44,244 bases of DNA. Origin: Betaproteobacteria bacterium. Its GTDB lineage: Bacteria; Pseudomonadota; Gammaproteobacteria; Burkholderiales; SG8-41. The first letter of the stretch is position 1. The number at the start of each line of letters is the position of its first letter. The translations under genes and the position numbers were made by a program. Location of the stretch: assembly GCA_016202565.1 (NCBI GenBank), contig JACQOK010000349.1, positions 1 through 44,244 on the forward strand. The letters are read 5' to 3'. Below are positions 1 through 44,244 of the stretch, in pieces. A model generated the notes under the pieces. It did no database searches and was not told the origin of the DNA. It worked only from the letters and a program-made list of their open reading frames with translations.

Positions 1-108
1 GCGCCGGCGCTCGACGCATTATCATTGCGCTCAAGTTGCTGGTGTGATCGTTGCCAGCCTGGTTCCACCTTGCACACGCACGCCCCTCCCCTGTGCGTTG
101 GTGAGTAG

Positions 109-139
109 GAAGCCCCGGCGCCCGCTGGGGCTTTTTTTT
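109..139 (+). terminator. Rho-independent terminator of an off-window upstream + strand gene
   Basis: A 9-bp GC-rich stem pairs 111-119 (agccccggc) with 124-132 (gctggggct), including one G-U pair. The loop is gccc, and a T8 run follows at 132-139. Confidence 0.7.
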
Positions 140-148
140 GCGGCTTTT

Positions 149-187
149 GTTCCCGCTTTTTTTGGGGGGCCTTCGTTCCCGCTTTTT
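149..187. repeat. 13-nt direct repeat gttcccgcttttt x2 (149-161, 175-187) in the leader of the sensor kinase gene
   Basis: The two copies are exact, read directly from the sequence. A TATAAT hexamer lies at 224-229, about 80 nt upstream of the ATG at 312. Function is unknown. Confidence 0.45.
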
Positions 188-311
188 ATTCCGCTCCGTG
201 CGCGACGTGATCCGGAGCGCGAGTATAATTTCCGGACAACGCGCCCATGGCGGCATCAGCCGACGGATCGAACCTCGTTCGGCCGCGGTGCATAACAAGG
301 GCAAACCATTC

Positions 312-3300
312 ATGCAGCTTTCCGCTGAATCACGGAGCGATCCGGCGAGCCATCCCGGCTGGCGGGCGCGCGTGCAGAAAGCCTTGCGTTCGACTCGACT
401 GCTTTATCTCGGGGAGGTGGGATTGCTCGCGGGCGTTTATTTCATCGCCGCCAAGCTCTCGCTCCTGCTCGCCATTCCGCCCGGATACGCCACTCCGGTG
501 TGGCCGCCCTCGGGCATCGCCCTTGCTGCGATCCTGCTGTTCGGAAAGCGCGTGTGGCCCGGGATCTGGCTCGGCGCGGCGTTCGTCAACTACACCATCA
601 ATTCATCCGCGCTCGCGGCCGTCATCATCGGCAGCGGCAACACGCTCGAAGCCCTCGCCGGCGCGGCGATGATCCGGTATTTCATCGGCGTCCCCTGGCG
701 CTTCGGGCGCGGCGAGGATGTCGCGACCTTCGTCGCCGCGGCCGTGTTGAGCGCCACCATCGCGGCGATCGTCGGCCTCGTGCCGCTCGCCTATACCCAC
801 GCGCTGTCGGTGCCGGAGCTGTTCTGGAACTGGCTCACCTGGTGGCTGGGCGACGCCGTGGGCATCCTCATCGTCACGCCGCTGATTCTGAGCTGGTGCG
901 TTCGCGGCACCGTGTCATGGACCCCGCCGCGGCAGCTCGAAGCGGCCTGCCTGAGCGTGCTGTTCCTGTTCACCGCAGGCGCAATTTTTTTGCGGACGGA
1001 CGGCGTTCATTTTGACCCGCTCGCACTGAAATTCCTGGTCCTGCCTTTCATCATCTGGGTTGCATTCCGCTTCGGCCAGCGCGAGGTGACCGCCGCCACG
1101 CTCGCCGTGTGCGTCCTCTCGGTCTGGGACACGTTCAGCGGGGGCCGCGCGCCAGGTGCGACAGCGATGAATCAGACGCTGCTGATCCTGCTGGCTTTCA
1201 ACAGCACCGTGGCGATCCTGGGCCTCACGCTCACCACCGTGGTGGGCGAAAGACGGCGCGTCACGGAGGCTCTGCAGAAAGGCCGCGACGAACTCGAATC
1301 GCGCGTGCGCGAGCGCACGCTGGAACTGGAGCGGGCCAACCGCGCGCTGCAACTGGATATCGCTTCGCGCACGCGCACGGAGAAACTGCTGCTGGAAAGC
1401 GAAGAGCGTTTCCGCCAGATGGTGACGAGCGTGGTCGATTACGCGATCTTCATGCTGGACACCGAGGGTCGCGTCGTGAGCTGGAACGCCGGCGCGGAGC
1501 GCATCAAGGGCTACCGGGCCCAGGAGATCATCGGCCAGCACTTCTCCCGTTTCTATACCCGCGCGGACGTCGACGACGGCAAGCCCTGGCGCGAGCTGGA
1601 AGTGGCGTCGGTCGAGGGGCGGCTCGACGACGAAGGCTGGCGGTTGCGGAAGGACGGATCGACGTACTGGGCTGGCGTGGTAATCACCGCGGTGCGGGAT
1701 GCGGCCGGCAAGCTGATCGGTTTTTCCGAAGTGACGCGCGACCTGACCGCGCACCGTCGCTTCGAAGAGGCCCTGCGCCACAAGAACGTGGAACTCGAGC
1801 AGCTGTTCGAGTCGGCGCCTGACGCGACCATGCTGGTGGACCCGGCCGGGCTCATCCGCCGCGTCAACGCCCAGGCGCAAACGATGTTCGGCTATGGCAG
1901 GGACGAACTGACCGGCAGTCCGATCGAGGTCCTGCTGCCGCAACGCTTCCATGAACGCCATGTGCGCCACCGCGATCAGTACCTTGGGAATCCGCACCGG
2001 CGGCCGATGGGAGCGGGCCTCGAACTGTTCGGGCGCCGCCGGGACGGAAGCGAATTCCCGGTCGACGTCATGCTGAGCCCGGTCGACACCGATCAGGGTC
2101 GTCTCGTCCTCGGGGTCGTGCGCGATCTGACCGACCGCGTGCGGACGGAGGAAGCCTTGCGGCGAGGGGAGGCGCGCTTCGGGGCGCTCGTGAACAGCGT
2201 GGTCGACTACGCCATCATCATGCTGGACGCTGACGGGTGCATCACCAGCTGGAATACCGGCGCGGAGCGGATCATCGGCTACACGGCCGGGGAGATCATC
2301 GGCCAGCATTTCTCCCGTTTCTATTATCGCGAAGACGTCGAACGCGGGAAGCCACAACATGAACTGGAGCTCGCGGCATCTACCGGGCGCTGCGAGGACG
2401 AGGGCTGGCGCATCCGCAAGGACGGCTCGCGCTACTGGGCAAACGTGGTGGTGACCGCGGTCCGGGACCGCACCGGCGAGCTGATCGGCTTTTCCAAGGT
2501 GACGCGGGACCTGAGCGAGCGCAAGCGGCTCGAGGTGGAACTGACGGATGCCAAGATCGCGGCCGAACAGTCGAGCCGGATGAAGACGGAATTCCTCGCG
2601 AAGATGTCCCACGAACTGCGCACCCCGCTCAACAGCCTGCTGATCCTGGCGCGGCTTCTGGCCGACAACGCGAGCAACAACCTGACCGCGAAACAGATCC
2701 AGTACGCGCAGACCATCCATGCCGCCGGCACCGACCTGCTCGATCTCATCAACGACCTGCTCGATCTCGCCAAGATCGAGTCGGGCACCGTCACCCTCGT
2801 CATCGATGCGGAACGCTTCGCCGACCTGCGCGATTACGTGAAGCACAGCTTCGAGCAGATCGCGCACGACAAGCGGCTGGAGTTCGACATCACGATCGAC
2901 GAGCGCCTGCCGCCTGCCATTCGCACCGACGGCCGGCGGCTCCATCAGATCCTGCGAAACCTCCTTGCCAATGCGTTCAAGTTCACGCACCGCGGCCGCG
3001 TGTCACTGCTCATCGCGCCGGCGAAATCGGGATGGACGCCGGGGCACACCCGGCTCGATGCCGCCGATGCGGTGATAGCGTTTTCCGTGACGGACACCGG
3101 TATCGGCATCCCGCACGACAAGAAGGAAACCGTGTTCGAGGCGTTCCAGCAGCTCGACGAGGGCACCAGCCGCCAGTATGGCGGTGCCGGGTTGGGGCTC
3201 GCGATCTGCCGCGAGTTGACGCGCCTGCTCGGCGGCGAACTGCGGATACGGAGCGAGCCGGGCCAGGGCAGCACTTTCGTACTGTTCCTGCCGCTCCCGG

Positions 3301-3449
3301 ACCGAGCGGAGTCGCACCCGGAACGAAGCAGCGGATCCACTCGCGACATGCGTGGGGGTGCAGCGATGGCTGCGGCGGCGAGCGGCAATCCGGCAACGCA
3401 CGCAGACCCGATGGGCAGACACGGCAAGGGCAGTGACCGTGAACGGTGA
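312..3449 (+). CDS. Sensor histidine kinase: MASE1 membrane domain, coiled coil, three PAS domains, HisKA, HATPase_c, and an Ala/Gly-rich tail
   Basis: Track ORF 138..3449 is trimmed to ATG 312 (MQLSAESRS...). A MASE1-like hydrophobic N-terminus is present (LAGVYFIAAKLSLLLAIPPGYATPVWPPSGIALAA). PAS repeats carry VVDYAI(F/I)MLD...SWN.GAERI.GY...EIIGQHFSRFY. Kinase motifs are the H-box MSHELRTPLNS, N-box LRNLLANAFKFT, G-box DTGIGI and GGAGLGLAI. Confidence 0.9.
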   Translation: MQLSAESRSDPASHPGWRARVQKALRSTRLLYLGEVGLLAGVYFIAAKLSLLLAIPPGYATPVWPPSGIALAAILLFGKRVWPGIWLGAAFVNYTINSSALAAVIIGSGNTLEALAGAAMIRYFIGVPWRFGRGEDVATFVAAAVLSATIAAIVGLVPLAYTHALSVPELFWNWLTWWLGDAVGILIVTPLILSWCVRGTVSWTPPRQLEAACLSVLFLFTAGAIFLRTDGVHFDPLALKFLVLPFIIWVAFRFGQREVTAATLAVCVLSVWDTFSGGRAPGATAMNQTLLILLAFNSTVAILGLTLTTVVGERRRVTEALQKGRDELESRVRERTLELERANRALQLDIASRTRTEKLLLESEERFRQMVTSVVDYAIFMLDTEGRVVSWNAGAERIKGYRAQEIIGQHFSRFYTRADVDDGKPWRELEVASVEGRLDDEGWRLRKDGSTYWAGVVITAVRDAAGKLIGFSEVTRDLTAHRRFEEALRHKNVELEQLFESAPDATMLVDPAGLIRRVNAQAQTMFGYGRDELTGSPIEVLLPQRFHERHVRHRDQYLGNPHRRPMGAGLELFGRRRDGSEFPVDVMLSPVDTDQGRLVLGVVRDLTDRVRTEEALRRGEARFGALVNSVVDYAIIMLDADGCITSWNTGAERIIGYTAGEIIGQHFSRFYYREDVERGKPQHELELAASTGRCEDEGWRIRKDGSRYWANVVVTAVRDRTGELIGFSKVTRDLSERKRLEVELTDAKIAAEQSSRMKTEFLAKMSHELRTPLNSLLILARLLADNASNNLTAKQIQYAQTIHAAGTDLLDLINDLLDLAKIESGTVTLVIDAERFADLRDYVKHSFEQIAHDKRLEFDITIDERLPPAIRTDGRRLHQILRNLLANAFKFTHRGRVSLLIAPAKSGWTPGHTRLDAADAVIAFSVTDTGIGIPHDKKETVFEAFQQLDEGTSRQYGGAGLGLAICRELTRLLGGELRIRSEPGQGSTFVLFLPLPDRAESHPERSSGSTRDMRGGAAMAAAASGNPATHADPMGRHGKGSDRER

Positions 3450-4920
3450 CGCGATCCGCGTCCTGTTCGTCACCCCGGAGTGCGCGCCGCTCGCCAAGAC
3501 CGGCGGGCTGGGCGACGTGAGCGCCGCGCTGCCTGCGGCGCTGCGCCAGCTTGGCATCGACGTCCGGGTGCTGCTGCCCGGCTACCCGGGAGTTTTTGCG
3601 GCCGTGAATCATGCGCGGGAGCTGGCGCGCCTGACGTTGTTCGAGCCGCCATTAGCCTCCCGCCTGCTCGAGACCCGGCTCGCAACCGGGGTGCCGCTGA
3701 TGATCCTCGATAACCCACCGCTCTACCGGCGAGACGGCGGTCCGTACCAGAACGCGTCCGGGGAAGACTGGAGAGACAATGGGTTGCGCTTTGGCCTGTT
3801 GTCGAAGGCCGCGGCCGTTCTAGGCAGCACCTCGAGCCCGCTTCCCTGGCGGCCTCAGGTCATCCATTGCCACGACTGGCCCGCAGCACTGGCTTGCGCC
3901 TATCTGCATTACGCCTCCGGGCCGCGCGCCGCGAACATCGTGACGGTCCACAACCTCGCGTTCCAGGGAAACTTCGATCCCGGGATGGTCGCCTCCCTGG
4001 GACTGCCGCCGGCGAGCTATGCCGCCGACGGCCTGGAATTTCACGGGCGCATGTCGTTCCTGAAGGCAGGCCTGGTCTATGCGGACGCGATCACGACCGT
4101 GAGCCCGACCTACGCGCACGAGATCCAGTCCGAGGCGTGCGGCGCCGGCATGCACCGCTTGCTGCAGCGGCGGCGCAGCGTGCTCTCGGGCATCCTCAAC
4201 GGCATCGATGCCGCGGCCTGGAATCCGGCGACCGATCCCTATCTTCCGCACCATTACCGCTCGGACGCTCTGGAACGCAAGCGCCTCGACAAGCAGGCGC
4301 TTCAGGATCGGCTGCAACTGGCGCACGATCCGGACGACGTTCCACTGCTCGGCGTGGTGAGCCGTCTCACCCACCAGAAGGGCGCCGATCTGCTGGTTCA
4401 GGCGGCACTGGAACTTGCCGCTCTGCCCGCGCAACTGGTCATTCTCGGCAGCGGCCAGCGCGAGCACGAAGACGCCTTGCGCGCGCTCGCGGCACATGCT
4501 CCGGGCAGGATCGCCGTAACCGTCGGCTTCGATGAGGCCCTGGCGCACCTGATCGAGGCGGGCGCCGACATGTTCCTCATGCCGTCGCGATTCGAACCCT
4601 GCGGGCTCAACCAGATGTACAGCCAGCGCTATGGCACCCCGCCGATCGCGCACGCCACCGGCGGCCTCACCGACACCATCGTCGACTACAGCCCGGGAAC
4701 GCTCGCTGCGGGGAACGCCACCGGCTTCCTGTTCGATCAACCGACGGTCGCGGCGCTGCTTGCCGCGGTTCGGCGCGCGGTCGCCGTGTATCGCGAACGC
4801 GACAACTGGCGGATGCTGCAACAGAACGGGATGGCGCGCGATTTCAGCTGGATTGCGGCGGCCCGGCAGTATGCCGAGCTCTATCTTCGACTTGCGGCAC
4901 GCCGCGGGTCTCCGCCTTGA
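3433..4920 (+). CDS. glgA: Glycogen synthase (ADP-glucose type, GT5)
   Basis: The N-terminus IRVLFVTPECAPLAKTGGLGDV is typical of GlgA. Other motifs are HCHDWPAAL, VSRLTHQKG and PSRFEPCGLNQMY. The start is taken as GTG 3433 (3439 is also possible), overlapping the kinase TGA at 3447-3449. The first ~27 codons of the track ORF (3352-3432, upstream of this GTG) are inside the kinase gene and look non-coding. Confidence 0.9.
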   Translation: MTVNGDAIRVLFVTPECAPLAKTGGLGDVSAALPAALRQLGIDVRVLLPGYPGVFAAVNHARELARLTLFEPPLASRLLETRLATGVPLMILDNPPLYRRDGGPYQNASGEDWRDNGLRFGLLSKAAAVLGSTSSPLPWRPQVIHCHDWPAALACAYLHYASGPRAANIVTVHNLAFQGNFDPGMVASLGLPPASYAADGLEFHGRMSFLKAGLVYADAITTVSPTYAHEIQSEACGAGMHRLLQRRRSVLSGILNGIDAAAWNPATDPYLPHHYRSDALERKRLDKQALQDRLQLAHDPDDVPLLGVVSRLTHQKGADLLVQAALELAALPAQLVILGSGQREHEDALRALAAHAPGRIAVTVGFDEALAHLIEAGADMFLMPSRFEPCGLNQMYSQRYGTPPIAHATGGLTDTIVDYSPGTLAAGNATGFLFDQPTVAALLAAVRRAVAVYRERDNWRMLQQNGMARDFSWIAAARQYAELYLRLAARRGSPP

Positions 4921-5848
4921 TCCGGCCCGACCGCTCGTTCCAGTCGGTGAGTTTGCGGAACAGTTCCGCGTGGCCCTCGCCATGGATCGGCCACCAGCGG
5001 TTCCAGAGGTCGAACCGCGGCCGGGGCCCCAGGACATCGTTGCGGGCCGCGGTGAGGCTGTCGAGCGTGCCGACATCGCGCCAATACCCCGGCTCCTCAT
5101 ACGGCTTGACACCGGGCACCTGGTTGCCCGTGAAGTCATAGGCGAGCACCCGGCAGCAGTCCGGCAGCGCCGGCATGACGTCGCGGCCGAAGTCGGTTGC
5201 CCCGCGCCGCTGTGCGCCCTCCAGCAGGCCCACGAGCACGTCCGGATCGAACAGGTAGTTGCCCATCGACGCATGGGCGCGGGAGGGATCATTCGGCGCC
5301 GGCGCGGCCCGCGTGGGCTTTTCCTGAAATTCCCGTATGCGCCCGTCCGCATCGGTGCGCATGATGCCGAATGACGACGCGAATTCGATGGGCACGGGAA
5401 CGGCCGCCACCGTCACGTCGGCATTACGCTCCACGTGAAAATCGATCATCTGCCGCACGTCCATGCGGTAGACGTGGTCTGCCGCGAATACCGCGACGAG
5501 ATCGGGCTGGTGGCGGCGGATGAGGTCAAGATTCCGGTAAACGGCGTCGGCCGTACCCTTGAATTGGGCGCTGCCATTGTCCGCGTGCGGCAACACGATC
5601 CTGATCGACCGTTCCGGCCCCGCCGACCAGCGCGCCCACGCCTTCCCGATATGCTGAATAAGCGACTCGGGTTTGTACTGCGCCACCACGTAGATCGGCG
5701 CGATATTCGAGTTGACCAGATTGCTGAGCACGAAATCAACGATCCGGTAACCATTGACGAAAGGCAGCGCGGGTTTCGGATAATCGGCCGTCAGCGGGTA
5801 GAGCCGCGTGCCCTCACCGCCAGCCAGGACGATCGCAAGAATATTCAT
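4844..5848 (-). CDS. glgC: Glucose-1-phosphate adenylyltransferase-like protein: catalytic domain only, with the C-terminal beta-helix domain absent
   Basis: Motifs are MNILAIVLAGGEGTRLYPLT, KPALPF, FKGTADAV, ADHVYRMD and GYWRDVGTLDS. Family resemblance stops near aa ~290 (DLWNRWWPI). The last ~40 aa are unrelated and overlap the 3' end of glgA (4844-4920). Confidence 0.75.
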   Translation of the reverse strand: MNILAIVLAGGEGTRLYPLTADYPKPALPFVNGYRIVDFVLSNLVNSNIAPIYVVAQYKPESLIQHIGKAWARWSAGPERSIRIVLPHADNGSAQFKGTADAVYRNLDLIRRHQPDLVAVFAADHVYRMDVRQMIDFHVERNADVTVAAVPVPIEFASSFGIMRTDADGRIREFQEKPTRAAPAPNDPSRAHASMGNYLFDPDVLVGLLEGAQRRGATDFGRDVMPALPDCCRVLAYDFTGNQVPGVKPYEEPGYWRDVGTLDSLTAARNDVLGPRPRFDLWNRWWPIHGEGHAELFRKLTDWNERSGRIKAETRGVPQVEDRARHTAGPPQSS

Positions 5849-6185
5849 CGGGATCCCTGTATCAAGATCGGTTGCTATAGTGGACGAGCGGCGTCTGCGA
5901 TTGCTTCTTCTCGTAGGCCTCCAAGCGGGGGAAGCAGAGACACCGAGGTCACTATAGTTCGCCGAACCGCGGCTCGCTGTCAGTCAAAGCTTGATCTTTT
6001 TGTGGCGATGTAGCGGCGCGCTGTAGTGCAGCGACTACAATCCGCCCGCCTGCTGAAAAATGAGAGAACGGCCAGGAAATCGGGGAGTATCGGCACGCGG
6101 CTGCGTGCGACGTTTCGCCTGTCGCACTCCAATTTCACGCCGTCATTTTCGCGGCGGTTGCGGACGCAGCGCCGCTACCTGAAAG

Positions 6186-6815
6186 TTAATCGACGAGACG
6201 GTGCTTGATGGCGTAATGCACCAGTTCGGCGTTGGTGCGCAGGCGCAGCTTGCGGAAGATGCGCGCCCGATAAGTGCTGATGGTGCTCGGGCTCACGAAC
6301 AGCTCGGTGGCAATCTGATGGATCTGCTTGCCCGAAGCGAGCAGCCACATCACGCGATACTCCCGGTCCGAGAGCGTCTCATGCAGCGGCTGTTGCGTGT
6401 CGCGCGCCAGCTCGAAGGCGAGCTTCTCGGCCAGCGAGCGGCTCACGTAACGCCCGCCATTCGTCACCTTGCGCAGCGCCGCGGTCAATTCCTCGCCCAC
6501 GCACTCCTTGCTCAGATACCCCGCCCCGCCCGCCTTCAACACCCGCGTGGCGTGCAGCTCCTCCGGATACATGCTTAGAATCAACACCGGACGCTGCGGA
6601 AACTCGCGCTTCAACTCCTTGAGCAGGTCCAGCCCGCTGCGCCCCGGCATCGAGTAATCGACAATCGCCACCTCCCACTCGAGCTTGCGCGCCAGATCCA
6701 GCGTTTCCGCGCCGTTCGTGGCCTCCCCGACCACCTCCACTCCGGCTTCGGCCGCCAGAATTTGCTTCAACCCGTGGCGCACCACCGGGTGATCATCGGC
6801 AATCAGCACCTTCAC
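6186..6815 (-). CDS. NarL/FixJ-family response regulator (REC + LuxR-type HTH)
   Basis: The REC domain shows MKVLIADDHPVVRHGL and the acceptor region VAIVDYSMPGRSG. The HTH reads LSDREYRVMWLLASGKQIHQIATELFVSPSTISTYRARIFRKL. Confidence 0.9.
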   Translation of the reverse strand: MKVLIADDHPVVRHGLKQILAAEAGVEVVGEATNGAETLDLARKLEWEVAIVDYSMPGRSGLDLLKELKREFPQRPVLILSMYPEELHATRVLKAGGAGYLSKECVGEELTAALRKVTNGGRYVSRSLAEKLAFELARDTQQPLHETLSDREYRVMWLLASGKQIHQIATELFVSPSTISTYRARIFRKLRLRTNAELVHYAIKHRLVD

Positions 6816-6873
6816 GATTGACTTCCCCCTTTTGAGTTTCGGGCAAGAGCAGAGGTGCGGGCCCCAGCCAGCG

Positions 6874-8130
6874 TTAGGCCTCTTCCTCTCGCTCAGTATG
6901 TAGGCGCCGGCGCGGCGCGCGCAACGGTATCCGGATCGTGACCGTGGTGCCCTTGCCCCGCTGGCCCTCGATCTCGATCTCCCCGTCGAACGGCAGCACC
7001 CGCTCGCGCATGCCCAGAAAACCCAGCGATTTCGGACTGTTGATCTTCGCCTCGGTAATTCCCCTGCCGTTGTCCTGCACCTTCAACCACAGCATGTCCG
7101 CCTCCACCCCCATGCGCACCTCCACCCGGGTGGCGTGGGCGTGGCGCGCCACGTTGGTCAGCACCTCCTGAAAAATCCGGAACGCCGCCGTAGAGCGCGC
7201 CTGATCCAGTTCGAGCCCGTCCGCCAGCAGGTCCACCTTGCAGCGGATGCCCGAGCGCACCTGGAAATCACGCGCCTGCCAGCTGATGGCCGCCGCCAGG
7301 CCGATCTCGTCGAGCACCTCCGGCCGCAATCCCGAGGCAATCCGCCGCACCGACCTGATCGTGCCATCGATCAGGCGAAACATCGCCGTCGTCTTTTCGA
7401 TCAATCCCTTCTGCTCGGCCCGCAACCCTCCTGCCAGCCACGTCAGATCCATCTTGAGTCCGGTGAGCGCCTGACCCAGCTCATCGTGAATCTCGCGCGC
7501 GATGCGGATCTGCTCCTCCTCACGCACCGACTGCAGGTGCGCGGCCAGCGCCCGCAGGTTCTCCTCCGATTCGCGCAGCCGCTCTTCGGTCACCCGCCGC
7601 TCCGCGACCTCGCGCGTAAGCGCCGCGTTCTTGTTGTAGAGATCCACGAACACCGCAATCTTCGACTTGAGCACCTCCGGAATCAGCGGCTTCACAATGT
7701 AATCCACCGCCCCCACTTCGTAACCGCGGAAAATCGAACCCACGTCCTCGTAGGCGGCCGTCAAGAAGATGATCGGCGTGTGCCGCGGCCCCGGCCGCTC
7801 GCGGATCCGCCGCGCCGTCGCGAACCCGTCCATCCCCGGCATGCGCGCATCGAGCAAAATCACTGCAAATTCCTCGCGCTCCACCCGGCGCAACGCCTCC
7901 TCCCCGGAGCTTGCCAGCACCAGCGTCTGCCCCGGCGCCTGCAACAACTCCTGCAATGCCAGAAGATTCCGCTGGTCGTCATCGACCGCCAGAATCTTCG
8001 CCGTCACCCCGGCCGCTATCGCTCCCTCCACCGCACCCTCCACCTCGCGGCGCTCACTCGCCGCTCGTCCGCGTCCCGCCACCCTATTATCAGCGCAAGC
8101 GCCGGACAACGCCAACCCGGGCGCGTTCAA
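6874..8130 (-). CDS. Soluble hybrid kinase: N-terminal REC domain fused to HisKA_3 + HATPase_c (NarX/DegS-type core)
   Basis: REC motifs are KILAVDDDQRNL, ILLDARMPGMDGF and VKP. Kinase motifs are the H-box IAREIHDELGQALTGL, N-box FQEVLTNVARHA, G-box VQDNGRGI and GFLGMRERV. No TM segment or sensor domain was seen. The start is uncertain because the first ~45 aa are low-complexity. Confidence 0.85.
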   Translation of the reverse strand: MNAPGLALSGACADNRVAGRGRAASERREVEGAVEGAIAAGVTAKILAVDDDQRNLLALQELLQAPGQTLVLASSGEEALRRVEREEFAVILLDARMPGMDGFATARRIRERPGPRHTPIIFLTAAYEDVGSIFRGYEVGAVDYIVKPLIPEVLKSKIAVFVDLYNKNAALTREVAERRVTEERLRESEENLRALAAHLQSVREEEQIRIAREIHDELGQALTGLKMDLTWLAGGLRAEQKGLIEKTTAMFRLIDGTIRSVRRIASGLRPEVLDEIGLAAAISWQARDFQVRSGIRCKVDLLADGLELDQARSTAAFRIFQEVLTNVARHAHATRVEVRMGVEADMLWLKVQDNGRGITEAKINSPKSLGFLGMRERVLPFDGEIEIEGQRGKGTTVTIRIPLRAPRRRLHTEREEEA

Positions 8131-8505
8131 CCGCCCGCACGGCTGGTCCCGCAGGAATAGTCTTACCGGACTACCCTGTCCCGCTTGCGCATTGACCCAT
8201 AATGTCGGATATTAACTACCGTGGCGTAGAACACCAACGACACCTGAACAGTTGCCGATGATCAGCCCGCTGTTATCAGTCGTCCCTCGGCCAAACAAAG
8301 TGTAATCATCGGCCTGTTCCTCCCTTTTTAAGCCTGGTGCAAATGGGTGAGAATTCATTTGCGCCAAAAATCTCCCCTCCGGAAAAAACGACCCCCTTTC
8401 GTTACTCCACCGAGGCGGCGGCCTGAAGCGCATGTTCCGCCTGCGGATGGAAAACGCGTGAACGCCATCACGCCTCGAAGCGCGCGCCCACCCGATCGAT
8501 GGGTC

Positions 8506-9356
8506 TCATGAGCCGAATAGCCCAATAGACGACGCATTTCCATGATTATGATTTGCTAAATTGAATTGGGCAGATTGCGCCACGTACGGGATGGCATAGC
8601 GCCGGCGTAACCCGGCATCGGGATGGACGGCACTGGCGCTCGATAGCACCGCCAGCACGAATCGCGCTCCCTTGGCCCGCGTCTCATCGTGCATCGCGAC
8701 CAGCAGCTTCTCGGTAAGGGTCCATGCCTCGCGCCAGGCCGGATCCGCGGGCTCGCGGAGCACGTTCTCGTCCAGCCCCGGTTCCAACAATGGCGGCGGC
8801 ACGTCGGCGCCCTCGGCGAGCGCAACGGCGATCGGGGCGTTGTGGTGAACGCGTAATTCGCCGGCCTTAAGCTTGCGTGCGAGCTAGTAGAGGCGCAGAC
8901 CCCGCAGCGCCTCCCGTTGCTCGTCCAGGCGCTTGGATTCCCGGAAGCGCGGGTCGGCGCGAACGAATCGTCGAGCGCGAGCTGCCCGTCCTTGATCACG
9001 AAAAACGGGCGCAGCCGGTCCGGCTCGAGCGCCCTGGAGTTGTTGCGCACGTCATTGCCGGGAAAGAAGGCGACGAGCACCAGGTCCGGCGCGTATTCCC
9101 AGACGCGGCGGCGCAGCGTCAGCAGCTGCTGCGCGGTGCCGTATCCCGAAACGCCCAAGTTGATCGCCTCGATGCGCTTGCCGCTTTCAAGCCCGCAGCG
9201 CGCCAGCCGTTCCGGAAGCAACGACCAGAACGTGTCCTTGAGGTCGACCTGGAGGGCCTCCGCAAAGGAATCTCCCAGCACAGCGATGCGATATTCGCGC
9301 TCCGGCTTGTTCACGGCGTGCTCGCGGTCGCGCCATCCGCGGCTGTTGATCTTCAC
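8506..9356 (-). pseudogene. SGNH/GDSL hydrolase pseudogene (frameshift, in-frame amber codon, and 3' truncation)
   Basis: The N-terminal frame (from 9356) carries block I VLGDSFAE, block II NLGVSGYGT and block III FFPGNDV. Sensible sequence leaves this frame near 8950-8975. It continues in the frame of ORF 8506..8802 (..RFRESKRLDEQREALRGLRLY*LARKLKAGEL..EPGLDENVLREPADPAWREAW..). That frame contains a TAG at 8884-8886 (complement). No block V (DxxH) was seen before the stop. Confidence 0.65.
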
Positions 9357-9498
9357 GTAGAGCCTCGCCCTCGCCGCGGCTCCAGCCTTCCATCCCCGCG
9401 CGCCGGCGCGGCTCGGTCGAGTTCCAAACGCTGCCTGTAATCCCGTCCCGGCGCTTCATTCCGGCTCATTACGCAGATTGCAGTTTCCGGTTGCGAGG

Positions 9499-10362
9499 TC
9501 AGTACGGCGCTCGGGCGGCGCGACGCAGCACGGCGTAGACGTTGTGCACGAAATAATCCCGTAGTGCCGGCACCTGCATGACCATGTCGGACAGGAGGCG
9601 AAGCGGGGGCACCGGCTTCAGGAATGTATTGACCGCGAGGTAGGCGAACTCCCAGCCGGTGTCGCGGACGTACCTCAGGAATTCCGAATATCGCATCAGG
9701 TTCAAGCCGCCTGCGATTTCGCGGTAGCCCTGCGCTGGATCGGTGGGGCGGAAGCATTCCCTGCGCACGCGTAGCAGGGCCTGCTCGGAGAACAGGACGC
9801 CGCGCCACGGGATCTGCAGCCGGAAAAAATCCCACATGTGATCGCCATACGGCGAATGAAACAGCGGCCCGAAGGCGAGCACGGCGATGCCGCCGGGCGC
9901 GATGAAGTCCGTCATTTTCCGCAGACACCCCTCGGGCTCGTCGATGTGCTCGAGCGCATCGAACGACAACAGCACGTCGTATTTTTTCTCGGGAACCCAC
10001 GTGCGCAGATCGCGGCAAAGGAACCGTACTCCCTCGCCCGCGCCGACCAGCCGGGCGCAGGCCTGCGCTCTCTCGATGTGCCGCGGCAGGAAATCCACGC
10101 CGGTGATGCGCTTTACCCCGAACCGGGCAAACGCGATGGTCAACTCGCCGCTGCCGCACCCCATGTCCAGATATTGCAAGCCGGGATCGACGGGAAGATG
10201 CCCCTCGAAGCGCCGCAGGATCTTGTGAATCTTCGACGGATCCTCCTCGAAAGACCGCGCCGAAACCTGCCGGGAGCGAAGGTCCAATTGCTCTTCCGTC
10301 GCCAGGTTTCGACGATGGGCGAGGCCTCGCAGAATAAAGTAATCCAGAGTTGCACCCAGCAT
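9499..10362 (-). CDS. Class I SAM-dependent methyltransferase
   Basis: Motif I is YLDMGCGSGELTIAF. This is followed by GVDF (post-I), VLLSFDALEHI and a GGIAVL-type core. Confidence 0.85.
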   Translation of the reverse strand: MLGATLDYFILRGLAHRRNLATEEQLDLRSRQVSARSFEEDPSKIHKILRRFEGHLPVDPGLQYLDMGCGSGELTIAFARFGVKRITGVDFLPRHIERAQACARLVGAGEGVRFLCRDLRTWVPEKKYDVLLSFDALEHIDEPEGCLRKMTDFIAPGGIAVLAFGPLFHSPYGDHMWDFFRLQIPWRGVLFSEQALLRVRRECFRPTDPAQGYREIAGGLNLMRYSEFLRYVRDTGWEFAYLAVNTFLKPVPPLRLLSDMVMQVPALRDYFVHNVYAVLRRAARAPY

Positions 10363-10616
10363 TCGGCTTCCTGCCCGTTGGCATGAGCATTATCGTGCCT
10401 TCGCCGGCGTTGCGCGGCTTGCGCCATCATCGATCAAGCCGGTTGACGGCCGTAGGGCCCGCTGCGCGCAGGGGATAGTCCGCTCGGATCAGCACAGGGA
10501 AGGGGTTGCCGAAACCGAAGCTTCATTCACGCAAGCCCTGAACTGCCGTGCGGCTTACCTGTCCGCCGCGTGCCGAAGCGGGCGCGTCTCGCAGCGTGTG
10601 CCGGCGGCCTGTCGTC

Positions 10617-11112
10617 TTACCGGATTGAAATCCCGGTGCTCGGGGTCAGCCGACCTGCGAAACGGTGCCGCCATGCAATGGTCGGGGCCGGCTGTTTGTG
10701 GTCGAAGCGGCGATGTCCATCCCGCGGCGGGAGAATCGCTGCCGCAGTAGAGTCTCGTGACTGCCCCGTGAATCCGCGGCAGCTGAAGTATCAGCGTGCA
10801 GGAGCCCCGGCCTAGCGCATAACCCAGGGGTATCGGCGACACTCTGCAGTCCTCGCTGCAATGAAAGAACAGCTCGAGGTCATGTTCGCCGCGCGCCTCC
10901 AGGATGTCCTCGATGCAGAAACGGCGCGCCCGCTTGTCAAGCGTAATCCGTCGCCGGTGCATGACAGGGTCCGCGAGCCGCATGTAGCCATCGTGCCAGC
11001 CCTCGAACACGTCCTTCCCGTCCGAAGTCGACCAGCGGCTGCAGCCGGCGCCTCTCTTCCTGCGCGGCGAATCGCACGTCGGTGGCCGCCCCGGCGGCGC
11101 TCCCAGCTTCAC
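10617..11112 (-). pseudogene. Heparinase II/III-family C-terminal fragment, N-terminally truncated and frameshifted
   Basis: The fragment reads ..GWHDGYMRLADPVMHRRRITL...IEDILEARGEHDLELFFH...AAGWTSP, the pattern of the family C-terminal beta-sandwich. After GWTSP the plausible continuation (FDHKQPAPTIAWRH..., stop TAA complement 10617-10619) lies in another frame. The shift is near 10700-10712. The ~400 N-terminal residues expected for the family are absent. Confidence 0.55.
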
Positions 11113-11165
11113 CGATCACGTCCTTGCACGGCACTCCGGAAAAGCGGGCGGCGCGGCTGGTCGGT

Positions 11166-12065
11166 TCAGGCGGTTTGCAACCGGACGACCGGCGGGCAGG
11201 GGTTCAATCGCGGGCGAAGATAGGCGCCGGCCCAGTTCCCCACTTCTTTCAGCAACCGCCGCCGGTGCAGCTCCAGTGGATACGTGTGCTCGGCCTGCGG
11301 CCAGTAGATCTCGGTGCAGAACTGCGGATAGCCCTCGAGACCCAGGACCCCGCCCAACTGCCCCGCCCGGTTGTAGTAGGGAAGCGCGTATTGCGTGAAC
11401 ACGGACAGCACTCGTCCCTGCCGCTCCCGTATCGACAGGAACGCCGCCCGGACCTGCTCTCGCGTCGGAAGATTCCTGAGTGCCAGATAGTCCAGCGGCT
11501 CATCGTCTTCCTTCCTTTTTCTGCGCGGGGTCGTCAGAGCCTTGAGGCGACGCTTGAGCCACGAGACGTACAGATCCGGGTTCGTATACTTGAGGACCAG
11601 CGCCCGCGCCTTGAATCCATCGTCCCTGAAGCAGATGGGATCGAGCAGAACCATGCCGACGATCCGGGGATCCCCGGGCGTCAACTTGATCGCGTTGTCC
11701 GCGCCCGAGCAGAGCCCCGCCAGCACGAGTGGCAGTTGACCGAGGCGCGATTCGAGAACGCTCACGATCTCCTTGTAGTCCGCCGTCACGGATTCCTGAT
11801 TCGTCAGGCCGGGGCGGCGCGGACTGTCACCGATGCCCGCCAGATCGACGCGCAGCGAGCTGAAACCCATCCGGGCGAGCTGCCGGGAGAGTCGAACGTG
11901 CAGCCTGAACGTACCGACCCGGTGCAGCGCGCCGGCGCTCAGGAGCACGAACACCGGCAGCGCGTGCGCGGTGCGGGCCGGCGTCGCAGGGAGGGTCAGA
12001 ATCCCGAATAGCCGCCCGCCTTCCCCGAACTGCAGAGGTTCTTCCGTCAGGACAGGGTCAGACAT
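11166..12065 (-). CDS. Alpha/beta-fold protein, 'hydrolase 1' type, with Cys at the nucleophile elbow; last gene of the PKS/NRPS operon
   Basis: Track ORF 11166..12845 is trimmed to ATG 12065 (MSDPVLTEEPLQFGEGGRLFGILTLP). Motifs are LRVDLAGIGDS and LVLAGLCSGADNAI (G-L-C-S-G). It resembles the product of 40817..41770 (LRLDLEGFGDS, VGGLCGAAI). It overlaps the upstream gene by 19 nt. Confidence 0.8.
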   Translation of the reverse strand: MSDPVLTEEPLQFGEGGRLFGILTLPATPARTAHALPVFVLLSAGALHRVGTFRLHVRLSRQLARMGFSSLRVDLAGIGDSPRRPGLTNQESVTADYKEIVSVLESRLGQLPLVLAGLCSGADNAIKLTPGDPRIVGMVLLDPICFRDDGFKARALVLKYTNPDLYVSWLKRRLKALTTPRRKRKEDDEPLDYLALRNLPTREQVRAAFLSIRERQGRVLSVFTQYALPYYNRAGQLGGVLGLEGYPQFCTEIYWPQAEHTYPLELHRRRLLKEVGNWAGAYLRPRLNPCPPVVRLQTA

Positions 12066-12802
12066 GCGGTGAGCCGCTCCAATAACGGCTGGGGCAATAT
12101 GGGCCCCTCCAGGTCCGTCTCCCAGCCATACGCGACCCCGGCCACGCCTTGGAAGACGCCCGGCGCAGGTAGATCGGCCGCGGGCGAAGTGCTGACAACG
12201 TGCAGCTTGTGCTTCGGCACGCTCGAATAGGTGCTCGCATCGAGCGAACGGAATCCCTCCACCATGGATGCGGAGAGCCAGTAGCCGCCGTACTCGTGCA
12301 TCGCCTCGCGGCGCTCGCGGTGACTCAAGTACCGATTCCGCTCGAATATGGACGCCTGAACGCGTTTCAGCACGCGCAGGTACTCCGCTCCGTCCGGAAC
12401 CGGATCCCACAGGACCAACCGCTGGACGTCGTCGCGAGCGCCCGCGTACTTGCAGACAAGCAGGGCACCGGCCCGCACTCCGAGCAGCTGCACGCTGGTG
12501 CATCCGGAGAGCTCCCGGCCTTCCTGAACCGCGAGTGCGATGTCCTCCAGCCAGTCGGAGATCCCAACCTCGGCGAGCTCGCCGAACGAGTCTCCGGTGC
12601 CGCGATAATCGAAGCGGAGGACGTGCTGGCCTTTCCCGGAGAGGACAATGGCGAGTTCTCTCAGCACAAGATGCGTGCGCATATATTCCGAGCACAGCGG
12701 CGGGCAGATTATCGTGAGCAGCCTGCCGCTCCCTGCAGCCGGCGGGTGGTACGTCGCGAAGCGCTGTGCGCTGCCCGCTCCGAAGAAGAAGGCTTCGATC
12801 AT
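12047..12802 (-). CDS. Alpha/beta-fold protein, 'hydrolase 2' type, with Arg in place of the nucleophile; translationally coupled to the NRPS
   Basis: Track ORF 12047..13234 is trimmed to ATG 12802 (MIEAFFFGAG...). ATGA overlaps the NRPS stop (12799-12802). Motifs are VLRFDYRGTGDS, LLGVRAGALL and LVLWDPVPDGAEYL. At 251 aa it has the same length and motif order as the product of 40065..40820. Confidence 0.8.
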   Translation of the reverse strand: MIEAFFFGAGSAQRFATYHPPAAGSGRLLTIICPPLCSEYMRTHLVLRELAIVLSGKGQHVLRFDYRGTGDSFGELAEVGISDWLEDIALAVQEGRELSGCTSVQLLGVRAGALLVCKYAGARDDVQRLVLWDPVPDGAEYLRVLKRVQASIFERNRYLSHRERREAMHEYGGYWLSASMVEGFRSLDASTYSSVPKHKLHVVSTSPAADLPAPGVFQGVAGVAYGWETDLEGPILPQPLLERLTACLTLS

Positions 12803-15800
12803 GGGGCCGGCTCTCCGCTCCGGCATCGCGCCGCGATATCGGCAAGCGTTTCCTGGAACAGCACGACGAATTCGAGTCTTTTGCCGAGCTTCTCCTCGAT
12901 CAGTCGCAGCGCCCTCAGACCGAGCAGCGAGTAGCCGCCCATCTCGAAGAACTTGTCGCTGCGGACGATCGGCCGGGCCGGCTGAATCAGCTTCGTCCAG
13001 ATCTCGGCGATCGCCGCCTCGACCGGATCCGCTGGAGCGTCGTGCTGACCGACGCGGCTCTCGGTGACGACGGGCGTCGGAAGACGGCGCCGATCGATCT
13101 TGCCGTTTGGCGTCAGCGGAAACTCGTCCACCGCGAGAAAGTACTGCGGAATCATGTATTCGGGAAGGCGGGCACGCAGATGCTTGCGCAGGCCGATCGC
13201 GGGCAGGACGCCGCCCCTGGCCGGGACGCAGCACGCGACGATGCGCATGTCATTCGGCTTTACGGTCCACAAGTGCACGGCCGCCTGGTGCACGTCGGGA
13301 TGGCCGGCCAGTACCGTCTCGATCTCGCCCAGCTCGATGCGAAAACCCCGCACCTTGACTTGATCATCGAGGCGGCCGAGATGCTCCAGCGTGCCGTCAT
13401 TGCACCAGCGCGCGCGATCGCCGGTGCGGTAGAGCGTGGCGCCCGGTGCAGTGCTGAACGGATCCGGGATGAAGCGCTCGGCGGTGAGCTCGGGCCGGTT
13501 CCAGTAGCCGAGCGCGACTCCGTCACCTCCGATGTACAGCTCGCCGGGGACGCCGATGGGAGAGAGGTTCTTCCGCGCATCCAGGATCCGGACACTGGTG
13601 TTGGCTATGGGCCTGCCGATGGTGATCCCGCCGGAGGGATCGGTAATCCGCGCGCAGGTGGACCACACCGTCGTCTCGGTGGGACCGTACAGGTTCCACA
13701 GCTCGACGCCGCGCGCGATCAACTGATCGGCCAGGTCTTTGGGCAACGCTTCTCCGCCGACCAGGGCCTTGAACGGGACCCTGCCGGTCCAGCCTGTCTC
13801 GACGAGCATGCGCCAGGTGACGGGCGTGGCCTGCATAACGGTCGCCCGGTGCTGGTCGAGGAGCGCGCTCAGGGCACGGCCATCGGTGGCTTCATCGGGG
13901 GCCGCAATGACGACGGTCGCGCCGAGCGTGACCGGCAGCAGGAGCTCGAGCACGGCGATATCGAAGGACAGCGTGGTGACCGCGACCAGGACGTCGTTCT
14001 CCGTAAGGCCGGGCTCGCGCGCCATGCTCGTCAGGAAGTTGACGACGGCGCGGTGCGGGACCACGACCCCCTTGGGCCTCCCGGTGGAACCGGAGGTGTA
14101 GATGACATAGGCCGGATCCTCGGGACGCGCGGCAGGCGCATCGCCGGGCAGGGGGATGACGGCCGCGGAATCGATGGCCGCGGCGGCGGCATCCAGCAAC
14201 AGTTGACGCTCGCCAGGCATGTCGAGGGTGCCGGACAGGGCGGTGGTGGACACGAGCAGGGCAAGCCCGGCGTCCTCCGCCATGAAGCGCAGGCGCTCCG
14301 TCGGGAAAGAGGGATCGAGCGGAACGTAGGCGGCGCCGGCCTTGAGTATGCCGAGCATGGCGGCGACCATGTCGGCGCCCCGCTCGACGCACAGCCCGAC
14401 GCGCTGGCCGCGGCCGATGCCGCGCGCGCGCAACAGCCTCGAAACGCGGGCAGCGCGCGCGCCCAGCGCGGCATAGGAGAGCGCCGCCGCGCCCACCGTG
14501 AGGGCGGTGCGGGACGGCGCGCGCTTCACCTGCGCCTCGAACAGCTCGTGGACCAGCGCGCCGGCCGGATAGTCGGCCCCCGTCTGGTTCCACTCGTCAA
14601 GGACCAGGCTTCTTTCGACCACCGACAGTAGCGGCAGCTCCGATATCTTCTGCCACGGATTCCTGGCGAAGACGCGCAGCAATTGCTGGAAATTCGACGA
14701 CAGCCTTTCCACGGTCCGGGCCTCGAAGAGATCGGTGCAGTACTCGAAGCGTCCCACGTAGCCCTGATCCTCCTCGTAGAGATGAAGGCCCAGGTCGAAC
14801 TGGGCGAACTTCAGGTCGAAATGGAAGCTGCTGACTTGCAGGTCTCCGATTTTCGGCGCGCTCCCCGCCAGCACCTGCAATATGACCTGGAACACGGGGT
14901 TGCGGCTTGGATCCCTCTCGAGCTTCAGGTGCTTCGCCAGCGCCTCGAAAGACACGCCGCTGTTCGAGAAGGCGTTGAGCGTCGTGTCGCGGGTCCGCCG
15001 CAGCAATTCGATGAAGGCAGGATCGCCCGAGAGATCGCAGCGCAAGGCCGCCATGTTGAGGAAGTTCCCGATCAGCGGGTCGAGCTCGCCCTGTGTTCTC
15101 GCCGCGACCGGGGTGCCGATGACGATATCGTCCGCGCCGGAATAGCGCTGCAACAGCACCTGAAAGGCCGCCAAGAGCGTCATGAAGACGGTGCATCCTT
15201 CCCGCGCGCCGAGGGTCTTGAGATCCTCCGCCACCGGCGCGGGGATGCCGAAAAAGACATTCGAGCCGTTGAAGGACTGGAGGGCCGGCCGCGGTCTGTC
15301 ACCGGGCAGCTCCAGCACGGGAAGCGTGCCGGCGAGCTGCCGCTGCCAGAACTCGATCTGATCGGCGCAGGCCGCCTCACCGGCCATGCGTTGCCGCTGC
15401 CACACGGCGAAGTCGGCATACTGCACGGCCAGTTCGAGCGGGCGGGCATCGGCACCGCCGGTGTATGCGCGATAGAACGCATCCAGCTCGCGCATGAAGA
15501 CCCCGAAGGACAACCCATCCGCCACGATGTGATGAAAGTTGAGAATCAGGACGTGCTCGACGGCGCCCAGCCTGAACACCGACACCCGGATCAGCGGAAG
15601 GCGGGAGAGGTCGAACGATCTCAGGGATTCTTCCGAAGCCAGGGCCTGCAGCTTGTTCTCGCGCTCCTCGCCGCGCAGGTGGTCCAGCGGCGTGACCTTG
15701 ACCCGGATCTCCAGGTCGGGGTGGATGCGTTGCACGGGCTCGCCGTCGCGGACGACGAACGTGGTCCTCAGTCCTTCGTGCCGCTTGATGATTTCATTGA

Positions 15801-16047
15801 CGCTGCGCTCCAGCGCCGGCACGTCGAGCGGGCCCCGCAGCCGGTATCCGTTCGGCAGGTTGTACGCGGGATTGCCCGGCGTCATTTGGTCGATCACCCA
15901 GATCTGCCGCTGGGAAAACGACAGGGGAACGGCGTCGTGATTCGGGCGCTTGGGTATCGCGCAGTCGTTCACTCGCTTGCGGGTGGCCGCCCCCAACCGC
16001 TGCTGCAGCAGCGCTCTTTTCTCAGGGGAAAGGTCTGACATGCTCAT
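12799..16047 (-). CDS. NRPS module C-A-T (A-domain code Gly-like); no TE, R or terminal C domain
   Basis: The C domain has SFSQRQIW and HHIVADGLS (HHxxxDG). The A domain has LSYAAL, YVIYTSGSTGRPKGV, FDIAVLE, NLYGPTETTV, GELYIGGDGVALGY, YRTGDRA and PNGKIDR. The T domain has FFEMGGYSLL. The 10-residue code read by eye is DILQLGLVWK. Confidence 0.95.
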   Translation of the reverse strand: MSMSDLSPEKRALLQQRLGAATRKRVNDCAIPKRPNHDAVPLSFSQRQIWVIDQMTPGNPAYNLPNGYRLRGPLDVPALERSVNEIIKRHEGLRTTFVVRDGEPVQRIHPDLEIRVKVTPLDHLRGEERENKLQALASEESLRSFDLSRLPLIRVSVFRLGAVEHVLILNFHHIVADGLSFGVFMRELDAFYRAYTGGADARPLELAVQYADFAVWQRQRMAGEAACADQIEFWQRQLAGTLPVLELPGDRPRPALQSFNGSNVFFGIPAPVAEDLKTLGAREGCTVFMTLLAAFQVLLQRYSGADDIVIGTPVAARTQGELDPLIGNFLNMAALRCDLSGDPAFIELLRRTRDTTLNAFSNSGVSFEALAKHLKLERDPSRNPVFQVILQVLAGSAPKIGDLQVSSFHFDLKFAQFDLGLHLYEEDQGYVGRFEYCTDLFEARTVERLSSNFQQLLRVFARNPWQKISELPLLSVVERSLVLDEWNQTGADYPAGALVHELFEAQVKRAPSRTALTVGAAALSYAALGARAARVSRLLRARGIGRGQRVGLCVERGADMVAAMLGILKAGAAYVPLDPSFPTERLRFMAEDAGLALLVSTTALSGTLDMPGERQLLLDAAAAAIDSAAVIPLPGDAPAARPEDPAYVIYTSGSTGRPKGVVVPHRAVVNFLTSMAREPGLTENDVLVAVTTLSFDIAVLELLLPVTLGATVVIAAPDEATDGRALSALLDQHRATVMQATPVTWRMLVETGWTGRVPFKALVGGEALPKDLADQLIARGVELWNLYGPTETTVWSTCARITDPSGGITIGRPIANTSVRILDARKNLSPIGVPGELYIGGDGVALGYWNRPELTAERFIPDPFSTAPGATLYRTGDRARWCNDGTLEHLGRLDDQVKVRGFRIELGEIETVLAGHPDVHQAAVHLWTVKPNDMRIVACCVPARGGVLPAIGLRKHLRARLPEYMIPQYFLAVDEFPLTPNGKIDRRRLPTPVVTESRVGQHDAPADPVEAAIAEIWTKLIQPARPIVRSDKFFEMGGYSLLGLRALRLIEEKLGKRLEFVVLFQETLADIAARCRSGEPAP

Positions 16048-16082
16048 GAAGAAAAGGCGATTCTCGGCGGGGGGCGGGGCCG

Positions 16083-19000
16083 TTACTCTTGAGAAACGAG
16101 CCGTTGCGCCTGGTCATCGGTCATGCTTTCGATTTCCGCGAGGATTCTTGCCTGGATGACCGACGCCAGTTGCGCGATCGTGGGCGCCTCGAAGAACTCC
16201 CTGAGGCTGAACCTGATTTCATACAACGCTCTCACCTTCGACACGATCTGCATGGCCAGCAGCGAGTGCCCACCGAGCCGGGAAAACTGCTCGTGAACGC
16301 CGATCTGCTCGAGGCCCAAGACGATTCTCCAGATCTCCGCTACCGCTGCCTCGACTTCGTTGGTGGGGGCATCCGCCCCCTCCTGCACGGTGCCGCGGCG
16401 AGCGGGCATCGCGCGGCCCGTCCGCGCCAGCGACAGATACCGGTCGGGATCGACCGGCGCCCGGGATCGCGCCAGCACCTCCTGAAGATCCTCCGGACTG
16501 ACCAGGACCTGCTGCAGATCGGAGTTCAGTGCCCGTGCGAACGCCTCCACGCCGTCCCGGGTGGCGATCGCCTTGTCGAGGGCGGCCTTCTTCCAGCCCT
16601 CCAGCCCGGGCGCCGTTTCCAGCTCCGCCAGCTGTCCGATCTCCTTCCAGCCGGGCCAGTTGATGGTCAGCGTGTGAAACCTGTTCCGCGCATTGGCGGC
16701 ATAGGTGCAGGCATCGAGGAAGCAGTTGGCGGCGCTGTAGTCGCAGTGCGCGTACGGAGTATCGATTGCCGTCATCGACGAGAACAGAACCAGGAAATCC
16801 AGCGGCACGTCCTCGAGCAGGTCGAGCAGGATCATCGTGCCGTCGACCTTCGGGGCGAGCACGCTATCCGCAGTGGCCCTGGTCTTGCTCTGGATCAACT
16901 CCGCTTTGACGATGCCGGCGGCGTGGATGATGCCGTTGATCGCCCCGTAGCGCTCCAGTGCGTTCTCGAGAACGCTCTGCATCTGTGCCCGGTTGGAGAC
17001 CTCGGCCACCTGCACCTCGACTTGCCCTCCGGAGGCCTCGATTTCCATCAGCGCGTCGATCGTCCTCAGCACGGACTGCGGAGCCTCGCGCGTCAGCGAC
17101 AACTGCTTCCACACCGATTTATCGGGGAACGCCGACTTCTTGGTGAGAACGATCCGGGGCTGGCAGGTCTGCGCCAGATATTTCGAGATCGACAACCCGA
17201 TCCCTCCGGTACCCCCGGTAATGACGTAGACCCCGTTGCGTCTCAAACGACCGAGGCCGGACGGGTGCTCCGACGCCTCCGACGAGAGGGCCTTCGGCAG
17301 GGCGACGCGTTCGAAGTCCCGCCGCCAGCGATAGCGCCCGCGGTAGGCGACCACCTCGCCGCGGCACGGGTCGGCGAACTCGGAAACGATCCTGGCGATC
17401 ACTTCGCCGGGCAAGCTGTCGATGGGCTGTTCATCGGGCAGATCGATGTTGAAGCACTTGACGTTGGGGAACTCCTTGGGGATGACTCCGCAGGGTCCGA
17501 GCACCGTTGCCATTTCAGGAGCGAGGCGTTCTTCGCCGGTGACTTCATGCACCCGGTTGGAAATAATGCCGATGCTGACTGGAACGGAAACGTTCAGCTC
17601 ACCGAGTGCCTGCGCGATGTGCAGGAGGCTGTAGAAGCCGAATTCCTGGCGGGCCGCGCAGGAGTAATCGGCGTGCTCCCGGTCATCGCGGATGAGGCTC
17701 CCCAGATGGATGATGTTGATGGCCTTTGGCGCGGCGCCCACCGCGAGCACCTCGAACAGCTTCAGGTAGTTGTCGATGCCCGCCGGATTCAGCTCGAACG
17801 AACCATCCCCGCACTGCGCGAAGCGGTCTCCAAACCGGACGAAAGCAGCCGCGAGTCGAAGGCCGTCAAGGTGCGCTTTGACCTGACCCCCTCCGCCGTA
17901 ACGGTCGGCAAAAATCAGCCAGAAGGCGTCATCCCGGGGGCGGCGCGGTGCGCCGAAAGGCGGCTCGCGCTTCCATGCCGGAACATAGAACCACTCGTCG
18001 AAGCCCCGCATCCCCGATGTCTGGTCGTGCTCTTGCCTCTCGTCTGCCCCGGGGGGCGTGGTCTCCATCCAGTGGGTCTGTCTCGCGAAAGGATAGGTCG
18101 GCAACGGCACTCTGCGGCGGCGCCCGCCGGACGGAGCATTGTCCCAGTGGATTCCGACGCCCGCGAGCCACAGCCTGCCGATGGCGTGCCACAGGAACTC
18201 GACATCGGACTGGTTCTCGTAGTCGTGCCTGATCGAGGATACCGCCAGCGGATCGCCGCCATTGCACCGGTCGGGATGCTGCATGGCGAGTACCGCCAGC
18301 GTCCGGCCCGGCCCCGCTTCCAGGAGAATGGGATTCGTGAAGCGCCAGAGCTCGTGCAGAGCGTCGCTGAACCGGGCCGTCCGCGTGGCGTGCAGGGCCC
18401 AGTAAGCGGGATCGGCGGCTTCGCTTCGCGTAATCCAGGTGCCGGTGACGTTGGAGATGTACGGAATGGCAGGCGCGTTGAGGCGGACCTTGCCCACCTC
18501 CTTTTCGAACGGCTCCACGATCGGATCGAGCATGCGCGAGTGAAAGGCGTGAGCGTTCTGAACGTGCCGGCAGAGGATGCTCTTCGCATTCAGCGTCTTC
18601 TCGAAATCGGCTACGGCGGCGGCCGGTCCGGCCACCACGCACAGGCTCGGGCCGTTGATCAGGGAGATGGACAGATCCCCGGGCAGCAGCGGAAGCAACT
18701 CGGCTTCCGGCAACGTGACGGCGAGCATGGCTCCCTGGGGCAGTGCGTTGACCAGCCGTGCCCGCGTTGCGACGAGCCGCAACGCATCCTCCAGCGATAG
18801 AACGCCGGCCACGCACGCCGCCACGTACTCGCCCATGCTGTGACCGACGATGGCATCAGGGGTGATGCCGAGCGATTGCCAGAGACGCGCCATGGCATAC
18901 TCGACCGTGAATAGCGCCGGCTGGGCTACGAGCGTCCGATTCAGGTTCGCGGCCTCCCGGCCCTCCGGTGCATCGGCGCCCCGCCCGAGCATTTTTTTCA

Positions 19001-20771
19001 GGTCAATGCCCTGGCTCTTGCGATCCTTCTTCCAACTCCCGTCGGCGGGATAGATGACGTTCCGGATGTCGATCCCGAGGTGCGGCTCGAGAATGTCGGA
19101 GCAGCGATCGACCTCCTGTCTGAATACGTGCCACGTCTCGTAGAGATCGCAGGCCATGCCCACGTAGTGATCGCCGATGCCGGGCAACAGCAGGATTACG
19201 GGGCGCCGCGATTCGTCCGCCCGGCCGGTAAGGACCCGTTTCGAGCGTGCGTCGCCGAGGGCGGTGATGGCGTCCTTCCTGTCCTCACAGAGGAGATACC
19301 GCCGGTGTGAGAACGCCTTGCGCCCGGTCTGCAGGGTGTAGGCGATGTCACCCATGTTCACGGCATCGTTCCGGTCAAGGAACTCGCGCAAGTTGTGCGT
19401 GGCCTCGTCCAAGGCTCGTTCAGTCTTCGCCGAAAGAACCAGCAAGTGTGGCGAGCGGGCTGCGGCCGATGCCGCCGCCTGCGGCGGCGCCTCCTCGAGG
19501 ACTATGTGCGCGTTGGTCCCGCCCATGCCGGTGGACATCACGCCCGCTCGCCTGGGACCGTCGCCCACCCATTCCCGCAACCGCGCGTTGACATAGAACG
19601 GGGTGGCCGGAAAGTCGATTTCGGGATTGGCTTCGCTGAAATGGAGATTGGCCGGAAGGGTTCGGTGCTCGAGGGCGAGAACGGTCTTGATCATGCCGGC
19701 GATCGCGGCTGCGGCGTCGAGGTGGCCGATATTGGTCTTCACCGAACCAATGGCGCAGTAGCTGCAACGCTGCGTGAATGTGCGAAACGCCTTGGTCAAG
19801 GCCCTGACCTCGATCGGATCCCCGACGGGGGTTCCCGAACCGTGCGCTTCTACGTAGGTGATGCTGTCAGCTTCGACCCCGGCATTGGCCAGCGCCTCCA
19901 CGACAGCGTCGGCCTGGCTCGCGACGCTCGGCGCGGTGTAACCGGCTTTTTCGGAACCGTCGTTGTTGACGGCCGAGCCCTTGATCACGGCATGTATGGT
20001 GTCGCCGTCGGAGAGCGCGTCCGCGAGCCGCTTGAGCACAACGATGCCGCCGCCGCTGCCGAAAACGGTGCCGTTCGCCCGGGCGTCGAAAGCCCGGACG
20101 TGCCCGTCCGGAGAGACCACCCCGCCGCCGTCGTAGAAGTACCCGGCGCGGTGCGGAACGCGCACCGATACCGCCCCGGCGAGCGCCATATCGGACTCCC
20201 CGCTCAACAGGCTCTGGCGGGCCAGGTGGACCGCGACCAGGGAGGTCGAGCACGCGGTCTGAATCGTGATGCTGGGCCCCCTGAGATTGAACTTGTAGGA
20301 GATCCGGGTGCTCAGAAAATCCTTGTCGTTTCCGATGAGCGTGGGGATGTAATCCTCGGCGAGCCGGCTTACCAGCCCGACGTTCATGAAATAGGTGTTG
20401 AGAGCCGCTCCGGTAAAGACCCCAATGCGCCCCTGATAGCGCTCCGGGTCGCAGCCCGCATGTTCGAGCGCTTCATGGGCCAGCTCCAGCAGGATGCGGT
20501 GCTGCGGATCCATGGTCCTCGCCTCCATCGGCGAGTAGCCGAAAAACGCTGCATCGAACTGACCCGGCTCCTCCAGGACCGGCGCCACCTTCACGTAAGC
20601 CGGGTTGGAAAGCCAGACCGCGGGCACGCCGGATGCCACGAGCTCCTGGTCCGAGAACCTCGTGATCGACTCGACGCCTGCTGCGAGGTTGTGCCAGAAC
20701 TCGTCGAGGTTGCGCGCCCCCGGAAACCGGCCGGACATGCCAACGATCGCGATGTCGAACTCGTTGTCCAT
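16083..20771 (-). CDS. Type I PKS module KS-AT-KR-carrier
   Basis: Track ORF is trimmed to ATG 20771 (MDNEFDIAIVGMSGRFPGA), 8 nt after the upstream stop. KS motifs are TACSTS, EAHGSGT and NIGH (about 20762-19488). AT motifs are GHSMGE and HAFH, malonyl-type (about 19199-18282). KR motifs are VITGGTGGIG and YSAAN (about 17234-16647). The carrier has LGGHSL (about 16364-16137). No DH or ER motifs were seen. Confidence 0.95.
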   Translation of the reverse strand: MDNEFDIAIVGMSGRFPGARNLDEFWHNLAAGVESITRFSDQELVASGVPAVWLSNPAYVKVAPVLEEPGQFDAAFFGYSPMEARTMDPQHRILLELAHEALEHAGCDPERYQGRIGVFTGAALNTYFMNVGLVSRLAEDYIPTLIGNDKDFLSTRISYKFNLRGPSITIQTACSTSLVAVHLARQSLLSGESDMALAGAVSVRVPHRAGYFYDGGGVVSPDGHVRAFDARANGTVFGSGGGIVVLKRLADALSDGDTIHAVIKGSAVNNDGSEKAGYTAPSVASQADAVVEALANAGVEADSITYVEAHGSGTPVGDPIEVRALTKAFRTFTQRCSYCAIGSVKTNIGHLDAAAAIAGMIKTVLALEHRTLPANLHFSEANPEIDFPATPFYVNARLREWVGDGPRRAGVMSTGMGGTNAHIVLEEAPPQAAASAAARSPHLLVLSAKTERALDEATHNLREFLDRNDAVNMGDIAYTLQTGRKAFSHRRYLLCEDRKDAITALGDARSKRVLTGRADESRRPVILLLPGIGDHYVGMACDLYETWHVFRQEVDRCSDILEPHLGIDIRNVIYPADGSWKKDRKSQGIDLKKMLGRGADAPEGREAANLNRTLVAQPALFTVEYAMARLWQSLGITPDAIVGHSMGEYVAACVAGVLSLEDALRLVATRARLVNALPQGAMLAVTLPEAELLPLLPGDLSISLINGPSLCVVAGPAAAVADFEKTLNAKSILCRHVQNAHAFHSRMLDPIVEPFEKEVGKVRLNAPAIPYISNVTGTWITRSEAADPAYWALHATRTARFSDALHELWRFTNPILLEAGPGRTLAVLAMQHPDRCNGGDPLAVSSIRHDYENQSDVEFLWHAIGRLWLAGVGIHWDNAPSGGRRRRVPLPTYPFARQTHWMETTPPGADERQEHDQTSGMRGFDEWFYVPAWKREPPFGAPRRPRDDAFWLIFADRYGGGGQVKAHLDGLRLAAAFVRFGDRFAQCGDGSFELNPAGIDNYLKLFEVLAVGAAPKAINIIHLGSLIRDDREHADYSCAARQEFGFYSLLHIAQALGELNVSVPVSIGIISNRVHEVTGEERLAPEMATVLGPCGVIPKEFPNVKCFNIDLPDEQPIDSLPGEVIARIVSEFADPCRGEVVAYRGRYRWRRDFERVALPKALSSEASEHPSGLGRLRRNGVYVITGGTGGIGLSISKYLAQTCQPRIVLTKKSAFPDKSVWKQLSLTREAPQSVLRTIDALMEIEASGGQVEVQVAEVSNRAQMQSVLENALERYGAINGIIHAAGIVKAELIQSKTRATADSVLAPKVDGTMILLDLLEDVPLDFLVLFSSMTAIDTPYAHCDYSAANCFLDACTYAANARNRFHTLTINWPGWKEIGQLAELETAPGLEGWKKAALDKAIATRDGVEAFARALNSDLQQVLVSPEDLQEVLARSRAPVDPDRYLSLARTGRAMPARRGTVQEGADAPTNEVEAAVAEIWRIVLGLEQIGVHEQFSRLGGHSLLAMQIVSKVRALYEIRFSLREFFEAPTIAQLASVIQARILAEIESMTDDQAQRLVSQE

Positions 20772-20779
20772 CGCAGGTG

Positions 20780-22408
20780 CTAACGACTCGCCTCGATGAC
20801 CGGTTCGGGCAATGCCTTGCGATCGGCTTTCCCGCTCGGCGTCAGCGGGATTTCCCCGATTCTTTCGAAGCGGTTGGGGATCATGTAGTCGGGAAGGCGC
20901 CTTCGCAGGCAGCGCTTCAGATCCTCGATGTCCAAGTCCGGTTTGCACACCAGGTAGGCGATGATGAGGATGACGCTCTCCGAGTATTTCCTGACCATCG
21001 CCACGCAGTCGACGATGCCGGCGTGTTCCCGGATCGTGTTCTCGATCTCGCCCAGCTCGATCCGCAATCCGCGGATCTTGACCTGATGATCCTGGCGGCC
21101 CAGGTACTCGATGTTCCCGTCGGGCAGCCAGCGGGCGACGTCTCCCGTTCGATAGATTCTTTCGCCGGGGTTGACGGGATTGTCGGTGAACTTCTCGGCC
21201 GTCAGCGCCGGGTTGTTGAGATAGCCCCTGGCGAGGCCGACTCCGGCAATGCACAGCTCTCCGGTCTCGCCGATGCCGACCTGCCGGCCGTCCTTGATGA
21301 CGTAGAGCCGGATGTTCTGGATGGGGCGCCCGATCGGAATGCTCTCGAAATCATTGTGCGCCGGGCAGTCGAAATGGGTGACGTCGACGGTCGCCTCGGT
21401 GGGGCCGTAGAGGTTGATCAGGCGGGTCCCGGTCCGGCTGCGCAGGATGGCGTTGAACTTCTTCACGTGGCTCGGCATCAGCGTTTCGCCGCTGGCGAAT
21501 ACCTGCCGGACCGAAGCGAGCTTCTCCGGCGCCTCGCCGCGCTTGGCCTCCAGATACTCCAGGAAGACGTTGAGCATCGAAGGAACGAAGTGCATGACGG
21601 TGGTGCGATGTCTCCTGATGGTCTCGACGATGGCCGGGGGATTTCTTTCCCCGCCCGGCATCAGGAAGCAGAGCCTGGCGCCCTGCAGAGCCCACCAGAA
21701 GAGTTCCCACACCGAAACGTCGAAATAGTAGGGCGTCTTCTGCAGGATGATGTCGTTTTCATCGATGGGGTACGCCTGCTGCATCCAGTGCAGGCGGTTG
21801 ACCACGGCGCGGTGCTCGATCATCACGCCCTTCGGTTTGCCGGTCGACCCGGACGTGTAGATCACGTACGCCAGGTCGTCCGGCTTGTTCAGAATGGCGG
21901 GGTTCGCCGCCGGGCCACGGTAGATGTCCGGATCGTCGAGATCGATGGCGAGCCCTGCAAACGCATAGCGCCCGGCGGTCGCGCCGTGGACCAGCAGCAT
22001 CCTGACTCCCCCGTCCTTCAGCATGTAGTCGATGCGCTCCGGCGGATGGTCGGGCGGCACCGGGAGATAGGCGCCTCCCGCCTTCACGATGCCCAGAACG
22101 CCGATGATCATGGCGAAGGACCGCTCGACCATCAGTGCAACGACCTCGCCCGGCCCGACACCTTTCGCCCTCAGCAGATGCGCCAGCTGATTGGCCTTTT
22201 CGTTCAACTGCGCGTAAGTGAGCGACGTCACCCCGAACACTTTGTCGTGGTCGCAGAGAACCGCCGTCTGAGACGCGTGCGTAGCGACCTGCGCCTCGAT
22301 CAATTCCTGCAGCGTGACGTTATCCGGGAACGCGGCCTCGGTTCGGTTGAACCCGGCGATCCGCGCGAGATCGCTTTCATTCGCGACCGGTGTGGCGTGG
22401 GTATCCAT
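20780..22408 (-). CDS. Stand-alone adenylation enzyme with no carrier domain (code Ser-like)
   Basis: Track ORF 20780..23281 is trimmed to ATG 22408 (MDTHATPVANESDL...), 14 nt after the acyl-CoA DH stop. Motifs are LTYAQLNEKAN, YVIYTSGSTGKPKGV, FDVSVWE, NLYGPTEATVDV, GELCIAGVGLARGY, YRTGDVA and PSGKADR. The code read by eye is DVWHFSLVDK. The protein ends 15 aa after the A10 Lys. Confidence 0.9.
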   Translation of the reverse strand: MDTHATPVANESDLARIAGFNRTEAAFPDNVTLQELIEAQVATHASQTAVLCDHDKVFGVTSLTYAQLNEKANQLAHLLRAKGVGPGEVVALMVERSFAMIIGVLGIVKAGGAYLPVPPDHPPERIDYMLKDGGVRMLLVHGATAGRYAFAGLAIDLDDPDIYRGPAANPAILNKPDDLAYVIYTSGSTGKPKGVMIEHRAVVNRLHWMQQAYPIDENDIILQKTPYYFDVSVWELFWWALQGARLCFLMPGGERNPPAIVETIRRHRTTVMHFVPSMLNVFLEYLEAKRGEAPEKLASVRQVFASGETLMPSHVKKFNAILRSRTGTRLINLYGPTEATVDVTHFDCPAHNDFESIPIGRPIQNIRLYVIKDGRQVGIGETGELCIAGVGLARGYLNNPALTAEKFTDNPVNPGERIYRTGDVARWLPDGNIEYLGRQDHQVKIRGLRIELGEIENTIREHAGIVDCVAMVRKYSESVILIIAYLVCKPDLDIEDLKRCLRRRLPDYMIPNRFERIGEIPLTPSGKADRKALPEPVIEASR

Positions 22409-22422
22409 GGGGTCGGTGTCGG

Positions 22423-23577
22423 TTACTTTCCGGGCCCGCCGGCTCGAGCGACGAACATCTTCCCCAGAATGTCCTCGTGGACCTGGGTCGTGCCCTCGAT
22501 GATCTCCATGATCTTGGCGTCCCGGTAATAGCGGGAAACCGGGGAGGAGCCGTGACAGCCTGCGGCACCTCTGATCTGAACGGCATCGGAGGCCGCCCGC
22601 ACGGCGGCTTTTGACGTGAAGTACTTGGCCGTCAAGGTCCTTTCGAACGCTTCGGGGAGGTGATCGTCCTCGGCGCGGCAGGCGTTGTGGCACAAGAGAC
22701 TTCCCGCTTCCAGGTCGGTACCCATCCTGGCGATCAACGATCGGATCATGCCGAGGTCGCCCACGGTGCCGCCGCCGATCCTCCGCGCGGCCGCGTAGGC
22801 GATGCTTTCTTCGAAGCACCCGCGCAGGAGTCCCAATGCAGACCAGGCGGTGCTGATCCGCCCATACTGCAGGCCCACGGGAGCGACGTGCGACAAGGCA
22901 AAGCCCGGCTTGCCGATGAGGTTCTCCGACGGAACTTCCACATCCTCGAAGTGCAACTGGGCCAGACCGGCCGCGCGGAACCCCATCAGGTCGCAGATGG
23001 GCTCGACGCCAAGACCGGGAGCGTTCCGGGGCACCAGGCAGGCCGCCGGACGCCGCTCGAGCCTGCCAAACACGAGAAACAGGTCCGCGAACTGGGCGCA
23101 GCTGATCCACTTCTTGTGACCGTTGAGAAGAAGGCTTTCGCCGCCGGAAGTCCGGGTGAATTCCGTGGTCAGAGACTGCAGGTCGCTCCCTGCTCCCGGC
23201 TCCGTCAGCCCGAACGCCCCGATCATCTTTCCGGTGGCGAGCGGAGGCAGCCAGCTGCGCTTCTGCTCGGCCGTGCCCCACTTGAGCAGGGCCATGGAAA
23301 CCATGGACTGGACCGTAAGCACGCCGGTCAGTGCCGAAGATCCTCTCCCGAGGGCTTCATTCAGCAGACCGAACGTGACGGCGTCGGATCCCTGGCCGCC
23401 ATAATCCGCCGGCAGGCTGCAGCCGAGGTAACCGCGCTGCGCCAGGCTGGAGATCACGGACCGGGGAATTTCCTGCTCGCGATCCCACTGCTCCGCAAAG
23501 GGCTCGACGTTGAGCTTCACGAAGGACTTGAATTCCTCGTGCCTGCTCGCTTGCGAGTCGGTCAGCAGCCGCCGCAT
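22423..23577 (-). CDS. Acyl-CoA/acyl-ACP dehydrogenase family flavoprotein (FkbI/ZmaI-like context)
   Basis: Motifs are FGLTEPGAGSDL, the ACAD middle and C-terminal pattern, YRDAKIMEIIEGTTQV (catalytic Glu region) and a C-terminal 4-helix region. Confidence 0.9.
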   Translation of the reverse strand: MRRLLTDSQASRHEEFKSFVKLNVEPFAEQWDREQEIPRSVISSLAQRGYLGCSLPADYGGQGSDAVTFGLLNEALGRGSSALTGVLTVQSMVSMALLKWGTAEQKRSWLPPLATGKMIGAFGLTEPGAGSDLQSLTTEFTRTSGGESLLLNGHKKWISCAQFADLFLVFGRLERRPAACLVPRNAPGLGVEPICDLMGFRAAGLAQLHFEDVEVPSENLIGKPGFALSHVAPVGLQYGRISTAWSALGLLRGCFEESIAYAAARRIGGGTVGDLGMIRSLIARMGTDLEAGSLLCHNACRAEDDHLPEAFERTLTAKYFTSKAAVRAASDAVQIRGAAGCHGSSPVSRYYRDAKIMEIIEGTTQVHEDILGKMFVARAGGPGK

Positions 23578-23598
23578 GAGAGCCGTCCGATCCTCGAC

Positions 23599-23862
23599 TC
23601 AAGCGGCCGAGTGGCCGTTTTTTCTCAGGACGAAGGCCGCCGTCGCGTTGAGCGACTTGAAATTCTCCATGTCGAGGTCGTCCATTCCCACTTCGATGCC
23701 GAAAGCTTTCTCGATGAACGTCATCAACTGGACGGCGAACAGGGAATTGACGATGCCCGATCCGAAGAGATCGTCGTCGTCATCCAGCTTCGCGATGGCG
23801 ATCGAGCCCAGTATGAAAGCCCTGACCGTATCCTTGATACCGCTTGCCTGTTCGGGACTCAT
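23599..23862 (-). CDS. Free-standing acyl carrier protein (87 aa)
   Basis: This is the C-terminal 87 codons of track ORF 23599..24888, starting MSPEQASGIKDTV. The candidate Ppant serine lies in LFGSGIVNSLFAVQLMTFIEK. Its ATG (23862-23860) overlaps the TGA of the upstream dehydrogenase (ATGA). Confidence 0.8.
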   Translation of the reverse strand: MSPEQASGIKDTVRAFILGSIAIAKLDDDDDLFGSGIVNSLFAVQLMTFIEKAFGIEVGMDDLDMENFKSLNATAAFVLRKNGHSAA

Positions 23863-24800
23863 GCGCTTCTCCGCTTCGTTGCATCGGCCCGCGCCGCTTC
23901 GGGCGCGGGATTTATCGCCCTTGCCGCAGCCTCCCCGCCTCTTTCCTCGGGATACACATGGAATCCTCTTCCGGTTTTCCGTCCCAGATGGCCGGCATGC
24001 ACGAACTTTCTCAACAGGGGACAGCAGCGGTACTTCGGGTCGTGGAAGCTCTCGTAGAGAACGTCGAGAGAGCGCATCACCGTGTCGAGCCCGATCAGGT
24101 CCGCCGTCTCCAGCGGCCCCATCTTGTGCCCGAAGCATTTCTTGAAGATGAGGTCGATCTTCTCCGCCGTCGCCACGCCGTCCTGCAGGGCGAACGCGGC
24201 CTCGTTCATGAACAGGTGCGAGATCCGGTTCGATACGAAGCCCGGCAGGTCCTCGACGATGATGGCCTCCTTGTTGAGGCGAGAAAGCAGCTGCAGCAAG
24301 CTGTCGACAGCGCGGTCCGAGGTATGGAATCCGCGGATCACTTCGACCGTCGGCTTCAAATGGACCGGGTTCATGAAGTGCACTCCGACCACGTTGGCCG
24401 CGCGCTTGGTGGCGCTCGCTATCTGCGTGATGGAAATACACGAGGTATTGGCGCCGAAACAGACTTCGGGAGGCACAGCTTTCTCCAGCTTCTGGTAGAC
24501 GCCCTTCTTGATGTCCCAATCCTCGGTTACGTTCTCGATGATCAAATCGCAGGAGGAAACGTCCTTCAGTTCCGTCGTCAAAACCAGGCGCCTCGCGGCA
24601 TCTTCCCTGGTCACAGCAGGCAGGGTTTTCGAGAGCAAGGGACCAAAGCGGACGTTCTTCAGAACCTCCTCTTCCGCCTTTCTCAATATTTCCTCCGACA
24701 GGTCGACCACCACCGCGTCGATCCCATGCAGAACCAGATCCGTGATCACCCCGGTCCCGATGTTGCCCGCTCCCACGACCCCGACGCGCGCTGGTCTCAT
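23859..24800 (-). CDS. 3-hydroxyacyl-CoA dehydrogenase family protein (FkbK/ZmaG-like context)
   Basis: The Rossmann motif is VGVVGAGNIGTG. Other motifs are HFMNPVHLKPTVEVIRG and GFVSNR, with a C-terminal helical domain. The preferred start is ATG 24800 (MRPARVGVVGAG), preceded by GAAGGAAGGGAG. The track start at 24836 is the alternative. Confidence 0.9.
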   Translation of the reverse strand: MRPARVGVVGAGNIGTGVITDLVLHGIDAVVVDLSEEILRKAEEEVLKNVRFGPLLSKTLPAVTREDAARRLVLTTELKDVSSCDLIIENVTEDWDIKKGVYQKLEKAVPPEVCFGANTSCISITQIASATKRAANVVGVHFMNPVHLKPTVEVIRGFHTSDRAVDSLLQLLSRLNKEAIIVEDLPGFVSNRISHLFMNEAAFALQDGVATAEKIDLIFKKCFGHKMGPLETADLIGLDTVMRSLDVLYESFHDPKYRCCPLLRKFVHAGHLGRKTGRGFHVYPEERGGEAAARAINPAPEAARADATKRRSA

Positions 24801-24817
24801 TTCGCCGCTCCCTTCCT

Positions 24818-25678
24818 TCAACCTCTTCTGAACCACAACATGCCCATCTTCGCGGTCTCCGCGACCTGCTTCTCCAGCCTGAATCCATGCCGCCGCAAGT
24901 CTTCCTCTATTTCCCGTTCCTTGCCGTCATGGTATTCGATGATGATCCGGCCTATTATCGAGAAGGTGGGCGCGCTGATGCCCGCCAGGATGTCGTACTC
25001 CGATCCCTCGCAGTCCATTTTCAGCAGATCGATACGAGAGATGCTTTCCCTGCTGACAATATCGTTCAAAGAGATGGTAACTACCGATTCACGCTCGTCG
25101 TTGTCCGCATTTCCGTAGGCGATGCGATTCTGTGGACTGGCGGCTTTCGGGATCGTGACGACTTCGTTCGATCTGGAGGTGACGGCGTGGTGGTAGGGAA
25201 CGATTGTGTCCTGAAGATTGTTCCTTCTTATGTTTTCCAGGATGCAGCCACAGGCTTCGCGGTTCGGTTCGAACGCATACACTTTTTTCGCGCCGCTGAA
25301 GGCCGCATAGAGCGAAAACAGTCCGATATTCGCTCCGATGTCGACCACCACCGTATCGGGGTCTACCGGGTAGACCCTGTCGCAAAACACCTGGAACAAA
25401 ACGACCAGGTCGAGCTGATGGCCGGAAAGAATCAATTCCCCGCCTTTCTTGAGACGAATGCGTTTCTCCGGCGGCGACGTGTGATTCAAATAGTGGCGTA
25501 TGAGCGGACCCGGCCTTTTGAATACGGGCCATGCTCTAGCGACAAGCGGCGCATTTCTGAGGACTTTTGGCAGAAGCGCCCGCGCTCTGGCAGGCAACAA
25601 TGCCTTGGCGATCCTGCGAGCAAACTCGATTGCATCGAAGTTTCCTGCGCTGACGCCGATTTTGCTGGGGGTTTCCAT
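24818..25678 (-). CDS. FkbM-family methyltransferase
   Basis: Motifs are VVDIGANIGLFSLYAA, VYAFEP and IDLLKMDCEGSEYDIL. The start is taken as METPSK (25678), 1 nt after the loader stop. ATG 25690 is an alternative. Confidence 0.85.
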   Translation of the reverse strand: METPSKIGVSAGNFDAIEFARRIAKALLPARARALLPKVLRNAPLVARAWPVFKRPGPLIRHYLNHTSPPEKRIRLKKGGELILSGHQLDLVVLFQVFCDRVYPVDPDTVVVDIGANIGLFSLYAAFSGAKKVYAFEPNREACGCILENIRRNNLQDTIVPYHHAVTSRSNEVVTIPKAASPQNRIAYGNADNDERESVVTISLNDIVSRESISRIDLLKMDCEGSEYDILAGISAPTFSIIGRIIIEYHDGKEREIEEDLRRHGFRLEKQVAETAKMGMLWFRRG

Positions 25679-25679
25679 G

Positions 25680-28600
25680 TCACGAAGCATGCTGCCGCAT
25701 TGCGTTATTGCGTCTGCGCTGACCCCGCAGGGCGGCCACTGCGGTCTCGGTGCCGGCGTGGGCATCCGCGGAGGCCGCGCCGAGTTTCGCGGCGAGCAGC
25801 CTCACCGTCGGGCACTCGAACAGGCTGACGATGGAGAGGGTTTGCTTCAGCTCCTTCTTGATCGTGGCAATCAGCTGGACCGCACGGAGCGAGGTTCCGC
25901 CCGCTTCGAAGAAATTGTCGTTGAGCCCGATTCGCGGACGGCCCAGGATCGTTCTCCAGATGTTGAGCAGTGCGGTTTCCAACGCGGTGCCCGACACCAC
26001 GTCCTGCCCCGCGCCGGGAAGTTCCTTTTCGAGCCGCCATTCCTCGATGGCTCGCGTAAGCCCCTCGATGGTGCACAGACGTTCCGCGAGCGTCTGCAGA
26101 CGCTCGGATAGAGCGGCGGCCCCGAAGCGCGACACGTGCGGCCGGGTGTCCGGCTCGGCGGCGGCAGGAGCCTCGCCGCCGCCGCCCCGCGCGGCCTCGT
26201 CGGGGGCGTATTCGACACCCGCCGCGCGTTCCGCCGCAACGATCCACGATCCGGCCGTTTCGTCCAGATCCTGCTCGCCGATGCTCTTGATGAATTCCCT
26301 GACCGGCGCGTTCTTCTCCGTGCGCCGATAGGCGAGCTCCACGTAACGCTTGTTTTCCCTGAGCGCACGCTGGCCAAGCTGGGACAGGATCGCGTGTTCC
26401 ACGCCTTTACCCAGCACCCGGCAGCTCAGTAGAAAGGTGTCCACCCGGTAGCGGTCGGCCCGGGTCTCGTAGAGCACGACGCCGACCAGCCCATAGTCGC
26501 CGAACCGGTCGGCCACGCAAACCGCCAGACCGGTCGTGTGTTCGCGCTTCAGGAAGTCTCCGATCTCCTTCTCCGAGCGCCGGACCGTCGTGAAGTTGAA
26601 TTGATTCGTCCTGAACGTCAGCTGCGAGACACGACCGAGCTGGTCCTCCGCCGCCTCCGCAATGTCGATGCGAAGCTCGAGTTCTTCGATGAACGCCTTC
26701 AAGGAACAGTTCTTCTCGCGGAACCGCTGCCGCTGCGCGTTCTCCTGATACATCCGGGTGCGCTTGCGATCTTCTTCGGTCGCATCCGAGTGGTCGAACG
26801 CCCACACGTGGTCCAGAAACGCCGGGAACGACTCGCTGTCACGCGGCAATTGCAGCGCCAGAACGCCCGGGCAGTTGATCCTGACATCCGCGCAATCGAC
26901 CGGGTTGTCGTCGATGAAGATGAAGCTGTCCAACCCGAGACCAAGCTCCGCCGCCAGCGATTTGACGTTGTCCGACTTGCTGTTCCAGTTGATGCGCCAC
27001 GAAACCAGGTGCTCGCGCTTCAGCACCATGTCGGACCGCTGGTCGAAGACTTCCAGCACATCGTCTTCGTTATTCTTGCTGCACAGGCACAGGAGCATGC
27101 CGGCGTTCATTTGCCCGATCATGAACTCCTGCAGCTTGCGATACGCCGCGCTGACTTCGACCCCGAGCGCACCGTCCTCCCCGCATACGCCCTTCCACAG
27201 CGTGTTGTCGCAGTCGAGCACGATCACCTTGAACGGTTTTCTCCTCAGGCTGAAGAGGGTCCGGAACAGCGCCGTCCCGATCGCGGCATAACACTCCGTG
27301 CTGTAGGGAATACGGCCCAGGCGATGACTATGCGGATCGTAGTAGTCCCTGACCGGATAGCGCTGCAGCGGCAAGGCCGAACCGATGGCGCGGACATTCG
27401 GCAGGGCGCCCGCCTCCGCCAGCAAGATCCGCTCGGCGTCGCTCAGCGCCGCCTTCAGATCGGCGTCGGCATCCACAGACGGAGTCGTCGGACAGACGCA
27501 CAGGATGAGCGGCGCGGTGGCCTGCTTCATGAACGCCGCGAGTGCGGTGCAGAAGTCCCGGACGTTTCGCTGCAGTCCGCCGGCGGCGCGGCGAGCTTGA
27601 CCCAGTCCGGCATGACCCAGTCCGGTATCGACGGCCGCCCCGTTCCGGGTTGCATACAGGTTGAACAATCCTGAATGCTCGAGCAATCGCTCGCGCTCGA
27701 CGGCGCAGCGGTAGCCCTTCGCCGCGAGCAGGCCTTCGATCCGCTTGACTGCCTCCCCGGCAGGATCGTGAATTTCCATTGCGATCTGGGCGATTTTCGG
27801 CCAGTCGCGCTCATCGATCCCGTTGATGATATCCAGCTCGCTCTTTTCCGCATCGATCTTGAGGAGATCGATCCTGTCGATCCGGTTCTCGCGGATGATC
27901 TCCGACACGGACGTCATGCGGCACTCGTGGGTGGTGCGGCGGAGCCGGTCGGCGGTCAACTCGGCAACATATTGCTCCACCGATTCCCCGTCAACCGATG
28001 TCTCGCTGTTCAGAGTGTTCCGCACGACCGCCTGAATGGCTTCGCGGTCCCTGGTTTCATCCGCGTAGAACCCCGAGAACACCGAAGACTTCTCATAGAA
28101 GGTCAAGGTCGCCGATTTGGACCGGTCCGACACGCCGACGTTTGCGGCCCGGACATTTGCTCCGTAGGCCTCGCAGTTGACCCTCAAGAGATCGTAAGCG
28201 GCCGGCGCGGGCTCGAAGGCGTAGATTTTCGGGTCCTTGCAGCGGCTCGTCACAAACAGGGAAAAAAGCCCGATGTTCGCCCCGATGTCCAGCACGGTGG
28301 CGCCGTCGTGCAGGCGGATGCCGTGCCTCAGGTAGCACTGATCCTCAAAGATTTCCCGGTAGAGATAGTCCGTTTCGTAGTGGTTCAAATGGGCGATTTC
28401 GAGTCCGTTGGGCAGAACATGTCTCGACCGGCCGCCGAAACATTGGTCCGCCCTTTCCCGGGTGAGCGTCATGCCCGCGTGCCGATCCGCCGCGGCCCAC
28501 TCCTCCAGGGCGAGCAGAATGACGTTGACTCCGTCGCGATTCCTGCGCAACGCGCTTTCGCCATCCAGCAGCTGCTGGAAGATCTGGTCGAAGGGGGCGA

Positions 28601-29618
28601 ATTCGAGGTGGAGCGGAGCGCTGAAATGCGCGCCCCAGAAGTTCAAGGCGTCCTCGATCGGCTCAACGGTGAAGTTCGAGGCGATGACGAGCCTTGTCGC
28701 CGCCGTCTTTCCGGCAGTGTCGGGGCGGTCGAGACAGGTGAATGCGACCCCCGCCAGTTCCAGATACCGCCTGCCCGAGTCGTCGAAGGCCCGAACGCTG
28801 CCGACAAAATTCTTTCGATCACCGTCGCCGTCCTGAACCAGGGTAGCGTGCGCCCACAGCGTATCAGGCAAATTGCCATCCGACAGCTCGGCTTTCTCGA
28901 TCGACTGCAGCACGAAGGTCCTGCCGTCCTCGATGAAGAAGGACCCGAGGAGTTGCGTCACGGAATCGAGCACGGTCGGATGCAAGCCAGCGGGTTCGGT
29001 TTCCCCGTGCTGCCGCGCCCCGGAAAGCAGCCCCAGGGATTGGCCGCCCATCCTCCAGACCGAGGAAATCCTTTGAAAGGCCGGCCCGTAGTGATTGCCG
29101 TTTTCGCGCAGCATCCGGTAGAAGCGCTCCGCGTCGATCGCGGCATGCGACTGCGCCCGGAAGGCCTCGATGGAAAACGCATCGGTGCCTGCCGCTGCGG
29201 CGAACGACGGGGGCTTGCGCTCGATCTCGAGCCGCGCGGCATACTGCCGCTCGGGTATCCCGGTGCTCCCTCGATCGACTTCCGCTTCATAGAACGTGTA
29301 TTCCACGCGTCCGCCGTCGTGATCCCTCGCCTCGACCCTCATGTCGATGTCTTCTGCCCCAAGAATGATGGGCCGGCGAAAGATCACGTTCCGCACCACG
29401 CCCGGAACGCGCCGAGCGAGCCTGTGATCCACGCGCCGCGCCATTTCGATGTAGAACGAACCGGGCAGAACGACCATGTCCTGAAAACCATGATCCGCCA
29501 GATAGGGCAACGAATGCAGGCCGACCCTGAATTCCGCGCAGGTCGCTCCCGGCCGATCCGTGGAGTGCATCACCGGCCCGATCATGATGGAGGGAGTTTC
29601 AGGCGTCGTCGTGCTCAT
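25680..29618 (-). CDS. Multidomain loading protein: PKS-type DH, FkbH N-lobe interrupted by an FkbM-type methyltransferase, HAD (FkbH) core, GNAT-like domain, carrier domain
   Basis: DH (about 29546-28734) has LADHGFQDMVVLP and LDSVTQ. FkbH N-lobe part 1 (about 28697-28485) has VIASNFTVEP..QIFQQLLD. MT (about 28421-27645) has VLDIGANIGLFSLF, IYAFEP and IDLLKIDAEKSE. FkbH N-lobe part 2 lies at about 27572-27234. HAD (about 27233-26784) has VLDCDNTLW, CSKNN and FIDDNP. The GNAT-like end (about 26696-26289) has FRTNQFNFT. The T domain (about 26006-25779) has FFEAGGTSL. Confidence 0.9.
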   Translation of the reverse strand: MSTTTPETPSIMIGPVMHSTDRPGATCAEFRVGLHSLPYLADHGFQDMVVLPGSFYIEMARRVDHRLARRVPGVVRNVIFRRPIILGAEDIDMRVEARDHDGGRVEYTFYEAEVDRGSTGIPERQYAARLEIERKPPSFAAAAGTDAFSIEAFRAQSHAAIDAERFYRMLRENGNHYGPAFQRISSVWRMGGQSLGLLSGARQHGETEPAGLHPTVLDSVTQLLGSFFIEDGRTFVLQSIEKAELSDGNLPDTLWAHATLVQDGDGDRKNFVGSVRAFDDSGRRYLELAGVAFTCLDRPDTAGKTAATRLVIASNFTVEPIEDALNFWGAHFSAPLHLEFAPFDQIFQQLLDGESALRRNRDGVNVILLALEEWAAADRHAGMTLTRERADQCFGGRSRHVLPNGLEIAHLNHYETDYLYREIFEDQCYLRHGIRLHDGATVLDIGANIGLFSLFVTSRCKDPKIYAFEPAPAAYDLLRVNCEAYGANVRAANVGVSDRSKSATLTFYEKSSVFSGFYADETRDREAIQAVVRNTLNSETSVDGESVEQYVAELTADRLRRTTHECRMTSVSEIIRENRIDRIDLLKIDAEKSELDIINGIDERDWPKIAQIAMEIHDPAGEAVKRIEGLLAAKGYRCAVERERLLEHSGLFNLYATRNGAAVDTGLGHAGLGQARRAAGGLQRNVRDFCTALAAFMKQATAPLILCVCPTTPSVDADADLKAALSDAERILLAEAGALPNVRAIGSALPLQRYPVRDYYDPHSHRLGRIPYSTECYAAIGTALFRTLFSLRRKPFKVIVLDCDNTLWKGVCGEDGALGVEVSAAYRKLQEFMIGQMNAGMLLCLCSKNNEDDVLEVFDQRSDMVLKREHLVSWRINWNSKSDNVKSLAAELGLGLDSFIFIDDNPVDCADVRINCPGVLALQLPRDSESFPAFLDHVWAFDHSDATEEDRKRTRMYQENAQRQRFREKNCSLKAFIEELELRIDIAEAAEDQLGRVSQLTFRTNQFNFTTVRRSEKEIGDFLKREHTTGLAVCVADRFGDYGLVGVVLYETRADRYRVDTFLLSCRVLGKGVEHAILSQLGQRALRENKRYVELAYRRTEKNAPVREFIKSIGEQDLDETAGSWIVAAERAAGVEYAPDEAARGGGGEAPAAAEPDTRPHVSRFGAAALSERLQTLAERLCTIEGLTRAIEEWRLEKELPGAGQDVVSGTALETALLNIWRTILGRPRIGLNDNFFEAGGTSLRAVQLIATIKKELKQTLSIVSLFECPTVRLLAAKLGAASADAHAGTETAVAALRGQRRRNNAMRQHAS

Positions 29619-30360
29619 TCATCGCGTCCGTCAGACGACGGCAGGGCAGCGAGCGCACGGTAATTCGCTCGGGGTCAGCCATTGGGCCGTGAACACGCTG
29701 TACGACGAGGGCGCCGGTCAGGCCAGGGCCGGGCACGAAGCCATGAAGCGCCCAGCCGCACCGGTCTCCCGGCGTGCTGTCAACGCGCAGGATGCAGGCG
29801 GGCATACCCGGAGCAAGGGAAACGTCGAAGCGACCAAGCCCATGGCTCAGGCCAGCGCCGAGCGCCTTGACGAAGGCCTCCTTGCGCGTCCAGCAGTTGA
29901 AGAACCCGAGCGGCCTGTCGCGCGGAGCGAGCGCGAGATACGCGGCGTTCTCCCGGGGGGAGAACGCGTGTGCTGCGATTTCGTCGGCGCCGGGGATCAC
30001 GCGCACAGCTTCGATGTCCACTCCGATCTCGCGTGCCGGCGAAAAGGCGTAAACGGCGACATCATCGCAGTGAGAGACGTTGAACTGCAGTCCGGAATGT
30101 GCCAAAGCTCCTCCGAGCGCAGGCTTGCCGCGCCGTCCGTACGTCAGCTCCACCGAGCCCGGCCGAACTCCCAGCCGCATCCCGAGCAACTGGCGCAGTC
30201 GCGCGCGCGCGACAGTAAATCGGCAGCGATCGCGATCCAATGCAAAGCGCCTCGCGCGCTCTCGCTCTTCCGCCGAAAGCAGGGCGGCCGACGCGCCGAC
30301 GGTATCGGGGCCTACGTCGATTCGGGTCACCACGACCTCGATTGCGCTGTCATCCGCCAT
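29599..30360 (-). CDS. Sfp-type 4'-phosphopantetheinyl transferase
   Basis: Motifs are RGKPAL, FNVSHC, IGVDIE and WTRKEAFVKALG. Its 3' end overlaps the loader start by 20 nt. Confidence 0.9.
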   Translation of the reverse strand: MADDSAIEVVVTRIDVGPDTVGASAALLSAEERERARRFALDRDRCRFTVARARLRQLLGMRLGVRPGSVELTYGRRGKPALGGALAHSGLQFNVSHCDDVAVYAFSPAREIGVDIEAVRVIPGADEIAAHAFSPRENAAYLALAPRDRPLGFFNCWTRKEAFVKALGAGLSHGLGRFDVSLAPGMPACILRVDSTPGDRCGWALHGFVPGPGLTGALVVQRVHGPMADPERITVRSLPCRRLTDAMNEHDDA

Positions 30361-30839
30361 GGGGTTTTTCCGCTCTCAGGTTCGGCCTGCGCCATTGCGC
30401 CATGAAGCGTAGGTCGGTACGTTTACATACGCCTGTTCGCCATCGGATTGCCCCATGCGCCAAAGGGGCTATGTCAAAGGGAGTTTCAGCAATGCCGTAT
30501 CTCGAACCCTGGACTGCAAGCTCTCTTACCGGATCGACGACCACACCGATCCGTGGATGCGCATGAGCCGGATGGCTCAGCGTTTCACCGGCTGGCAACC
30601 CCGTCGCTTCTTCATGCGTGTCTAAGATCGCCTCGTTGTCGCGCCAGGACAACAAGCTGAGGATTTCTGGATGCCCACCTCCGCGTTTCATCACGGTCAC
30701 AGCGCTTCCGGCACCGTCGGCAAAGTTACCGATTCCGCGGCGCTGGTTGCCGTGGCGGATGAGTGGATCGCCGTCAGCCGGCTCGCCATCACCGGCCGCA
30801 CGGTTCGCGCCGCTGATGTGTTGAAAACTGGAGTGCGCC

Positions 30840-31118
30840 TTGAGGACGGTCGATGAGCTGCCGGATCTCGCCCTATACGACGAGATCATTACGATTTTCG
30901 TGGAATGCCTGCATATGACAGTACCATCGCTCGAGGCTGATCTGCTTGCAAGCGGCGTGCTCGATTCTCTGGCGCTGGTCGATCTGCTGTTCCAGCTCGA
31001 GACCCGATATGGTATTCGGATTTCCCCCGCAACACTGGACTTCGACGATTTTCGCTCCATCGCGCAGATTGCGGCGTTCGTCGCCCGCGAGCGGAATTCC
31101 GCCAGGATAGGCGAATGA
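30840..31118 (+). CDS. Small acyl/peptidyl carrier protein (92 aa)
   Basis: The motif LLASGVLDSLALVDLLFQLE is DSL-type with a candidate Ppant serine. The start is apparently TTG. Its TGA overlaps the ATG of the next gene (ATGA at 31115-31118). Confidence 0.7.
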   Translation: MRTVDELPDLALYDEIITIFVECLHMTVPSLEADLLASGVLDSLALVDLLFQLETRYGIRISPATLDFDDFRSIAQIAAFVARERNSARIGE

Positions 31119-32197
31119 CCGAGGCCCTTTCCACCACGTCCCCTTCAATCGCTCCGCAAACAGCCGAACGCCCGGAGTATCGCGGCGCCTTCTCCGGCGC
31201 GATCCTGAACATCGATACGGCCGCTGAGGCCGCGCGCATCGCCGCAGCCATCCGAAAGCAAGTGTGGGAGACGCTGCGCCGCCGCGGTGTCGTCGTCGGA
31301 TTGTCAGGGGGCATCGACAGCTCGGTGGTCGCTGCGTTGTGCGTCCGCGCCCTCGGTAAGGACAAGGTGCTGGGCCTGATGATGCCCGAACATCATTCAG
31401 CCGGCGATTCGCTCCGATTAGGACGCGCAGTGGCCGAAGTGCTCGGTATCGAGACACTGGTCGAGGACATCACCCCTGCGCTGGAGGGCGCGGGCTGTTA
31501 CCGCCGACAGGAGGCGGCGATCCGCAGCGTCGTCGCGCAATACGGGATCAAGTGGAAATGCAAACTCGTGCTGCCGTCGCTACTGGAAGGCGAGCGCTTG
31601 AACGTGATGCGACTCACCGTGCAGCAACCCGGCGGTCGGAGGTTCACAGTGCGGCTTACGGCTGAGGCCTATCTACAGCTCGTGGCGGCCACCAATTACA
31701 AGCAACGTGTCCGCAAGATGACCGAGTACTACCATGCCGACCGGCTGCACTACGCGGTGGCAGGCACGCCCAACCGCCTCGAGTACGACCAGGGATTCTT
31801 CGTGAAGCAGGGTGACGGGGCGGCGGATATCAAGCCGATCGCGCACCTGTACAAGACCCAGGTGTACCAACTCGCCGCGCATCTGGACATCCCGCAAGAA
31901 ATCCGTGCACGGCCTTCGACCACCGACACCTATTCGATGGAGCAGACCCAGGAGGAATTCTATTTCGCCCTCCCCTATCACCACATGGATCTTTGCCTGT
32001 ATGCCTACAATCACCAGGTTCCGGCAGCGGTGGTGGCTGCCGAGCTGGGCCTCGCGCTCGAGCAGGTCCAGCGAGTCTACCGGGATATCGAAGCGAAGCG
32101 GCGCGCCACGCGCTACCTGCATACCGCCTCGCTGCTGGTTGATCCGGTGAATGAGGTCGACCCGTCATGTGCGGTATTGCCGGCATCGTCGATCTGA
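31115..32197 (+). CDS. nadE: NadE-family PP-loop ATP pyrophosphatase (NAD+ synthetase-like amidoligase paralogue)
   Basis: The PP-loop is VVVGLSGGIDSSVVAAL. Other motifs are VLGLMMPE, KQGDGAADIKPIAHLYKTQVYQLAAHLDIPQEI and RPSTTD. The symbol denotes the family only, since the context argues against housekeeping NadE. Confidence 0.8.
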   Translation: MTEALSTTSPSIAPQTAERPEYRGAFSGAILNIDTAAEAARIAAAIRKQVWETLRRRGVVVGLSGGIDSSVVAALCVRALGKDKVLGLMMPEHHSAGDSLRLGRAVAEVLGIETLVEDITPALEGAGCYRRQEAAIRSVVAQYGIKWKCKLVLPSLLEGERLNVMRLTVQQPGGRRFTVRLTAEAYLQLVAATNYKQRVRKMTEYYHADRLHYAVAGTPNRLEYDQGFFVKQGDGAADIKPIAHLYKTQVYQLAAHLDIPQEIRARPSTTDTYSMEQTQEEFYFALPYHHMDLCLYAYNHQVPAAVVAAELGLALEQVQRVYRDIEAKRRATRYLHTASLLVDPVNEVDPSCAVLPASSI

Positions 32198-34218
32198 CCA
32201 GCGCTCGGCACGGGCCCTCACGCGAGGCGCTGCTGCGCATGGCGGGCGCGCTGCATCATCGCGGGCCGGACGAATTCGGGATATACCGGGCGCCGGGCGC
32301 GGGTCTCGCTCATGCGAGGCTTTCGATCATCGATCTCTCCACCGGCCAGCAGCCCCTGGCCAACGAGGACGGCACGCTGTGGATCGTGTTCAACGGTGAA
32401 ATTTTCAACTACGTTGAGCTGCGTGCGGTCCTCGAGCGGCTTGGACACCGCTTTCGGACCCGCAGCGACACCGAAGTCATCGTGCACGCCTACGAAGCGT
32501 GGGGCAACGATGCCTTTGAGCGTATGGACGGACAGTGGGCGGTCGCACTGTGGGACGAGCGCGAACAGCGCCTGGTGCTGAGCCGCGACCGCTTCGGCAT
32601 CGCTCCGCTTCACCTTTGCGTGCATCGGGAGCGGCTGTATTTTGCGAGCGAAGTTAAAGCCATTTTTGCGGCCGACGCCTCCATACCGCGCGCGTTCGAT
32701 CCGCTGGGTCTCGAACAGACGTTTACGTTCTGGACCGCGGTGCCACGGCAAAGCGTATTTCACGGAATCGAGGAACTTCGTCCGGGACACGTGCGCGTAT
32801 ATCAGAACGGCAGCGTGCGCGAGACCGCCTACTGGACGCCGTGCTATCACGAACTGTCGGGAGGAGCACGCCGGTTCAATGGGACCGTGGATGATGCCGC
32901 ATTCGCAGTGAGGGAAGCACTCGAGCAGGCCGTGCGGTTGCGCACGCTGCGCGCTGACGTGCCGGTAGGCAGCTATCTGTCCGGCGGACTGGACAGTTCG
33001 CTCGTTGCCGCCCTCGGCAGGCGCTTCGCCGGGAGCACGTTCCAGACCTTTTCACTGCGCTTCACCGATGCCGAGTACGACGAAACCGGCTTTCAGCGCC
33101 TGATGGCCGGCCGGCTGGGAAGCCAACACCACGAGGTGACGGTCACCCGCAGCGACATCGCCGCTGTGTTTCCGCAGGTCGTCTACCATACCGAGCGTCC
33201 GATCCTGCGCACGGCACCCGCACCGTTGTTCCTGCTGTCCAGACTCGTCCGCCGGCAGGGCATCAAGGTGGTGCTCACCGGCGAGGGGGCGGACGAAATG
33301 TTCGCCGGCTACGATGTGTTTCGCGAAGCCAAGGTGCGGCGCTTCTGGGCACGCTTTCCGGAGAGCCGGCTGCGCCCGCGCGCGCTCGAGCGGCTCTATC
33401 CCTACCTCGCCCGTTCGCCGGTGTCGACCCAGGCACTCGCGCGCCATTTCTTCGGGCGCAATCTTGCCGACCACCAGGCCCCGGGCTTCGGGCACGGCCC
33501 GCGCTGGCACACCACTGGCTTGCTGAAGCGCCTCTTCAGCGATCGCATGCGCCACGCCGTGAACGGCCACGACGTCATCGCGGACTTCCTCTGCACGCTG
33601 CCCGAAGAGTTCCGGTGCTGGAGCCGCCTCGCGCAGGACCAGTACATCGAGATCCGCACGCTGCTCAGCGGCTACCTTCTCTCCTCGCAGGGCGACCGCA
33701 TGCTGATGGCGCATTCGATCGAAGGGCGGTTCCCGTTCCTGGACAGAGACGTGGTCGCGCTCGCCGATTCGCTGCCCGCCGAATACAAGCTGCGCGTGCT
33801 CGACGAAAAGCATGTGCTGAAACGAACATCCCGGGGCCTTGTCCCCGATGAGATCGTGCAGCGGAAGAAGCAGCCGTACCGCGCCCCGGACGCGCTCGCG
33901 TTCGTGGGCCGGAACCCGCCCGAATACCTCGAAGAAATGCTGGACGGGAAAAATGTGGCAGAGGCCGGCGTGTTCGATCCCGCAGCCGTCGCACGCTTGT
34001 GGCGCAAGTGCAAAGCGCGCGCGAACGACGGCCAGTTTTCCAACACCGACAACATGGCGGTGACCGGTGTACTCTCAACGCAGCTGGTTTATCACCATTA
34101 CATCCGCCACCGTCCGGCATTCGACTCTCCGGCCGTGCTTTGCACCGATATCGACCATTGCCAGATTTCGACCACGTACCATGCAAGCGATACACGACGC
34201 CGTACCGTTGCTTCATGA
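32167..34218 (+). CDS. asnB: Asparagine synthase family glutamine amidotransferase (EPS-locus type)
   Basis: Motifs are MCGIAGIV (Cys2 Ntn nucleophile), RGPD, SIIDLS..QP and the PP-loop VGSYLSGGLDSSLVAAL. It overlaps the previous gene by 31 nt and the next by 38 nt. Confidence 0.95.
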   Translation: MCGIAGIVDLTSARHGPSREALLRMAGALHHRGPDEFGIYRAPGAGLAHARLSIIDLSTGQQPLANEDGTLWIVFNGEIFNYVELRAVLERLGHRFRTRSDTEVIVHAYEAWGNDAFERMDGQWAVALWDEREQRLVLSRDRFGIAPLHLCVHRERLYFASEVKAIFAADASIPRAFDPLGLEQTFTFWTAVPRQSVFHGIEELRPGHVRVYQNGSVRETAYWTPCYHELSGGARRFNGTVDDAAFAVREALEQAVRLRTLRADVPVGSYLSGGLDSSLVAALGRRFAGSTFQTFSLRFTDAEYDETGFQRLMAGRLGSQHHEVTVTRSDIAAVFPQVVYHTERPILRTAPAPLFLLSRLVRRQGIKVVLTGEGADEMFAGYDVFREAKVRRFWARFPESRLRPRALERLYPYLARSPVSTQALARHFFGRNLADHQAPGFGHGPRWHTTGLLKRLFSDRMRHAVNGHDVIADFLCTLPEEFRCWSRLAQDQYIEIRTLLSGYLLSSQGDRMLMAHSIEGRFPFLDRDVVALADSLPAEYKLRVLDEKHVLKRTSRGLVPDEIVQRKKQPYRAPDALAFVGRNPPEYLEEMLDGKNVAEAGVFDPAAVARLWRKCKARANDGQFSNTDNMAVTGVLSTQLVYHHYIRHRPAFDSPAVLCTDIDHCQISTTYHASDTRRRTVAS

Positions 34219-35737
34219 CTATCTGAGCCACTCGGCGCGCCGACTTGGAGACAAGGTTGCGCTGGTCTGCATGAAGCGCCGCGTGACTTATCGCGAGATC
34301 GAGGAATCCGCGAACGCGCTCGCCCATGCATTGATCGGCCGCGGCGTGGGGCACGGCGACCGCGTGATCGTATTAGCCGACAACACCGTGGAGACGGTGA
34401 TCGCGTTCTGGGCCGTACTCAAGGCGAGCGCCGTCGTCTCGATCGTCAATCCGTCCACCAAGCGCGAAAAGCTGCAATATCTCATCGACGACTGCCGGCC
34501 GGCGGCCCTGATTACCGAAGCGCGTCTGCGCGACGTATGGTTGCTGCCATCGCAATCCCGGCATGTCAGGACCGTGATCGTTTCCGGCGACCTGGGAGAC
34601 GAAATGGCGGGGAACGCTCGCCTCCTGCGCTGGGACGCGCTCGCGCCAGGCGCTCGCAACGTCATCCCTGCCCGCAGGAACATCGACATCGACCTCGCGG
34701 CCATCATCTATACCTCCGGTTCCACCGGCGAGCCGAAGGGCGTGATGCTCACCCATCGCAACATGCTCACCGCCGCCACGTCGATCGCGCAGTATCTCGA
34801 AGTGACTGAAGACGAAGTCATTTTGAACGTGCTGCCGCTGTCCTTCGATTACGGCCTCTATCAGATGATCATGGCCTTCCGGGAGGGGGCGCGGCTGGTG
34901 CTTGAAAGCTCCTTCGCTTTCCCCGCGCAGACGCTGCGGCTGATGGTCGAGGAGGGTGTCACCGGATTTCCAGGCGTGCCGACCATTTTTGCGACGCTTG
35001 CAGAGATGAAGTCGTTGAAGGATTACGACCTATCGCGCATCCGCTACGTTACCAATACAGCCGCCGCACTTCCGGCCAGGCATATCGTTGCGCTCAAGGA
35101 ATTGTTTGCGGGTGCACGGATCTTCTCGATGTATGGACTGACCGAGTGCAAGCGCTGCACCTATCTGCCGCCGCAGGACCTGGAGCGCAAACCCGGGAGT
35201 GTCGGCATTCCCATCCCGAACACCGAGATGTGGATAGTCGACGAAACCGGTCGCAAAGTGCCGCCCAACACCGTAGGCCAGCTGGTGATCCGCGGCGCCA
35301 CGGTCATGCAGGGCTACTGGGAAAAGCCCGAAGCCACCGCCGCAGCATTGAAGCCAGGCCCCCTTTCTGGCGAGCGGGTGCTCTACACCGGCGACTATTG
35401 CCGGATGGATGAGGAAGGCTATCTCTACTTTGTTGGACGCATGGATGACATCATCAAGTCGCGCGGCGAAAAAGTGGCGCCCAAGGAAATCGAGGGGGTG
35501 CTGTCGAACATCAACGGCGTCAAGGAGGCGGCCGTCATCGGCGTACCGGACCCGGTGCTGGGACAGGCCATCAAGGCATTCGTGGTGCTCGAGCGTGGCG
35601 TCACCCTGACCGAGAAGGACGTACAGCGGTATTGCCAGGCGAGGCTCGAGAGCTACGCCCTTCCCAAGTACATCGAGTTCGTGTCCGACCTGCCGAAGAC
35701 ATCAACGGGCAAGATCAGAAAGGTCGGGTTGTCCTGA
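34181..35737 (+). CDS. AMP-forming acyl-CoA/acyl-carrier ligase
   Basis: Track ORF 34067..35737 is trimmed to ATG 34181 (MQAIHDAVPLLHDYL). Motifs are IIYTSGSTGEPKGV, YGLTE, YTGDYCRMDEEGYLYFVGRMDDIIKSRGEKV and TSTGKIRK. Confidence 0.9.
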   Translation: MQAIHDAVPLLHDYLSHSARRLGDKVALVCMKRRVTYREIEESANALAHALIGRGVGHGDRVIVLADNTVETVIAFWAVLKASAVVSIVNPSTKREKLQYLIDDCRPAALITEARLRDVWLLPSQSRHVRTVIVSGDLGDEMAGNARLLRWDALAPGARNVIPARRNIDIDLAAIIYTSGSTGEPKGVMLTHRNMLTAATSIAQYLEVTEDEVILNVLPLSFDYGLYQMIMAFREGARLVLESSFAFPAQTLRLMVEEGVTGFPGVPTIFATLAEMKSLKDYDLSRIRYVTNTAAALPARHIVALKELFAGARIFSMYGLTECKRCTYLPPQDLERKPGSVGIPIPNTEMWIVDETGRKVPPNTVGQLVIRGATVMQGYWEKPEATAAALKPGPLSGERVLYTGDYCRMDEEGYLYFVGRMDDIIKSRGEKVAPKEIEGVLSNINGVKEAAVIGVPDPVLGQAIKAFVVLERGVTLTEKDVQRYCQARLESYALPKYIEFVSDLPKTSTGKIRKVGLS

Positions 35738-35740
35738 ACG

Positions 35741-36865
35741 ATGCCCCGAGCGAGTCAAGGGCCGGCGCTCAAACTCGCGGCCATGGGAGATGTCATGCTC
35801 GACCGTGCGGTTGGCAGGCATTTCCGTGACCGGCCTCAGGACTTCCGAATGGAGCGGATATCCAGCCTCCTGCGAAGCTACGATTTGGTCTTCGCGAACC
35901 TGGAGAATCCGGTCGGCCTCAGGGGAATCCCGCATCCCATCCAGCGCCCGCACGTGACGTTCCGTTGCCATCCGGACACTCTCCGGGTGCTGAAGAATCT
36001 CGGTGTCACGGCAGTCTCGCTCGGCAATAACCATATGCTGGATTACGGCCCCGTATCCCTCGTCGAGACGCTGGAGCATCTGGACGCTCACGGCATCAGG
36101 CACGCAGGGGCCGGACGCAACTACGAGGAAGCGAACCGTCCGCTTCTCATGGAAATTAAAGGACGGAAGATCGCCATCCTTGCTTATGCGTTTCTGTATT
36201 CCGCCAGCACGCAGATGGCTACGCGCACCCGGGCGGGTGTAGCGGACCACCGAATCAGGAACATCCTTCCGCGCATCCGTGAACTGGTGCGGCAGGGATA
36301 CCAGGTGCTGGTATCCGCACATTGGGGGAGAGAGTATTCGTTCTACCCGTTGCCGTACCAAATGGCTCAGGCGAGACAAATGATCGGTGAAGGCGCCACG
36401 ATGGTGATCGGGCATGGGCCGCATTACCCGCAGGGAATCGAAAGCTGCCACGGGAGAAGGATCATTTACAGTCTCGGAAATTTCATATTTGATGAACCGT
36501 TTCGCTATGCGAATCGCAGCTTTATATACGGCGCGGCGATCGGGGCCGACAACGCGCTCCTCGACGAGCAGATCGTCCCGGTGCACATCGCCAATCACGT
36601 TCCCGGGCTGGTGGAAAGCAAGGACAAGGAGAGTCTCGAAAAACTGATCGCGAAACTGAGCCGCCTTTATCCGACGCGGAGCAAGAAGTTCTGGCAGATC
36701 CAGAATTCCCTGTATTTTGGCGACATTGTGTCCCGGGTGTCGCATATGAAGTCGCTCAAGTTCCTGCTTCTGCCACCGCTCTCCTTTTACTGGGCGGTCG
36801 GCATCCGTAATTACGCACGCAAGCTGTTGCCGAAGCCGCTCAAACAGCACATCGCTCGAGGATGA
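35741..36865 (+). CDS. CapA/PGA_cap-family metallophosphoesterase-like protein
   Basis: Motifs are AAMGDVMLDR, FANLENP, SLGNNHMLDYG, VSAHWGREY, IGHGPHYPQG and YSLGNFIFD. It starts 3 nt after the ligase stop. Confidence 0.85.
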   Translation: MPRASQGPALKLAAMGDVMLDRAVGRHFRDRPQDFRMERISSLLRSYDLVFANLENPVGLRGIPHPIQRPHVTFRCHPDTLRVLKNLGVTAVSLGNNHMLDYGPVSLVETLEHLDAHGIRHAGAGRNYEEANRPLLMEIKGRKIAILAYAFLYSASTQMATRTRAGVADHRIRNILPRIRELVRQGYQVLVSAHWGREYSFYPLPYQMAQARQMIGEGATMVIGHGPHYPQGIESCHGRRIIYSLGNFIFDEPFRYANRSFIYGAAIGADNALLDEQIVPVHIANHVPGLVESKDKESLEKLIAKLSRLYPTRSKKFWQIQNSLYFGDIVSRVSHMKSLKFLLLPPLSFYWAVGIRNYARKLLPKPLKQHIARG

Positions 36866-37075
36866 ATATCTGCGCCGGACGGACTATCAGTGATGCGAAG
36901 TACATTCGTTCATTCCAGCTCACAATGCGGTGACGTTCCTTTCCTCACATGAGGAGGTTGGAACCCAGGCATCATTCGACCTCGCCAACTGGCGTGAACC
37001 GCACGCCCCGGATCCGGCAGGCGTCACCGTCGGCTCGCCGTGTCGCCGCGAGCATTCCTCCCGCCGGATAATATC

Positions 37076-37081
37076 AAGGAG
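37076..37081 (+). promoter_or_regulatory. Shine-Dalgarno AAGGAG for the ComA-like gene
   Basis: AAGGAG lies 6 nt upstream of ATG 37088, and the 222-nt non-coding gap 36866-37087 precedes it. Confidence 0.6.
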
Positions 37082-37087
37082 ACTCGC

Positions 37088-37918
37088 ATGAACGTACGGC
37101 CCATCAAGGACCAAGGGATCTTGAGCACCGCCGCATTTCTGCGCGCCATCGGTTTGCCGGCGCTCCCCGCGCGCACTCATCCCTTCGACCCCGGCTACGA
37201 TCCGCAAACCGTCATCAGCCACATCGAGCAGTCAGCCCACCTGATGGCAAGCCTGAAAATCTCCATGGCGTGCTGGCTTGTCGGTGCGGAGGAGGCCTAC
37301 CGTGCGAAGATCGATTTCGCGCGTCGGCGCGGCGTGACGACAGTCACCGGCGGCGGGCCGTTCGAGATCGCGGTAGCCCTTGGCAAGCTCGACCACTACC
37401 TCGCGCTCTGCGCCGATATGGGTATCGCCCGTATCGAGGCCGGCCAGGGCTTTACCGATATGCCACTTGCGCCAAAAGAGGTGGCACGTCGCGCGGCCGC
37501 CTTTGGCCTCGGCTTGCAGTTCGAATTGGGCAAGAAGCACGCCGGGGCCTTCGGCGAGGACACCGTCGGCGGCCTTATCGAGCAGGGCAAGGCTTGGCTC
37601 GACGCAGGCGCCGTATACCTCGTGATCGAGGCGCGCGAGAGCGGCGCCGGCATCGGCGTGTTCGACCAGAACGGCCAGTTGAACTGCAATGCCGCCGAAC
37701 GCTTCGTCGAGGCTTTCGGATTCGATCGGGTGGTATTCGAGGCGCCGAATAAGCTGAGCCAGTTCGCGCTGCTTGCGCACTTCGGCGATCGGGTGGCGCT
37801 CTCAAACGTTCGCCTCGAGGAACTGCTGCGCGTCGAGATCTTCCGGCGAGGACTGCACTCCGATGCATTTGACGCGGAAGTGTTCCAGCGGCGCATGGCA
37901 CTTGCCCAGACTGCGTAG
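37088..37918 (+). CDS. comA: (2R)-phospho-3-sulfolactate synthase (ComA) family protein
   Basis: Several blocks match my recollection of archaeal ComA. These are GGGPFEIA (vs GGTLFEYA), ELGKK (vs EVGKK), DAGAVYLVIEARESGAGIGVFDQNGQL (vs DAGADYVIIEGRESGKGKGLFDKEGKV) and VVFEAPNKLSQFALLAHFGDRVALSNVRLEELLRVEIFRRGL. The start is trimmed from track 37040 to ATG 37088. Confidence 0.85.
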   Translation: MNVRPIKDQGILSTAAFLRAIGLPALPARTHPFDPGYDPQTVISHIEQSAHLMASLKISMACWLVGAEEAYRAKIDFARRRGVTTVTGGGPFEIAVALGKLDHYLALCADMGIARIEAGQGFTDMPLAPKEVARRAAAFGLGLQFELGKKHAGAFGEDTVGGLIEQGKAWLDAGAVYLVIEARESGAGIGVFDQNGQLNCNAAERFVEAFGFDRVVFEAPNKLSQFALLAHFGDRVALSNVRLEELLRVEIFRRGLHSDAFDAEVFQRRMALAQTA

Positions 37919-39199
37919 GTGCCCGCGAAACCTATGGCACCACCGGCGAAATCGGACGAACGGCTCGACACCTCGGTCCCCGTCCTGGTCCTCAAGATGC
38001 ACCATGGCAGCCTGGGAATTGCACGCAGCCTTGGTCGTCTCGGCGTCGCGGTCTACGCTCTTAACGCGTCACCCAAGGCGCCGGCGGCACGCTCGCGGTA
38101 CTGGCGAGCGTGCTACGAGTGGGACGTGGAAAACGTTCCGGCACAACGCTCCGTTGAATACCTCCTTGACCTTGCCGGTCGGCTCGGGAAGGGCACGCTT
38201 CTCATCGCCGTTTCCGACCGCACCGCGCTGTTCGTCGCCGAGAACGCCGACGCGCTCAAGGGGCATTTTTGTTTTCCGAACCTCTCGCGCGAGATCGTGA
38301 CGGGCTTCACCAGCAAGAAGGAAATGTACTTCCTTGCGAGGCGGTTGGGCGTTCCCACAGCGGAGACGCGGTTTCCCCAGTCGCGTGAGGAGCTGATCAG
38401 CATGCTGGATCGCACTCGATTCCCGGTCGTCCTGAAGGGCATTGACGGCGCACGGCTCACGGCGCGCGCGGGACGCGCGATGGCGATCGTGCGCAATGCG
38501 GATGAGCTGCTGGAGCAATACGGGCGCATGGAAGATGAAGCAAGCCCCAATCTCATGCTGCAGGAATACATCCCGGGTGGGGAGGACTCCGTCTGGATGT
38601 TCAACGGCTATTTCAATGCCGATGGCAAATGTCTCGTTGGGTTCACCGGGAAAAAGATCCGCCAGAGTCCGGTCTATACCGGTTCCACCTCGCTCGGCAT
38701 CTGCCTGGGCAACGACCGCGTGGCCGAAATCACGTGCGCTTTCATGAAGGCAGTGGGCTACCGAGGCATTCTTGACATCGGCTACCGCTACGACGCGCGT
38801 GATGGACAGTACAAGGTGCTCGACGTCAATCCGCGCATCGGCTCGAGCTTCCGGCTGTTCGTCGACAGGAACGGGCTGGATGTCGTGCGGGCTTTGTATC
38901 GTGATCTGACCGGCCAACCCATGCCGCAGGCTGCGCCCGCCGAAGGCCGCAAGTGGATGGTTGAAGACGCCGACCTCCATTCTTCGTATAAGTACTGGTG
39001 CGACGGCACGCTGAGCCTTGTGGACTGGCTGCGCTCGTTCAAGGGCGTGCGTGAGTGCGCGTGGTTTGCGTCCGACGACTTGCGCCCTTTTTTCCTCATG
39101 TGCCGGGTGTTTTTCGGAAGCGCCGTGCGGTCGCTGGCCGGCAAGCTCATTCCCTCACTGCGCAAGGCCGTTGTCTTCGTGACTGCGTTCTACGCGTGA
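37919..39199 (+). CDS. ATP-grasp ligase of unknown specificity
   Basis: Motifs are KKEMYFLARRLGVPTAET, FPVVLKG, LMLQEYIPGGEDSVWMFNGYF and GILDIGYRYDARDGQYKVLDVNPRIG. GTG 37919 directly follows the ComA-like stop, and ATG 37934 is an alternative start. Confidence 0.8.
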   Translation: MPAKPMAPPAKSDERLDTSVPVLVLKMHHGSLGIARSLGRLGVAVYALNASPKAPAARSRYWRACYEWDVENVPAQRSVEYLLDLAGRLGKGTLLIAVSDRTALFVAENADALKGHFCFPNLSREIVTGFTSKKEMYFLARRLGVPTAETRFPQSREELISMLDRTRFPVVLKGIDGARLTARAGRAMAIVRNADELLEQYGRMEDEASPNLMLQEYIPGGEDSVWMFNGYFNADGKCLVGFTGKKIRQSPVYTGSTSLGICLGNDRVAEITCAFMKAVGYRGILDIGYRYDARDGQYKVLDVNPRIGSSFRLFVDRNGLDVVRALYRDLTGQPMPQAAPAEGRKWMVEDADLHSSYKYWCDGTLSLVDWLRSFKGVRECAWFASDDLRPFFLMCRVFFGSAVRSLAGKLIPSLRKAVVFVTAFYA

Positions 39200-39244
39200 A
39201 TGACGGCGTTCACCCGCAATGTCACGATCCGGGGAGATAACATC

Positions 39245-39985
39245 ATGAAGAGCGTCGTGATCGACTTTTCGCCCGAGAGCGCGGCGCGCTACCGCAGGGA
39301 TTACGCCATGGTCGCGATAGACGTGATCCGCGCCACCACTACGCTCGCCACCGGCGTGGCGTCCGGCCGGCAGTGTTATGTGGCGTCCTCCGTCAAGAGC
39401 GCGTTCGCGCGGGCCGCCCGTCTGGACCACGCCCTTCTGGCGGGCGAGTCGGGCGGCGAAATGCCCGGCGGTTTCGATATCACGAATAGCCCGGCTGCGC
39501 TCGCTCTGCGTGCGGACATCGAGCGCCCGATGGTTCTCCTGTCCTCCACCGGGACCCAGCTTTTGACGAACGCGCGCGGTTGCGAAGCGGTCTACGTCGC
39601 CTGCTTTCGCAATCATCGGGCAACTGCGGAACACCTCGCACGCCACCATGCGCGCGTGGCGGTGATCGGCGCCGGGACCAAAGGTGAGTTCCGGGAGGAA
39701 GACCAGATATGCTGCGCCTGGATTGCCGGCCGCCTGATGTCATGTGGATACGTCGCCGAAAATGCGAGGACTCGCCAGGTCGTGGAGCGCTGGCAAGACG
39801 CGCCGGCGGGACACTGTCTCATCAGCAATAGCGTGGCCTATCTTCGGCGCACCAATCAACTGAATGACCTGGACTTCGTGCTTACGCATGTCGGTGATCT
39901 CGACACGGTGATTGAGCTGGACGACGATCAGGCAGTGCCCGTCGATTCTCAGCCGCTACCGCGCGTGGCCGTCGCAGGGGCCTAG
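39245..39985 (+). CDS. comB: 2-phosphosulfolactate phosphatase (ComB) family protein
   Basis: Motifs are VAIDVIRATTT, LAGESGGEMPGGFDITNSP, LLSSTGTQ and VIGAGTKGEFREEDQICCAWIAG. GGGGAG lies 8 nt upstream of ATG 39245. ATG 39200, directly after the ATP-grasp stop, is the alternative start. Confidence 0.8.
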   Translation: MKSVVIDFSPESAARYRRDYAMVAIDVIRATTTLATGVASGRQCYVASSVKSAFARAARLDHALLAGESGGEMPGGFDITNSPAALALRADIERPMVLLSSTGTQLLTNARGCEAVYVACFRNHRATAEHLARHHARVAVIGAGTKGEFREEDQICCAWIAGRLMSCGYVAENARTRQVVERWQDAPAGHCLISNSVAYLRRTNQLNDLDFVLTHVGDLDTVIELDDDQAVPVDSQPLPRVAVAGA

Positions 39986-40064
39986 CAGCCATGGGGCGAG
40001 ATGGTCCGAAGCGATCAGGCGCTGGCTGCGCGCCATCGACGCGCCTGAACGGGTTCTCACTACA

Positions 40065-40820
40065 ATGACTGGGCACGTGAGCGAAACAGCCTTCTTCTTC
40101 GAGCTGGACGGCGCTCGGGTATTCGCGATCTTGCACCGTCCGGCAACCGGCGTCCCCTCGGCGGGCGTGGTGCTGTGCCACGCGCTCGGCGAGGAGAAGT
40201 ACTGGTCGCATCGCGCCCTGGTCGGGTTAGCACGGGAGCTCTCGCAGGCCGGCGTCGCGGTGCTGCGCTTCGACTTCCGCGGCGAGGGCGACAGCGACCT
40301 CGAGTTCGAGGAATCGGGGATTGCCACCCGCGTCGCCGACGCGGCGCGCGCGGCCGAGGTGCTGCTCGAACGCGAGCCGCAACTTGGCGGCGTCGCGCTT
40401 CTAGGCCACCGGCTGGGCGGCGCGATCGCCGCGGCAGCCGCCGCGCGCCTGGGCGCGCGCGCGCGGGGCGTAGTACTGTGGGACGCGGTGGTCGACGGGC
40501 GTGCCTACCTGCTCGGGCTGCTGCGTTCGACCTTGGCGAGCCGCCTTGCGCTGCTCGGCAGTGCGCCGACGCGTGCCGCGCTGCTCGCCGCGTTCGAGGC
40601 AGGCGAGACCGTGAACATCGAGGGCTACGGCTTCAGCCCGGGCTTCTACCGCGAGTTGGTCGAGCTGCGCCTCGCCGAGCTGCTCTCACGGCTGCGGTGC
40701 CCGTCGGTGACGATCGACCCCTCCGGCGGTCCGGACGCGTGGCGCGAATCCCGGCACCACGTGCAGACGGCGCCGCACGCGGCGCGCCGCACGCGCGAAT
40801 GGCTCGAAGCTTGCGCATGA
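40065..40820 (+). CDS. Alpha/beta-fold protein, 'hydrolase 2' type (Arg at the elbow), paralogue of 12047..12802
   Basis: Track ORF 39912..40820 (TTG start) is trimmed to ATG 40065 (MTGHVSETAFFFELDGARVF). Motifs are VLRFDFRGEGDS, LLGHRLGGAI and VVLWDAVVDGRAYL. It is 251 aa long. Confidence 0.8.
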   Translation: MTGHVSETAFFFELDGARVFAILHRPATGVPSAGVVLCHALGEEKYWSHRALVGLARELSQAGVAVLRFDFRGEGDSDLEFEESGIATRVADAARAAEVLLEREPQLGGVALLGHRLGGAIAAAAAARLGARARGVVLWDAVVDGRAYLLGLLRSTLASRLALLGSAPTRAALLAAFEAGETVNIEGYGFSPGFYRELVELRLAELLSRLRCPSVTIDPSGGPDAWRESRHHVQTAPHAARRTREWLEACA

Positions 40821-41770
40821 CCGCGCGCATCGTCGCCCTGCGCAACCGCTCAGGCCGCAGGCTCCTCGGCATGCTCGACGAGCCCGCGACCCGGAAGGAC
40901 TGCGGGCTCGCCGCGCTGCTCGTCTCTCCTGGGGTCAAGACCCGGGTCGGGCCGCATCGACTGTACCGCAAGCTCGCGCCGGCGTTCCTCTCGCGCGGCG
41001 TGCCGGTGCTGCGCCTCGATCTGGAGGGGTTCGGCGACTCCGAGGGCGCGCCCGGAGCCGAGCGACTCGAGGACATCTACCGCTCGGTCGAGTGCGGCCG
41101 CCACGTGGGCGACGTAGCCTGCGCGCTCGACTGGCTCGAGGCCGAGCTCGGCCTGCGCCGCGTCATCGTCGGCGGGCTGTGCGGCGCGGCGATCACCGGG
41201 CTGCACTCCGCGGCGCGCGACCGGCGCGTTGCCGCGCTCTACGCGATTGGCTTCCCGGTGACCCTGCACGGCGCGCCCGAGCGCCCCGCCCCCTCCTCCG
41301 GCGAGCTGCGCTCCAGGCGCGAGGTCTACCGGCGAAAGCTCTTCGAGCCCGCGGCATGGCTGAGGTTCCTCTCGCTGAAGAGCGACTTCGGCCTCATGCT
41401 GCGCGTCCTCCGGGGGCGTGCCGCGCCGCCGGAGCAGGGCGCAACGCCCGACCTCAATCCGGCCGTCGTTCCGGGGTTCGCGGCGCTTTTCGCCGCGGAC
41501 CGGCGGGCGCTGTTGATCTTCGGCGAGCGCGACCGCCTGCGCTTCGAGTACGAGGAGAAGTTCGCGCAGCCCCACGCCGCCGCGCTCGGGCGCTACGGCA
41601 GGCGGCTCGAGGTGGCGGTCGTCGCCCGCACCAACCATGTGCTCGGCGACCCGGCCGCGGTCGCCGAGGCGATGCGCATCACCGGCGCGTGGTTGGACCA
41701 CCACTTCATGGCCATTTCGCCATTCGCGCCAGATCTTGCGTCATGCCAGCGAACCGCTGCGACCGCGTAG
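40817..41770 (+). CDS. Alpha/beta-fold protein, 'hydrolase 1' type (Cys at the elbow), paralogue of 11166..12065
   Basis: This is the in-frame part of track ORF 40175..41770 starting at ATG 40817 (MTARIVALRNRSGRRLLGMLDEP). ATGA overlaps the upstream stop. Motifs are LRLDLEGFGDS, VGGLCGAAITGL and RTNHVLGD. Confidence 0.8.
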   Translation: MTARIVALRNRSGRRLLGMLDEPATRKDCGLAALLVSPGVKTRVGPHRLYRKLAPAFLSRGVPVLRLDLEGFGDSEGAPGAERLEDIYRSVECGRHVGDVACALDWLEAELGLRRVIVGGLCGAAITGLHSAARDRRVAALYAIGFPVTLHGAPERPAPSSGELRSRREVYRRKLFEPAAWLRFLSLKSDFGLMLRVLRGRAAPPEQGATPDLNPAVVPGFAALFAADRRALLIFGERDRLRFEYEEKFAQPHAAALGRYGRRLEVAVVARTNHVLGDPAAVAEAMRITGAWLDHHFMAISPFAPDLASCQRTAATA

Positions 41771-41817
41771 CCGGATGTCGCCTCCACATCCACAATAATG
41801 CCGTGTCGACGCAACCA

Positions 41818-42087
41818 TCAAATCGCTATGGCGACGCCGGCGGGCGCTGCGCCGTCCATCTTGCCGTTAAGAAAACGAACCAGATTGTTGATGGAGTCAA
41901 GATTCTCGGGCAGAAGTTCTTCGTCCTTCACCTCGATGCCGTAATTGCTCTCGAGGAACGACACCAGCTCCAGCACGCCGGTCGAGTCTATGATGCCTTT
42001 TTGAAGGAAGGAGTCGTCATCGGAAAAATCCAGCTCCCGTCCGAACAGATAGTTCTCAACGACGAATTTGCGCAGCTCGCCTTTCAT
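41818..42087 (-). CDS. Acyl carrier protein (89 aa) of the EPS-locus type
   Basis: The motif is SFLQKGIIDSTGVLELVSFLE (DS-type Ppant site), and the protein is acidic. GC content is lower than in neighbouring genes. Confidence 0.85.
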   Translation of the reverse strand: MKGELRKFVVENYLFGRELDFSDDDSFLQKGIIDSTGVLELVSFLESNYGIEVKDEELLPENLDSINNLVRFLNGKMDGAAPAGVAIAI

Positions 42088-42125
42088 TTTTCGTTTACCT
42101 CTCCATGGATGATCAATTCACCCAG

Positions 42126-42158
42126 CCGGGACGCTGACCGGGACGCTGACCGGGACGC
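42126..42158. repeat. 12-nt tandem repeat ccgggacgctga x2.75 in the leader of the ACP gene
   Basis: Read directly: ccgggacgctga ccgggacgctga ccgggacgc. It lies 39-71 nt upstream of the ACP ATG (42087, minus strand). Confidence 0.8.
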
Positions 42159-42337
42159 AAACAATCCGCTACGGAGCATAACAAAGGCTGTCTTTCTCCA
42201 GCACTTGGCACGCATGGACCAATAGGATCATGGGGGACACCGGCCTGCGGACAACGTCCCGCCACGTGCGTCTTGGCTTGGATAATCGCTAGCCTGTTGA
42301 TGATCCCGGTGTTTTCCTTTTTCAGGTCAGGTCGCCG

Positions 42338-43573
42338 TCACCGGGCCGCGACACCGCGCGCCGCCGTGGACGCACCGGGCGCGCGCCACAGCGCCTCATA
42401 GGCGGCGAGCAGCTTCGGGACCTCGTGGCGCCATTCCAGCTCGTTCTCGACGCGCCGGCGTCCGAATTCCCCCATCCTCACGCGCCGCACGGGATCATCC
42501 AGCAACTCGAGGATCTTTTCAGCAAGGTCGACGGGATCGTTCTTCCTGGCGTAAAGCGACGCCTCCTGCGCTGAATAGCGCCCTTCTGCAAGATCGAACT
42601 GCACGATAGGCTTGCCGAGCGCCATGTATTCCATGATCTTGTTCAACGTGGACTTGTCGTTCATCTCGTTGGCCACATCTGGATTGACGCAGACGTCGGC
42701 AGTATTCAGCACGGCAAGCAGCGCCTTATCCGGCACGCGCCCGGTGAAGGTCACAAACCGGGCAATCCCAAGCTCCGCGGCGAGGGCTTTCATTTGCTCG
42801 AGCGACGTGCCACCGCCCACCAGGCCGAAATGAACATCGGTGCGACGCAGCTCGACCACGATATGGCGAGCAGCGCGGAGAAGATAGTCGATGCCCTCCT
42901 GCTTTCCCATAACACCGACATAGCCCACCAGGTAGCGGCGTCCCCGCTTGAGAGATCGATCGGGAGGCACGAATTTCATACGTTCCAGGCTCGGGCCGCT
43001 GCGCACGACAAACACCCGGTGGGGCGGCATGCGGCCCCGCTCGATGGCGATCTTCCGATAAGAATCATTGGTGGCGATCGACACGTCGGCGGCGCGGAAA
43101 GACCAGCGCTCCAGCTTCAGAAGCAAGCGATAGATGCTGTCGCGCCGCGCGAATTTTGCTTCGTACAGCTCAGGGTTGATGTCGTGATGATCGAAGACAA
43201 ATTTCTTTCCGAGCAGCTTGAAGAATCCACCGATGAGGAAAAACAGGTCCGGGGGGTTGCAGGCATGAATGACATCGAAGCCGCGCTTGAAAAATACTTT
43301 CCAGGCGAGCAGGAACGTCCAGAACAAGGCTGCCGAGTACTCGATCGCGTAGCCTTTCGCGCCTTCCGCCTCCAGCGGCAGATCGTAGCGCCAGATGTGA
43401 ATGCCATCGATAGCCTCGAATTTTCTTTCGCAACCGTGCCCGGTCGGGCAGATGATCGAGACCGTATAACCCGCGTCGCGCAGCGTAGTCGCCTCCTGCC
43501 ACACCCGGCGGTCAAACGGGCTGGGCAGGTTTTCGACCAAAATCAGGACACGTCGGGGGCCGCTTGTAATCAT
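42338..43573 (-). CDS. GT4-family (GT-B) glycosyltransferase
   Basis: Motifs are VLILVENLPSPFDRRVWQEA, FDVIHACNPPD, YVGVMGKQEGIDYL, FTGRV and NKIMEYMALGKPIVQF. Confidence 0.9.
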   Translation of the reverse strand: MITSGPRRVLILVENLPSPFDRRVWQEATTLRDAGYTVSIICPTGHGCERKFEAIDGIHIWRYDLPLEAEGAKGYAIEYSAALFWTFLLAWKVFFKRGFDVIHACNPPDLFFLIGGFFKLLGKKFVFDHHDINPELYEAKFARRDSIYRLLLKLERWSFRAADVSIATNDSYRKIAIERGRMPPHRVFVVRSGPSLERMKFVPPDRSLKRGRRYLVGYVGVMGKQEGIDYLLRAARHIVVELRRTDVHFGLVGGGTSLEQMKALAAELGIARFVTFTGRVPDKALLAVLNTADVCVNPDVANEMNDKSTLNKIMEYMALGKPIVQFDLAEGRYSAQEASLYARKNDPVDLAEKILELLDDPVRRVRMGEFGRRRVENELEWRHEVPKLLAAYEALWRAPGASTAARGVAAR

Positions 43574-43665
43574 GGCGAAGGCACGGCGGAAGTATCGTTG
43601 ACGGTCATCGGTTAGCGCTGGGCGTGGGGCTCACCGCACAGCGGATTGTCGTCGGCATAGTGGCT

Positions 43666-44244
43666 TTACCAGGAGAGGCCCTCGTACACGCCCGAGACAC
43701 TCCGCGAATCGCAGATCCGGACGAAATCGATGAGGGTCTGCCCATCGATCAGGCGCTTCGGAATCTCGCGGAACTCGGGCGCGGCGTTGCCGATGACGAT
43801 GGTCCGCGCATGCGCGAGAATCTCCTCGATGCTCTGCACCATCAGCCGCGAGATATGCGGAATATGGTTCAGGATGTAATCCCGGTTGGCGCCGTGGATG
43901 CTCGCAAGACGGACGTTGCTGTCATACACCCGCAGGTCGAAACCTTTCCCGATCAGCCGCTCGGTCAGTTCCACCACCGGACTTTCGCGCAGGTCGTCGG
44001 TGGCCGCCTTGAAACTGAAACCCAGGATGCCGACCTTCCGGCTGCCTTTCTCCATGACGGCGCGCACGCCACGTTCGATTTGCTGCTCGTTGCTCGGCAG
44101 GATGGCGCTGAGGATGGGCAGCGAGAGATCGAGCCTCTTCGCCTTGTAGAGCAGCGCACGAAGATCCTTGGGCAGACACGAGCCACCGAAAGCAAAACCC
44201 GGCTTCAGATAGTAGGCAGAGAGGTTGAGCTTGGTGTCCTGGCA
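43666..44244 (-). CDS. GDP-mannose 6-dehydrogenase-like nucleotide-sugar dehydrogenase; 3' part only, with the 5' end beyond the window
   Basis: The frame is open to the window edge (CQDTKLNLSAYYLKPGFAFGGSCLPKDL.., catalytic Cys motif). Further motifs are GFSFKAATDDLRESPVVEL..LIGKGFDLRVYD and HGANRDYILNHIPHIS, which resemble AlgD as I recall it. Confidence 0.85.
   Translation of the reverse strand, partial: CQDTKLNLSAYYLKPGFAFGGSCLPKDLRALLYKAKRLDLSLPILSAILPSNEQQIERGVRAVMEKGSRKVGILGFSFKAATDDLRESPVVELTERLIGKGFDLRVYDSNVRLASIHGANRDYILNHIPHISRLMVQSIEEILAHARTIVIGNAAPEFREIPKRLIDGQTLIDFVRICDSRSVSGVYEGLSW

Follow-up and report, generated by a model that had tools for sequence, protein, structure and literature searches.

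NRPS and PKS thioesterases (TEs) act in cis, as trans-acting TEII proteins or as tandem TE-TE domains. They belong to family PF00975, are placed after the last carrier and have an alpha/beta-hydrolase fold with a nucleophile-His-Asp triad. Trans-acting alpha/beta hydrolases that lie beside NRPS genes are often TEII. A Cys-His-Asp set on an alpha/beta fold is also the catalytic set-up of PHA synthases, and an alpha/beta enzyme with these three residues may also be a simple hydrolase. In Vibrio cholerae O1, the tetronate genes rfbK-O (ACP, ligase, acyltransferase) serve the carrier-dependent N-acylation of polysaccharide amino sugars. Among TEs, a Cys nucleophile is rare and is known in few enzymes, for example MacB-TE (PMC13288461). 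The zwittermicin A extender-unit subcluster makes hydroxymalonyl- and aminomalonyl-ACP with an FkbH protein (zmaN), ACPs (zmaD/H), a dehydrogenase (zmaG), acyl-CoA dehydrogenases (zmaE/I) and a seryl-AMP synthetase (zmaJ) (PMC6395733, PMC4207774). Here, we analysed a window of DNA that spans an entire contig (44,244 bp) from a Betaproteobacteria MAG (protein MBI4206770.1) and in which a PKS/NRPS line is followed by two alpha/beta-fold proteins, hyd2 and hyd1. Judged from sequence comparisons, these two proteins are probably the subunits of a module that releases chains from carrier-protein thioesters and would replace the thioesterase domain.

The line occupies positions 11166-30360 of the minus strand and comprises 11 tightly coupled genes, of which the PPTase gene is the first and the genes of the 251-aa and 299-aa alpha/beta proteins, hyd2A and hyd1A, are the last. 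The features of the window are listed in Table 1; domain calls were made with Pfam and NCBIfam profiles and the scores were compared with curated cut-offs. Within the line there are ATGA overlaps at 12799-12802, where the start of hyd2A overlaps the NRPS stop, and at 23859-23862, and longer overlaps of 20 nt at 29599-29618 and of 19 nt at 12047-12065. The remaining intergenic gaps are 8-35 nt, that between the PKS and NRPS genes being 35 nt. A sequence-only reading of this DNA had given the same gene order and junctions, and ORF listing with translation reproduced every one of them. It had also reported no TE, reductase or terminal C domain, in agreement with our domain search, in which neither the line nor the next three ORFs downstream gave a Thioesterase, NAD_binding_4 or terminal Condensation match.

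Table 1 Features of the window, with positions, strands and supporting profile matches (score versus cut-off, in bits, where two values are given).
Feature	Position	Strand	Evidence
hyd1A, 299-aa alpha/beta-fold protein, GLCSG	11166..12065	-	TIGR03100 best match, 63.6 vs 168.45
hyd2A, 251-aa alpha/beta-fold protein, GVRAG	12047..12802	-	TIGR03101 best match, 107.8 vs 202.75
Terminal NRPS module C-A-T, no TE/R/C	12799..16047	-	Condensation, AMP-binding, AMP-binding_C, PP-binding only
Type I PKS module KS-AT-KR-ACP	16083..20771	-	Pfam; AT motifs GHSMG and HAFH
Free-standing A domain, ZmaJ-like, Ser-type code DVWHFSLVDK	20780..22408	-	AMP-binding, AMP-binding_C; TIGR01733, 450 bits
Acyl-CoA dehydrogenase (ACAD) family enzyme, ZmaI/ZmaE/FkbI-like	22423..23577	-	Acyl-CoA_dh_N/M/1
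Discrete ACP, 87 aa, ZmaH-like	23599..23862	-	PP-binding; start overlaps preceding stop (ATGA)
3-hydroxyacyl-CoA dehydrogenase family enzyme, ZmaG/FkbK-like putative acyl-ACP dehydrogenase	23859..24836	-	3HCDH_N, 3HCDH
Free-standing FkbM-family methyltransferase	24818..25690	-	PF05050; TIGR01444, 108 vs 38
Loading protein, 1312 aa, DH-FkbM-type MT-FkbH-ACP	25680..29618	-	PKS_DH_N/PS-DH, Methyltransf_21, TIGR01686, PP-binding
Sfp/HetI-type 4'-phosphopantetheinyl transferase (PPTase)	29599..30360	-	PF01648 (ACPS), PF22624
NadE-family ATP-pyrophosphatase	31115..32197	+	NF002048, 524 vs 313
AsnB-type amidotransferase	32167..34218	+	TIGR01536, 529 vs 267; TIGR03108, 432.3 vs 816.9
AMP-forming acyl ligase	34067..35737	+	TIGR03098, 468.5 vs 592.35
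PGA_cap gene	35741..36865	+	PF09587
Phosphosulfolactate-synthase-like gene	37040..37918	+	TIGR03849, 144 vs 280
ATP-grasp gene, between ligase and hyd2B	37919..39199	+	
ComB-like gene	39200..39985	+	ComB models, ~78 vs 235
hyd2B, hyd2A paralog, GHRLG	40065..40820	+	TIGR03101, 98.5 vs 202.75
hyd1B, hyd1A paralog, GLCGA, C-terminal NHV His	40817..41770	+	TIGR03100, 68.9 vs 168.45
Discrete ACP, 89 aa, beside second pair	41818..42087	-	PP-binding; weak NF052616 (ornithine-lipid ACP model)
GT4 glycosyltransferase	42338..43573	-	TIGR04063, 88.8 vs 442
Partial NDP-sugar dehydrogenase, runs off contig	43666..44244	-	TIGR03026, 119 bits, partial protein

The PPTase scores 137.6 bits against the HetI model NF042922, below its cut-off of 370. 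In the loading protein, the FkbH domain scores 305 bits against TIGR01686 (cut-off 146.65), its HAD DxDxT motif reads VLDCDNT and an ACP lies in cis (PP-binding at residues 1216-1277), which are the features of FkbH-type glyceryl-ACP loading; the starter on this protein is predicted to be glycerate-derived. The His of the DH domain was read in the translation, in LADHGFQDMVVLP. The specificity code of the free-standing A domain was read by hand via the A4 (FDxS) and A5 (NxYGPTE) anchors, and we take it to match the Ser code of EntF. Four adjacent genes at 20780-24836 correspond to an aminomalonyl-ACP pathway of the zmaG-H-I-J type, and the composition of this Ser-type cassette predicts that it makes aminomalonyl-ACP; the acyl-ACP dehydrogenase role of the 3HCDH enzyme would follow by analogy with the zwittermicin subcluster (PMC6395733). 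The window has the enzyme set of the zwittermicin A subcluster, namely 3HCDH, ACP, ACAD, a Ser-type free A domain and FkbH with its own ACP. However, it has a single ACAD and a single discrete ACP, and its FkbH is fused to DH and FkbM-type MT domains in a loading-module-like arrangement. The gene table of a related locus, L001, shows no separate Methyltransf_21 gene in the stretch from the loading-protein genes to the 3HCDH gene. Furthermore, the ACP-dependent ATs are of the GYSxG type (PMC4207774), while the AT motifs of the window, compared with Table 2 of the same paper, are of the malonyl-CoA type. The product prediction is uncertain, which we also count against the release module as described: the motifs indicate malonyl-CoA and not an ACP-borne extender, and both C3 units would have to enter the single module. 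The A domain of the terminal NRPS has the Gly-type code DILQVGLVWK, hand-read from the translation. The chain made by this line would be small and very polar. To a glycerate-derived C3 starter, possibly methylated or dehydrated, the single KS-AT-KR-ACP would join malonate and/or an aminomalonyl-type unit that derives from serine, and the C-A-T module would then add glycine.

The AF2 models of hyd1A and hyd2A (pLDDT 72.9 and 83.7, respectively) both have an alpha/beta fold and match only generic esterases, with TM scores of 0.55-0.70, which we count against the release module. The Pfam matches of the hyd proteins are Hydrolase_4, Abhydrolase_1 and Abhydrolase_6, with Hydrolase_4/S33 the nearest and no match to the TE family PF00975. 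In place of the GxSxG serine of NRPS/PKS thioesterases, the elbows read GLCSG in hyd1 and GVRAG in hyd2, and in alignments with S33-type esterases of known structure (PDB), both the Cys of the one and the Arg of the other fall on the catalytic Ser. In the alignment of hyd1A, C119 is invariant and D142 and H260 are nearly so, and GxCxG is found in 86 of the 87 aligned hyd1 sequences (84 loci and the two window copies). In the clade of hyd1B, all 101 cluster representatives have the Cys, and the residues are C124, H291 and D256. The hyd1 His is nearly invariant, and the Asp is conserved at a position that differs between the two clades. An elbow nucleophile is thus accompanied by conserved His and Asp residues, and we propose that hyd1 is a Cys acyl-enzyme with a Cys-His-Asp triad. 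In hyd2, R110 is invariant in the A2 alignment, GxRxG is found in essentially all of the 84 loci and there is no conserved C-terminal His. We propose that hyd2 is a non-catalytic adaptor, although the Arg might instead serve some non-canonical activity. A TE resembles hyd1 in its triad, predicted in the case of hyd1. However, the hyd2/hyd1 system always needs two separate proteins, and since the carrier-proximal one has Arg for the nucleophile and no His, one subunit appears to serve catalysis and the other docking.

The proposed triad on an alpha/beta fold resembles that of PHA synthases, and the predicted chain has free OH and NH2 groups. hyd1 might on these grounds be a PhaC-like polymerase or oligomerase, in which the acyl-Cys is attacked by the OH or NH2 of another carrier-bound unit to give an oligo-ester or oligo-amide. 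We give this very little credence: hyd1 does not match PhaC in either sequence or fold, neither phasin nor depolymerase genes were seen, and the ligase/ACP contexts of the pair lie amid sugar-modifying enzymes.

The pair is present in genomes and metagenomes of more than 10 phyla, and in 81 of 83 loci no more than 800 nt separate hyd2 from hyd1. Of the 83 loci, 72 have an NRPS/PKS gene within 1.5 kb. It was found in Beta-, Gamma- and Alphaproteobacteria, Acidobacteriota, Gemmatimonadota and Myxococcota, as well as in Acidimicrobiia, Bdellovibrionota, Elusimicrobia, Desulfoluna, Chitinophaga and others. A census of carriers covered 27 loci and searched up to 450 aa at the C-terminal end of the ORF immediately upstream of hyd2 (in Variovorax, the ORF upstream of the PPTase that precedes hyd2 was used). 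PP-binding was found at this end in 22 of 27 loci and Thioesterase in none. The one NAD_binding_4 match occurs alongside GDP_Man_Dehyd and Epimerase (one member each), which makes a sugar dehydratase more probable than an NRPS R domain. Some hyd2 relatives are fused behind an ACP as a TE is: a PKS KR-ACP is fused in frame to hyd2 at the TE position in P0139, P0218 and the gene 8313-10019 of L001. In P0166, with 61 member sequences, a TubC_N docking domain is fused to hyd2. Fusions of hyd2 to hyd1 occur in Azospirillum sp. B510 and Mycetohabitans rhizoxinica and make up 15 of 149 cluster representatives, with N-terminal GxRxG in all 15 and C-terminal GxCGG in 14. Three different systems load the carrier beside the pair, NRPS/PKS, ligase with ACP, and amino acid-[ACP] ligase with ACP, and the carrier thioester is the sole common element. 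Adjacency, carrier census and fusions together give strong comparative support to the earlier suggestion that the pair is an off-loading device, and the pair, which is found behind carriers in dozens of bacterial lineages and often near polysaccharide genes, is probably a widespread, uncharacterised device for unloading or transfer.

Because the window is one MAG contig and the remaining genome is unseen, and because trans-acting alpha/beta hydrolases beside NRPS genes are often TEII, the pair might instead be an editing or housekeeping system that clears mis-primed carriers, release being left to an enzyme off the contig or to spontaneous chemistry. The census argues against this, since the ORF upstream of hyd2 has no TE in 27 of 27 loci, as do the fusions of hyd2 at the PKS TE position or to a docking domain and the missing PF00975 match. 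Moreover, the ACP-only cassettes served by the pair have nothing to edit, and we consider such a role very improbable.

We favour the release module because the line ends in a T domain without TE, R or C and with the NRPS stop overlapping the hyd2 start, because the pair stays together and close to NRPS/PKS genes in most of the 83 loci, because upstream ORFs mostly end in a carrier and in no case in a TE, with fusions at the TE position, and because the Cys of hyd1 and the Arg of hyd2 are conserved. In such a module, hyd2 (12047-12802) would be catalytically dead and would bind the terminal carrier domain, hyd1 (11166-12065) would accept the chain from the phosphopantetheine arm and bind it to its Cys as a thioester, and this acyl-enzyme would then hand it on to a nucleophile. 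Signal peptides and TM segments are absent from all four hyd proteins of the window, which places the reaction in the cytoplasm.

The chain would most likely be accepted in the cytoplasm by an amino or hydroxyl group on a sugar precursor of surface polysaccharide; water would be a simpler acceptor. Delivery to a polysaccharide is suggested by the gene neighbourhood. Variovorax paradoxus VAI-C has, all in one direction, the gene order NRPS-NRPS-PPTase-hyd2-hyd1-Wza-Wzc-priming transferase-GTs-Wzx. On soil contigs, GT4, Wzy_C and AsnB genes lie directly 3' of hyd1, and in the farmland locus L091 the pair is flanked by deacetylase/DegT/ACP on one side and by GT2/Wzy/Wzx on the other. Of the 142 ORFs in the first two places after hyd1, 11 are Wzx-type genes, more than of any other family. 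A glycan is thus a plausible acceptor. Counted against the release module as described are the low frequency of polysaccharide genes in these two places, only about a fifth of loci, and the flanks of the window's line, which hold a heparinase-like fragment, a methyltransferase, a weak GDSL-like ORF and two-component genes and no GTs.

The same two observations, together with the alpha/beta-hydrolase fold and the esterases that are its closest solved relatives, favour purely hydrolytic release in trans. The hyd1 Cys would then cleave the glycyl thioester with the help of hyd2 and free a small, diffusible polar acid (such as an osmolyte, a signal or a metal binder) that has no covalent link to polysaccharide. 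The sequence of hyd1 does not discriminate transfer from hydrolysis. However, a Cys nucleophile with a dedicated dead partner is elaborate for a task that ordinary TEII enzymes (PF00975, Ser) perform, the pair lies repeatedly inside Wzx/Wzy operons, and it occurs with cassettes of a single ACP and ligase, whose only plausible purpose is acyl donation; we regard plain hydrolysis as rather unlikely. A wider proposal, which we advance only tentatively, is that the pair is a general carrier-to-glycan acyltransferase. hyd2 would dock on any charged carrier, be it an NRPS T domain, a PKS ACP or a free ACP, and hyd1 would pass the acyl, aminoacyl or peptidyl-polyketide group to an NH2 or OH group on a sugar that is nucleotide- or undecaprenyl-linked. 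If this were true, many bacteria of more than 10 phyla would decorate their surface polysaccharides with NRPS/PKS-made groups, which would mean an undescribed class of glycoconjugates and an undescribed mode of assembly-line termination. A literature search of limited coverage found no paper on the hyd1/hyd2 proteins, in line with the earlier statement that no such system had been described.

The sequence-only reading had placed the line in an exosortase-type locus. TIGR03101 and TIGR03100, hypothetical equivalogs of unknown function, are indeed the best NCBIfam matches of all four hyd proteins and the best families for every relative tested, as that assignment would have it, but none of the four reaches the curated cut-offs and all lie well below them. 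Relatives score 85.6-122.9 bits against TIGR03101 (cut-off 202.75). For TIGR03100 (168.45), the top score among 10 relatives is 111.8 bits and the best of 101 cluster representatives reaches about 127 bits (E 5e-37). The accessory families associated with XrtA are the ligase TIGR03098, the amidotransferase TIGR03108 and the GTs TIGR04063/03087/03088, and the assignment of the window's genes to them did not hold, the scores for TIGR03098, TIGR03108 and TIGR04063 all falling short (Table 1). There are no exosortase or PEP-CTERM genes within the window, and Exosortase_EpsH (PF09721) is not listed in the gene tables covering 10 kb on either side in nine related metagenome or genome contigs. The exosortase label is unproven for this window. 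The likeness lies in the order of the two hydrolase types, 2 then 1, and in the similar company of the second pair (ACP, AMP-ligase and AsnB-type amidotransferase). The clade of the first pair is attached to NRPS/PKS lines, which the sequence-only reading does not name among the parts of the XrtA cassette.

That the same two protein types recur in the same order at 40065-41770 was borne out, since the like-for-like alignments are the best ones: hyd2A and hyd2B are 39% identical over 149 aa (E 2e-16) and hyd1A and hyd1B 31% over 133 aa (E 8e-12), while cross comparisons are weaker (E 4e-06 and 0.1). Both hyd2 proteins have 251 aa with the start codons chosen earlier, and the second pair is also joined by ATGA (40817-40820). 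A local duplication of the pair, which had been proposed, is contradicted by these identities of 31-39%, which cover half of the length, and by the large, widespread clade to which each pair belongs; the two pairs are old paralogs. The unit of PKS/NRPS line and pair is found again at 57-85% identity in other soil MAGs.

The neighbours of the second pair agree with the earlier description in the ligase, the AsnB-type amidotransferase, the 89-aa ACP and the GT4; GDP-mannose specificity of the dehydrogenase is not supported by its generic TIGR03026 match. The AMP-forming ligase likely loads the 89-aa ACP. As in V. cholerae O1, a discrete ACP and an adenylating ligase in a polysaccharide locus would supply a small polar acyl group, and we propose the logic of the tetronate genes by analogy for the second pair and, by extension, for the PKS/NRPS line. 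However, the V. cholerae acyltransferase is of a different kind and there is no NRPS/PKS, and transfer by hyd1 would be its counterpart here. NadE-family and AsnB-type genes also accompany hyd2/hyd1 in L087, from Steroidobacter, and in L088. Five genes of this region had not been listed before: the PGA_cap, phosphosulfolactate-synthase-like, ATP-grasp, ComB-like and NadE-like genes. The block 35741..39985, which sits between the ligase and hyd2B, is absent from L092, a relative with 72% identity.

The assembly line comprises eleven co-directional minus-strand genes, as found by ORF listing, translation and Pfam/NCBIfam searches, in a window with a G+C content of about 64%. It ends with two alpha/beta-fold proteins, named hyd2A and hyd1A and referred to together as the pair. 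The gene layout proposed by the sequence-only reading was recovered at every junction, with its ATGA overlaps, overlaps of 19-20 nt and gaps of at most 35 nt. Its statement that a TE, a reductase and a terminal C domain are missing also holds, none being detected with Pfam/NCBIfam in the line or the three ORFs that follow it. A hidden TE at 8556-11112 was considered and rejected, since the ORFs of this stretch are a C-terminal heparinase II/III fragment, a methyltransferase of class I and a GDSL-like ORF below threshold.

Genes of the assembly line and of the block preceding hyd2B, the first protein of the second pair
Feature	Coordinates	Strand	Basis or remark
PPTase	29599-30360	-	Pfam/NCBIfam
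DH / FkbM-type MT / FkbH / ACP protein, 1312 aa	25680-29618	-	FkbH TIGR01686 305 bits vs cut-off 147
Free FkbM-family MT	24818-25690	-	Pfam/NCBIfam
3-Hydroxyacyl-CoA-dehydrogenase-family enzyme (3HCDH)	23859-24836	-	Pfam/NCBIfam
ACP, 87 aa	23599-23862	-	Pfam/NCBIfam
Acyl-CoA dehydrogenase (ACAD)	22423-23577	-	Pfam/NCBIfam
Free A domain	20780-22408	-	Pfam/NCBIfam
KS-AT-KR-ACP	16083-20771	-	Pfam/NCBIfam
C-A-T	12799-16047	-	Pfam/NCBIfam
Alpha/beta protein hyd2A, 251 aa	12047-12802	-	identical to NCBI MBI4206770.1
Alpha/beta protein hyd1A, 299 aa	11166-12065	-	Pfam/NCBIfam
PGA_cap, phosphosulfolactate-synthase-like, ATP-grasp ligase, ComB-like phosphatase	35741-39985	+	between ligase and hyd2B

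The 185-aa heparinase-like ORF at 10555-11112 (-), directly downstream of hyd1A, matches the C-terminal part of PF07940 only (positions 100-172 of 237), and a full-length heparinase II/III gene is present in the related locus L088, after GT4 and sugar-dehydrogenase genes. This ORF may be a rearrangement remnant at the edge of the PKS/NRPS block. At 23000-26000, where the genes of the free FkbM methyltransferase, the 3HCDH and the ACP are located, the G+C content is 0.58-0.61 against about 0.64 around it, and no free-standing FkbM methyltransferase gene is listed at the corresponding position of another related locus, L001; a later acquisition of this stretch is suggested. Scans for sigma-70 and sigma-54 promoters and for terminators gave nothing above chance in the divergent region 30361-31114 and downstream of hyd1A.

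The specificity codes of the free A domain and of the A domain in the C-A-T module, read by hand from the A4 and A5 anchors, are DVWHFSLVDK and DILQVGLVWK, which we take, by reference codes, to be of serine and glycine type, respectively. The block 3HCDH-ACP-ACAD-A(Ser) matches the zwittermicin aminomalonyl-ACP route in enzyme composition, and the building-block genes of the window are a recognisable variant of the zwittermicin extender-unit subcluster. The aminomalonyl-ACP route uses the seryl-AMP synthetase ZmaJ, the ACP ZmaH, a shared acyl-ACP dehydrogenase and the acyl-CoA dehydrogenase ZmaI, while the FkbH enzyme ZmaN starts the hydroxymalonyl route (PMC6395733; PMC4207774). The DH-MT-FkbH-ACP protein looks like a glycerate-derived loading module. 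The AT of the PKS module has the motifs GHSMG and HAFH, which is the malonyl-CoA pattern, ACP-dependent ATs having GYSxG (PMC4207774, Table 2). This pattern is in conflict with an ACP-borne extender, and two C3 units carried on ACPs would have to share the single KS with malonate. In any of these schemes the predicted product on the T domain is a small polar acyl-glycine with hydroxy/amino/methoxy substituents, and not a lipid.

The same two protein types were found a second time, as hyd2B (40065-40820) and hyd1B (40817-41770), again with an ATGA junction, in agreement with the sequence-only reading. That reading assigned the proteins to the exosortase-A-associated hydrolases, and the assignment stands in part: TIGR03101 and TIGR03100 are the best match of the first and second protein, respectively, in both pairs, but the curated cut-offs are missed. 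Scores are 107.8 (hyd2A) and 98.5 (hyd2B) against 202.75 for TIGR03101, and 63.6 (hyd1A) and 68.9 (hyd1B) against 168.45 for TIGR03100. Since all scores lie below the cut-offs, the four proteins are best regarded as relatives of this function-unknown pair, and not as members by NCBI's criterion. No bona fide TIGR03100/TIGR03101 member at or above cut-off was found among 10 relatives, 101 cluster representatives retrieved with the related B-type protein P0330 and plasmid tblastn hits; the best score among the relatives and representatives is about 127 bits. The ligase, AsnB and GT4 of the window are all under the cut-offs of the XrtA-associated families, and no exosortase was detected in the window or in nine annotated neighbourhoods of ±10 kb.

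Duplication of the pair, proposed earlier, is contradicted as a recent local event by identities of just 39% between hyd2A and hyd2B (over 149 aa) and 31% between hyd1A and hyd1B (over 133 aa), in the N-terminal half, and by their placement in distinct clades. The two pairs are old paralogs, each with its own large clade. Searches with hyd1A gave 472 matches, the top 120 of which are at 64-76% identity and come from soil metagenomes; hyd2A gave 635 and hyd1B 96. A full scan with the B-type P0330 returned 8,610 clusters (50% identity) at E <= 1e-3 and 2,987 at E <= 1e-10. The hydrolase queries have weak, recurrent matches to NF058544 (SglT, an alpha/beta hydrolase and type IV pili motility protein of Myxococcus), and the pair family is especially common in loci of Myxococcota, where hyd2 and hyd1 are divergently transcribed.

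The hyd1 alignment, scanned once against GTDB species genomes, yielded 80 loci from many phyla, the closest, at 71% identity, in an Alcaligenaceae MAG. The window proteins were compared by tblastn with these and with four metagenome loci, and the next two counts are over 83 loci; gene calls in the loci are simple ORF calls. A hyd2 gene lies within 800 nt of hyd1 in 81 of the 83, co-directional in 52 and divergent in 29. For 72 of the 83, an NRPS/PKS gene was found no more than 1.5 kb away, a count that describes the NRPS-linked clade with which the scan was seeded and not all relatives; contig ends truncate several of the exceptions. Other Betaproteobacteria MAGs contain the entire FkbH/aminomalonyl/KS/C-A-T/hyd2/hyd1 line at 57-85% identity, and Acidobacteria and Hyphomicrobium MAGs have related lines. 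The C-terminal part (up to 450 aa) of the ORF ending just before hyd2, or, in Variovorax, before an intervening PPTase, was searched in 27 loci: PP-binding was found in 22 and AMP-binding_C in 21, Thioesterase in none, and no NRPS R domain was found. The pair is the conserved terminal element of a line without a release domain in cis.

Cultured carriers of the pair include Variovorax paradoxus VAI-C (INQ48_42255-42275), Azospirillum sp. B510, Mycetohabitans rhizoxinica HKI 454, Steroidobacter sp. S1-65 and Desulfoluna spongiiphila AA1. Three settings of the pair can be distinguished. The first is the NRPS/PKS line. The second consists of ligase and ACP cassettes, with or without AsnB and a NadE-like gene, inside Wzx/Wzy loci (Steroidobacter sp. 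S1-65 L087, and L088, L091 and L092). The third is a cassette of ACP, acyl-CoA dehydrogenase, amino acid-[ACP] ligase, DUF1839 and GH2 in Azospirillum and Mycetohabitans. The element common to all three is a charged carrier protein.

Several proteins join these components in one chain. In the related proteins P0139 and P0218 and in the L001 gene 8313-10019, a PKS KR-ACP C-terminus runs in frame into hyd2, which occupies the TE position, and in P0166 (61 member sequences) a TubC_N docking domain is followed by hyd2. Azospirillum sp. B510 AZL_RS30860 (592 aa) has a TIGR03101 match at residues 41-151 and a TIGR03100 match at 307-558, with the motifs GQRQG and GLCAG, and Mycetohabitans rhizoxinica has a similar hyd2-hyd1 fusion of 616 aa. 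Such fusions make up 15 of 149 cluster representatives, with the N-terminal Arg motif in all 15 and the C-terminal Cys motif in 14. Gene order, the ACP-hyd2 fusions and the docking-domain fusions place hyd2 as the carrier-proximal partner, and the hyd2-hyd1 fusions indicate that the two act together. The lineage of L001 has two hyd2 per hyd1, one following the ACP of the PKS and the other the T domain of the NRPS, which fits carrier-specific adaptors sharing one catalytic subunit.

Within L001 (ERZ25039588 contig_2684, a long-read assembly carrying frameshifts), the order at 4536-15598 is a KS-AT-KR-ACP-hyd2 fusion, hyd1, C, A, T and a second hyd2. The two fusion loci, L085:19176-20954 (Azospirillum sp. 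B510 pAB510e) and L089:14131-15981 (Mycetohabitans rhizoxinica HKI 454 pBRH01), share a conserved cassette in the order ACP, acyl-CoA dehydrogenase, aaRS-like amino acid-[ACP] ligase, DUF1839, GH2/beta-mannosidase and fused hyd2-hyd1, which may give a function to orphan aminoacyl-carrier-protein ligases.

The nucleophile elbow of hyd1 is GxCxG, a motif that 86 of 87 sequences aligned from the 84 loci and the window contain; its Cys is invariant in the A1 alignment (C119) and in the 101 representatives. The His (D/N-H-T, H260) is nearly invariant, and the conserved Asp is located in an LLDP motif in the A clade (hyd2A/hyd1A type) and at the canonical post-beta7 position in the B clade (hyd2B/hyd1B type). 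In hyd2 the elbow is GxRxG, found in nearly all loci, with R110 invariant, and no conserved C-terminal His was found in the alignments. Profile alignments place both the Cys and the Arg on the GxSxG catalytic Ser of solved S33-type esterases. Residue conservation points to a complete Cys-based triad in hyd1 and not in hyd2. AF2 models have alpha/beta folds (hyd1A, pLDDT 72.9 and pTM 0.76; hyd2A, pLDDT 83.7 and pTM 0.85) with generic esterase or alpha/beta-hydrolase neighbours only, at TM 0.55-0.70; LuxD and the CurM TE rank far down the hyd2A list. Signal peptides and TM segments are absent from all four proteins.

We propose that hyd2 is a pseudoenzyme adaptor, whose Arg could hold the phosphopantetheine phosphate, and that hyd1 would form a thioester acyl-enzyme and hand the chain to a nucleophile in the cytoplasm. 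That the pair is a release module with such a division of labour, with a sugar as the likelier acceptor, seems to us reasonably probable. A glycan acceptor taken alone is a tentative proposal, less likely than not, and plain hydrolysis of the chain by the pair is only slightly less probable; smaller weight is given to an editing role and to a PhaC-like oligomerase. The proposed release module resembles trans-acting or split thioesterases in its working, but lies outside the Thioesterase family; it would belong to the known release of assembly-line chains by alpha/beta-fold enzymes. The N-acyl amino acid synthases of Craig and Brady were dismissed as a parallel, a different enzyme being concerned. 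In the literature searched, which had most subscription journals outside its coverage, we found no description of a two-protein Cys/Arg release design and nothing on "exosortase A system-associated" hydrolases; Haft 2006 mentions neither hydrolase nor ligase nor ACP.

What an assembly line produces depends on chain release, and a line that lacks a TE is regarded by genome-mining tools as incomplete or as unpredictable; here, in no fewer than 72 of the loci sampled, TE-less carriers are followed by a conserved module of two proteins. Should this module serve in release, it would account for the termination of a large set of "orphan" NRPS/PKS clusters and would offer a functional entry to the "hydrolase 1/2" genes of polysaccharide loci, which have long lacked annotation. 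The pairing of a Cys enzyme with an Arg pseudoenzyme would be unusual enzymology. Acylation of a glycan would, if proven, be categorically new; a sugar acceptor would tie secondary-metabolite machinery to surface polysaccharide chemistry, with a bearing on biofilm matrix properties, floc formation, phage and immune recognition and EPS engineering. The presence of the pair in cultured strains makes the question directly testable.

Delivery to a polysaccharide or cell-surface acceptor had been suggested from the window, and other loci bear on it. Variovorax paradoxus VAI-C has a co-directional series of two NRPS genes, PPTase, hyd2, hyd1, a Wza-type export protein and a Wzc-type tyrosine autokinase, followed by a priming sugar transferase, GDP-fucose synthase, GTs and a Wzx-type protein. 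Soil contigs have GT4, Wzy_C, PMT_2 and AsnB directly after hyd1. In L091 the pair is flanked by polysaccharide deacetylases, a DegT aminotransferase and an ACP and, on the opposite side, by GT2, Wzy_C and Wzx; N-acylation of a newly formed amino sugar would lead one to expect such surroundings. Of the families in the two ORFs that follow hyd1, counted over 75 loci, the Wzx-type ones rank first (11 ORFs). The association of the pair with polysaccharide genes is real but far from universal.

The AsnB-type amidotransferase, AMP-forming ligase, 89-aa ACP and GT4 reported beside the second pair are present, together with a NadE-family enzyme (Pfam/NCBIfam); the dehydrogenase reported as GDP-mannose dehydrogenase is assigned here, more broadly, as a partial NDP-sugar dehydrogenase. 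The PGA_cap, phosphosulfolactate-synthase-like (TIGR03849, 144 bits against a cut-off of 280), ATP-grasp and ComB-like genes had been overlooked. The 72%-identical relative L092 has a methyltransferase in place of this block, and G+C dips to 0.59 at 35-37 kb of the window. The four genes may form an inserted block that alters the acyl unit loaded on the 89-aa ACP, perhaps to an acid derived from sulfolactate.

A NarL/GacA-type response regulator, a receiver-HisKA_3 hybrid kinase and a large PAS-rich hybrid histidine kinase flank the cluster, at 6186-8130 (-) and 138-3449 (+), and are candidate regulators of it. The N-terminus of the receiver-HisKA_3 kinase resembles the EPS regulator EpsF, at 157 bits where the cut-off is 900, and a NarL-type regulator is also present in L088. 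A GlgC homolog of 334 aa at 4844-5848 (-) matches positions 6-313 of a 408-position model, so that its C-terminal domain seems to be missing, and its end overlaps the convergent glgA (3352-4920, +) by 77 nt. Either the gene is truncated or the sequence is mis-assembled here.

Follow-up and report, generated by a model that had tools for sequence, protein, structure and literature searches.

Hundreds of bacterial species have a conserved but uncharacterised pair of alpha/beta-hydrolase-fold proteins, here called H2 and H1. In H1 a cysteine, and in H2 an arginine, stands in place of the catalytic serine at the nucleophile elbow. A first-pass annotation reported these residues in two pairs found in a single stretch of DNA, the window (44,244 nucleotides, contig JACQOK010000349.1, from a Betaproteobacteria bacterium); that observation is right, and extends to the family as a whole. 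With moderate confidence, each pair can be read as a two-subunit, sometimes fused, module that acts on carrier-held acyl, aminoacyl or peptidyl thioesters, with H1 as the Cys-His catalyst and H2 as a triad-less arginine partner. The pair usually comes right after the carrier domain of a peptide synthetase; it is therefore probably a new way to release or transfer carrier-bound products.

Table 1. Genes of the two pairs and of their carrier-related neighbours in the window
Feature	Position	Strand	Description
H1a (pair 1)	11166..12065	-	299 aa, alpha/beta-hydrolase fold; LAGLCSGADN; Cys119 codon 11709-11711; His260 codon 11286-11288, in loop after strand 8
H2a (pair 1)	12047..12802	-	251 aa, alpha/beta-hydrolase fold; LLGVRAGALL; Arg110 codon 12473-12475
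NRPS module C-A-T	12799..16047	-	1082 aa; Pfam Condensation, AMP-binding, AMP-binding_C; presumed donor for pair 1
PKS/NRPS assembly-line genes upstream of C-A-T	16083..30360	-	From Pfam/domain scan
PKS KS-AT-KR-ACP	16083-21254	-	In assembly line feeding C-A-T
PKS DH-MT-ACP	25680-29618	-	In assembly line feeding C-A-T
PPTase	29599-30360	-	In assembly line feeding C-A-T
Acyl-AMP ligase, acyl-CoA dehydrogenase, ACP, FkbM methyltransferase	within 16083..30360	-	In assembly line feeding C-A-T
AMP-forming acyl ligase	34067..35737	+	Best match TIGR03098, under cut-off; candidate ACP loader for pair 2
H2b (pair 2)	40065..40820	+	251 aa, second Arg-type subunit; LLGHRLGGAI (GHRLG); Arg116 codon 40410-40412; Cys38; LWDA
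H1b (pair 2)	40817..41770	+	317 aa, second Cys-type subunit; VGGLCGAAIT (GLCGA); Cys122 codon 41180-41182; His274 codon 41636-41638
Small acyl carrier protein	41818..42087	-	89 aa, IIDST motif; candidate donor carrier for pair 2

Cysteine and arginine at the nucleophile elbow

Rechecked by sequence, H2a, H2b, H1a and H1b have their four elbow motifs where the first-pass annotation placed them, and the (L)R(V/F/L)D..G.GDS block that it described is present in all four. The window proteins give Hydrolase_4 and Abhydrolase matches in Pfam, and the AlphaFold2 models of H1a and H2a (pLDDT 79.4 and 88.5) both match solved alpha/beta hydrolases in Foldseek at E values of 1e-11 to 1e-12; the eight-stranded sheet and the strand-turn-helix elbow after strand 5 that define the superfamily are there. 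Cys119 of H1a, Cys122 of H1b, Arg110 of H2a and Arg116 of H2b lie at that elbow. In the H1a model a strand (113-118) leads into Cys119 and then a helix (120-131); in the H2a model the same order is seen with strand 103-109, Arg110 and helix 111-121. In a profile built from H1 homologues, the Cys falls on the GLSMG serine of the MHETase 9pjb, and AEH(260)T on the stretch of that structure that holds the catalytic His. In the corresponding H2 profile, the Arg falls on the GFSLG serine of 9pic and on Ser113 of the Tth MAG lipase 7q4h, the triad serine of the lipase (PMC10682391). When the two families are aligned with each other by hhalign, Cys119 and Arg110 fall in one column, with a probability of 96%. 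Profile-to-PDB alignments, AlphaFold2 secondary structure and hhalign agree, and the elbow is confirmed; alignment with structurally characterised alpha/beta hydrolases was a check that the annotation had proposed. How Cys and His are arranged, and what Arg and Asp/Glu contact, is predicted only from position in the secondary structure.

Might the true nucleophile nonetheless be a serine elsewhere, for example the invariant one of the G-x-G-D-S block? Ser72 of H2 is kept in 86 of 86 domains, and Ser81 of H1 in 77 of 83. A nucleophile in that block is extremely improbable: relatives with a canonical serine elbow carry the same G-[DE]-S block (GDSEG in 9pic, GDSDG in 9pjb, GESDG in the Tth lipase), and the block serine is rejected as nucleophile for that reason. 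The nucleophile of those relatives is the elbow serine, as shown for Ser113, and the elbow position is the same in four independent alignments and models.

Conservation of the two elbow residues is far beyond chance, and extends the first-pass observation to the whole family. Arginine is found in H2 in 120 of 120 close orthologues, in 148 of 150 representatives at 50% identity (the other two have Gly) and in all 86 H2 domains of the 80 genome loci; cysteine is found in H1 in 120 of 121 close orthologues, in 83 of 83 domains of the genome loci, and in the H1 part of fusion proteins in 55 of 55. The canonical His of H1 is likewise present wherever it could be aligned in the genome loci (72/72). 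No strictly conserved acid was found among the H1 domains of these loci, and none after strand 7; Asp142 is Asp in 65, Asn in 13 and Glu in 3 domains of the loci, whereas the fusions mostly have Ser or Asn there.

In H2 all three triad residues lack a counterpart. The position aligned to residue 203 of the Tth lipase, the site of its catalytic Asp, is variable, and no conserved His was found after strand 8 in close orthologues or genome loci. Without Ser, acid and His, H2 is not a canonical hydrolase; its elbow Arg is almost invariant and is therefore under selection. The first-pass view of the arginine protein as a pseudo-enzyme stands as far as the missing triad goes; its phrase 'loss of the nucleophile' is too weak, as the Arg itself is almost invariant.

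Selection on the former active site is unusually strong for an inert scaffold, and from this one can argue that both subunits are enzymes, H2 having a non-canonical site built of Arg110 with Asp/Glu133 and Glu39, perhaps also Cys33. H2 would then perform a step of its own, before or after H1: activation of the acceptor, for example, or an elimination or decarboxylation, or attack by a second thiol nucleophile. The conserved residues of H2a include Cys33-x-Pro35, Glu39, Trp132-Asp133-Pro134 and Trp227; among the H2 domains, Cys33 is kept in 83 of 86, Trp132 in 86 of 86, Asp/Glu133 in 79 of 86 and Glu39 in 82 of 86. In the model, Arg110, Cys33, Glu39, Trp132 and Asp/Glu133 stand where strands 3, 5 and 6 end on the C-terminal side; these strands lie side by side in the sheet of the fold. 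An enzymatic H2 is unlikely all the same. Several H2 domains have Ala, Val or Leu in place of Cys33, which may be a buried structural residue, since the Ser-type 9pic (LMCHG) also has Cys there; on these two grounds Cys33 as an alternative nucleophile was rejected as the main reading. With no His specific to H2, a conserved general base is lacking, and we know of no precedent for Arg as a catalytic elbow residue.

H2 and H1 as one unit

The genome scan confirmed H2 relatives at no fewer than 586 sites, and 80 loci, from many phyla, were examined. H1 comes directly after H2 for 77 of 84 H2 domains, with a gap of -9 to +147 nt. Both pairs in the window overlap: the start of H1a lies inside the end of H2a (19 nt), and the start of H1b shares ATGA with the stop of H2b (4 nt). 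In about 85 protein clusters, from several phyla, the two are fused, and in all of these the N-terminal domain has the Arg and the C-terminal domain the Cys; examples are Bcam1334 of B. cenocepacia and proteins of cultured Burkholderia, Mycetohabitans and Azospirillum. In gene order, overlap and fusion each pair behaves as a single unit.

Operon adjacency alone is not proof of a complex, and the two proteins might serve the same pathway separately: H1 as a free Cys thioesterase for editing or release, H2 as a binding or regulatory protein. In three loci (L013, L068 and L020) the H2 and H1 genes stand 1-6 kb apart. Two independent proteins seem rather improbable, however, given the fixed order of overlapping genes and the many fusions across phyla; moreover, the Tth MAG lipase, among the solved structures nearest to the family, forms a homodimer that looks obligate and has a joint substrate site.

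Carrier proteins and a proposed transfer step

Pair 1 stands where a thioesterase of an NRPS/PKS system would be expected: at the end of the line, after the last carrier, with no other release domain. The stop codon of the NRPS overlaps the start of H2a as ATGA. The terminal carrier domain of this NRPS, at about residues 1000-1082, is divergent (sequence motif GGYSL, with Ser1040 at 12928-12930) and gives no Pfam PP-binding match reaching 1e-5; Pfam finds neither a thioesterase nor a reductase domain in the protein. At pair 2, the small carrier protein scores 22.3 bits in Pfam PP-binding against a cut-off of 20.8, with weak matches to NCBIfam ACP families; TIGR03098, the best match of the ligase there, is the family of the exosortase-A-associated ligase.

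The same company is kept elsewhere. Among the long upstream proteins of related loci, 57 of 67 have a C-terminal carrier-domain motif and no thioesterase; in some NRPSs the T domain is fused to H2 itself (P0244, P0250, P0253, L015, L034, L063 and L071); other family members adjoin an ACP accompanied by either an amino acid--[ACP] ligase or a TIGR03098-like AMP-ligase. The tie between the module and a terminal T domain or an ACP, from which the first-pass annotation had suggested off-loading, is thus a strong one.

A sequence of events can be proposed for the module. Catalysis would fall to H1, where the canonical His would activate the elbow Cys; the Cys would attack a thioester that is carried, for pair 1, by the terminal T domain of the NRPS and, for pair 2, by the free-standing ACP; an acyl-S-enzyme, a putative thioester intermediate, would form on H1; water or, more likely, another acceptor would resolve it. 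H2 would be a paralogue of H1 that lost the whole Ser-acid-His triad and kept the fold and the almost invariant Arg. It would pair with H1 after the manner of homodimeric relatives of the fold; its Arg, flanked by the conserved acidic residues Asp/Glu133 and Glu39, may form a pocket that binds an anionic group of the substrate, the acceptor or the phosphopantetheine arm, without covalent catalysis. The elbow Cys does not decide between transfer and hydrolysis, as dienelactone hydrolase hydrolyses with Cys.

No common gene downstream of H1, which might have given a clue to the acceptor, was found in the related loci; the set is heterogeneous, with PPTase in 6, Acyl_transf_3 in 5, polysaccharide deacetylase in 3 and ABC transporter in 3. 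A bolder and quite tentative version of the transfer scheme, one that would describe a previously unrecognised class, has the Cys-His subunit active only together with its triad-less paralogue. The elbow Arg would be the site for acceptor or carrier, and the module would move acyl, aminoacyl or lipopeptidyl groups from T domains and ACPs to an acceptor other than water, for instance an exopolysaccharide or some other molecule of the cell surface.

Another way to place the pair, or the fusion, is to let it act on polysaccharide, not on carrier thioesters, as an exopolysaccharide esterase or quality-control hydrolase; this was an earlier guess for Bcam1334. Fused members do occur in wzx/wza/wzc/wzy exopolysaccharide clusters or beside GH2 glycosidases, and in the wzx/wzy-type clusters of B. 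gladioli and B. cenocepacia (Bcam1334) no adjacent carrier protein was identified. The window also contains genes for a glycosyltransferase, a UDP-glucose dehydrogenase and heparinase-like proteins; the catalogued families that come nearest are those of the XrtA/PEP-CTERM exopolysaccharide system; and the Acyl_transf_3 and polysaccharide deacetylase genes downstream of H1 point the same way. Direct action on polysaccharide has little probability even so: most sampled members lie directly after an NRPS T domain or are fused to one, and the GH2-linked operons of the family also carry an ACP and an amino acid--[ACP] ligase. The two readings can be reconciled if the module moves a carrier-bound acyl group onto a sugar.

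Known relatives and the meaning of the pair

The best NCBIfam matches of all four proteins are exosortase-A hydrolases, TIGR03100 for H1 and TIGR03101 for H2, and all scores are far below those required for membership: 63.6 (H1a) and 68.9 bits (H1b) against a cut-off of 168.45, and 107.8 (H2a) and 98.5 bits (H2b) against 202.75. None of the 24 proteins scanned is above either cut-off. Both window pairs have the adjacency that marks these families, which have no assigned function, and share with them the two-gene pairing and the association with an AMP-ligase and an ACP (the TIGR03098-like ligase at pair 2). The nearest evidence on the elbow of the canonical members comes from proteins that JGI names 'exosortase A-associated hydrolase 2', in which the H2 domain likewise carries Arg and the H1 domain Cys. 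Pair 1 differs in being tied to a PKS/NRPS line, not to a ligase and ACP. No match to an exosortase was found among the window proteins scanned; XrtA-system families are among the matches, or the best match, of the window ligase, amidotransferase and glycosyltransferase, all below cut-off, and one related locus has an EpsH gene downstream. Literature searches on the TIGR03100/TIGR03101 hydrolases and Bcam1334, on heterodimeric thioesterases and Arg at the nucleophile elbow, on XrtA with an ACP, and on aa:carrier-protein ligase clusters found no functional or active-site study.

Among the best matches in fold and sequence are Hydrolase_4 enzymes: the Tth MAG lipase (7q4h/7q4j), feruloyl esterases, PET46 and the MHETase MHT043-5. 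Identity to the window proteins is only 13-20%; the RFD..G.G(D/E)S block is common to both, and a further likeness is the helix-hairpin-helix-type lid of the H2a model. These enzymes use Ser-Asp-His, whereas in the window H1 has Cys and H2 has Arg instead of the Ser, and H2 shows no conservation where the acid and the His would be.

Cysteine nucleophiles in this fold are found in PhaC, in dienelactone hydrolase and in the Cys-type NRPS thioesterase domains of obafluorin and sulfazecin, which act on T-domain thioesters. These enzymes share with H1 the G-x-C-x-G elbow and the His partner, and work through thioester acyl-enzyme chemistry; to our knowledge, none of them has an obligatory paralogous partner with an Arg elbow. 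The first-pass comparison with PHA synthases serves only as an analogy; no PhaC-type domain and no close PhaC match was found. Membership of PhaC was rejected, as the window proteins lack PhaC_N and match only generic hydrolase Pfam families; PhaC is absent from the PDB sequence matches of H1 and from the 50 Foldseek matches listed, and of its Cys-His-Asp triad H1 has Cys and His and no conserved Asp. The thioesterase family PF00975 was rejected as well (no match at E<=0.01 in the four window proteins); H2a does match curacin TE and DcsB distantly in Foldseek, only among general alpha/beta hydrolases. So was DLH (PF01738), with no match in the four window proteins; it is listed in the precomputed Pfam annotation of many fusion homologues.

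As a functional analogy only, the Dlt system offers a comparison: DltA is the ligase, DltC the carrier, and DltB and DltD transfer to teichoic acid. The likeness is in the combination of an AMP-forming ligase, a small carrier and a hydrolase-fold transfer enzyme in a locus for a cell-surface polymer. In sequence the two systems are unrelated; DltD is SGNH-like, while DltB is an MBOAT protein.

Many NRPS lines end in a bare T domain with no known release step, a gap that the H2/H1 module would fill; a T-terminated NRPS is its usual upstream neighbour in the 80 loci, and the module could serve in product prediction. The almost invariant elbow Arg together with a Cys-type paralogue offers a case of partnership between pseudoenzyme and enzyme, and the pair is found in culturable hosts: Marinobacter lipolyticus, Corallococcus, Burkholderia, Mycetohabitans (M. 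rhizoxinica WP_013428943) and Azospirillum. If the carrier reading is true, it would be a first step towards a mechanism for the 'hydrolase 1/2' genes in exosortase-A exopolysaccharide loci and for Bcam1334 of the B. cenocepacia biofilm polysaccharide cluster, whose annotation so far stops at 'predicted hydrolase'. If transfer to a surface acceptor is also true, exopolysaccharide loci of Gram-negative bacteria would have in this module a decoration system akin to Dlt, and the 'hydrolase 1/2' genes of XrtA/PEP-CTERM systems, long without an assignment, would be explained.

Nucleophile elbows of the paired proteins

Translation confirms the four ORFs and the serine-free elbow motifs of the first-pass annotation. 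The window holds two pairs of alpha/beta-hydrolase-fold proteins, each an Arg-bearing H2 and a Cys-bearing H1; the block (L)R(V/F/L)D..G.GDS is common to all four. The NRPS stop overlaps the H2a start in an ATGA, H2a and H1a overlap by 19 nt, and H2b and H1b by 4 nt.

Features of the window discussed in the text
Feature	Positions	Strand	Length	Motif or content
H2a (pair 1)	12047-12802	(-)	251 aa	LLGVRAGALL
H1a (pair 1)	11166-12065	(-)	299 aa	LAGLCSGADN
H2b (pair 2)	40065-40820	(+)	251 aa	LLGHRLGGAI
H1b (pair 2)	40817-41770	(+)	317 aa	VGGLCGAAIT
H2a Tyr225	12128-12130			Cys in 118/120 close orthologues
H2a Cys37	12692-12694			Phe in 118/120 close orthologues
H1a residues 43-54	~11904-11939			N-x-G-x-x-H-R-x-G-x-x-R
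NRPS C-terminus (carrier)	12799-13050	(-)		GGYSL
GDSL-like ORF	8556-9356			weak partial match
Short ORF	10555-11112			C-terminal part of heparinase II/III only
FkbM methyltransferase	24818-25765			separate gene, adjoins PKS
PKS	25680-29618			DH, embedded FkbM-type domain (Methyltransf_21), ACP
ComA, ATP-grasp, ComB	37040-39985			directly upstream of pair 2

The elbow, the G-x-S-x-G site of canonical alpha/beta hydrolases, had been placed by eye; four independent routes concur that Cys (H1) and Arg (H2) occupy it. In profile alignments, lvlaGLCsga of H1 (121 sequences) pairs with IGVIGLSMGG of MHETase 9pjb, and aeHtytle of the same profile with the catalytic-His stretch of that enzyme; llGvRaGa of H2 (120 sequences) pairs with MLGFSLGG of 9pic and with LLGLS(113)MGG of the Tth MAG lipase 7q4h, in which Ser113 is the triad serine (PMC10682391). 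The alignment to solved hydrolases that the first-pass annotation had proposed thus sets Cys or Arg at the serine in each case. AlphaFold2 models place Cys119 of H1a between strand 113-118 and helix 120-131 (pLDDT 79.4) and Arg110 of H2a between strand 103-109 and helix 111-121 (pLDDT 88.5), and Foldseek matches both models to solved alpha/beta hydrolases at E 1e-11 to 1e-12. Finally, comparing the two families with hhalign aligns Cys119 with Arg110 (probability 96%, E 3e-9); H1 and H2 are therefore paralogues with diverged elbow residues.

Remaining catalytic positions and a proposed two-subunit model

By alignment and conservation, H2 keeps none of the three triad residues (Ser-acid-His). 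The position aligned to residue 203 of Tth lipase, which we take to be the catalytic Asp, is variable, and the loop after the last strand, with Cys/Tyr225 and Trp227, has no conserved His in close orthologues or in the H2 domains of the genome loci. H2 conserves residues of its own: Arg110 (86/86), Cys33 (83/86), Trp132 (86/86) and Asp/Glu133 (79/86), and further Pro35, Glu39, Gly173 and Trp227. Residues 33, 110 and 133 lie at the C-terminal ends of strands 3, 5 and 6 in the H2a model; as these strands are neighbours in the fold, the three should cluster at the former active site. An H2 that is itself catalytically active would have to work from such residues in place of a triad, and we give this less weight than the two-subunit model below.

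The window H2a departs from its close orthologues at positions 225 and 37 (table); its Cys247, near the C-terminus, is invariant within the subfamily, not across the wider family. Two of the 150 best-matching representatives have Gly for the elbow Arg (P0294, GLGIG; P0359, GLGLG); these could reflect natural variation or error, and might serve as controls for the role of Arg.

In H1, His260 falls within the loop that joins the last strand (250-254) to the last helix of the H1a model, and does not vary in any of 121 close homologues or 72 aligned genome loci. Asp142, which follows strand 6, is Asp in 65, Asn in 13 and Glu in 3 of the loci; fusions mostly have Ser or Asn there. No conserved acid was found after strand 7 in the aligned loci, where Asn232 is common (54/72), and no strictly conserved acid anywhere in H1 across aligned loci and fusions. 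With a conserved Cys, an invariant His and no strict acid, H1 therefore resembles a Cys-His dyad enzyme that Asp or Asn may assist.

The loop after strand 3 of H1 bears a conserved signature (Gly45 83/83, His48 74/83, Gly51 82/83, Arg54 82/83). Residues 43-54 and 183-191 are the only internal segments of the H1a model with pLDDT <50; the former may stay disordered until the complex forms or substrate binds.

The elbow observation is confirmed, and with much more behind it than sequence inspection alone could show; the interpretation attached to it in the first-pass annotation is supported in part. In the general model that we favour with moderate confidence, the Cys-His pair of H1 would attack a carrier thioester to give an acyl-S-enzyme; H2, the triad-less paralogue, would pair with H1, supply a binding pocket around its invariant Arg, and bridge carrier and catalyst; the acyl-enzyme would be resolved by water, an intramolecular nucleophile or an external acceptor. 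Such pairing would resemble the joint-site homodimer of Tth MAG lipase, among the closest solved folds.

Distribution, gene order and carrier domains

A search with H2a (one representative per 50%-identity cluster, about 15 billion proteins) gave 8262 matches at E<=1e-3; among the top 150, 148 have Arg at the elbow and the other two Gly, and Cys elbows occur only in second, H1-like domains. A scan of one genome per GTDB species confirmed at least 586 relatives. The 80 loci retained span Beta-, Gamma- and Alphaproteobacteria, Myxococcota, Acidobacteriota, Gemmatimonadota, Chloroflexota, Planctomycetota, Nitrospinota, Bacteroidota and others, with Marinobacter lipolyticus, Corallococcus spp., Hyphomonas oceanitis and Aliikangiella coralliicola among cultured hosts.

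In these loci H1 follows H2 on the same strand for 77 of 84 H2 domains (domain-to-domain gaps -9 to +147 nt), and a contig end truncates two more. Searching with a single fusion protein found about 85 H2-H1 fusion clusters of 520-640 aa (Armatimonadota, Kiritimatiellae, Burkholderia and others), every one with Arg in its N-terminal and Cys in its C-terminal domain. Cultured organisms also have fusions: M. rhizoxinica WP_013428943, A. lipoferum WP_014250124, B. gladioli WP_013700104 and B. cenocepacia Bcam1334. The conservation on which the earlier reading hung is thus present, in the fusion clusters as in 86/86 H2 domains. That H1 and H2 act independently is weighted below the paired model.

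The proposed link to a terminal T (carrier) domain has held up. A large NRPS ending in a carrier domain nearly always precedes H2 in the loci examined, and 57 of 67 upstream proteins of >=300 aa have G-G-x-S-L 40-98 residues from the C-terminus. Five such NRPSs scanned with Pfam are C-A-T or C-A-T-C-A-T in four cases and C-A lacking a PP-binding match in the fifth, with no thioesterase found in any. Several H2 domains are fused to the NRPS C-terminus, the usual thioesterase place (P0244, 3053 aa; P0250, P0253, L015, L034, L063, L071). The fixed T-H2-H1 order, with both T-H2 and H2-H1 fusions, suggests that H2 bridges carrier and catalyst.

The carrier core of the window NRPS is GGYSL, not GGHSL, a variant shared by locus L080, and its Pfam PP-binding match falls short of E 1e-5. 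Many NRPSs preceding H2 have a short basic tail, (K/R)x(L/F)F(G/N)xx, after the T domain, as ...TLFRRLFGAR in Marinobacter lipolyticus (L021:3498-9950) and ...LAQRLFNKLRRNLPGRSD in Corallococcus (L024:83-6433); a loose pattern for it matches 26/67 upstream C-termini (these two and about 24 other loci), and is absent from the window NRPS. This tail may be a docking peptide for H2/H1.

Genomic settings and known families

On the minus strand, pair 1 ends a hybrid assembly line: PPTase, PKS DH-MT-ACP, FkbM methyltransferase, ACP, acyl-CoA dehydrogenase, acyl-AMP ligase, PKS KS-AT-KR-ACP, NRPS C-A-T, H2a, H1a. FkbM-type domains are uncommon within PKS modules. The short heparinase-like ORF and the GDSL-like ORF, both just downstream of H1a, are possible gene remnants; three short metagenome contigs (L001-L003) also have this heparinase fragment after H1.

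Pair 2 is preceded, in order, by a TIGR03098-like AMP ligase, a CapA (PGA_cap) protein, ComA (phosphosulfolactate synthase), an ATP-grasp protein and ComB (2-phosphosulfolactate phosphatase). These neighbours suggest that the group handled may be a sulfolactate-derived acid, whose negatively charged sulfonate would be a good match for an Arg pocket. Shortly downstream, on the opposite strand, is a small ACP, beside glycosyltransferase and UDP-sugar genes.

Fused members occur in an operon of ACP, acyl-CoA-dehydrogenase-family protein, aaRS-like amino acid--[ACP] ligase, DUF1839, GH2 glycosidase and H2-H1, conserved in M. rhizoxinica pBRH01 (L084:1418-10818) and A. lipoferum 4B (L085:3188-10776), and secondly in wzx/wzy exopolysaccharide clusters. 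Gene content thus links the module to putative aminoacyl-carrier proteins, for which we know of no assigned downstream fate. A module directed at the polysaccharide would fit the latter clusters; we rate it below action on a carrier. What recurs across these settings is a loaded carrier protein, often in a cell-surface polysaccharide locus.

The best NCBIfam matches of all four proteins are TIGR03100 and TIGR03101, exosortase-A hydrolase 1 and 2, families with no assigned function; the four fall far below the cut-offs, and every scanned relative below them. Judged by these scores, the window proteins belong to a broader unnamed superfamily around the two. The comparison with PHA synthases stands as an analogy for a Cys acyl-enzyme, as do dienelactone hydrolase and PF00975 thioesterases; Pfam rules out membership of all three. 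Full-text searches found no study of catalytic residues of TIGR03100/TIGR03101-type hydrolases, and in the papers found Bcam1334 is no more than a predicted hydrolase. Neither the fold nor the catalogued families nearest to these proteins are new; an arrangement of Cys- and Arg-type subunits coupled to thioesterase-less carrier domains appears to be undescribed so far, and is of considerable interest to the enzymology of NRPSs and the biology of exopolysaccharides.

Follow-up and report, generated by a model that had tools for sequence, protein, structure and literature searches.

Gene organization of the cassette and its operon

The window, a 44,244-nucleotide stretch of DNA, contains four adjacent minus-strand genes that form the cassette considered here. 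The first encodes a 3-hydroxyacyl-CoA dehydrogenase homologue of the ZmaG/ClbD type (HADH; 24800..23859; 313 aa; Pfam 3HCDH_N, 1.2e-45, and 3HCDH, 2.9e-30) and starts at an ATG downstream of a GAAGGAAGGGAG ribosome-binding site; its stop codon overlaps, as ATGA, the start codon of a discrete ACP of the ZmaH/ClbE type (23862..23599; 87 aa; PP-binding, 1.2e-07). These are followed by an acyl-CoA dehydrogenase homologue of the ZmaI type with all three Acyl-CoA_dh domains (ACAD; 23577..22423; 384 aa) and a stand-alone adenylation (A) domain enzyme (22408..20780; 542 aa) that contains AMP-binding and AMP-binding_C domains only, a Pfam domain search finding no PP-binding domain in it. Third-position GC is 0.74–0.82 across the called frames. 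The original prediction of an HADH, an ATGA-coupled 87-aa ACP, an ACAD and a carrier-less A domain in adjacent genes, with an FkbH domain in the loader upstream, is borne out by these Pfam domains and by a TIGR01686 match (5.9e-91) in the 1312-aa loader protein. The same string of genes is present in about 60 independent genome loci, and the arrangement is therefore not a matter of chance.

The cassette lies within a compact operon in which a phosphopantetheinyl transferase gene is followed by a DH-MT-FkbH-ACP loader, the cassette, a KS-AT-KR-ACP module, and then either a TE or a glycine NRPS module. The operon opens with the phosphopantetheinyl transferase gene, which encodes an Sfp-type enzyme (29599..30360, minus strand; ACPS and AASDHPPT_N) and keeps this position in many family loci. 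The loader (25680..29618, minus strand) comprises a DH (PKS_DH_N/PS-DH), an FkbH domain with an inserted FkbM-type methyltransferase (Methyltransf_21), and a carrier (PP-binding); inspection by eye identifies HxxxDxxxxP and DxxxQ motifs in the DH and DCDNT and SCRVLG motifs in the FkbH domain, and in most family loci the loader keeps its synteny with the cassette. We infer that it supplies a glycerate-derived starter, methylated and/or dehydrated. Bryostatin BryA is an FkbH-containing loading module that gives a glycerate-derived starter. The loading modules of suomilide and dysinosin, a precedent for an FkbH loader with methylation, likewise have an FkbH-carrier fusion at the start of the assembly line and a methylated glycerate (PMC8609519), but the window loader differs in having the methyltransferase inserted in the FkbH region and a DH ahead of both. 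We found no description of an FkbH loader paired with an aminomalonyl cassette. Between the loader and HADH genes is an accessory FkbM-family methyltransferase gene (24818..25678, minus strand; Methyltransf_21 and TIGR01444), which, apart from the window's own contigs, L005 alone shares among the fetched loci; in other family members its place is taken by a Methyltransf_24 gene located between those for the HADH and the ACP.

Downstream of the cassette, the PKS module (16083..20771, minus strand; domains by Pfam) has intact KS Cys/His/His residues, and its KS, AT and KR are 54%, 39% and 37% identical to those of ZmaK. The KS is 52–88% identical across the family loci, or at least 62% once L027 and L054, two loci that are decayed or atypical, are set aside, and this module is the likely consumer of the cassette product. 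It is followed by a C-A-T NRPS module (12799..16047, minus strand; Condensation, AMP-binding and PP-binding) with the A-domain code DILQLGLVWK, which we take to match the glycine consensus, and the module is predicted to add glycine; other family members have a TE or modules with other codes in its place. Two alpha/beta hydrolase genes, called as ORFs on the minus strand (12802..12047 and 12065..11166), are candidate release enzymes. The start codon of the first overlaps the NRPS stop codon as ATGA, and a hydrolase homologue directly follows the PKS in L029, L058 and L061; both have weak, below-cut-off matches to exosortase-A-associated hydrolases (hydr2_PEP, 6.5e-31, and hydr1_PEP, 1.7e-17).

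The A domain has a serine code

The specificity code of the stand-alone A enzyme, mapped by motif to positions 230, 231, 234, 273, 304, 306, 333, 341, 342 and 527, is DVWHFSLVDK, as originally read. Of the 54 stand-alone A domains that are at least 53% identical to the window enzyme, 48 share exactly this code; three of the others, including two fetched reference enzymes, read DVWHFSLIDK, and three are truncated. DVWHFSLIDK, a single conservative I/V difference, is the code of the serine loaders of both reference cassettes, ZmaJ and ClbH-A1 (the first ClbH A domain). By BLASTP the closest relative is ZmaJ (53% identity), followed by ClbH-A1 (46%), with the ZmaK A domain (37%) and the second ClbH A domain (32%) more distant. 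The enzyme is thus predicted to activate L-serine and to load the 87-aa ACP; the serine assignment stands, with a code one residue from those of known serine loaders and no indication of a non-hydroxy amino acid.

Relationships of the ACP and the two dehydrogenases

The ACP is 45% identical to ZmaH, 37% to ClbE and 36% to ZmaD (BLASTP), and in a tblastn search of plasmids the ZmaH position of zwittermicin was matched in 52 Bacillus plasmids. A search of 1.84 billion representative proteins returned homologues that are almost all stand-alone proteins of 80–140 aa; the family thus appears nearly always discrete, like extender carriers, which we count in favor of an aminomalonyl role.

The HADH is 55% identical to ZmaG and 48% to ClbD, compared with 41% for the best solved generic enzyme (Hbd, 4kug), and it scores below every NCBIfam beta-oxidation cut-off. 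The ACAD is closest to ZmaI (48%, 379 bits), with lower scores against ZmaE (37%, 267 bits), ClbF (39%, 255 bits) and a generic ACAD (2dvl; 39%, 203 bits), and its catalytic Glu361 is invariant. In neighbor-joining trees with few outgroups, the HADH groups with ZmaG and ClbD with 3-hydroxybutyryl-CoA dehydrogenase outside, and the ACAD joins ZmaI, then ClbF, then ZmaE, with the beta-oxidation butyryl- and short-chain acyl-CoA dehydrogenases outside; it also groups with other ACADs that adjoin serine A domains. Both dehydrogenases therefore fall apart from beta-oxidation enzymes, in keeping with the original interpretation. In a comparison with solved structures, FkbI (1r2j), which we take to be the methoxymalonyl-pathway ACAD homologue, resembles the window ACAD no more closely than generic ACADs do, and the ACP-acting clade is therefore defined by the Zma and Clb proteins only.

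Comparison with characterized pathways

As references we used the zwittermicin genes of Bacillus cereus/thuringiensis plasmid pIS56-233 (locus L077) and the colibactin genes of E. coli CFT073 (locus L076), with protein roles as described (PMC6395733, PMC4207774, PMC5923317). The zwittermicin genes zmaG-zmaH-zmaI-zmaJ have the same HADH-ACP-ACAD-A order and are likewise followed by a KS-AT-KR-ACP-containing protein, ZmaK; identities are the highest among the references (55, 45, 48 and 53% in gene order, and 54% for the KS), and the A-domain codes are one conservative residue apart. The systems differ in that zwittermicin has a ZmaF-type discrete AT, a second ACAD/ACP pair for hydroxymalonyl, and several PKS modules, whereas the window has neither of the former and a single module; furthermore, ZmaK contains an A-PCP that the window PKS lacks, being fed instead by the FkbH loader. 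Colibactin clbD-clbE-clbF-(clbG)-clbH also has the order HADH, ACP, ACAD and serine A domain (48, 37, 39 and 46% identity, with the ClbH-A1 code given above), although in colibactin this domain forms part of the NRPS ClbH rather than a separate protein, and the AT ClbG, which passes aminomalonyl to several colibactin modules (PMC5923317), has no counterpart in the window. Hydroxymalonyl and methoxymalonyl cassettes (ZmaN/D/E/G and FkbG-K) share the two oxidoreductase types, a discrete ACP of the same family, and the FkbH domain and O-methyltransferase-type genes also found in the window cluster; however, the window ACAD and ACP are nearer the aminomalonyl versions, and FkbH in the window is not a free-standing enzyme beside the ACP but a domain of a fusion protein with a DH, an FkbM-type methyltransferase and a carrier of its own.

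A proposed route from serine to aminomalonyl-ACP

We propose, with a probability of about 0.72, that the four genes make up a cassette for aminomalonyl-ACP like those of zwittermicin and colibactin, an interpretation supported by orthology rather than by biochemistry. The A enzyme would activate L-serine and load the discrete ACP, the HADH homologue would convert the side-chain alcohol of seryl-ACP to an aldehyde, and the ACAD homologue would oxidize the resulting 2-amino-3-oxopropanoyl-ACP to the carboxylate, giving aminomalonyl-ACP; the assignment of these three steps follows from orthology with ZmaJ/H/G/I and ClbH-A1/E/D/F. Aminomalonate is a rare polyketide building block. It could then serve as the extender unit for the single adjacent KS-AT-KR-ACP module, elongating the glycerate-derived starter presented by the loader, with ketoreduction giving a short 2-amino-3-hydroxy acyl chain that the C-A-T module would join to glycine and the coupled hydrolases would release; in other family members release would be by the TE. 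For these later events, from extender use to release, the odds are roughly even. The original prediction had allowed for either an aminomalonyl or a hydroxymalonyl unit, from serine and/or glycerate; the serine and aminomalonyl part is favored because the ACAD and ACP are clearly nearer ZmaI and ZmaH than the hydroxymalonyl pair ZmaE and ZmaD, and because FkbH shares the loader protein with a carrier of its own.

An alternative explanation is that seryl-ACP is a starter extended with malonyl-CoA by the KS, the stand-alone A enzyme and ACP being a split version of the A-PCP ahead of KS-AT-KR-ACP in ZmaK, and that the dehydrogenases act on FkbH-made glyceryl-ACP to give hydroxymalonyl- or methoxymalonyl-ACP. 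The window PKS does resemble ZmaK minus its A-PCP, the malonyl-CoA-specific ZmaK AT has the same HAFH signature, ZmaG is described as common to both pathways, methyltransferases accompany the FkbH domain as in methoxymalonyl cassettes, and loci L038 and L039 retain HADH-ACP-ACAD without the A gene. We nonetheless consider this unlikely, given the distinctly closer match of the ACAD and ACP to ZmaI and ZmaH, the grouping of the ACAD with those adjoining serine A domains, an A domain nearest ZmaJ and not that of ZmaK, and a fusion of FkbH to its own NRPS-type carrier and a DH that has the layout of a loader. An AT for the ACP-linked unit would still be needed, so that the AT problem remains.

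A slightly less probable explanation is that one HADH/ACAD pair oxidizes both seryl-ACP and loader-bound glyceryl-ACP to give two C3-derived malonyl-type units. Carriers for FkbH and for serine are both present, some members have extra methyltransferase genes inside the cassette, and ZmaG is assigned to both zwittermicin routes; however, zwittermicin requires two separate, orthogonal ACADs (PMC6395733) and the window has only one, most members have a single KS module to take extender units, and the loader DH would be left without a role. Least probable by far, and already disfavored, is that the dehydrogenases are ordinary acyl-thioester enzymes, whether of beta-oxidation, a prolyl-carrier (pyrrole) route or a DltA/DltC-like pair, in a coincidental neighborhood. 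Their best NCBIfam names are indeed generic (3-hydroxybutyryl-CoA dehydrogenase, acryloyl-CoA reductase and, weakly, prolyl-PCP dehydrogenase), and generic ACADs and Hbd are the top solved-structure matches; but these NCBIfam matches all fall far below curated cut-offs, the trees put each dehydrogenase beside its Zma and Clb counterparts, the A-domain code is neither that of proline nor of D-alanine, and in about 60 loci the two dehydrogenases lie in fixed synteny with a discrete ACP and an A domain of serine code.

Acyltransferase specificity

The sole AT in the window is that of the PKS (20771..16083), and its GHSMGE and HAFH signature is malonyl-type, as previously cautioned; the caveat is sharpened by the retention of this signature throughout the family and by the absence of a ZmaF/ClbG-type AT from the window and the family loci. 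Two characterized ACP-dependent ATs carry GYSxG with GAAH or GPFH, and an AT tree gave no resolved groupings. A ZmaF/ClbG homologue is present in L056, but this locus lacks the family PKS. Entry of the aminomalonyl unit into the chain is therefore only inferred. The cassette and the KS-AT-KR-ACP PKS occur together in about 60 loci, none of which has a further AT close by; we count this in favor of the aminomalonyl interpretation. The unit would have to be delivered either by the cis-AT, despite its HAFH motif, or by the KS drawing directly on the discrete ACP.

Distribution of the operon

Operons with the same synteny and 55–82% identity occur in about 60 genomes whose labels span six phyla; nearly all of these genomes are metagenome-assembled. 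Two Opitutaceae members, L038 and L039, keep HADH-ACP-ACAD with no stand-alone serine A gene within 10 kb, an observation we count against the aminomalonyl interpretation. The family hosts are Gram-negative soil bacteria, in contrast to the Bacillus plasmids that carry zwittermicin genes; many are uncultured, and the gene cluster is small.

Organization of the cassette operon

The genes relevant to the cassette all lie on the minus strand of the window, the GC content of which ranges from 58 to 71%, and the ORF listing, third-position GC and Pfam scans together define a tightly packed operon (all coordinates in this paragraph are minus strand). A PPTase gene (30360..29599) is followed by that of a 1312-aa loader (29618..25680), with a PKS-type DH, an FkbM-type methyltransferase, an FkbH domain (TIGR01686, 5.9e-91) and a carrier domain, and by a separate gene for an FkbM-family methyltransferase (25678..24818). 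Next are the 3-hydroxyacyl-CoA dehydrogenase (HADH) homologue (24800..23859), the 87-aa ACP (23862..23599) with its PP-binding domain, the 384-aa acyl-CoA dehydrogenase (ACAD) homologue (23577..22423), and the 542-aa A enzyme (22408..20780), which lacks a carrier domain; the ATG of the ACP gene overlaps the HADH stop codon as ATGA. These are followed by a KS-AT-KR-ACP PKS (20771..16083), a C-A-T NRPS (16047..12799), and two alpha/beta hydrolases (12802..11166), the first of which is ATGA-coupled to the NRPS stop codon. The original prediction had described four adjacent genes at 20780–24800, and each of its elements is borne out by the ORF listing, third-position GC and Pfam; its A-domain code, DVWHFSLVDK, is likewise recovered when read at the mapped positions.

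Several features of the operon are of additional note. The window PKS lacks an N-terminal docking region, because its KS motif begins at residue 5. The two hydrolases (11166–12802, minus strand) are paralogous, and resemble exosortase-A-associated hydrolases 2 and 1, each below cut-off; in three related loci (L029, L058 and L061) a hydrolase homologue directly follows the PKS, as if replacing a TE. The accessory methyltransferase is variable, with an FkbM-family gene ahead of the HADH gene in the window (24818–25678, minus strand) and in L005, a Methyltransf_24 gene between the HADH and ACP genes in L004 (8935–9729), L006, L012, L024 and L052, and no accessory methyltransferase in the cassette region of most family members.

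Relationship to characterised aminomalonyl-ACP enzymes

We compared the cassette with two reference clusters, the colibactin island of E. coli CFT073 (clbD, clbE, clbF, clbG and clbH), and the zwittermicin cluster carried by B. thuringiensis plasmid pIS56-233, which was located by a plasmid search with the 87-aa ACP; in 52 Bacillus plasmids the best match is to the ACP gene at the zmaH position. The window cassette has the same gene order as both references, and in zwittermicin the gene that follows the cassette, zmaK, likewise contains KS-AT-KR-ACP. By BLASTP the HADH homologue is 55% identical to ZmaG, 48% to ClbD and 41% to Hbd (218 bits), the ACP is 45% identical to ZmaH, 37% to ClbE (annotated in RefSeq as an aminomalonyl-acyl carrier protein) and 36% to ZmaD, and the A enzyme is 53% identical to ZmaJ, and 46% and 32% to the first and second A domains of ClbH respectively. 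The ACAD homologue is 48% identical to ZmaI (379 bits), 39% to ClbF (255 bits), 37% to ZmaE (267 bits) and 39% to the generic ACAD 2dvl (203 bits), and an ACAD of the ZmaE/FkbI type is thus not matched, with ZmaE scoring well below ZmaI and FkbI ranking below many generic ACADs. The specificity code of the A enzyme differs by a single I/V change from the DVWHFSLIDK of both ZmaJ and the first A domain of ClbH, and its predicted L-serine specificity and separate carrier are as the aminomalonyl-ACP pathway requires.

ZmaJ places L-serine on ZmaH, ZmaI and ZmaE are orthogonal ACADs, the former for the aminomalonyl and the latter for the hydroxymalonyl route, and ZmaG is common to both (PMC6395733). 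Together with the BLASTP identities, this makes the window proteins closest to the aminomalonyl-specific members. Homologues of the 87-aa ACP are nearly always stand-alone proteins, and in a search of 1.84 billion representative proteins we found none fused to a partner, only stand-alone forms, a few tandem copies and one poly-ACP.

Phylogeny of the dehydrogenases and alternative functions

Both dehydrogenases have NCBIfam matches with generic names only, all far below curated cut-offs, and among solved structures generic ACADs and Hbd match best, with BLASTP scores well below those to ZmaI and ZmaG. In a neighbour-joining tree of ACADs (100 bootstraps) the window family groups with ZmaI, then with ACADs beside serine-code A domains from Paraliomyxa, Streptomyces and Amycolatopsis, then with ClbF and then with ZmaE; butyryl/short-chain and other acyl-CoA dehydrogenases lie outside, with backbone supports of 76–100 as printed. 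A neighbour-joining tree of HADHs (200 bootstraps), which has two outgroups only, places the window family with ZmaG and ClbD. The ACAD has an invariant catalytic glutamate. We also considered FkbI (1r2j) as a reference for ACADs that act on ACP-bound substrates, but generic ACADs outrank it in comparisons with the window ACAD and with ZmaE alike; only the Zma and Clb proteins therefore define the relevant clade.

We conclude that the cassette probably loads serine onto the discrete ACP and oxidizes it in two steps to aminomalonyl-ACP, an assignment made by orthology to which we give a probability of about 0.7–0.8. The main competing explanation is that serine is a starter unit, as in ZmaK, and that both dehydrogenases act on the FkbH-derived unit; we disfavour this in view of the closer similarity of the window proteins to ZmaI, ZmaH and ZmaJ. 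In the hydroxymalonyl and methoxymalonyl pathways, FkbH loads glycerate on the discrete ACP that the two dehydrogenases use; the window FkbH is fused to its own carrier domain within the loader and may or may not also load the 87-aa ACP, as loci that lack the A gene (L038 and L039) would allow. Roles in beta-oxidation, in pyrrole formation through a prolyl-carrier dehydrogenase, or in D-alanyl carrier loading were also considered and rejected, in view of the code of the A domain, the scores relative to NCBIfam cut-offs, the synteny and the trees.

Distribution and variants of the cluster family

The window contig derives from a soil-type metagenome MAG labelled Betaproteobacteria, and its ACAD has matches in at least 120 metagenomic protein clusters (clustered at 90% identity) that are 76–100% identical. 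In a scan of one genome per species we recovered 71 loci, about 60 of which contain the loader-HADH-ACP-ACAD-A-KS-AT-KR-ACP string, as judged by tblastn with the window proteins and domains. These syntenic loci, which constitute the family discussed here, are labelled as belonging to six phyla (Verrucomicrobia, Acidobacteria, Gemmatimonadetes, Betaproteobacteria, Ignavibacteria and Bacteroidetes), and several are on chromosome-scale contigs, such as OY970281.1, OZ245769.1 and contigs of 1.0–1.4 Mb. Across phyla the cassette proteins are 55–82% identical; the KS is 62–88% identical in all but two decayed or atypical loci. These identity levels point to horizontal spread of the operon, although the bin labels of MAGs may be wrong for short contigs. 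The KS is better conserved than the AT, KR and loader, and in most loci than any other part of the cluster.

The assembly line of family loci ends variously in a TE with a docking domain, in an alpha/beta hydrolase or in a single NRPS module; L004 and L008 are members of the TE type. Read against the glycine consensus, the NRPS module has a Gly code in the window and many other loci; other codes are present elsewhere. More distant cassettes that share the gene order and the serine code are found in Chryseolinea lacunae, a Streptomyces, an Amycolatopsis and Paraliomyxa miuraensis, all without the FkbH loader.

Three loci depart further from the common pattern. Two from Opitutales/Opitutaceae (L038 and L039) retain HADH-ACP-ACAD but lack a stand-alone serine A gene within 10 kb; the order is rearranged, with the PKS ahead of the loader, and beyond these lie a convergent C-A-T-TE NRPS, an Ig-domain protein and a PPTase. 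The A-domain code of this NRPS is DLFNNALTYK, which would fit Ala. A verrucomicrobial locus (L027) has an intact cassette (~66% identity), no FkbH loader, and a fused KS*-AT-ACP-TE protein (12861–16688) in which the KS is decayed, with two internal deletions and loss of both catalytic histidines; it adjoins an exosortase EpsH gene and glycosyltransferases.

Possible entry of the extender unit into the chain

Searches by tblastn with ZmaF and ClbG, the discrete ATs of the reference pathways, find no match in the window or the family loci, and a ZmaF-like gene is present only in the atypical locus L056 (~5800–12800), where it codes for a discrete AT 41% identical to ZmaF directly ahead of HADH-ACP-ACAD-A. 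L056 is the only fetched non-Bacillus locus with such an AT, and the family PKS and loader are absent there. The AT domain within the window PKS (the cis-AT) is 23–24% identical to ZmaF and ClbG, and its GHSMGE and HAFH motifs, both malonyl-CoA-like, are kept in essentially all family members. The two characterised ACP-dependent ATs have GYSxG with GAAH or GPFH, the malonyl-CoA-specific ZmaK-AT has GHSIG/HAFH, and the motifs proposed for ATs using ACP-linked extenders are GYSxG, a lid motif other than HAFH/YASH, and hydrophobic residues replacing RxR (PMC4207774). Judged by these motifs, the window AT looks malonyl-CoA specific.

Several observations weaken this criterion. A Streptomyces sp. 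[quoted passage not shown] Neither of the last two serves as a marker in its own right. The RxR-to-hydrophobic change does not discriminate, as the ClbI cis-AT also has Ile there, and the ZmaA-AT match as evidence for an ACP-linked substrate was set aside because ZmaA has GYSFG/GAAH against GHSMG/HAFH in the window and malonyl-type ATs score nearly equally. A tree of the family AT, ZmaA-AT, ZmaK-AT, ZmaF, ClbG, the ClbI and ClbB ATs, CurL, SpnD and ATs beside related cassettes has backbone supports below 50 and gives no placement of the family AT, and we therefore draw nothing from it.

The L078 region (7787–15957) comprises an AT-less KS-ACP protein, a hydrolase, HADH-ACP-ACAD, a 397-aa protein without a Pfam match, and the discrete AT. 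In the Streptomyces and Amycolatopsis loci L062 and L064, a distant cassette lies beside a KS-AT module whose cis-AT has GHSQGE and FASH motifs, as well as a W-A-W stretch at the place where the ZmaA-AT paper puts the hydrophobic motif proposed for ACP-linked extenders.

The cassette and the family PKS always travel together and there is no other acceptor nearby; by parsimony, it is therefore most likely that the cis-AT or the KS itself handles aminomalonyl-ACP. The variants in L038, L039 and L027 caution against reading too much into this pattern.

A proposed pathway and its significance

In the pathway we propose, serine would be placed on the discrete ACP and two oxidations would yield aminomalonyl-ACP, while the loader would convert a glycolytic intermediate to glyceryl-ACP. 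The loader DH and methyltransferase could then modify the glyceryl unit, possibly to 2-O-methylglyceryl or 2-methoxyacryloyl; the active-site motifs of both the DH and FkbH can be recognized by eye, and there is precedent for FkbH loaders with methylation (PMC8609519). The KS would join this glycerate-derived starter to an extender, either aminomalonyl or malonyl, and the KR would reduce the ketone; in the window, glycine would be added and the product released by the coupled hydrolases.

The more inclusive reading, of a widespread and horizontally shared soil pathway in which aminomalonyl-ACP enters without a dedicated AT and is condensed on a glycerate-derived starter (possibly 2-methoxyacryloyl), is a tentative one that we place at clearly less than even odds. 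Entry would be through either the cis-AT with its malonyl signature (HAFH/GHSxG) or a KS that uses the discrete ACP directly. If so, many uncultured Acidobacteria, Verrucomicrobia, Gemmatimonadetes, Ignavibacteria and Betaproteobacteria would produce a small amino-hydroxy acid or dipeptide that was previously unknown.

The cassette itself is of an already known type; what is new is its pairing with an FkbH loader, the lack of a dedicated AT, and its breadth among uncultured soil bacteria. Literature searches covering FkbH, aminomalonyl, soil phyla, loading modules and guadinomine found no description of this cluster family. A 2025 paper places the aminomalonyl-ACP extender in only three products, zwittermicin, guadinomine and colibactin (PMC12186529), and the abundance of ACAD clusters, together with the operon synteny across six labelled phyla, suggests that the cassette is far commoner in nature than this. 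The cluster is compact (~19 kb, with one KS) and thus a tractable target for heterologous expression, which could reveal an abundant unknown soil metabolite and show whether an AT with a malonyl signature handles an ACP-linked amino extender. The answer bears directly on the reliability of AT-motif prediction when genomes are mined, and on efforts to engineer amino groups into polyketides.

Neighbouring genes

A divergent operon (30840–40820, plus strand) adjoins the PKS operon. It codes for a second small ACP, an NAD-synthase-family protein (NF002048, above cut-off), an asparagine synthase (TIGR01536, above cut-off) with similarity, below cut-off, to the XrtA/PEP-CTERM amidotransferase, an acyl-CoA ligase similar to the exosortase-A-associated one (469 bits against a cut-off of 592), a PGA_cap protein, ComA (phosphosulfolactate synthase), an ATP-grasp protein, ComB (2-phosphosulfolactate phosphatase) and a hydrolase. 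The juxtaposition of sulfolactate genes with an ACP/ligase set is unusual. Among the fetched loci, homologues of this operon are found only in the window's own contig (L002), apart from the asparagine synthase, which is also in L032.

The flanking regions (138–8130 and 42338–43573) contain genes for a MASE1/PAS histidine kinase, a hybrid kinase, a LuxR-type response regulator, a starch-synthase-like GT5, a nucleotidyl transferase, a heparinase II/III-like fragment and a GT4, and look like a polysaccharide locus. In another locus (L003), a Glycos_transf_4 gene is also located just upstream of the PPTase gene.

What the first reader, a model, noticed from the sequence alone, without database searches (positions are those of the whole stretch)
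25680..29618. Unusual loading protein: DH, then an FkbH split by an inserted FkbM methyltransferase, then a carrier domain
SEEN: aa 1-300 form a PKS-type dehydratase. It has LADHGFQDMVVLP (catalytic His and the +9 Pro present, usual +4 Gly replaced by Asp) and LDSVTQ (DxxxQ). aa ~305-380 (VIASNFTVEP...QIFQQLLD...LEEW) and aa ~683-795 together look like the N-terminal lobe of FkbH-like proteins. They are separated by a ~260-aa FkbM-type methyltransferase (VLDIGANIGLFSLF, IYAFEP, IDLLKIDAEKSE). Next come the HAD core (VLDCDNTLW, CSKNN, FIDDNP), the GNAT-like FkbH end, and a T domain (GGTSL). A second free-standing FkbM MT follows immediately at 24818-25678. KNOWN: FkbH-type enzymes take 1,3-bisphosphoglycerate and tether a glyceryl unit to a carrier. 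A DH-KR-FkbH-ACP loading module (bryostatin BryA) has been proposed to reshape that unit into lactate. FkbM is an O-methyltransferase. INFERENCE: The starter is a glycerate-derived C3 unit that is dehydrated and/or O-methylated in cis, for example methoxy-acrylyl or O-methylglyceryl. I do not recall a domain-insertion architecture like this being described.
Basis: partly seen in the sequence, partly recalled or inferred. Interest (0 to 1): 0.8.

Follow-up and report, generated by a model that had tools for sequence, protein, structure and literature searches.

The report
Glycerate loader with embedded methyltransferase domain
This 1312-residue protein is a starter-unit loader for a small polyketide/peptide assembly line, and it has the same "DH-MT-FkbH-carrier" design already described for the oocydin and phormidolide synthases, where it is proposed to make a 2-methoxyacrylyl starter. 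The protein is therefore real and correctly read by the first stage, but it is not a new kind of enzyme.

Summary
ORF 25680-29618(-) encodes PKS-type DH (aa 23-299), FkbH N-lobe part a (305-376), a ~300-aa insert holding an FkbM-type methyltransferase (377-680), N-lobe part b (681-796), FkbH HAD plus GNAT-like core (797-1117) and a PCP-type carrier (1216-1277). All catalytic motifs are intact.

Uninserted FkbH-T homologues align to both flanks of the insert, with only a 4-12-residue loop between them. So this is a true domain insertion.

It is not new as a module. The same topology occurs in more than 100 representatives of 50%-identity protein clusters. These include the N-terminal loader of the OocJ-type PKS of the oocydin producer Musicola paradisiaca Ech703 (38% identity over aa 303-1286), a Gynuella sunshinyii PKS, and cyanobacterial FkbH(MT)-PCP-sulfotransferase loaders of the 2-O-methyl-3-sulfoglycerate type.

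Published work calls the module DH-MT-FkbH-ACP and proposes a 2-methoxyacrylyl starter. None of the five papers whose FkbH passages I checked describes the MT as an insertion.

The context is new: a free-standing loader with a PCP-type carrier. It sits in a compact orphan cluster with a Ser-A/ACP/3HCDH/ACAD cassette, one KS-AT-KR-ACP module and one C-A-T module. The core is conserved in uncultured soil bacteria of several phyla.

Verdict: new member of a known kind, of moderate interest.

The parts
25680..29618 (-). Whole gene: free-standing loading protein DH-[FkbH N-lobe with inserted FkbM MT]-HAD/GNAT-like-T, 1312 aa
   Evidence: 100% identical to a GenBank MAG protein annotated 'FkbM family methyltransferase [Betaproteobacteria bacterium]'
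28722..29552 (-). PKS-type dehydratase domain (aa 23-299). His43 sits in HGFQDMVVLP and Asp218/Gln222 in LDSVTQ; HYGPAF is at 176.
   Evidence: Pfam PF21089 and PF14765; PDB sequence hits to CurK, CurJ and other DHs; the motifs are ≥90% conserved in a 39-sequence alignment (38 homologues plus the query)
28491..28706 (-). FkbH N-lobe, first part (aa 305-376; beta-alpha-beta-alpha-beta, VIASNFTVEP...VNVILLALEEW)
   Evidence: Aligns to residues ~5-90 of uninserted FkbH-T homologues; AF2 model residues 9-77 have pLDDT 74-90
27579..28490 (-). Inserted module (aa 377-680): linker, a conserved ~60-aa pre-MT segment, the FkbM-type SAM methyltransferase core (aa 441-638, motif I DIGANIG at 444) and a second linker
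   Evidence: PF05050 and TIGR01444. It faces a gap in uninserted homologues. Foldseek finds class I MTs. The linkers at model residues 78-86 and 362-378 have pLDDT below 50. Relatives at 34-44% identity occur as stand-alone proteins and as domains just before T domains in NRPSs.
27231..27578 (-). FkbH N-lobe, second part (aa 681-796; alpha-beta-alpha-beta-alpha, then the helix leading into the HAD core)
   Evidence: Aligns to residues ~96-210 of uninserted homologues; the Foldseek top hit 3slr covers 297 columns
26268..27230 (-). FkbH core (aa 797-1117): HAD-IIIC phosphatase part (DCDNT at 802, SKNN, DDNP) and GNAT-like part with LSCRVLG (Cys1066)
   Evidence: TIGR01686 at 5.9e-91 and TIGR01681; 3slr_A sequence hit at 2e-28; Foldseek hits to GNAT acetyltransferases
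25788..25973 (-). Carrier domain of the PCP type (aa 1216-1277, FFEAGGTSL, Ser1243)
   Evidence: PF00550 at 2.5e-15; the best PDB hits are NRPS PCPs
29599..30360 (-). Sfp-type phosphopantetheinyl transferase, immediately upstream. A PPTase homologue lies directly upstream of the loader in 10 of the 21 related loci examined.
24818..25678 (-). Extra free-standing FkbM-family methyltransferase. It has low GC (0.55) and no orthologue in any of the 21 related loci examined, so it is a lineage-specific addition.
23859..24836 (-). 3-hydroxyacyl-CoA dehydrogenase family protein (FkbK/ZmaG/ClbD-like)
   Evidence: PF02737 and PF00725; conserved right after the loader in 17 loci
23599..23862 (-). Free-standing acyl carrier protein (87 aa)
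   Evidence: conserved in 17 loci
22423..23577 (-). Acyl-CoA dehydrogenase family protein (FkbI/ZmaI/ClbF-like)
20780..22408 (-). Free-standing NRPS adenylation domain with specificity code DVWHFSLVDK (the L-Ser code)
16083..20771 (-). Single cis-AT PKS module KS-AT-KR-ACP. The KS Cys/His/His triad is intact and the AT carries GHSMG and HAFHS.
12799..16047 (-). NRPS module C-A-T (A-domain code DILALGLVWK, Gly-like). In three betaproteobacterial relatives (L001, L022, L029) it is missing from this position directly after the PKS.
11166..12802 (-). Two alpha/beta hydrolases (12047-12802 and 11166-12065). They are candidate release enzymes and are distant relatives of exosortase-A-associated hydrolases 2 and 1.

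Best explanation
The protein is the loading module of a small hybrid PKS/NRPS line. Every step below is inferred from conserved motifs or from homology; none was assayed here.

1. The FkbH HAD and GNAT-like core takes 1,3-bisphosphoglycerate, dephosphorylates it and passes D-glycerate through Cys1066 to the phosphopantetheine arm of its own C-terminal T domain. This rests on established FkbH chemistry; all motifs are present.
2. The FkbM-type methyltransferase sits as an excursion domain in a surface loop of the FkbH N-lobe. It O-methylates the 2-hydroxyl of glyceryl-S-T. This is inferred from the homologous FkbH(MT)-PCP-ST loaders, whose products carry 2-O-methylglycerate.
3. The N-terminal DH removes H-2 and the 3-hydroxyl. 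The product is 2-methoxyacrylyl-S-T, a stable methyl enol ether of pyruvate. This is inferred from the published proposal for the homologous DH-MT-FkbH-ACP modules of phormidolide and oocydin.
4. The starter passes to the KS of the adjacent KS-AT-KR-ACP module. In this window the chain then goes to a C-A-T module with a Gly-like code, and the alpha/beta hydrolases release it.

A neighbouring Ser-A/ACP/3HCDH/ACAD cassette most likely supplies aminomalonyl-ACP. How that unit enters the line is unresolved.
For: - Domains and motifs are intact. They are invariant or nearly invariant in a 39-sequence alignment (38 homologues plus the query).
- The insertion is shown by uninserted homologues.
- The AF2 model gives alternating beta/alpha elements with pLDDT 74-91 for both N-lobe halves and pLDDT below 50 for the linkers at both ends of the insert. 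Foldseek finds 3slr, GNATs and class I MTs.
- The protein aligns end to end with N-terminal loaders of characterised or named PKSs: P0219 (Musicola paradisiaca Ech703, an oocydin producer) 38% over q303-1286; P0224 (cyanobacterial) 35% over q72-1279; P0222 (Gynuella sunshinyii) 36% over q106-1276. All keep the DH His and Pro, DxxxQ, MT motif I, DxDxT and the SCR Cys.
- P0190 has FkbH(MT)-PCP-sulfotransferase-C-A-T-E and is 41% identical over q309-1306. That matches the OMT-FkbH-PCP-ST loaders proposed to make 2-O-methyl-3-sulfoglycerate (PMC8609519, PMC10143770, PMC13122637).
- Literature: the first OocJ module is DH-MT-FkbH-ACP (PMC4552970). [quoted passage not shown]
- In many representatives the same unit sits at the N-terminus of 1.7-6.8-kaa megasynthases, which fits a loading role.
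- The synteny loader-3HCDH-ACP-ACAD-A-PKS holds, in that order, in most of the 21 related loci from several phyla, often with a PPTase just upstream.
Against: - No step has been shown biochemically for this protein, and the 2-methoxyacrylyl assignment in the reference systems is itself a proposal.
- Matilla et al. judged the OocJ DH and MT to lack canonical motifs and to be possibly non-functional (PMC4552970).
- The DH has Asp instead of Gly at His+4.
- The regiochemistry of methylation (O-2 or O-3) and the order of methylation and dehydration are not determined.
- FkbK- and FkbI-like enzymes next door could also oxidise glyceryl-S-T.
- I could not inspect the model coordinates, so the 3D reassembly of the two N-lobe halves is inferred from sequence and secondary structure only.
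Confidence: 0.7

Rival explanations
1. The protein is part of a methoxymalonyl-carrier pathway. FkbH loads glycerate on the fused T domain or on the free ACP. The adjacent 3-hydroxyacyl-CoA-DH-like and acyl-CoA-DH-like enzymes oxidise C3 to give hydroxymalonyl. The embedded FkbM MT then does the job of FkbG and makes a methoxymalonyl extender for the PKS module.
For: FkbK-like, ACP and FkbI-like genes lie directly downstream and are conserved with the loader. This is the classical gene set around FkbH.
Against: - A free-standing A domain with the exact L-Ser code DVWHFSLVDK follows the ACAD gene. The order 3HCDH-ACP-ACAD matches clbD-E-F and fits aminomalonyl-ACP synthesis (zwittermicin and colibactin; my own knowledge). 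The oxidising enzymes therefore already have a substrate.
- This reading gives no role to the conserved, motif-intact DH.
- I did not find the oxidising cassette in the held sequence of the cyanobacterial locus L014, and the cited papers do not mention one for the OocJ and phormidolide loaders.
- The PKS AT carries the malonyl-type HAFHS motif in all relatives.
Confidence: 0.12
2. DH acts without prior methylation and gives pyruvoyl-S-T, as in the first half of the BryA DH-KR-FkbH-ACP lactate route. The MT acts elsewhere, for example on a later hydroxyl, or it is a non-catalytic structural relic.
For: Matilla et al. considered the OocJ DH and MT non-functional (PMC4552970).
Against: - MT motif I and many other MT residues are invariant across homologues of several phyla.
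- The same MT insert in the sulfotransferase-containing loaders goes with 2-O-methylglycerate in the products (PMC8609519, PMC10143770).
- Oocydin-type congeners proposed to keep a methoxyvinyl group are known (PMC6174933).
Confidence: 0.1
3. The MT makes 3-O-methylglyceryl-S-T or 2-O-methylglyceryl-S-T as the final starter. The DH is inactive on it, or it acts in trans on the beta-hydroxy product of the downstream KR, which has no DH of its own.
For: The downstream module is KS-AT-KR-ACP without a DH. The DH has an unusual Asp at His+4, conserved in at least 90% of the aligned homologues.
Against: DH is fused N-terminally to the loader in hundreds of relatives, whatever follows downstream. 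This includes trans-AT PKSs whose later modules have their own DHs. The catalytic His/Asp pair is intact.
Confidence: 0.08

Closest known systems
OocJ module 1 (DH-MT-FkbH-ACP) of the oocydin/haterumalide trans-AT PKS, and the equivalent first module of the phormidolide PKS
   Same: The domain set and order are the same, including the MT lying inside the FkbH N-lobe: query aa ~310-800 aligns in one stretch. BLASTP identity is 38% over q303-1286 with the Ech703 protein, and the DH His, DxxxQ, MT motif I, DxDxT and SCR Cys are shared. The proposed product is a 2-methoxyacrylyl starter (PMC6174933).
   Different: Here the module is a free-standing 1312-aa protein, not the N-terminus of a multimodular trans-AT PKS. 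Its carrier is PCP-like (GGTSL) rather than ACP-like (GVDS). It feeds a cis-AT KS-AT-KR-ACP module in a compact PKS/NRPS cluster. The DH has Asp at His+4, where the relatives have Asn, Gly or Ala.
OMT-FkbH-PCP-ST loading modules of aeruginosin-type NRPSs (suomilide SuoB, varlaxin AerB, dysinosin, banyaside BslA)
   Same: A cyanobacterial protein with the matching domain string, P0190 (FkbH(MT)-PCP-ST-C-A-T-E), has the same FkbH with the FkbM-type MT inserted in the N-lobe, followed by a PCP. It is 41% identical over q309-1306. The named proteins themselves were not compared here. Their products contain 2-O-methylglycerate.
   Different: Those modules have no DH. The 3-OH is sulfated by a sulfotransferase domain instead of being eliminated, and the module is fused to NRPS modules.
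BryA-type loading module DH-KR-FkbH-ACP (bryostatin)
   Same: A DH fused upstream of FkbH and a carrier, with glycerate reshaped on the carrier.
   Different: A KR is present and there is no MT. The proposed product is lactate rather than a methyl enol ether.
FkbH-T units in NRPS lines (vioprolide, corramycin, cystomanamide) and uninserted FkbH-T proteins (loci L025-L038)
   Same: The uninserted FkbH-T proteins of loci L025-L038 share the N-lobe, HAD, GNAT-like and PCP-type carrier parts at 38-46% identity. The vioprolide, corramycin and cystomanamide sequences were not compared; those FkbH domains are reported to load glycerate on a T domain (PMC10099666, PMC8949500).
   Different: They have neither MT insert nor DH; the N-lobe is continuous.
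Interrupted adenylation domains of NRPSs (an MT inserted inside an A domain)
   Same: The design principle is shared: a tailoring MT is embedded in a loop of the substrate-loading domain and acts on the carrier-bound unit.
   Different: The host fold differs (ANL adenylation domain versus FkbH N-lobe). This is an analogy only and comes from my own knowledge.

Membership tests
FkbH-like glyceryl transferase/phosphatase (TIGR01686) | Match to the family model above the curated cut-off | tested here: met
   305 bits against a cut-off of 146.65, aa 797-1117
FkbH-like glyceryl transferase/phosphatase (TIGR01686) | HAD DxDxT nucleophile motif and the conserved Cys (SCR) of the acyl-transfer part | tested here: met
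   DCDNT at 802 and LSCRVLG with Cys1066. Both Asp, the Thr and the SCR residues are invariant in a 39-sequence alignment (38 homologues plus the query).
FkbH-like glyceryl transferase/phosphatase (TIGR01686) | Uses 1,3-bisphosphoglycerate and tethers glycerate to a carrier | not testable with these tools
   This needs an in vitro assay with MS of the carrier.
DH-MT-FkbH-ACP loading module (OocJ1 / phormidolide type) | Domain order DH, MT, FkbH, carrier in one polypeptide | tested here: met
   the module is described in PMC4552970
DH-MT-FkbH-ACP loading module (OocJ1 / phormidolide type) | Homology across the whole module to a loader from a known producer | tested here: met
   38% over q303-1286 to P0219 of the oocydin producer Ech703; 35-36% from the DH through the carrier to P0224 and P0222. 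I assigned P0219 as the OocJ orthologue from its organism, its name and its N-terminal loader alignment and motifs (DH through ACP), not from an accession match to the paper.
DH-MT-FkbH-ACP loading module (OocJ1 / phormidolide type) | Placed at the start of an assembly line, next to a KS | tested here: met
   In several relatives (P0219, P0222, P0224, P0161, P0209 and others) the inserted region starts at about residue 270-310 of a 3.4-6.8-kaa megasynthase, leaving room only for the DH. Here the gene lies in one operon-like array with a KS-AT-KR-ACP gene.
DH-MT-FkbH-ACP loading module (OocJ1 / phormidolide type) | Product is 2-methoxyacrylyl-S-carrier | not testable with these tools
FkbM-family SAM methyltransferase (PF05050 / TIGR01444) | Family model match and glycine-rich SAM motif I; class I MT fold | tested here: met
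   86 bits against a cut-off of 37.7; DIGANIG at 444; Foldseek hits to class I MTs
PKS dehydratase (double hotdog) | HxxxGxxxxP His, DxxxQ/H Asp and the GYxYGPxF motif | tested here: met
   His43, Pro52, Asp218, Gln222 and HYGPAF are present. Gly at +4 is replaced by Asp, which is not a catalytic residue.
Aminomalonyl-ACP cassette (ZmaG/H/I/J, ClbD/E/F plus ClbH-A1) in the neighbouring genes | Ser-specific A domain, free ACP, 3-hydroxyacyl-CoA-DH-like and acyl-CoA-DH-like proteins together | tested here: met
   Code DVWHFSLVDK; Pfam assignments; conserved synteny. The family definition comes from my own knowledge. I made no direct sequence comparison with Zma or Clb proteins.
Aminomalonyl-ACP cassette (ZmaG/H/I/J, ClbD/E/F plus ClbH-A1) in the neighbouring genes | A dedicated acyltransferase or AT domain that accepts aminomalonyl-ACP | tested here: inconclusive
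   The only AT is the cis AT, which has the malonyl-type GHSMG/HAFHS motifs. I found no discrete AT in the window.

The most novel reading that the evidence does not exclude
The compact, phylum-hopping cluster (free-standing 2-methoxyacrylyl loader, Ser-derived aminomalonyl-ACP, one KS-AT-KR-ACP module, optional Gly module) makes an undescribed small enol-ether amino acid or dipeptide. One example would be a 2-amino-3-hydroxy-4-methoxypent-4-enoyl unit, a methoxyvinyl antimetabolite in the spirit of AMB or aminoethoxyvinylglycine. It would be produced widely by uncultured soil Betaproteobacteria, Acidobacteriota, Verrucomicrobiota, Gemmatimonadota and others. In addition, the 'interrupted FkbH' would be a general design, not yet pointed out, that places the MT beside the carrier docking site.
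Probability: 0.3. Interest if true: 0.6.

Novelty: new member of a known kind. Interest (0 to 1): 0.35.

Why it matters
The protein itself adds little that is new, because the DH-MT-FkbH-carrier loader is already in the literature for oocydin and phormidolide. Three points are still useful.

1. The sequence comparison shows that what papers write as a linear 'MT-FkbH' is really an MT inserted in a loop of the FkbH N-lobe. This is shared by the enol-ether (DH) loaders and the 2-O-methyl-3-sulfoglycerate (ST) loaders. It gives a rational boundary for domain swaps and construct design.

2. A free-standing 1312-aa version with its own PCP is a far easier target for in vitro work than the multi-thousand-residue trans-AT PKSs such as the 3.8-kaa OocJ-type protein. 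It could settle the still unproven chemistry: which hydroxyl is methylated, the order of methylation and dehydration, and whether the DH is active.

3. The surrounding seven-gene core is conserved at 45-80% identity in metagenome-assembled genomes of several phyla and has no assigned product. It is a reasonable genome-mining target.

Tried and rejected
- A PDB sequence search with an artificially spliced N-lobe plus core did not extend the 3slr match into the N-lobe. Plain phmmer is too insensitive there. The question was settled with uninserted homologues from genomes instead.
- Foldseek of the AF2 model gave 3slr as top hit (297 columns), but the tool reports no residue ranges and I cannot read the coordinates. 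The 3D packing of the two N-lobe halves could therefore not be verified directly.
- I first took ORF 23599-24888 as an 'X-ACP' fusion, and 9353-10390, 30350-31060 and the N-half of 11166-12845 as genes. Codon-position GC showed these are wrong-frame ORFs. The real genes are a 3HCDH, a small ACP, a class I MT and two hydrolases.
- I first read the AMP-binding gene as a fatty-acyl-AMP ligase feeding a lipopeptide. I rejected this because it is an NRPS-type A domain with the Ser code.
- I considered a tetronate or butenolide pathway (FkbH plus a FabH-like enzyme). No FabH-like gene is present.
- Literature searches for an 'interrupted' or 'inserted' FkbH, or for FkbH together with aminomalonyl, returned nothing relevant. 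The phormidolide paper itself is not in the library.
- The high-GC stretch at 40.8-41.7 kb holds only an antisense ORF artefact and has no repeats.

Full report
**1. What is there**

The window is a 44.2-kb contig of a betaproteobacterial metagenome-assembled genome. The protein is 100% identical to a GenBank entry annotated only as 'FkbM family methyltransferase'. ORF 25680-29618(-) is 1312 aa and has the codon-position GC pattern of a genuine gene in this 64% GC DNA (GC3 0.80).

Pfam and NCBIfam give four confident domains:
- a PKS dehydratase at aa 23-299;
- an FkbM-family methyltransferase at aa 441-638;
- the FkbH domain proper (HAD-IIIC plus a C-terminal part) at aa 797-1117, scoring 305 bits against a cut-off of 147;
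- a carrier domain at aa 1216-1277.

These residues are invariant or nearly so in a 39-sequence alignment (38 homologues plus the query). Foldseek of an AlphaFold model of aa 300-1130 (mean pLDDT 71) finds three kinds of structure: 3slr (the N-terminal part of Bacteroides BF1531, an FkbH-like HAD protein), GNAT acetyltransferases and class I methyltransferases. This confirms the 'GNAT-like end' and the SAM-dependent fold.

**2. Is the FkbH really split?**

Yes. A scan of one genome per species returned the full architecture and also shorter relatives that lack both DH and MT. In nine of these, BLASTP gives two collinear segments. Query 310-384 aligns to subject ~13-87 and query ~682-1283 to subject ~96-699 (L025). 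The subject is therefore continuous where the query carries about 300 extra residues.

A MAFFT alignment places the insert between ...VNVILLALEEW and ...LQRNVRDFCTAL..., at about aa 377-680. It lies opposite a 4-12-residue loop in the uninserted proteins. The same insert is present in relatives from a cyanobacterial and a Rhodothermales MAG at 39% identity.

In the model, the two flanks have alternating beta/alpha elements with pLDDT 74-91, while both junctions of the insert have pLDDT below 50, as expected of flexible linkers around an excursion domain. I could not read the coordinates, so the packing of the two halves into one sheet is inferred and not seen.

The inserted unit (aa ~394-689) has relatives at 34-44% identity. 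Some are stand-alone proteins. Others are domains just upstream of T domains in large NRPSs, for example in the cultured Dictyobacter alpinus. It is therefore a methyltransferase type that recurs next to carrier domains in assembly lines.

**3. Is it new?**

No, not as a module. An exhaustive HMMER search with aa 300-800 against 1.84 billion cluster representatives found more than 100 representatives that match the whole N-lobe-a/MT/N-lobe-b stretch in a single piece. Their architectures fall into these groups:
- free-standing DH-FkbH(MT)-T proteins of about 1230-1330 aa (many);
- about 1000-aa versions without DH;
- the same unit at the N-terminus of megasynthases of 1.7-6.8 thousand residues.

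Cluster look-ups name some of them. P0219 is the 3811-aa 'FkbH like protein' of Musicola (Dickeya) paradisiaca Ech703. P0222 is a 6819-aa PKS of Gynuella sunshinyii. P0224 comes from a Pseudanabaenales cyanobacterium. P0245 is an NRPS from Rheinheimera.

The query aligns with P0219 at 38% over aa 303-1286, and with P0224 and P0222 at 35-36% from the DH to the carrier. All catalytic motifs are shared.

Ech703 is a documented oocydin A producer with an ooc cluster. The first module of the oocydin PKS OocJ is described as 'DH-MT-FkbH-ACP' (PMC4552970). Meoded et al. state that OocJ modules 1-2 have the same domain set as the phormidolide PKS. [quoted passage not shown]

A second published relative lacks the DH. 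P0190 from the cyanobacterium Limnofasciculus baicalensis is FkbH(MT)-PCP-sulfotransferase-C-A-T-E and is 41% identical to aa 309-1306. This matches the OMT-FkbH-PCP-ST loaders of suomilide, varlaxin, dysinosin and banyaside, whose products carry 2-O-methyl-3-sulfoglyceric acid (PMC8609519, PMC10143770, PMC13122637).

In five papers I checked the FkbH and methyltransferase passages by term search. They list the domains linearly, and none says that the MT interrupts the FkbH N-lobe. Searches for such a statement found nothing. That topological point is the only part of the finding that may be unrecorded.

**4. How it most likely works**

FkbH chemistry is established: 1,3-bisphosphoglycerate is dephosphorylated and passes through a Cys thioester to glyceryl-S-carrier. 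The sulfotransferase-type relatives end with a 2-O-methyl group in their products, so the homologous MT here most likely methylates O-2 of glyceryl-S-T.

A PKS-type DH abstracts H-2 and eliminates the 3-hydroxyl. With O-2 already methylated, the product cannot tautomerise to pyruvate and stays as 2-methoxyacrylyl-S-T. In the two families, the DH domain and the ST domain are thus alternative ways of dealing with the same 3-OH. This reading is mine; it is consistent with the published proposals but remains unproven.

I give the 2-methoxyacrylyl model a confidence of 0.7. The rivals are listed with their tests in the Rival explanations section: a methoxymalonyl pathway, pyruvoyl formation with an idle MT, and O-methylglyceryl with the DH acting elsewhere.

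**5. The neighbourhood**

Careful gene calling changes the picture given by raw ORFs. The 429-aa ORF 23599-24888 is an artefact that hides two genes: a 3-hydroxyacyl-CoA dehydrogenase (23859-24836) and an 87-aa ACP (23599-23862).

On the minus strand the array is:
- PPTase
- loader
- an extra FkbM MT
- 3HCDH
- ACP
- acyl-CoA dehydrogenase
- a free-standing A domain
- KS-AT-KR-ACP
- C-A-T
- two alpha/beta hydrolases

The A domain has the specificity code DVWHFSLVDK, the canonical L-Ser code. Together with the order 3HCDH-ACP-ACAD, this is the make-up of the aminomalonyl-ACP pathways of zwittermicin and colibactin (my own knowledge; not compared by sequence). It is the better reading of the FkbK/FkbI-like genes than a methoxymalonyl route.

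The cis AT carries the malonyl-type GHSMG/HAFHS motifs in this window and in all relatives where that region was recovered. How an aminomalonyl unit would enter the line is therefore open.

The core loader-3HCDH-ACP-ACAD-A-PKS keeps this order in most of the 21 related loci, often with a PPTase homologue just upstream. The loci are MAGs labelled Betaproteobacteria, Acidobacteriota, Verrucomicrobiota, Ignavibacteria, Gemmatimonadales and others, at 45-80% protein identity. This suggests horizontal spread. In three betaproteobacterial relatives the C-A-T module is not found directly after the PKS, where the hydrolases follow instead. The extra free-standing FkbM gene (GC 0.55) has no orthologue in any related locus examined. 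No product is assigned to this cluster type in anything I could find.

**6. Verdict**

The impression of an undescribed architecture is not right.

This is a new, free-standing, PCP-bearing member of the known DH-MT-FkbH-carrier loading-module family, in an orphan but widespread hybrid cluster. Interest is moderate (0.35). It offers a convenient in vitro model for unproven chemistry, a clearer domain map, and a mining target, but no new kind of system.

Noticed in passing
window 24818-25678 (-): A free-standing FkbM-family methyltransferase sits between the loader and the 3HCDH gene. Its GC content is 0.55 against about 0.64 around it. It has no orthologue in any of the 21 related loci, where the 3HCDH gene follows the loader directly. 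It looks like a recent lineage-specific insertion, possibly adding a second O-methylation.
   Followed up: partly
window 23599-24888 (-), 9353-10390 (-), 30350-31060 (-), 12021-12845 (-): Several long ORFs are wrong-frame artefacts of the high-GC DNA, with Arg/Gly/Pro-rich translations and low GC3. The real genes are a 3HCDH (23859-24836), an ACP (23599-23862), a class I SAM MT (9499-10362) and two alpha/beta hydrolases (12047-12802 and 11166-12065).
   Followed up: yes
window 16083-20771 (-), AT at about aa 690-980 of the ORF: The single PKS module has a malonyl-type AT (GHSMG, HAFHS), conserved in all relatives where that region was recovered. Yet the cluster carries what looks like an aminomalonyl-ACP cassette and has no discrete AT. 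The route of the Ser-derived unit is unexplained.
   Followed up: partly
window 11166-12802 (-): The two alpha/beta hydrolases downstream of the NRPS are distant relatives, below the cut-offs, of 'hydrolase 2' and 'hydrolase 1, exosortase A system-associated' (TIGR03101 and TIGR03100). In L001, L022 and L029 they follow the PKS directly with no NRPS module in between.
   Followed up: partly
window 31115-40820 (+): A divergently transcribed gene set: an NAD-synthase-like amidotransferase, asparagine synthase, an AMP-binding enzyme, CapA/PGA_cap, phosphosulfolactate synthase (ComA), an ATP-grasp protein, 2-phosphosulfolactate phosphatase (ComB) and an alpha/beta hydrolase. It suggests a sulfolactate-derived product. 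It is not conserved next to the loader in the related loci.
   Followed up: no
window 10555-11112 (-) and 8556-9356 (-): A short ORF matches only the C-terminal part of heparinase II/III. A GDSL-like ORF has a translation that degenerates in its second half. These may be gene remnants or assembly frameshifts at the edge of the cluster.
   Followed up: no
L046 (Dictyobacter alpinus) protein residues 1988-2277; L045 protein residues 1483-1813: The same FkbM-type MT subfamily, including its ~50-aa pre-MT segment, occurs as an internal domain directly before T domains in large NRPSs without any FkbH. It is therefore a portable MT module found directly next to carrier domains.
   Followed up: partly
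window 29466-29492 (-), DH aa 43-52: Asp replaces the usual Gly at His+4 of the DH HxxxGxxxxP motif, and it is at least 90% conserved among the aligned homologues. The trans-AT loaders have Asn, Gly or Ala at this position.
   Followed up: partly

Follow-up and report, generated by a model that had tools for sequence, protein, structure and literature searches.

A conserved ComA-like/ATP-grasp/ComB-like gene module and a possible route to acyl decoration of microbial exopolysaccharides

Why should two genes related to ComA and ComB, the first two enzymes of the archaeal coenzyme M (CoM) pathway (PMC9457059), enclose the gene for an ATP-grasp ligase in a betaproteobacterial contig? The window, the whole stretch of 44,244 nucleotides analyzed here, carries at 37088-39985 three same-strand open reading frames with coding-type GC3 (0.77-0.78). 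As the initial annotation had described, they lie back to back behind an AAGGAG ribosome-binding site (37076..37081, plus strand), which we read from the sequence 6 nt before an ATG at 37088. The first gene (37088..37918, plus strand) encodes a ComA-like TIM-barrel enzyme from a divergent subfamily of the phosphosulfolactate synthase superfamily (PF02679, 151 bits; cut-off 25.2), the second (37919..39199, plus) an ATP-grasp carboxylate-amine ligase of an uncharacterised family (PF02786, 30.6 bits; cut-off 19.8), and the third (39200..39985, plus) a ComB-like protein of the Mg-dependent 2-phospho-hydroxyacid phosphatase family (PF04029, 124 bits; cut-off 26.4). The proposal that the ligase gene begins directly at the ComA stop is correct for a GTG start at 37919, which abuts that stop, and incorrect for the alternative ATG at 37934, 15 nt further downstream, that is used in the NCBI gene model (MBI4206787.1, 421 aa). 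Domain matches also place the cassette where it had been said to lie: upstream of it are an AMP-ligase gene (to 35737) and a CapA-like gene (35741-36865), and downstream two alpha/beta hydrolase genes.

The triplet is a strongly conserved, widespread and uncharacterised module. In a survey anchored on the ATP-grasp gene, ComA-like and ComB-like genes are both adjacent in 56 of 84 related loci, with ComA-like identities of 57-77%. The reverse search, from the ComA-like gene, recovers a ComB-like gene at 33 and an ATP-grasp gene at 31 of the 34 informative loci, defined as those with at least 2.6 kb of downstream sequence; where there is room on both sides of the anchor the counts are 22/22 and 21/22. 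ComB-like genes are always accompanied by a ComA-like gene in both surveys. Chance is a poor explanation for this arrangement, as dozens of unrelated genomes have the three genes side by side. The carriers are all uncultured genomes, mostly Acidobacteriota, together with other phyla and archaeal bins, and the underlying families are large (more than 4900 homologues or clusters for the ATP-grasp family and more than 5000 for the ComA-like family). A class I methyltransferase belongs to the module in about two thirds of loci (~64%). The earlier suggestion of a recurring polysaccharide-linked unit is thus supported in both search directions, with most copies inside exopolysaccharide (EPS) loci. 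That suggestion had come with the remark that no such EPS-linked module was described, and we likewise found no description of a ComA/ATP-grasp/ComB module in the literature searched.

The archaeal enzymes provide the most direct comparison. The module shares with archaeal ComA (1QWG) and ComB the two superfamilies, their adjacency, order of action and fold, the charged catalytic residues of ComA and the ComB motifs, but it is coupled to an ATP-grasp gene, usually with a methyltransferase, and its hosts are mostly soil bacteria without known CoM use. As had been noted, the window lacks ComC and ComDE: none of its scanned open reading frames has an Ldh_2 (ComC) or TPP-enzyme (ComDE) domain. All Pfam-annotated related loci lack them too, and neither the window nor the annotated relatives contain Xcb-type fumarate-lyase or PLP genes. 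Without the later CoM genes, the pathway would end with the hydroxy acid. A similar situation exists in Bacillales, for example Brevibacillus, where ComA/ComB pairs occur without further genes. The YitD/YitC-type pair of Bacillus (PDB 1U83) leads to sulfolactate accumulation in spores. These precedents, with the role of ComA and ComB in opening the archaeal pathway, favor a reading in which the cassette serves CoM biosynthesis or free sulfolactate accumulation and the ATP-grasp gene is an unrelated neighbor. We consider this very improbable: the ComA-like protein shares only ~28-31% identity with bacterial ComA proteins of the CoM type, the CoM genes named above are missing from the window and the annotated relatives, and at nearly all informative loci, across phyla, the pair comes with the ATP-grasp gene. 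The Bacillales pair, moreover, lies among sporulation genes without an ATP-grasp gene, whereas the module couples its pair to a ligase and is associated with glycan loci, and its ComA-like protein is only 22% identical to the Brevibacillus protein.

What the ComA-like enzyme makes is a more delicate question. The initial annotation called it a clear phosphosulfolactate synthase, which is too strong. Profile and structure searches uphold the family assignments of all three proteins at the superfamily level, but the ComA-like protein reaches only 144 bits against the archaeal ComA equivalog model TIGR03849, where the cut-off is 280, and its identity to the reference enzymes is 22-31% (31% to M. 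jannaschii ComA over the full length). Its AlphaFold2 model superimposes on 1QWG with TM scores of 0.81/0.88. The charged residues invariant in the reference set are all kept in 49/49 sequences. At about 12 other positions on the catalytic face, the subfamily has an invariant residue of its own in place of the reference-invariant one (G47A, T48C, S49W, T76G, S105G, D106E/Q, Q211S, A229R and R244H, among others). These positions lie just past strand beta2, beta3, beta4, beta7 or beta8 or within the C-terminal loop.

Changes of this kind on the active-site face mean that the nucleophile could differ from sulfite, giving another 3-substituted lactate with the ComB-like and ATP-grasp steps unchanged. 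We regard this as a tentative possibility that deserves some weight. It would fit the score below the equivalog cut-off, the neighborhood survey, in which no sulfite-supplying or sulfur-assimilation gene recurs near the module, and a Streptomyces copy of the ComA-like gene that occurs without ComB, beside an SbnB-like gene. On the other hand, the fold and the whole charged catalytic core are retained, the reference set comprises only four sequences (M. jannaschii, Xanthobacter, Brevibacillus and Legionella), and some of the pocket changes could reflect oligomer contacts. Sulfite is also the sole nucleophile known for the ComA family (Graham et al. 2002, cited in PMC9457059). A further indication comes from a LarA-like 2-hydroxyacid racemase gene found with the module in 11-12 of the 56 loci; its best matches are malate racemases, in line with a hydroxy acid that is released in free form and carries an anionic group, such as sulfonate, at the beta position.

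The other two proteins have the features expected of their families. The ComB-like protein scores below the cut-off of every NCBIfam equivalog model, and it keeps all reference-invariant residues (D41, R44, G82, E83, N96, S97, P98, N138 and D168), with the motifs retained in 48/48 sequences. The ATP-grasp fold of the ligase is confirmed by an AlphaFold2 model (pLDDT 88), and its nucleotide and Mg motifs are present; K173, Q215, D302, N304 and R306 are invariant and E216 nearly so. Foldseek matches it to biotin carboxylase, PurK and L-amino-acid ligases (E 1e-16 to 1e-18) at 13-19% identity, with no close characterised relative among them.

The genomic context in relatives may point to an acceptor. 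As a rule the module occupies the middle of an operon in a polysaccharide locus of the Wzx/Wzy or PEP-CTERM type; in most lineages the priming transferase gene lies on one side of it and the flippase/polymerase genes on the other. Neighbors within 5 kb include GT4, priming Bac_transf, chain-length kinase, epimerase, UDP-glucose dehydrogenase, Wzy_C, Polysacc_deac_1, PEP-CTERM ATPase and EpsI genes, and related loci contain a PEP-CTERM protein as well as the PEP-CTERM ATPase and EpsI. Gene fusions join the ATP-grasp enzyme to a polysaccharide deacetylase or to a methyltransferase. In a group of syntenic loci the sole difference is that [MT-ComA-ComB] (L015/L013/L012) is exchanged for [SbnB-like-MT] (L019), upstream of the same tandem ATP-grasp genes. 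The latter arrangement belongs to a sister cassette, SbnB-like (ornithine cyclodeaminase family)-ATP-grasp-methyltransferase, which is also uncharacterised; its ligase is of the same family (47-55% identical), its methyltransferase is often of the same type, and in L019 it stands at the corresponding place of the syntenic EPS locus. Its precursor enzyme is an SbnB-like dehydrogenase in place of ComA/ComB, and the two were found together in 0/57 loci. The swap and the deacetylase fusions are what one would expect if the cassette supplied a precursor to a ligase that in turn acylates an amino sugar, and so support the original idea of acid supply plus ligation.

We therefore favor, with about even confidence, a model in which the module supplies a PEP-derived acid, likely sulfolactate, and joins it to an amine, mostly that of an EPS amino sugar. 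The ComA-like enzyme would catalyze the attack of a nucleophile, most likely sulfite, on C3 of PEP, forming a 2-phospho-3-substituted lactate; the ComB-like enzyme would then take off the phosphate to leave the free 2-hydroxy acid, most likely 3-sulfolactate; and the ATP-grasp enzyme would activate the carboxylate as an acyl phosphate and couple the acid to the amine. For most lineages the probable amine is an amino sugar, freed by a polysaccharide deacetylase, within the repeat unit of a Wzx/Wzy or PEP-CTERM-type exopolysaccharide. The outcome would be a strongly anionic acyl decoration, which the class I methyltransferase, where present, may modify further. Sulfolactate as the product depends on sulfite as the nucleophile of the ComA-like enzyme, which we infer together with the sequence of the steps, the polarity of the ligation and the acceptor. 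If the model is correct, the module would represent an unreported route for putting sulfonate groups on microbial slime.

The direction of ligation could in principle be the reverse, with the ATP-grasp enzyme activating the carboxylate of a glycan uronic acid and coupling the small molecule to it. The bond would be an ester where sulfolactate contributes its 2-OH, and an amide where the partner is the amino acid of the SbnB-like cassette. Ester-forming ATP-grasp enzymes do exist, such as the VanA-type D-Ala-D-Lac ligases, and the amino compound of the alternative cassette could serve as the nucleophile. The analogy would be to the glucuronamide system of the Campylobacter jejuni HS:2 capsule, where an ATP-grasp amidoligase and a phosphatase act on a capsule sugar (background in PMC11800379). 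The two systems are alike in role, with an ATP-grasp enzyme in a polysaccharide locus, an amide decoration, a small phosphorylated precursor and a pathway phosphatase, but the precursor enzymes are unrelated, and in C. jejuni the sugar carboxylate is activated and the small molecule gives the amine, whereas the small molecule of the module would have a carboxylate and no amine. In favor of reversal, 10-11 of the 56 loci, and the window, have a UDP-glucose dehydrogenase gene near the module, but for many other copies there is none within 5 kb. Reversal would also demand ester and amide bonds from closely related ligases, and the fusions and co-location with deacetylases suggest that the nucleophile is a sugar amine that has just been freed. 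We consider it improbable.

Our preferred amine-acylation model has to be viewed against a setting that, in the window, is atypical for the module. The plus-strand operon opens with a carrier protein with a phosphopantetheine attachment site (30840..31118, PF00550), followed by a NadE-like ATP-dependent amidating enzyme of the N-type ATP pyrophosphatases (31115..32197, plus; NF002048, 524 bits, cut-off 313), an AsnB-like glutamine amidotransferase (32167..34218, plus; TIGR01536, 529 bits), an exosortase A-associated-like AMP-forming acyl ligase (34178..35737, plus; PF00501, PF13193), whose frame opens at 34067 with the Met codon at 34178 as the likely start, and, directly upstream of the cassette, the CapA/PGA_cap-family protein (35741..36865, plus; PF09587, 226 bits), which weakly matches the MslH epimerase model. 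Downstream are the hydrolases, one like exosortase A-associated hydrolase 2 (39912..40820, plus; PF12146; likely start ATG 40065) and one like hydrolase 1 (40865..41770, start approximate, plus; TIGR03100). On the minus strand follow a second small carrier protein, convergent with the operon (41818..42087; PF00550; weak matches to ornithine-lipid ACP and AmcB models), a GT4 glycosyltransferase (42338..43573; PF00534, PF13692, PF13439) and the C-terminal part of a UDP-glucose/GDP-mannose dehydrogenase cut by the contig end (43666..44244; PF03720). A hybrid PKS/NRPS cluster adjoins the operon on the opposite strand. The cassette had been placed in a polysaccharide locus; this describes most relatives, but the window mixes carriers, AMP-ligase, amidating enzymes, CapA-like and PKS/NRPS genes.

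The acyl ligase, both hydrolases and the AsnB-like protein have their best or near-best matches among the accessory models of the XrtA/PEP-CTERM system, which also includes a carrier protein, but all score below the curated cut-offs: 468 against 592 bits (TIGR03098, acyl ligase), 62.8 against 168 and 97.7 against 203 (TIGR03100 and TIGR03101, hydrolases) and 432 against 817 (TIGR03108, amidotransferase). The canonical cassette includes a PLP decarboxylase, which was not found in the window, and here the CapA-like gene and the triplet are inserted between ligase and hydrolases. Neither an exosortase or PEP-CTERM protein nor a deacetylase was seen in the 44 kb, and there is no methyltransferase with the cassette, unlike the usual form of the module. 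The carriers, AMP-ligase, NadE-like and CapA-like partners are rare in relatives (L070, L004 and L133 only). L070 has a carrier homologue adjoining an AMP-ligase and a 49% identical NadE-like copy next to the module; the AsnB-like gene recurs with the module in L070, L002 and L172; and the CapA-like protein, an occasional accessory, recurs beside it only in L004 (68%) and L133 (59%). In this window the product may pass through carrier-protein chemistry before reaching the polymer.

A soluble product remains to be weighed because the closest betaproteobacterial relatives (L004, L085, L086, L173, L093 and L096) carry the module outside EPS loci, as a stand-alone operon without glycan genes and in the order ComA-ATPgrasp-(MT)-ATPgrasp2-ComB. 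The second, amino-acid-ligase-like ATP-grasp enzyme resembles the ATP-grasp domains of cyanophycin synthetase and N-acetylglutaminylglutamine amide (NAGGN) synthetase. A Streptomyces ComA-like gene (51% identical) that lies in an NRPS/type II PKS-like cluster would also fit a soluble product. On this reading, one or two ATP-grasp ligases might couple the acid derived from ComA/ComB to amino acids or to amines, and the resulting pseudo-peptide could be a compatible solute, a signal or a secondary metabolite, by analogy with NAGGN or dapdiamide biosynthesis; in the window, the product might feed the neighboring carrier-protein or PKS/NRPS chemistry, as the AsnB-like and AMP-ligase genes would also allow. 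We judge this rather unlikely, given the EPS context in most lineages and the sugar acceptor indicated by the deacetylase fusions. Within the window, the PKS/NRPS genes are on the opposite strand and their like lies beside none of the related modules in either locus survey, and the GT4, UDP-glucose dehydrogenase and exosortase A-associated-like genes around the cassette lend support to the glycan reading.

The three contiguous genes that the initial annotation placed behind an AAGGAG site are borne out by the ORFs, by their Pfam matches and by the site itself, which lies at 37076-37081 on the plus strand, 6 bases 5' of the first ATG. The ComA-like gene (37088-37918, plus strand) matches PF02679 with 151.2 bits against a gathering threshold of 25.2, over profile positions 13-243 of 243. 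It is followed on the same strand by the ATP-grasp gene (37919-39199; PF02786, 30.6 bits versus 19.8) and the ComB-like gene (39200-39985; PF04029, 124.1 bits versus 26.4), and all three plus-strand ORFs have a third-position GC of coding type (0.77-0.78). The proposed start of the ATP-grasp gene directly at the ComA stop holds for a GTG codon abutting that stop but not for the ATG at 37934, which the NCBI model uses (421 aa; MBI4206787.1, locus tag HY527_17335). The window itself spans a whole contig, 44,244 bp long, from the genome bin of an uncultured member of the Betaproteobacteria. A promoter scan of 30300-42400 gave no promoter-like sites, and terminator-like sites in this interval were fewer than in shuffled sequences; that scan is uninformative.

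The ATP-grasp protein has homologues in more than 4,900 clusters, the best 120 of which are all at least 54% identical to the protein of the window. The thousands of clusters representing the module come mostly from soils, peat and sediments, with Acidobacteriota dominant. A scan limited to one genome per species yielded 80 loci, mostly in Terriglobia/Acidobacteriota and otherwise in Ignavibacteria, Bacteroidota, Chloroflexota, Verrucomicrobiae, Proteobacteria, Bathyarchaeota and one Methanomicrobiales bin. In a search for a cultured host, all 80 of these loci proved to be in metagenome-assembled genomes (MAGs), and ATP-grasp matches in a plasmid collection were at most 31% identical. Four further loci, retrieved by exact look-up, bring the forward set to 84, and in 56 of these the ATP-grasp gene adjoins both ComA-like (57-77% identical) and ComB-like (43-65%) genes, most commonly in the order ComA-ComB-ATPgrasp.

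The reverse search, which started from the ComA-like protein in metagenome contigs, found at least 538 relatives, 80 of whose loci were kept for the counts that follow. Where at least 2.6 kb lay downstream (34 loci), a ComB-like gene was present in 33, an ATP-grasp gene in 31 and both in 30; where there was room on both sides (22 loci), the numbers were 22 and 21. Across both searches, identities to the window range over 57-89% for ComA-like, 43-69% for ComB-like and 47-73% for ATP-grasp proteins, and the window itself carries the module in this form, with three adjacent genes on one strand and identities in the subfamily range. A class I SAM methyltransferase (MT) gene, counted by strict clustering and tblastn, accompanies 36 of the 56 triplets (about 64%), mostly just 5' of ComA. 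It matches generic class I models only (BioC, BchM, CpaM, UbiG and ArsM), all far under cut-off, and tblastn (E up to 1e-6, coverage of at least 50%) detects no homologue of it in the window. The neighbourhood survey thus upholds the idea that the triplet is a recurring unit, and we take the triplet to be a real conserved module that often comprises four genes.

Full triplets also occur on five contigs binned as archaeal (L030, L031, L038, L046 and L050; Bathyarchaeota and Methanomicrobiales), with ATP-grasp proteins 52-55% identical to that of the window and adjoining GT2/GT4 genes. These cases reflect either inter-domain transfer or mis-binning.

The ComA-like protein is a TIM-barrel member of the phosphosulfolactate synthase superfamily. 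Its AF2 model (pLDDT 89) superimposes on ComA of M. jannaschii (1QWG) with TM scores of 0.81/0.88 and an rmsd of 2.3 A, and on the B. subtilis PSL synthase (1U83) with TM scores of 0.68/0.82; the next-best barrels reach at most 0.54, a clear gap. The family assignment in the initial annotation, for which a profile search had been recommended, is supported by PF02679 and by the fold but does not extend to the equivalog TIGR03849 (arch_ComA), where the protein reaches 144.4 bits and the cut-off stands at 280.

The same mixed picture holds for the residues expected to serve sulfite/PEP chemistry, which we judged by conservation in a comparison of 49 triplet-linked ComA-like proteins with four references (M. 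jannaschii, the Xanthobacter CoM-pathway ComA, a Brevibacillus YitD-like protein and Legionella). All 49 retain the charged core (D20, K43, K60, E79, E103, E133, K137, E168, R170, E171, E205, K209, N227 and R240, M. jannaschii numbering), which includes Lys137, the putative proton donor of ComA. About 12 other reference-invariant residues are swapped, however (Y38L, D40S/A, G47A, T48C, S49W, T76G, S105G, D106E/Q, Q211S, A229R, R244H and T247A), and the replacements are invariant within the subfamily. In the model, most of these swaps fall on the catalytic face, no more than a few residues from where strands beta2, beta3, beta4, beta7 and beta8 end C-terminally, or within the C-terminal loop. 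Because the core is kept while the catalytic face carries about 12 swaps and the score stays below the equivalog cut-off, the PEP/Mg/acid-base machinery looks intact and the specificity pocket remodelled, as far as conservation and the model can tell. Sulfite remains the likeliest nucleophile, as to our knowledge no other is known to serve the ComA family; should another nucleophile be used, the subfamily would have a new PEP Michael-addition chemistry. No sulfite-supply gene recurs near the module. A persulfide dioxygenase-rhodanese fusion (L001) and a TauD gene (L004) were considered as sulfite sources, but each occurs once and gives no support.

Database entries label the ComA-like proteins 'phosphosulfolactate synthase', a name that implies coenzyme M (CoM) biosynthesis, and the downstream genes of that pathway are absent at the loci examined, so such labels need care. 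As the initial annotation had noted, no ORF scanned in the window contains a ComC (Ldh_2) or ComDE (TPP) domain; neither do the Pfam-annotated relatives. The arrangement of the Xanthobacter CoM cluster (Xcb), with ComA, two fumarate-lyase-family enzymes and a PLP enzyme, is present in the reference locus L089 but not beside the window's gene or its relatives, and the ComA-like protein of the window is 28% identical to the Xanthobacter protein and about 28-31% identical to CoM-type bacterial ComA. With neither ComC/ComDE nor Xcb genes in the loci examined, and with identity this low, a role in CoM biosynthesis is very unlikely. We rejected it as the main reading, together with accumulation of free sulfolactate.

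The ComB-like proteins keep D41, R44, G82, E83, N96, S97, P98, N138 and D168 in 48 of 48 cases, depart from reference-invariant residues at K88M and N117S/T, and fall short of the ComB equivalog cut-offs in the PRK00886/TIGR00298 models (best 78 bits versus 235; TIGR00298 68 versus 175). Their constant association with the ComA-like protein argues that the product of the latter is a phosphate ester, which would be hydrolysed to a free 2-hydroxy acid. In 11-12 of the 56 triplet loci, a homologue of LarA, the nickel-pincer 2-hydroxyacid racemase, lies beside the module, and it best matches malate racemases, far under cut-off (L010, L024, L025, L027, L028, L034, L049, L065, L070, L071, L073 and L076). 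Sulfolactate is the sulfonate analogue of malate; the LarA-like neighbour is therefore consistent with sulfolactate, to which it lends weak support, and is a candidate sulfolactate racemase.

The ATP-grasp protein is predicted to adopt the canonical three-domain fold and carries the nucleotide/Mg motifs. Foldseek aligns it with biotin carboxylase, PurK, RizA and BL00235 (E 4e-18 to 1e-15), and K173, Q215, D302, N304 and R306 are invariant, and E216 nearly so, among 36 homologues. The structural neighbours are 13-19% identical, and sequence matches in the PDB have E values of 0.005 or worse. Among characterised subfamilies (D-aspartate ligase, L-amino-acid ligases, RimK, cyanophycin synthetase and Ddl), the best NCBIfam match scores 43 against 271, and all are far under cut-off. 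Database entries call the protein 'hypothetical', 'carboxylate-amine ligase' or 'D-aspartate ligase', and we discount the last as an automatic source label only. At its C-terminus (residues 389-425; 39083-39199) is a long predicted helix, hydrophobic here and basic/amphipathic in relatives, which may be a membrane-association segment and would then suit lipid-linked intermediates.

The genomic settings of the relatives bear on the acceptor. Within 5 kb of the module we repeatedly find GT4 glycosyltransferases, priming Bac_transf transferases, chain-length tyrosine-kinase-like ATPases, NAD-dependent epimerases, UDP-glucose dehydrogenases, NusG-like antiterminators, Wzy_C polymerases and Polysacc_deac_1 deacetylases; some related loci also contain an XrtA/PEP-CTERM-associated ATPase, EpsI and a PEP-CTERM protein. 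In one group of Terriglobia loci the module sits in mid-operon, immediately 3' of the priming transferase, with the genes for a multi-pass membrane protein of 450 aa and for the polymerase 3' of it. Syntenic loci offer the most telling comparison. Three loci (L015, L013 and L012) read kinase-NusG-Bac_transf-[MT-ComA-ComB]-ATPgrasp-ATPgrasp-membrane protein-Wzy-deacetylase-GT4-epimerase. L019 is syntenic with them, the sole change being [SbnB-like dehydrogenase-MT] for [MT-ComA-ComB], and in L064 the ATP-grasp gene stands at the same position with the supply genes absent. ComA/ComB never occur together with the SbnB-like gene (0 of 57), which adjoins the ATP-grasp gene in 20-21 of the 28-29 loci that have no triplet. 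In addition, the ATP-grasp domain is fused to a polysaccharide deacetylase in two homologues, P0064 and P0078, the former following MT-MT-ComA-ComB in a glycan locus, and to a methyltransferase in 5 of the top 120. The syntenic swap, the mutual exclusion and the fusions fit interchangeable precursor-supply cassettes that serve a common ligase. On this evidence, the ATP-grasp family has at least two supply units that can stand in for one another, the ComA/ComB pair among them, and the exchange of [MT-ComA-ComB] for [SbnB-like-MT] amounts to a clean natural experiment on the family's role. The acceptor would then belong to the glycan pathway, a sugar amine freed by the deacetylase being the most economical choice. 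The sister cassette (SbnB-like, same-family ATP-grasp and MT genes) is found at L061-L083 (for example L082 8810-11976) and L019 3418-7835, mostly stand-alone in Acidobacteriota and Verrucomicrobiae MAGs, and is uncharacterised.

A different product is suggested by the nearest relatives of the window's genes (64-89% identical; L004, L085, L086, L093, L096 and L173), which are stand-alone ComA-ATPgrasp-(MT)-ATPgrasp2-ComB operons with unrelated neighbours such as TamB/Omp85 and transporter genes. The second ATP-grasp protein, which suggests a second ligation step, is a weak match to the ATP-grasp domains found in cyanophycin synthetase and N-acetylglutaminylglutamine synthetase. A soluble pseudo-peptide is a real possibility in these stand-alone lineages. 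Second ATP-grasp-like genes of 355-374 aa lie within the module at L004 11259-12377, L085 3445-4569, L086 12063-13157 and L172 8934-10001.

A ComA-like protein 51% identical to that of the window, sharing most of the subfamily's pocket substitutions, is encoded on a plasmid of Streptomyces sp. NBC_00211 (L088, 345009-369803). It has no ComB partner and lies between an annotated sbnB and ACP, KS, KS-like, MbtH, methyltransferase and NRPS genes, in what resembles an NRPS/type II PKS cluster; six Streptomyces plasmids, which are linear, show this arrangement. This suggests a secondary-metabolite role, and the ComA-like subfamily is therefore not confined to glycan work. The ATP-grasp protein of the Streptomyces cluster was rejected as a member of the module's family (BLASTP E 0.004, 23% over 152 residues). 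On the Legionella lytica plasmid pLlyPCM2298_1 (L091, 2616-6244), a 970-residue protein annotated as phosphosulfolactate synthase has its ComA domain at the C-terminus, with a ComB gene 3' and a class I/II aminotransferase gene 5'.

In the window, the triplet belongs to a plus-strand operon that starts with a carrier protein (30840-31118) and continues with a NadE-like amidating enzyme (31115-32197), an AsnB-like amidotransferase (32167-34218), an AMP-forming ligase ending at 35737 and a CapA/PGA_cap protein (35741-36865), separated from the triplet by a 222-bp gap; two alpha/beta hydrolase genes follow on the same strand, 3' of the triplet, to about 41770. Exosortase A/PEP-CTERM-associated models are the best or near-best matches of the ligase, both hydrolases and the amidotransferase, with every score under its cut-off (TIGR03098 468/592, TIGR03100 62.8/168, TIGR03101 97.7/203 and TIGR03108 432/817); the accessory genes resemble an exosortase A/PEP-CTERM cassette and are not members of it. 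A CapA-like gene lies beside the module only in L004 and L133 besides the window, and the set of carrier protein, AMP-ligase, NadE-like and AsnB-like genes has its only other occurrence in L070, a Bryobacteraceae locus, together with ATPgrasp-MT-LarA-ComA-ComB. G+C drops to 0.58-0.59 at 35000-37000 and at 24000-26000, against about 0.64 overall; the first dip covers the CapA-like gene and the 222-bp gap 5' of the ComA-like gene and may mark a junction of cassette insertion.

Facing the operon, in convergent orientation, lie genes for a second carrier protein, a GT4 glycosyltransferase and, running off the contig, a UDP-glucose dehydrogenase. Upstream, on the minus strand, is a hybrid PKS/NRPS cluster (12799-29618) comprising a C-A-T NRPS (12799-16047), a KS-AT-KR-ACP PKS (16083-21254), a stand-alone adenylation enzyme, acyl-CoA and 3-hydroxyacyl-CoA dehydrogenases, an FkbM-type methyltransferase (24818-25765) and a DH-FkbM-ACP protein (25680-29618); the gene for a phosphopantetheinyl transferase (29599-30360) adjoins it. 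Such a cluster is missing from all the related module loci. The initial description of the cassette as part of a polysaccharide locus is favoured by the nearby GT4 and UDP-glucose dehydrogenase genes, but the carrier proteins, AMP-ligase, amidating enzymes and adjoining PKS/NRPS genes mean that this is no plain polysaccharide locus.

For this window we infer the following scheme. The ComA-like enzyme would add sulfite to PEP, and the ComB-like phosphatase would convert the product to 3-sulfolactate, which the ATP-grasp enzyme could activate as an acyl phosphate and pass to an amine. The AMP-ligase, carrier proteins, hydrolases and amidating enzymes might then process the group or deliver it to a surface polymer built with the adjoining glycosyltransferase and UDP-glucose dehydrogenase. 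More speculatively, the CapA-like protein, a weak match to the MslH epimerase model, might stand in for the LarA-like racemase.

Extended to the family, we offer only tentatively, as a possibility we think somewhat unlikely, that many uncultured soil and sediment microbes (Acidobacteriota above all, plus Bacteroidota, Ignavibacteria, Chloroflexota, Betaproteobacteria and the Bathyarchaeota bins) use the cassette to attach sulfolactyl, a carbon-bonded sulfonate, to exopolysaccharides. The comparative evidence for the module is strong and its ecological reach wide; the chemistry, as regards nucleophile and acceptor, is unproven. All the enzymes come from known families, and it is likewise known already that ComA/ComB make sulfolactate and that capsules can be decorated by ATP-grasp enzymes, as in C. 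jejuni; the novelty lies in the combination of the two as a conserved and abundant mobile 'make small acid, then ligate' cassette that crosses phyla and sits inside polysaccharide loci. We found no description of the module, of 'sulfolactyl' or of 'sulfonated exopolysaccharide' in the searchable literature, and the module is absent from the papers that mention ComA in Acidobacteria, SAR11 and Alteromonas. If the acid proves to be sulfolactate, the cassette would provide the first route to bacterial exopolysaccharides carrying sulfonate rather than sulfate groups, and this would matter for how biofilm matrices are charged, hydrated and bind metals. Sulfonates make up a large share of soil sulfur, and the polymers of the Acidobacteriota, the dominant carriers, are poorly known; sulfolactyl attachment, if true, would represent a novel kind of glycan modification, and soil organic matter would have a biological source of sulfonate sulfur that has gone unrecognised.

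The remainder of the window holds genes that appear unconnected with the triplet, namely, at 138-8130, a MASE1-PAS histidine kinase, a glgA-like glycogen synthase, a nucleotidyl transferase and a LuxR-type response regulator with a hybrid kinase. A truncated-looking C-terminal fragment of heparinase II/III (10555-11112, minus strand) is followed, up to 13234 on the same strand, by overlapping ORFs with alpha/beta-hydrolase matches and poor coding signal, and these minus-strand ORFs (10555-13234) may be decayed or frameshifted genes.
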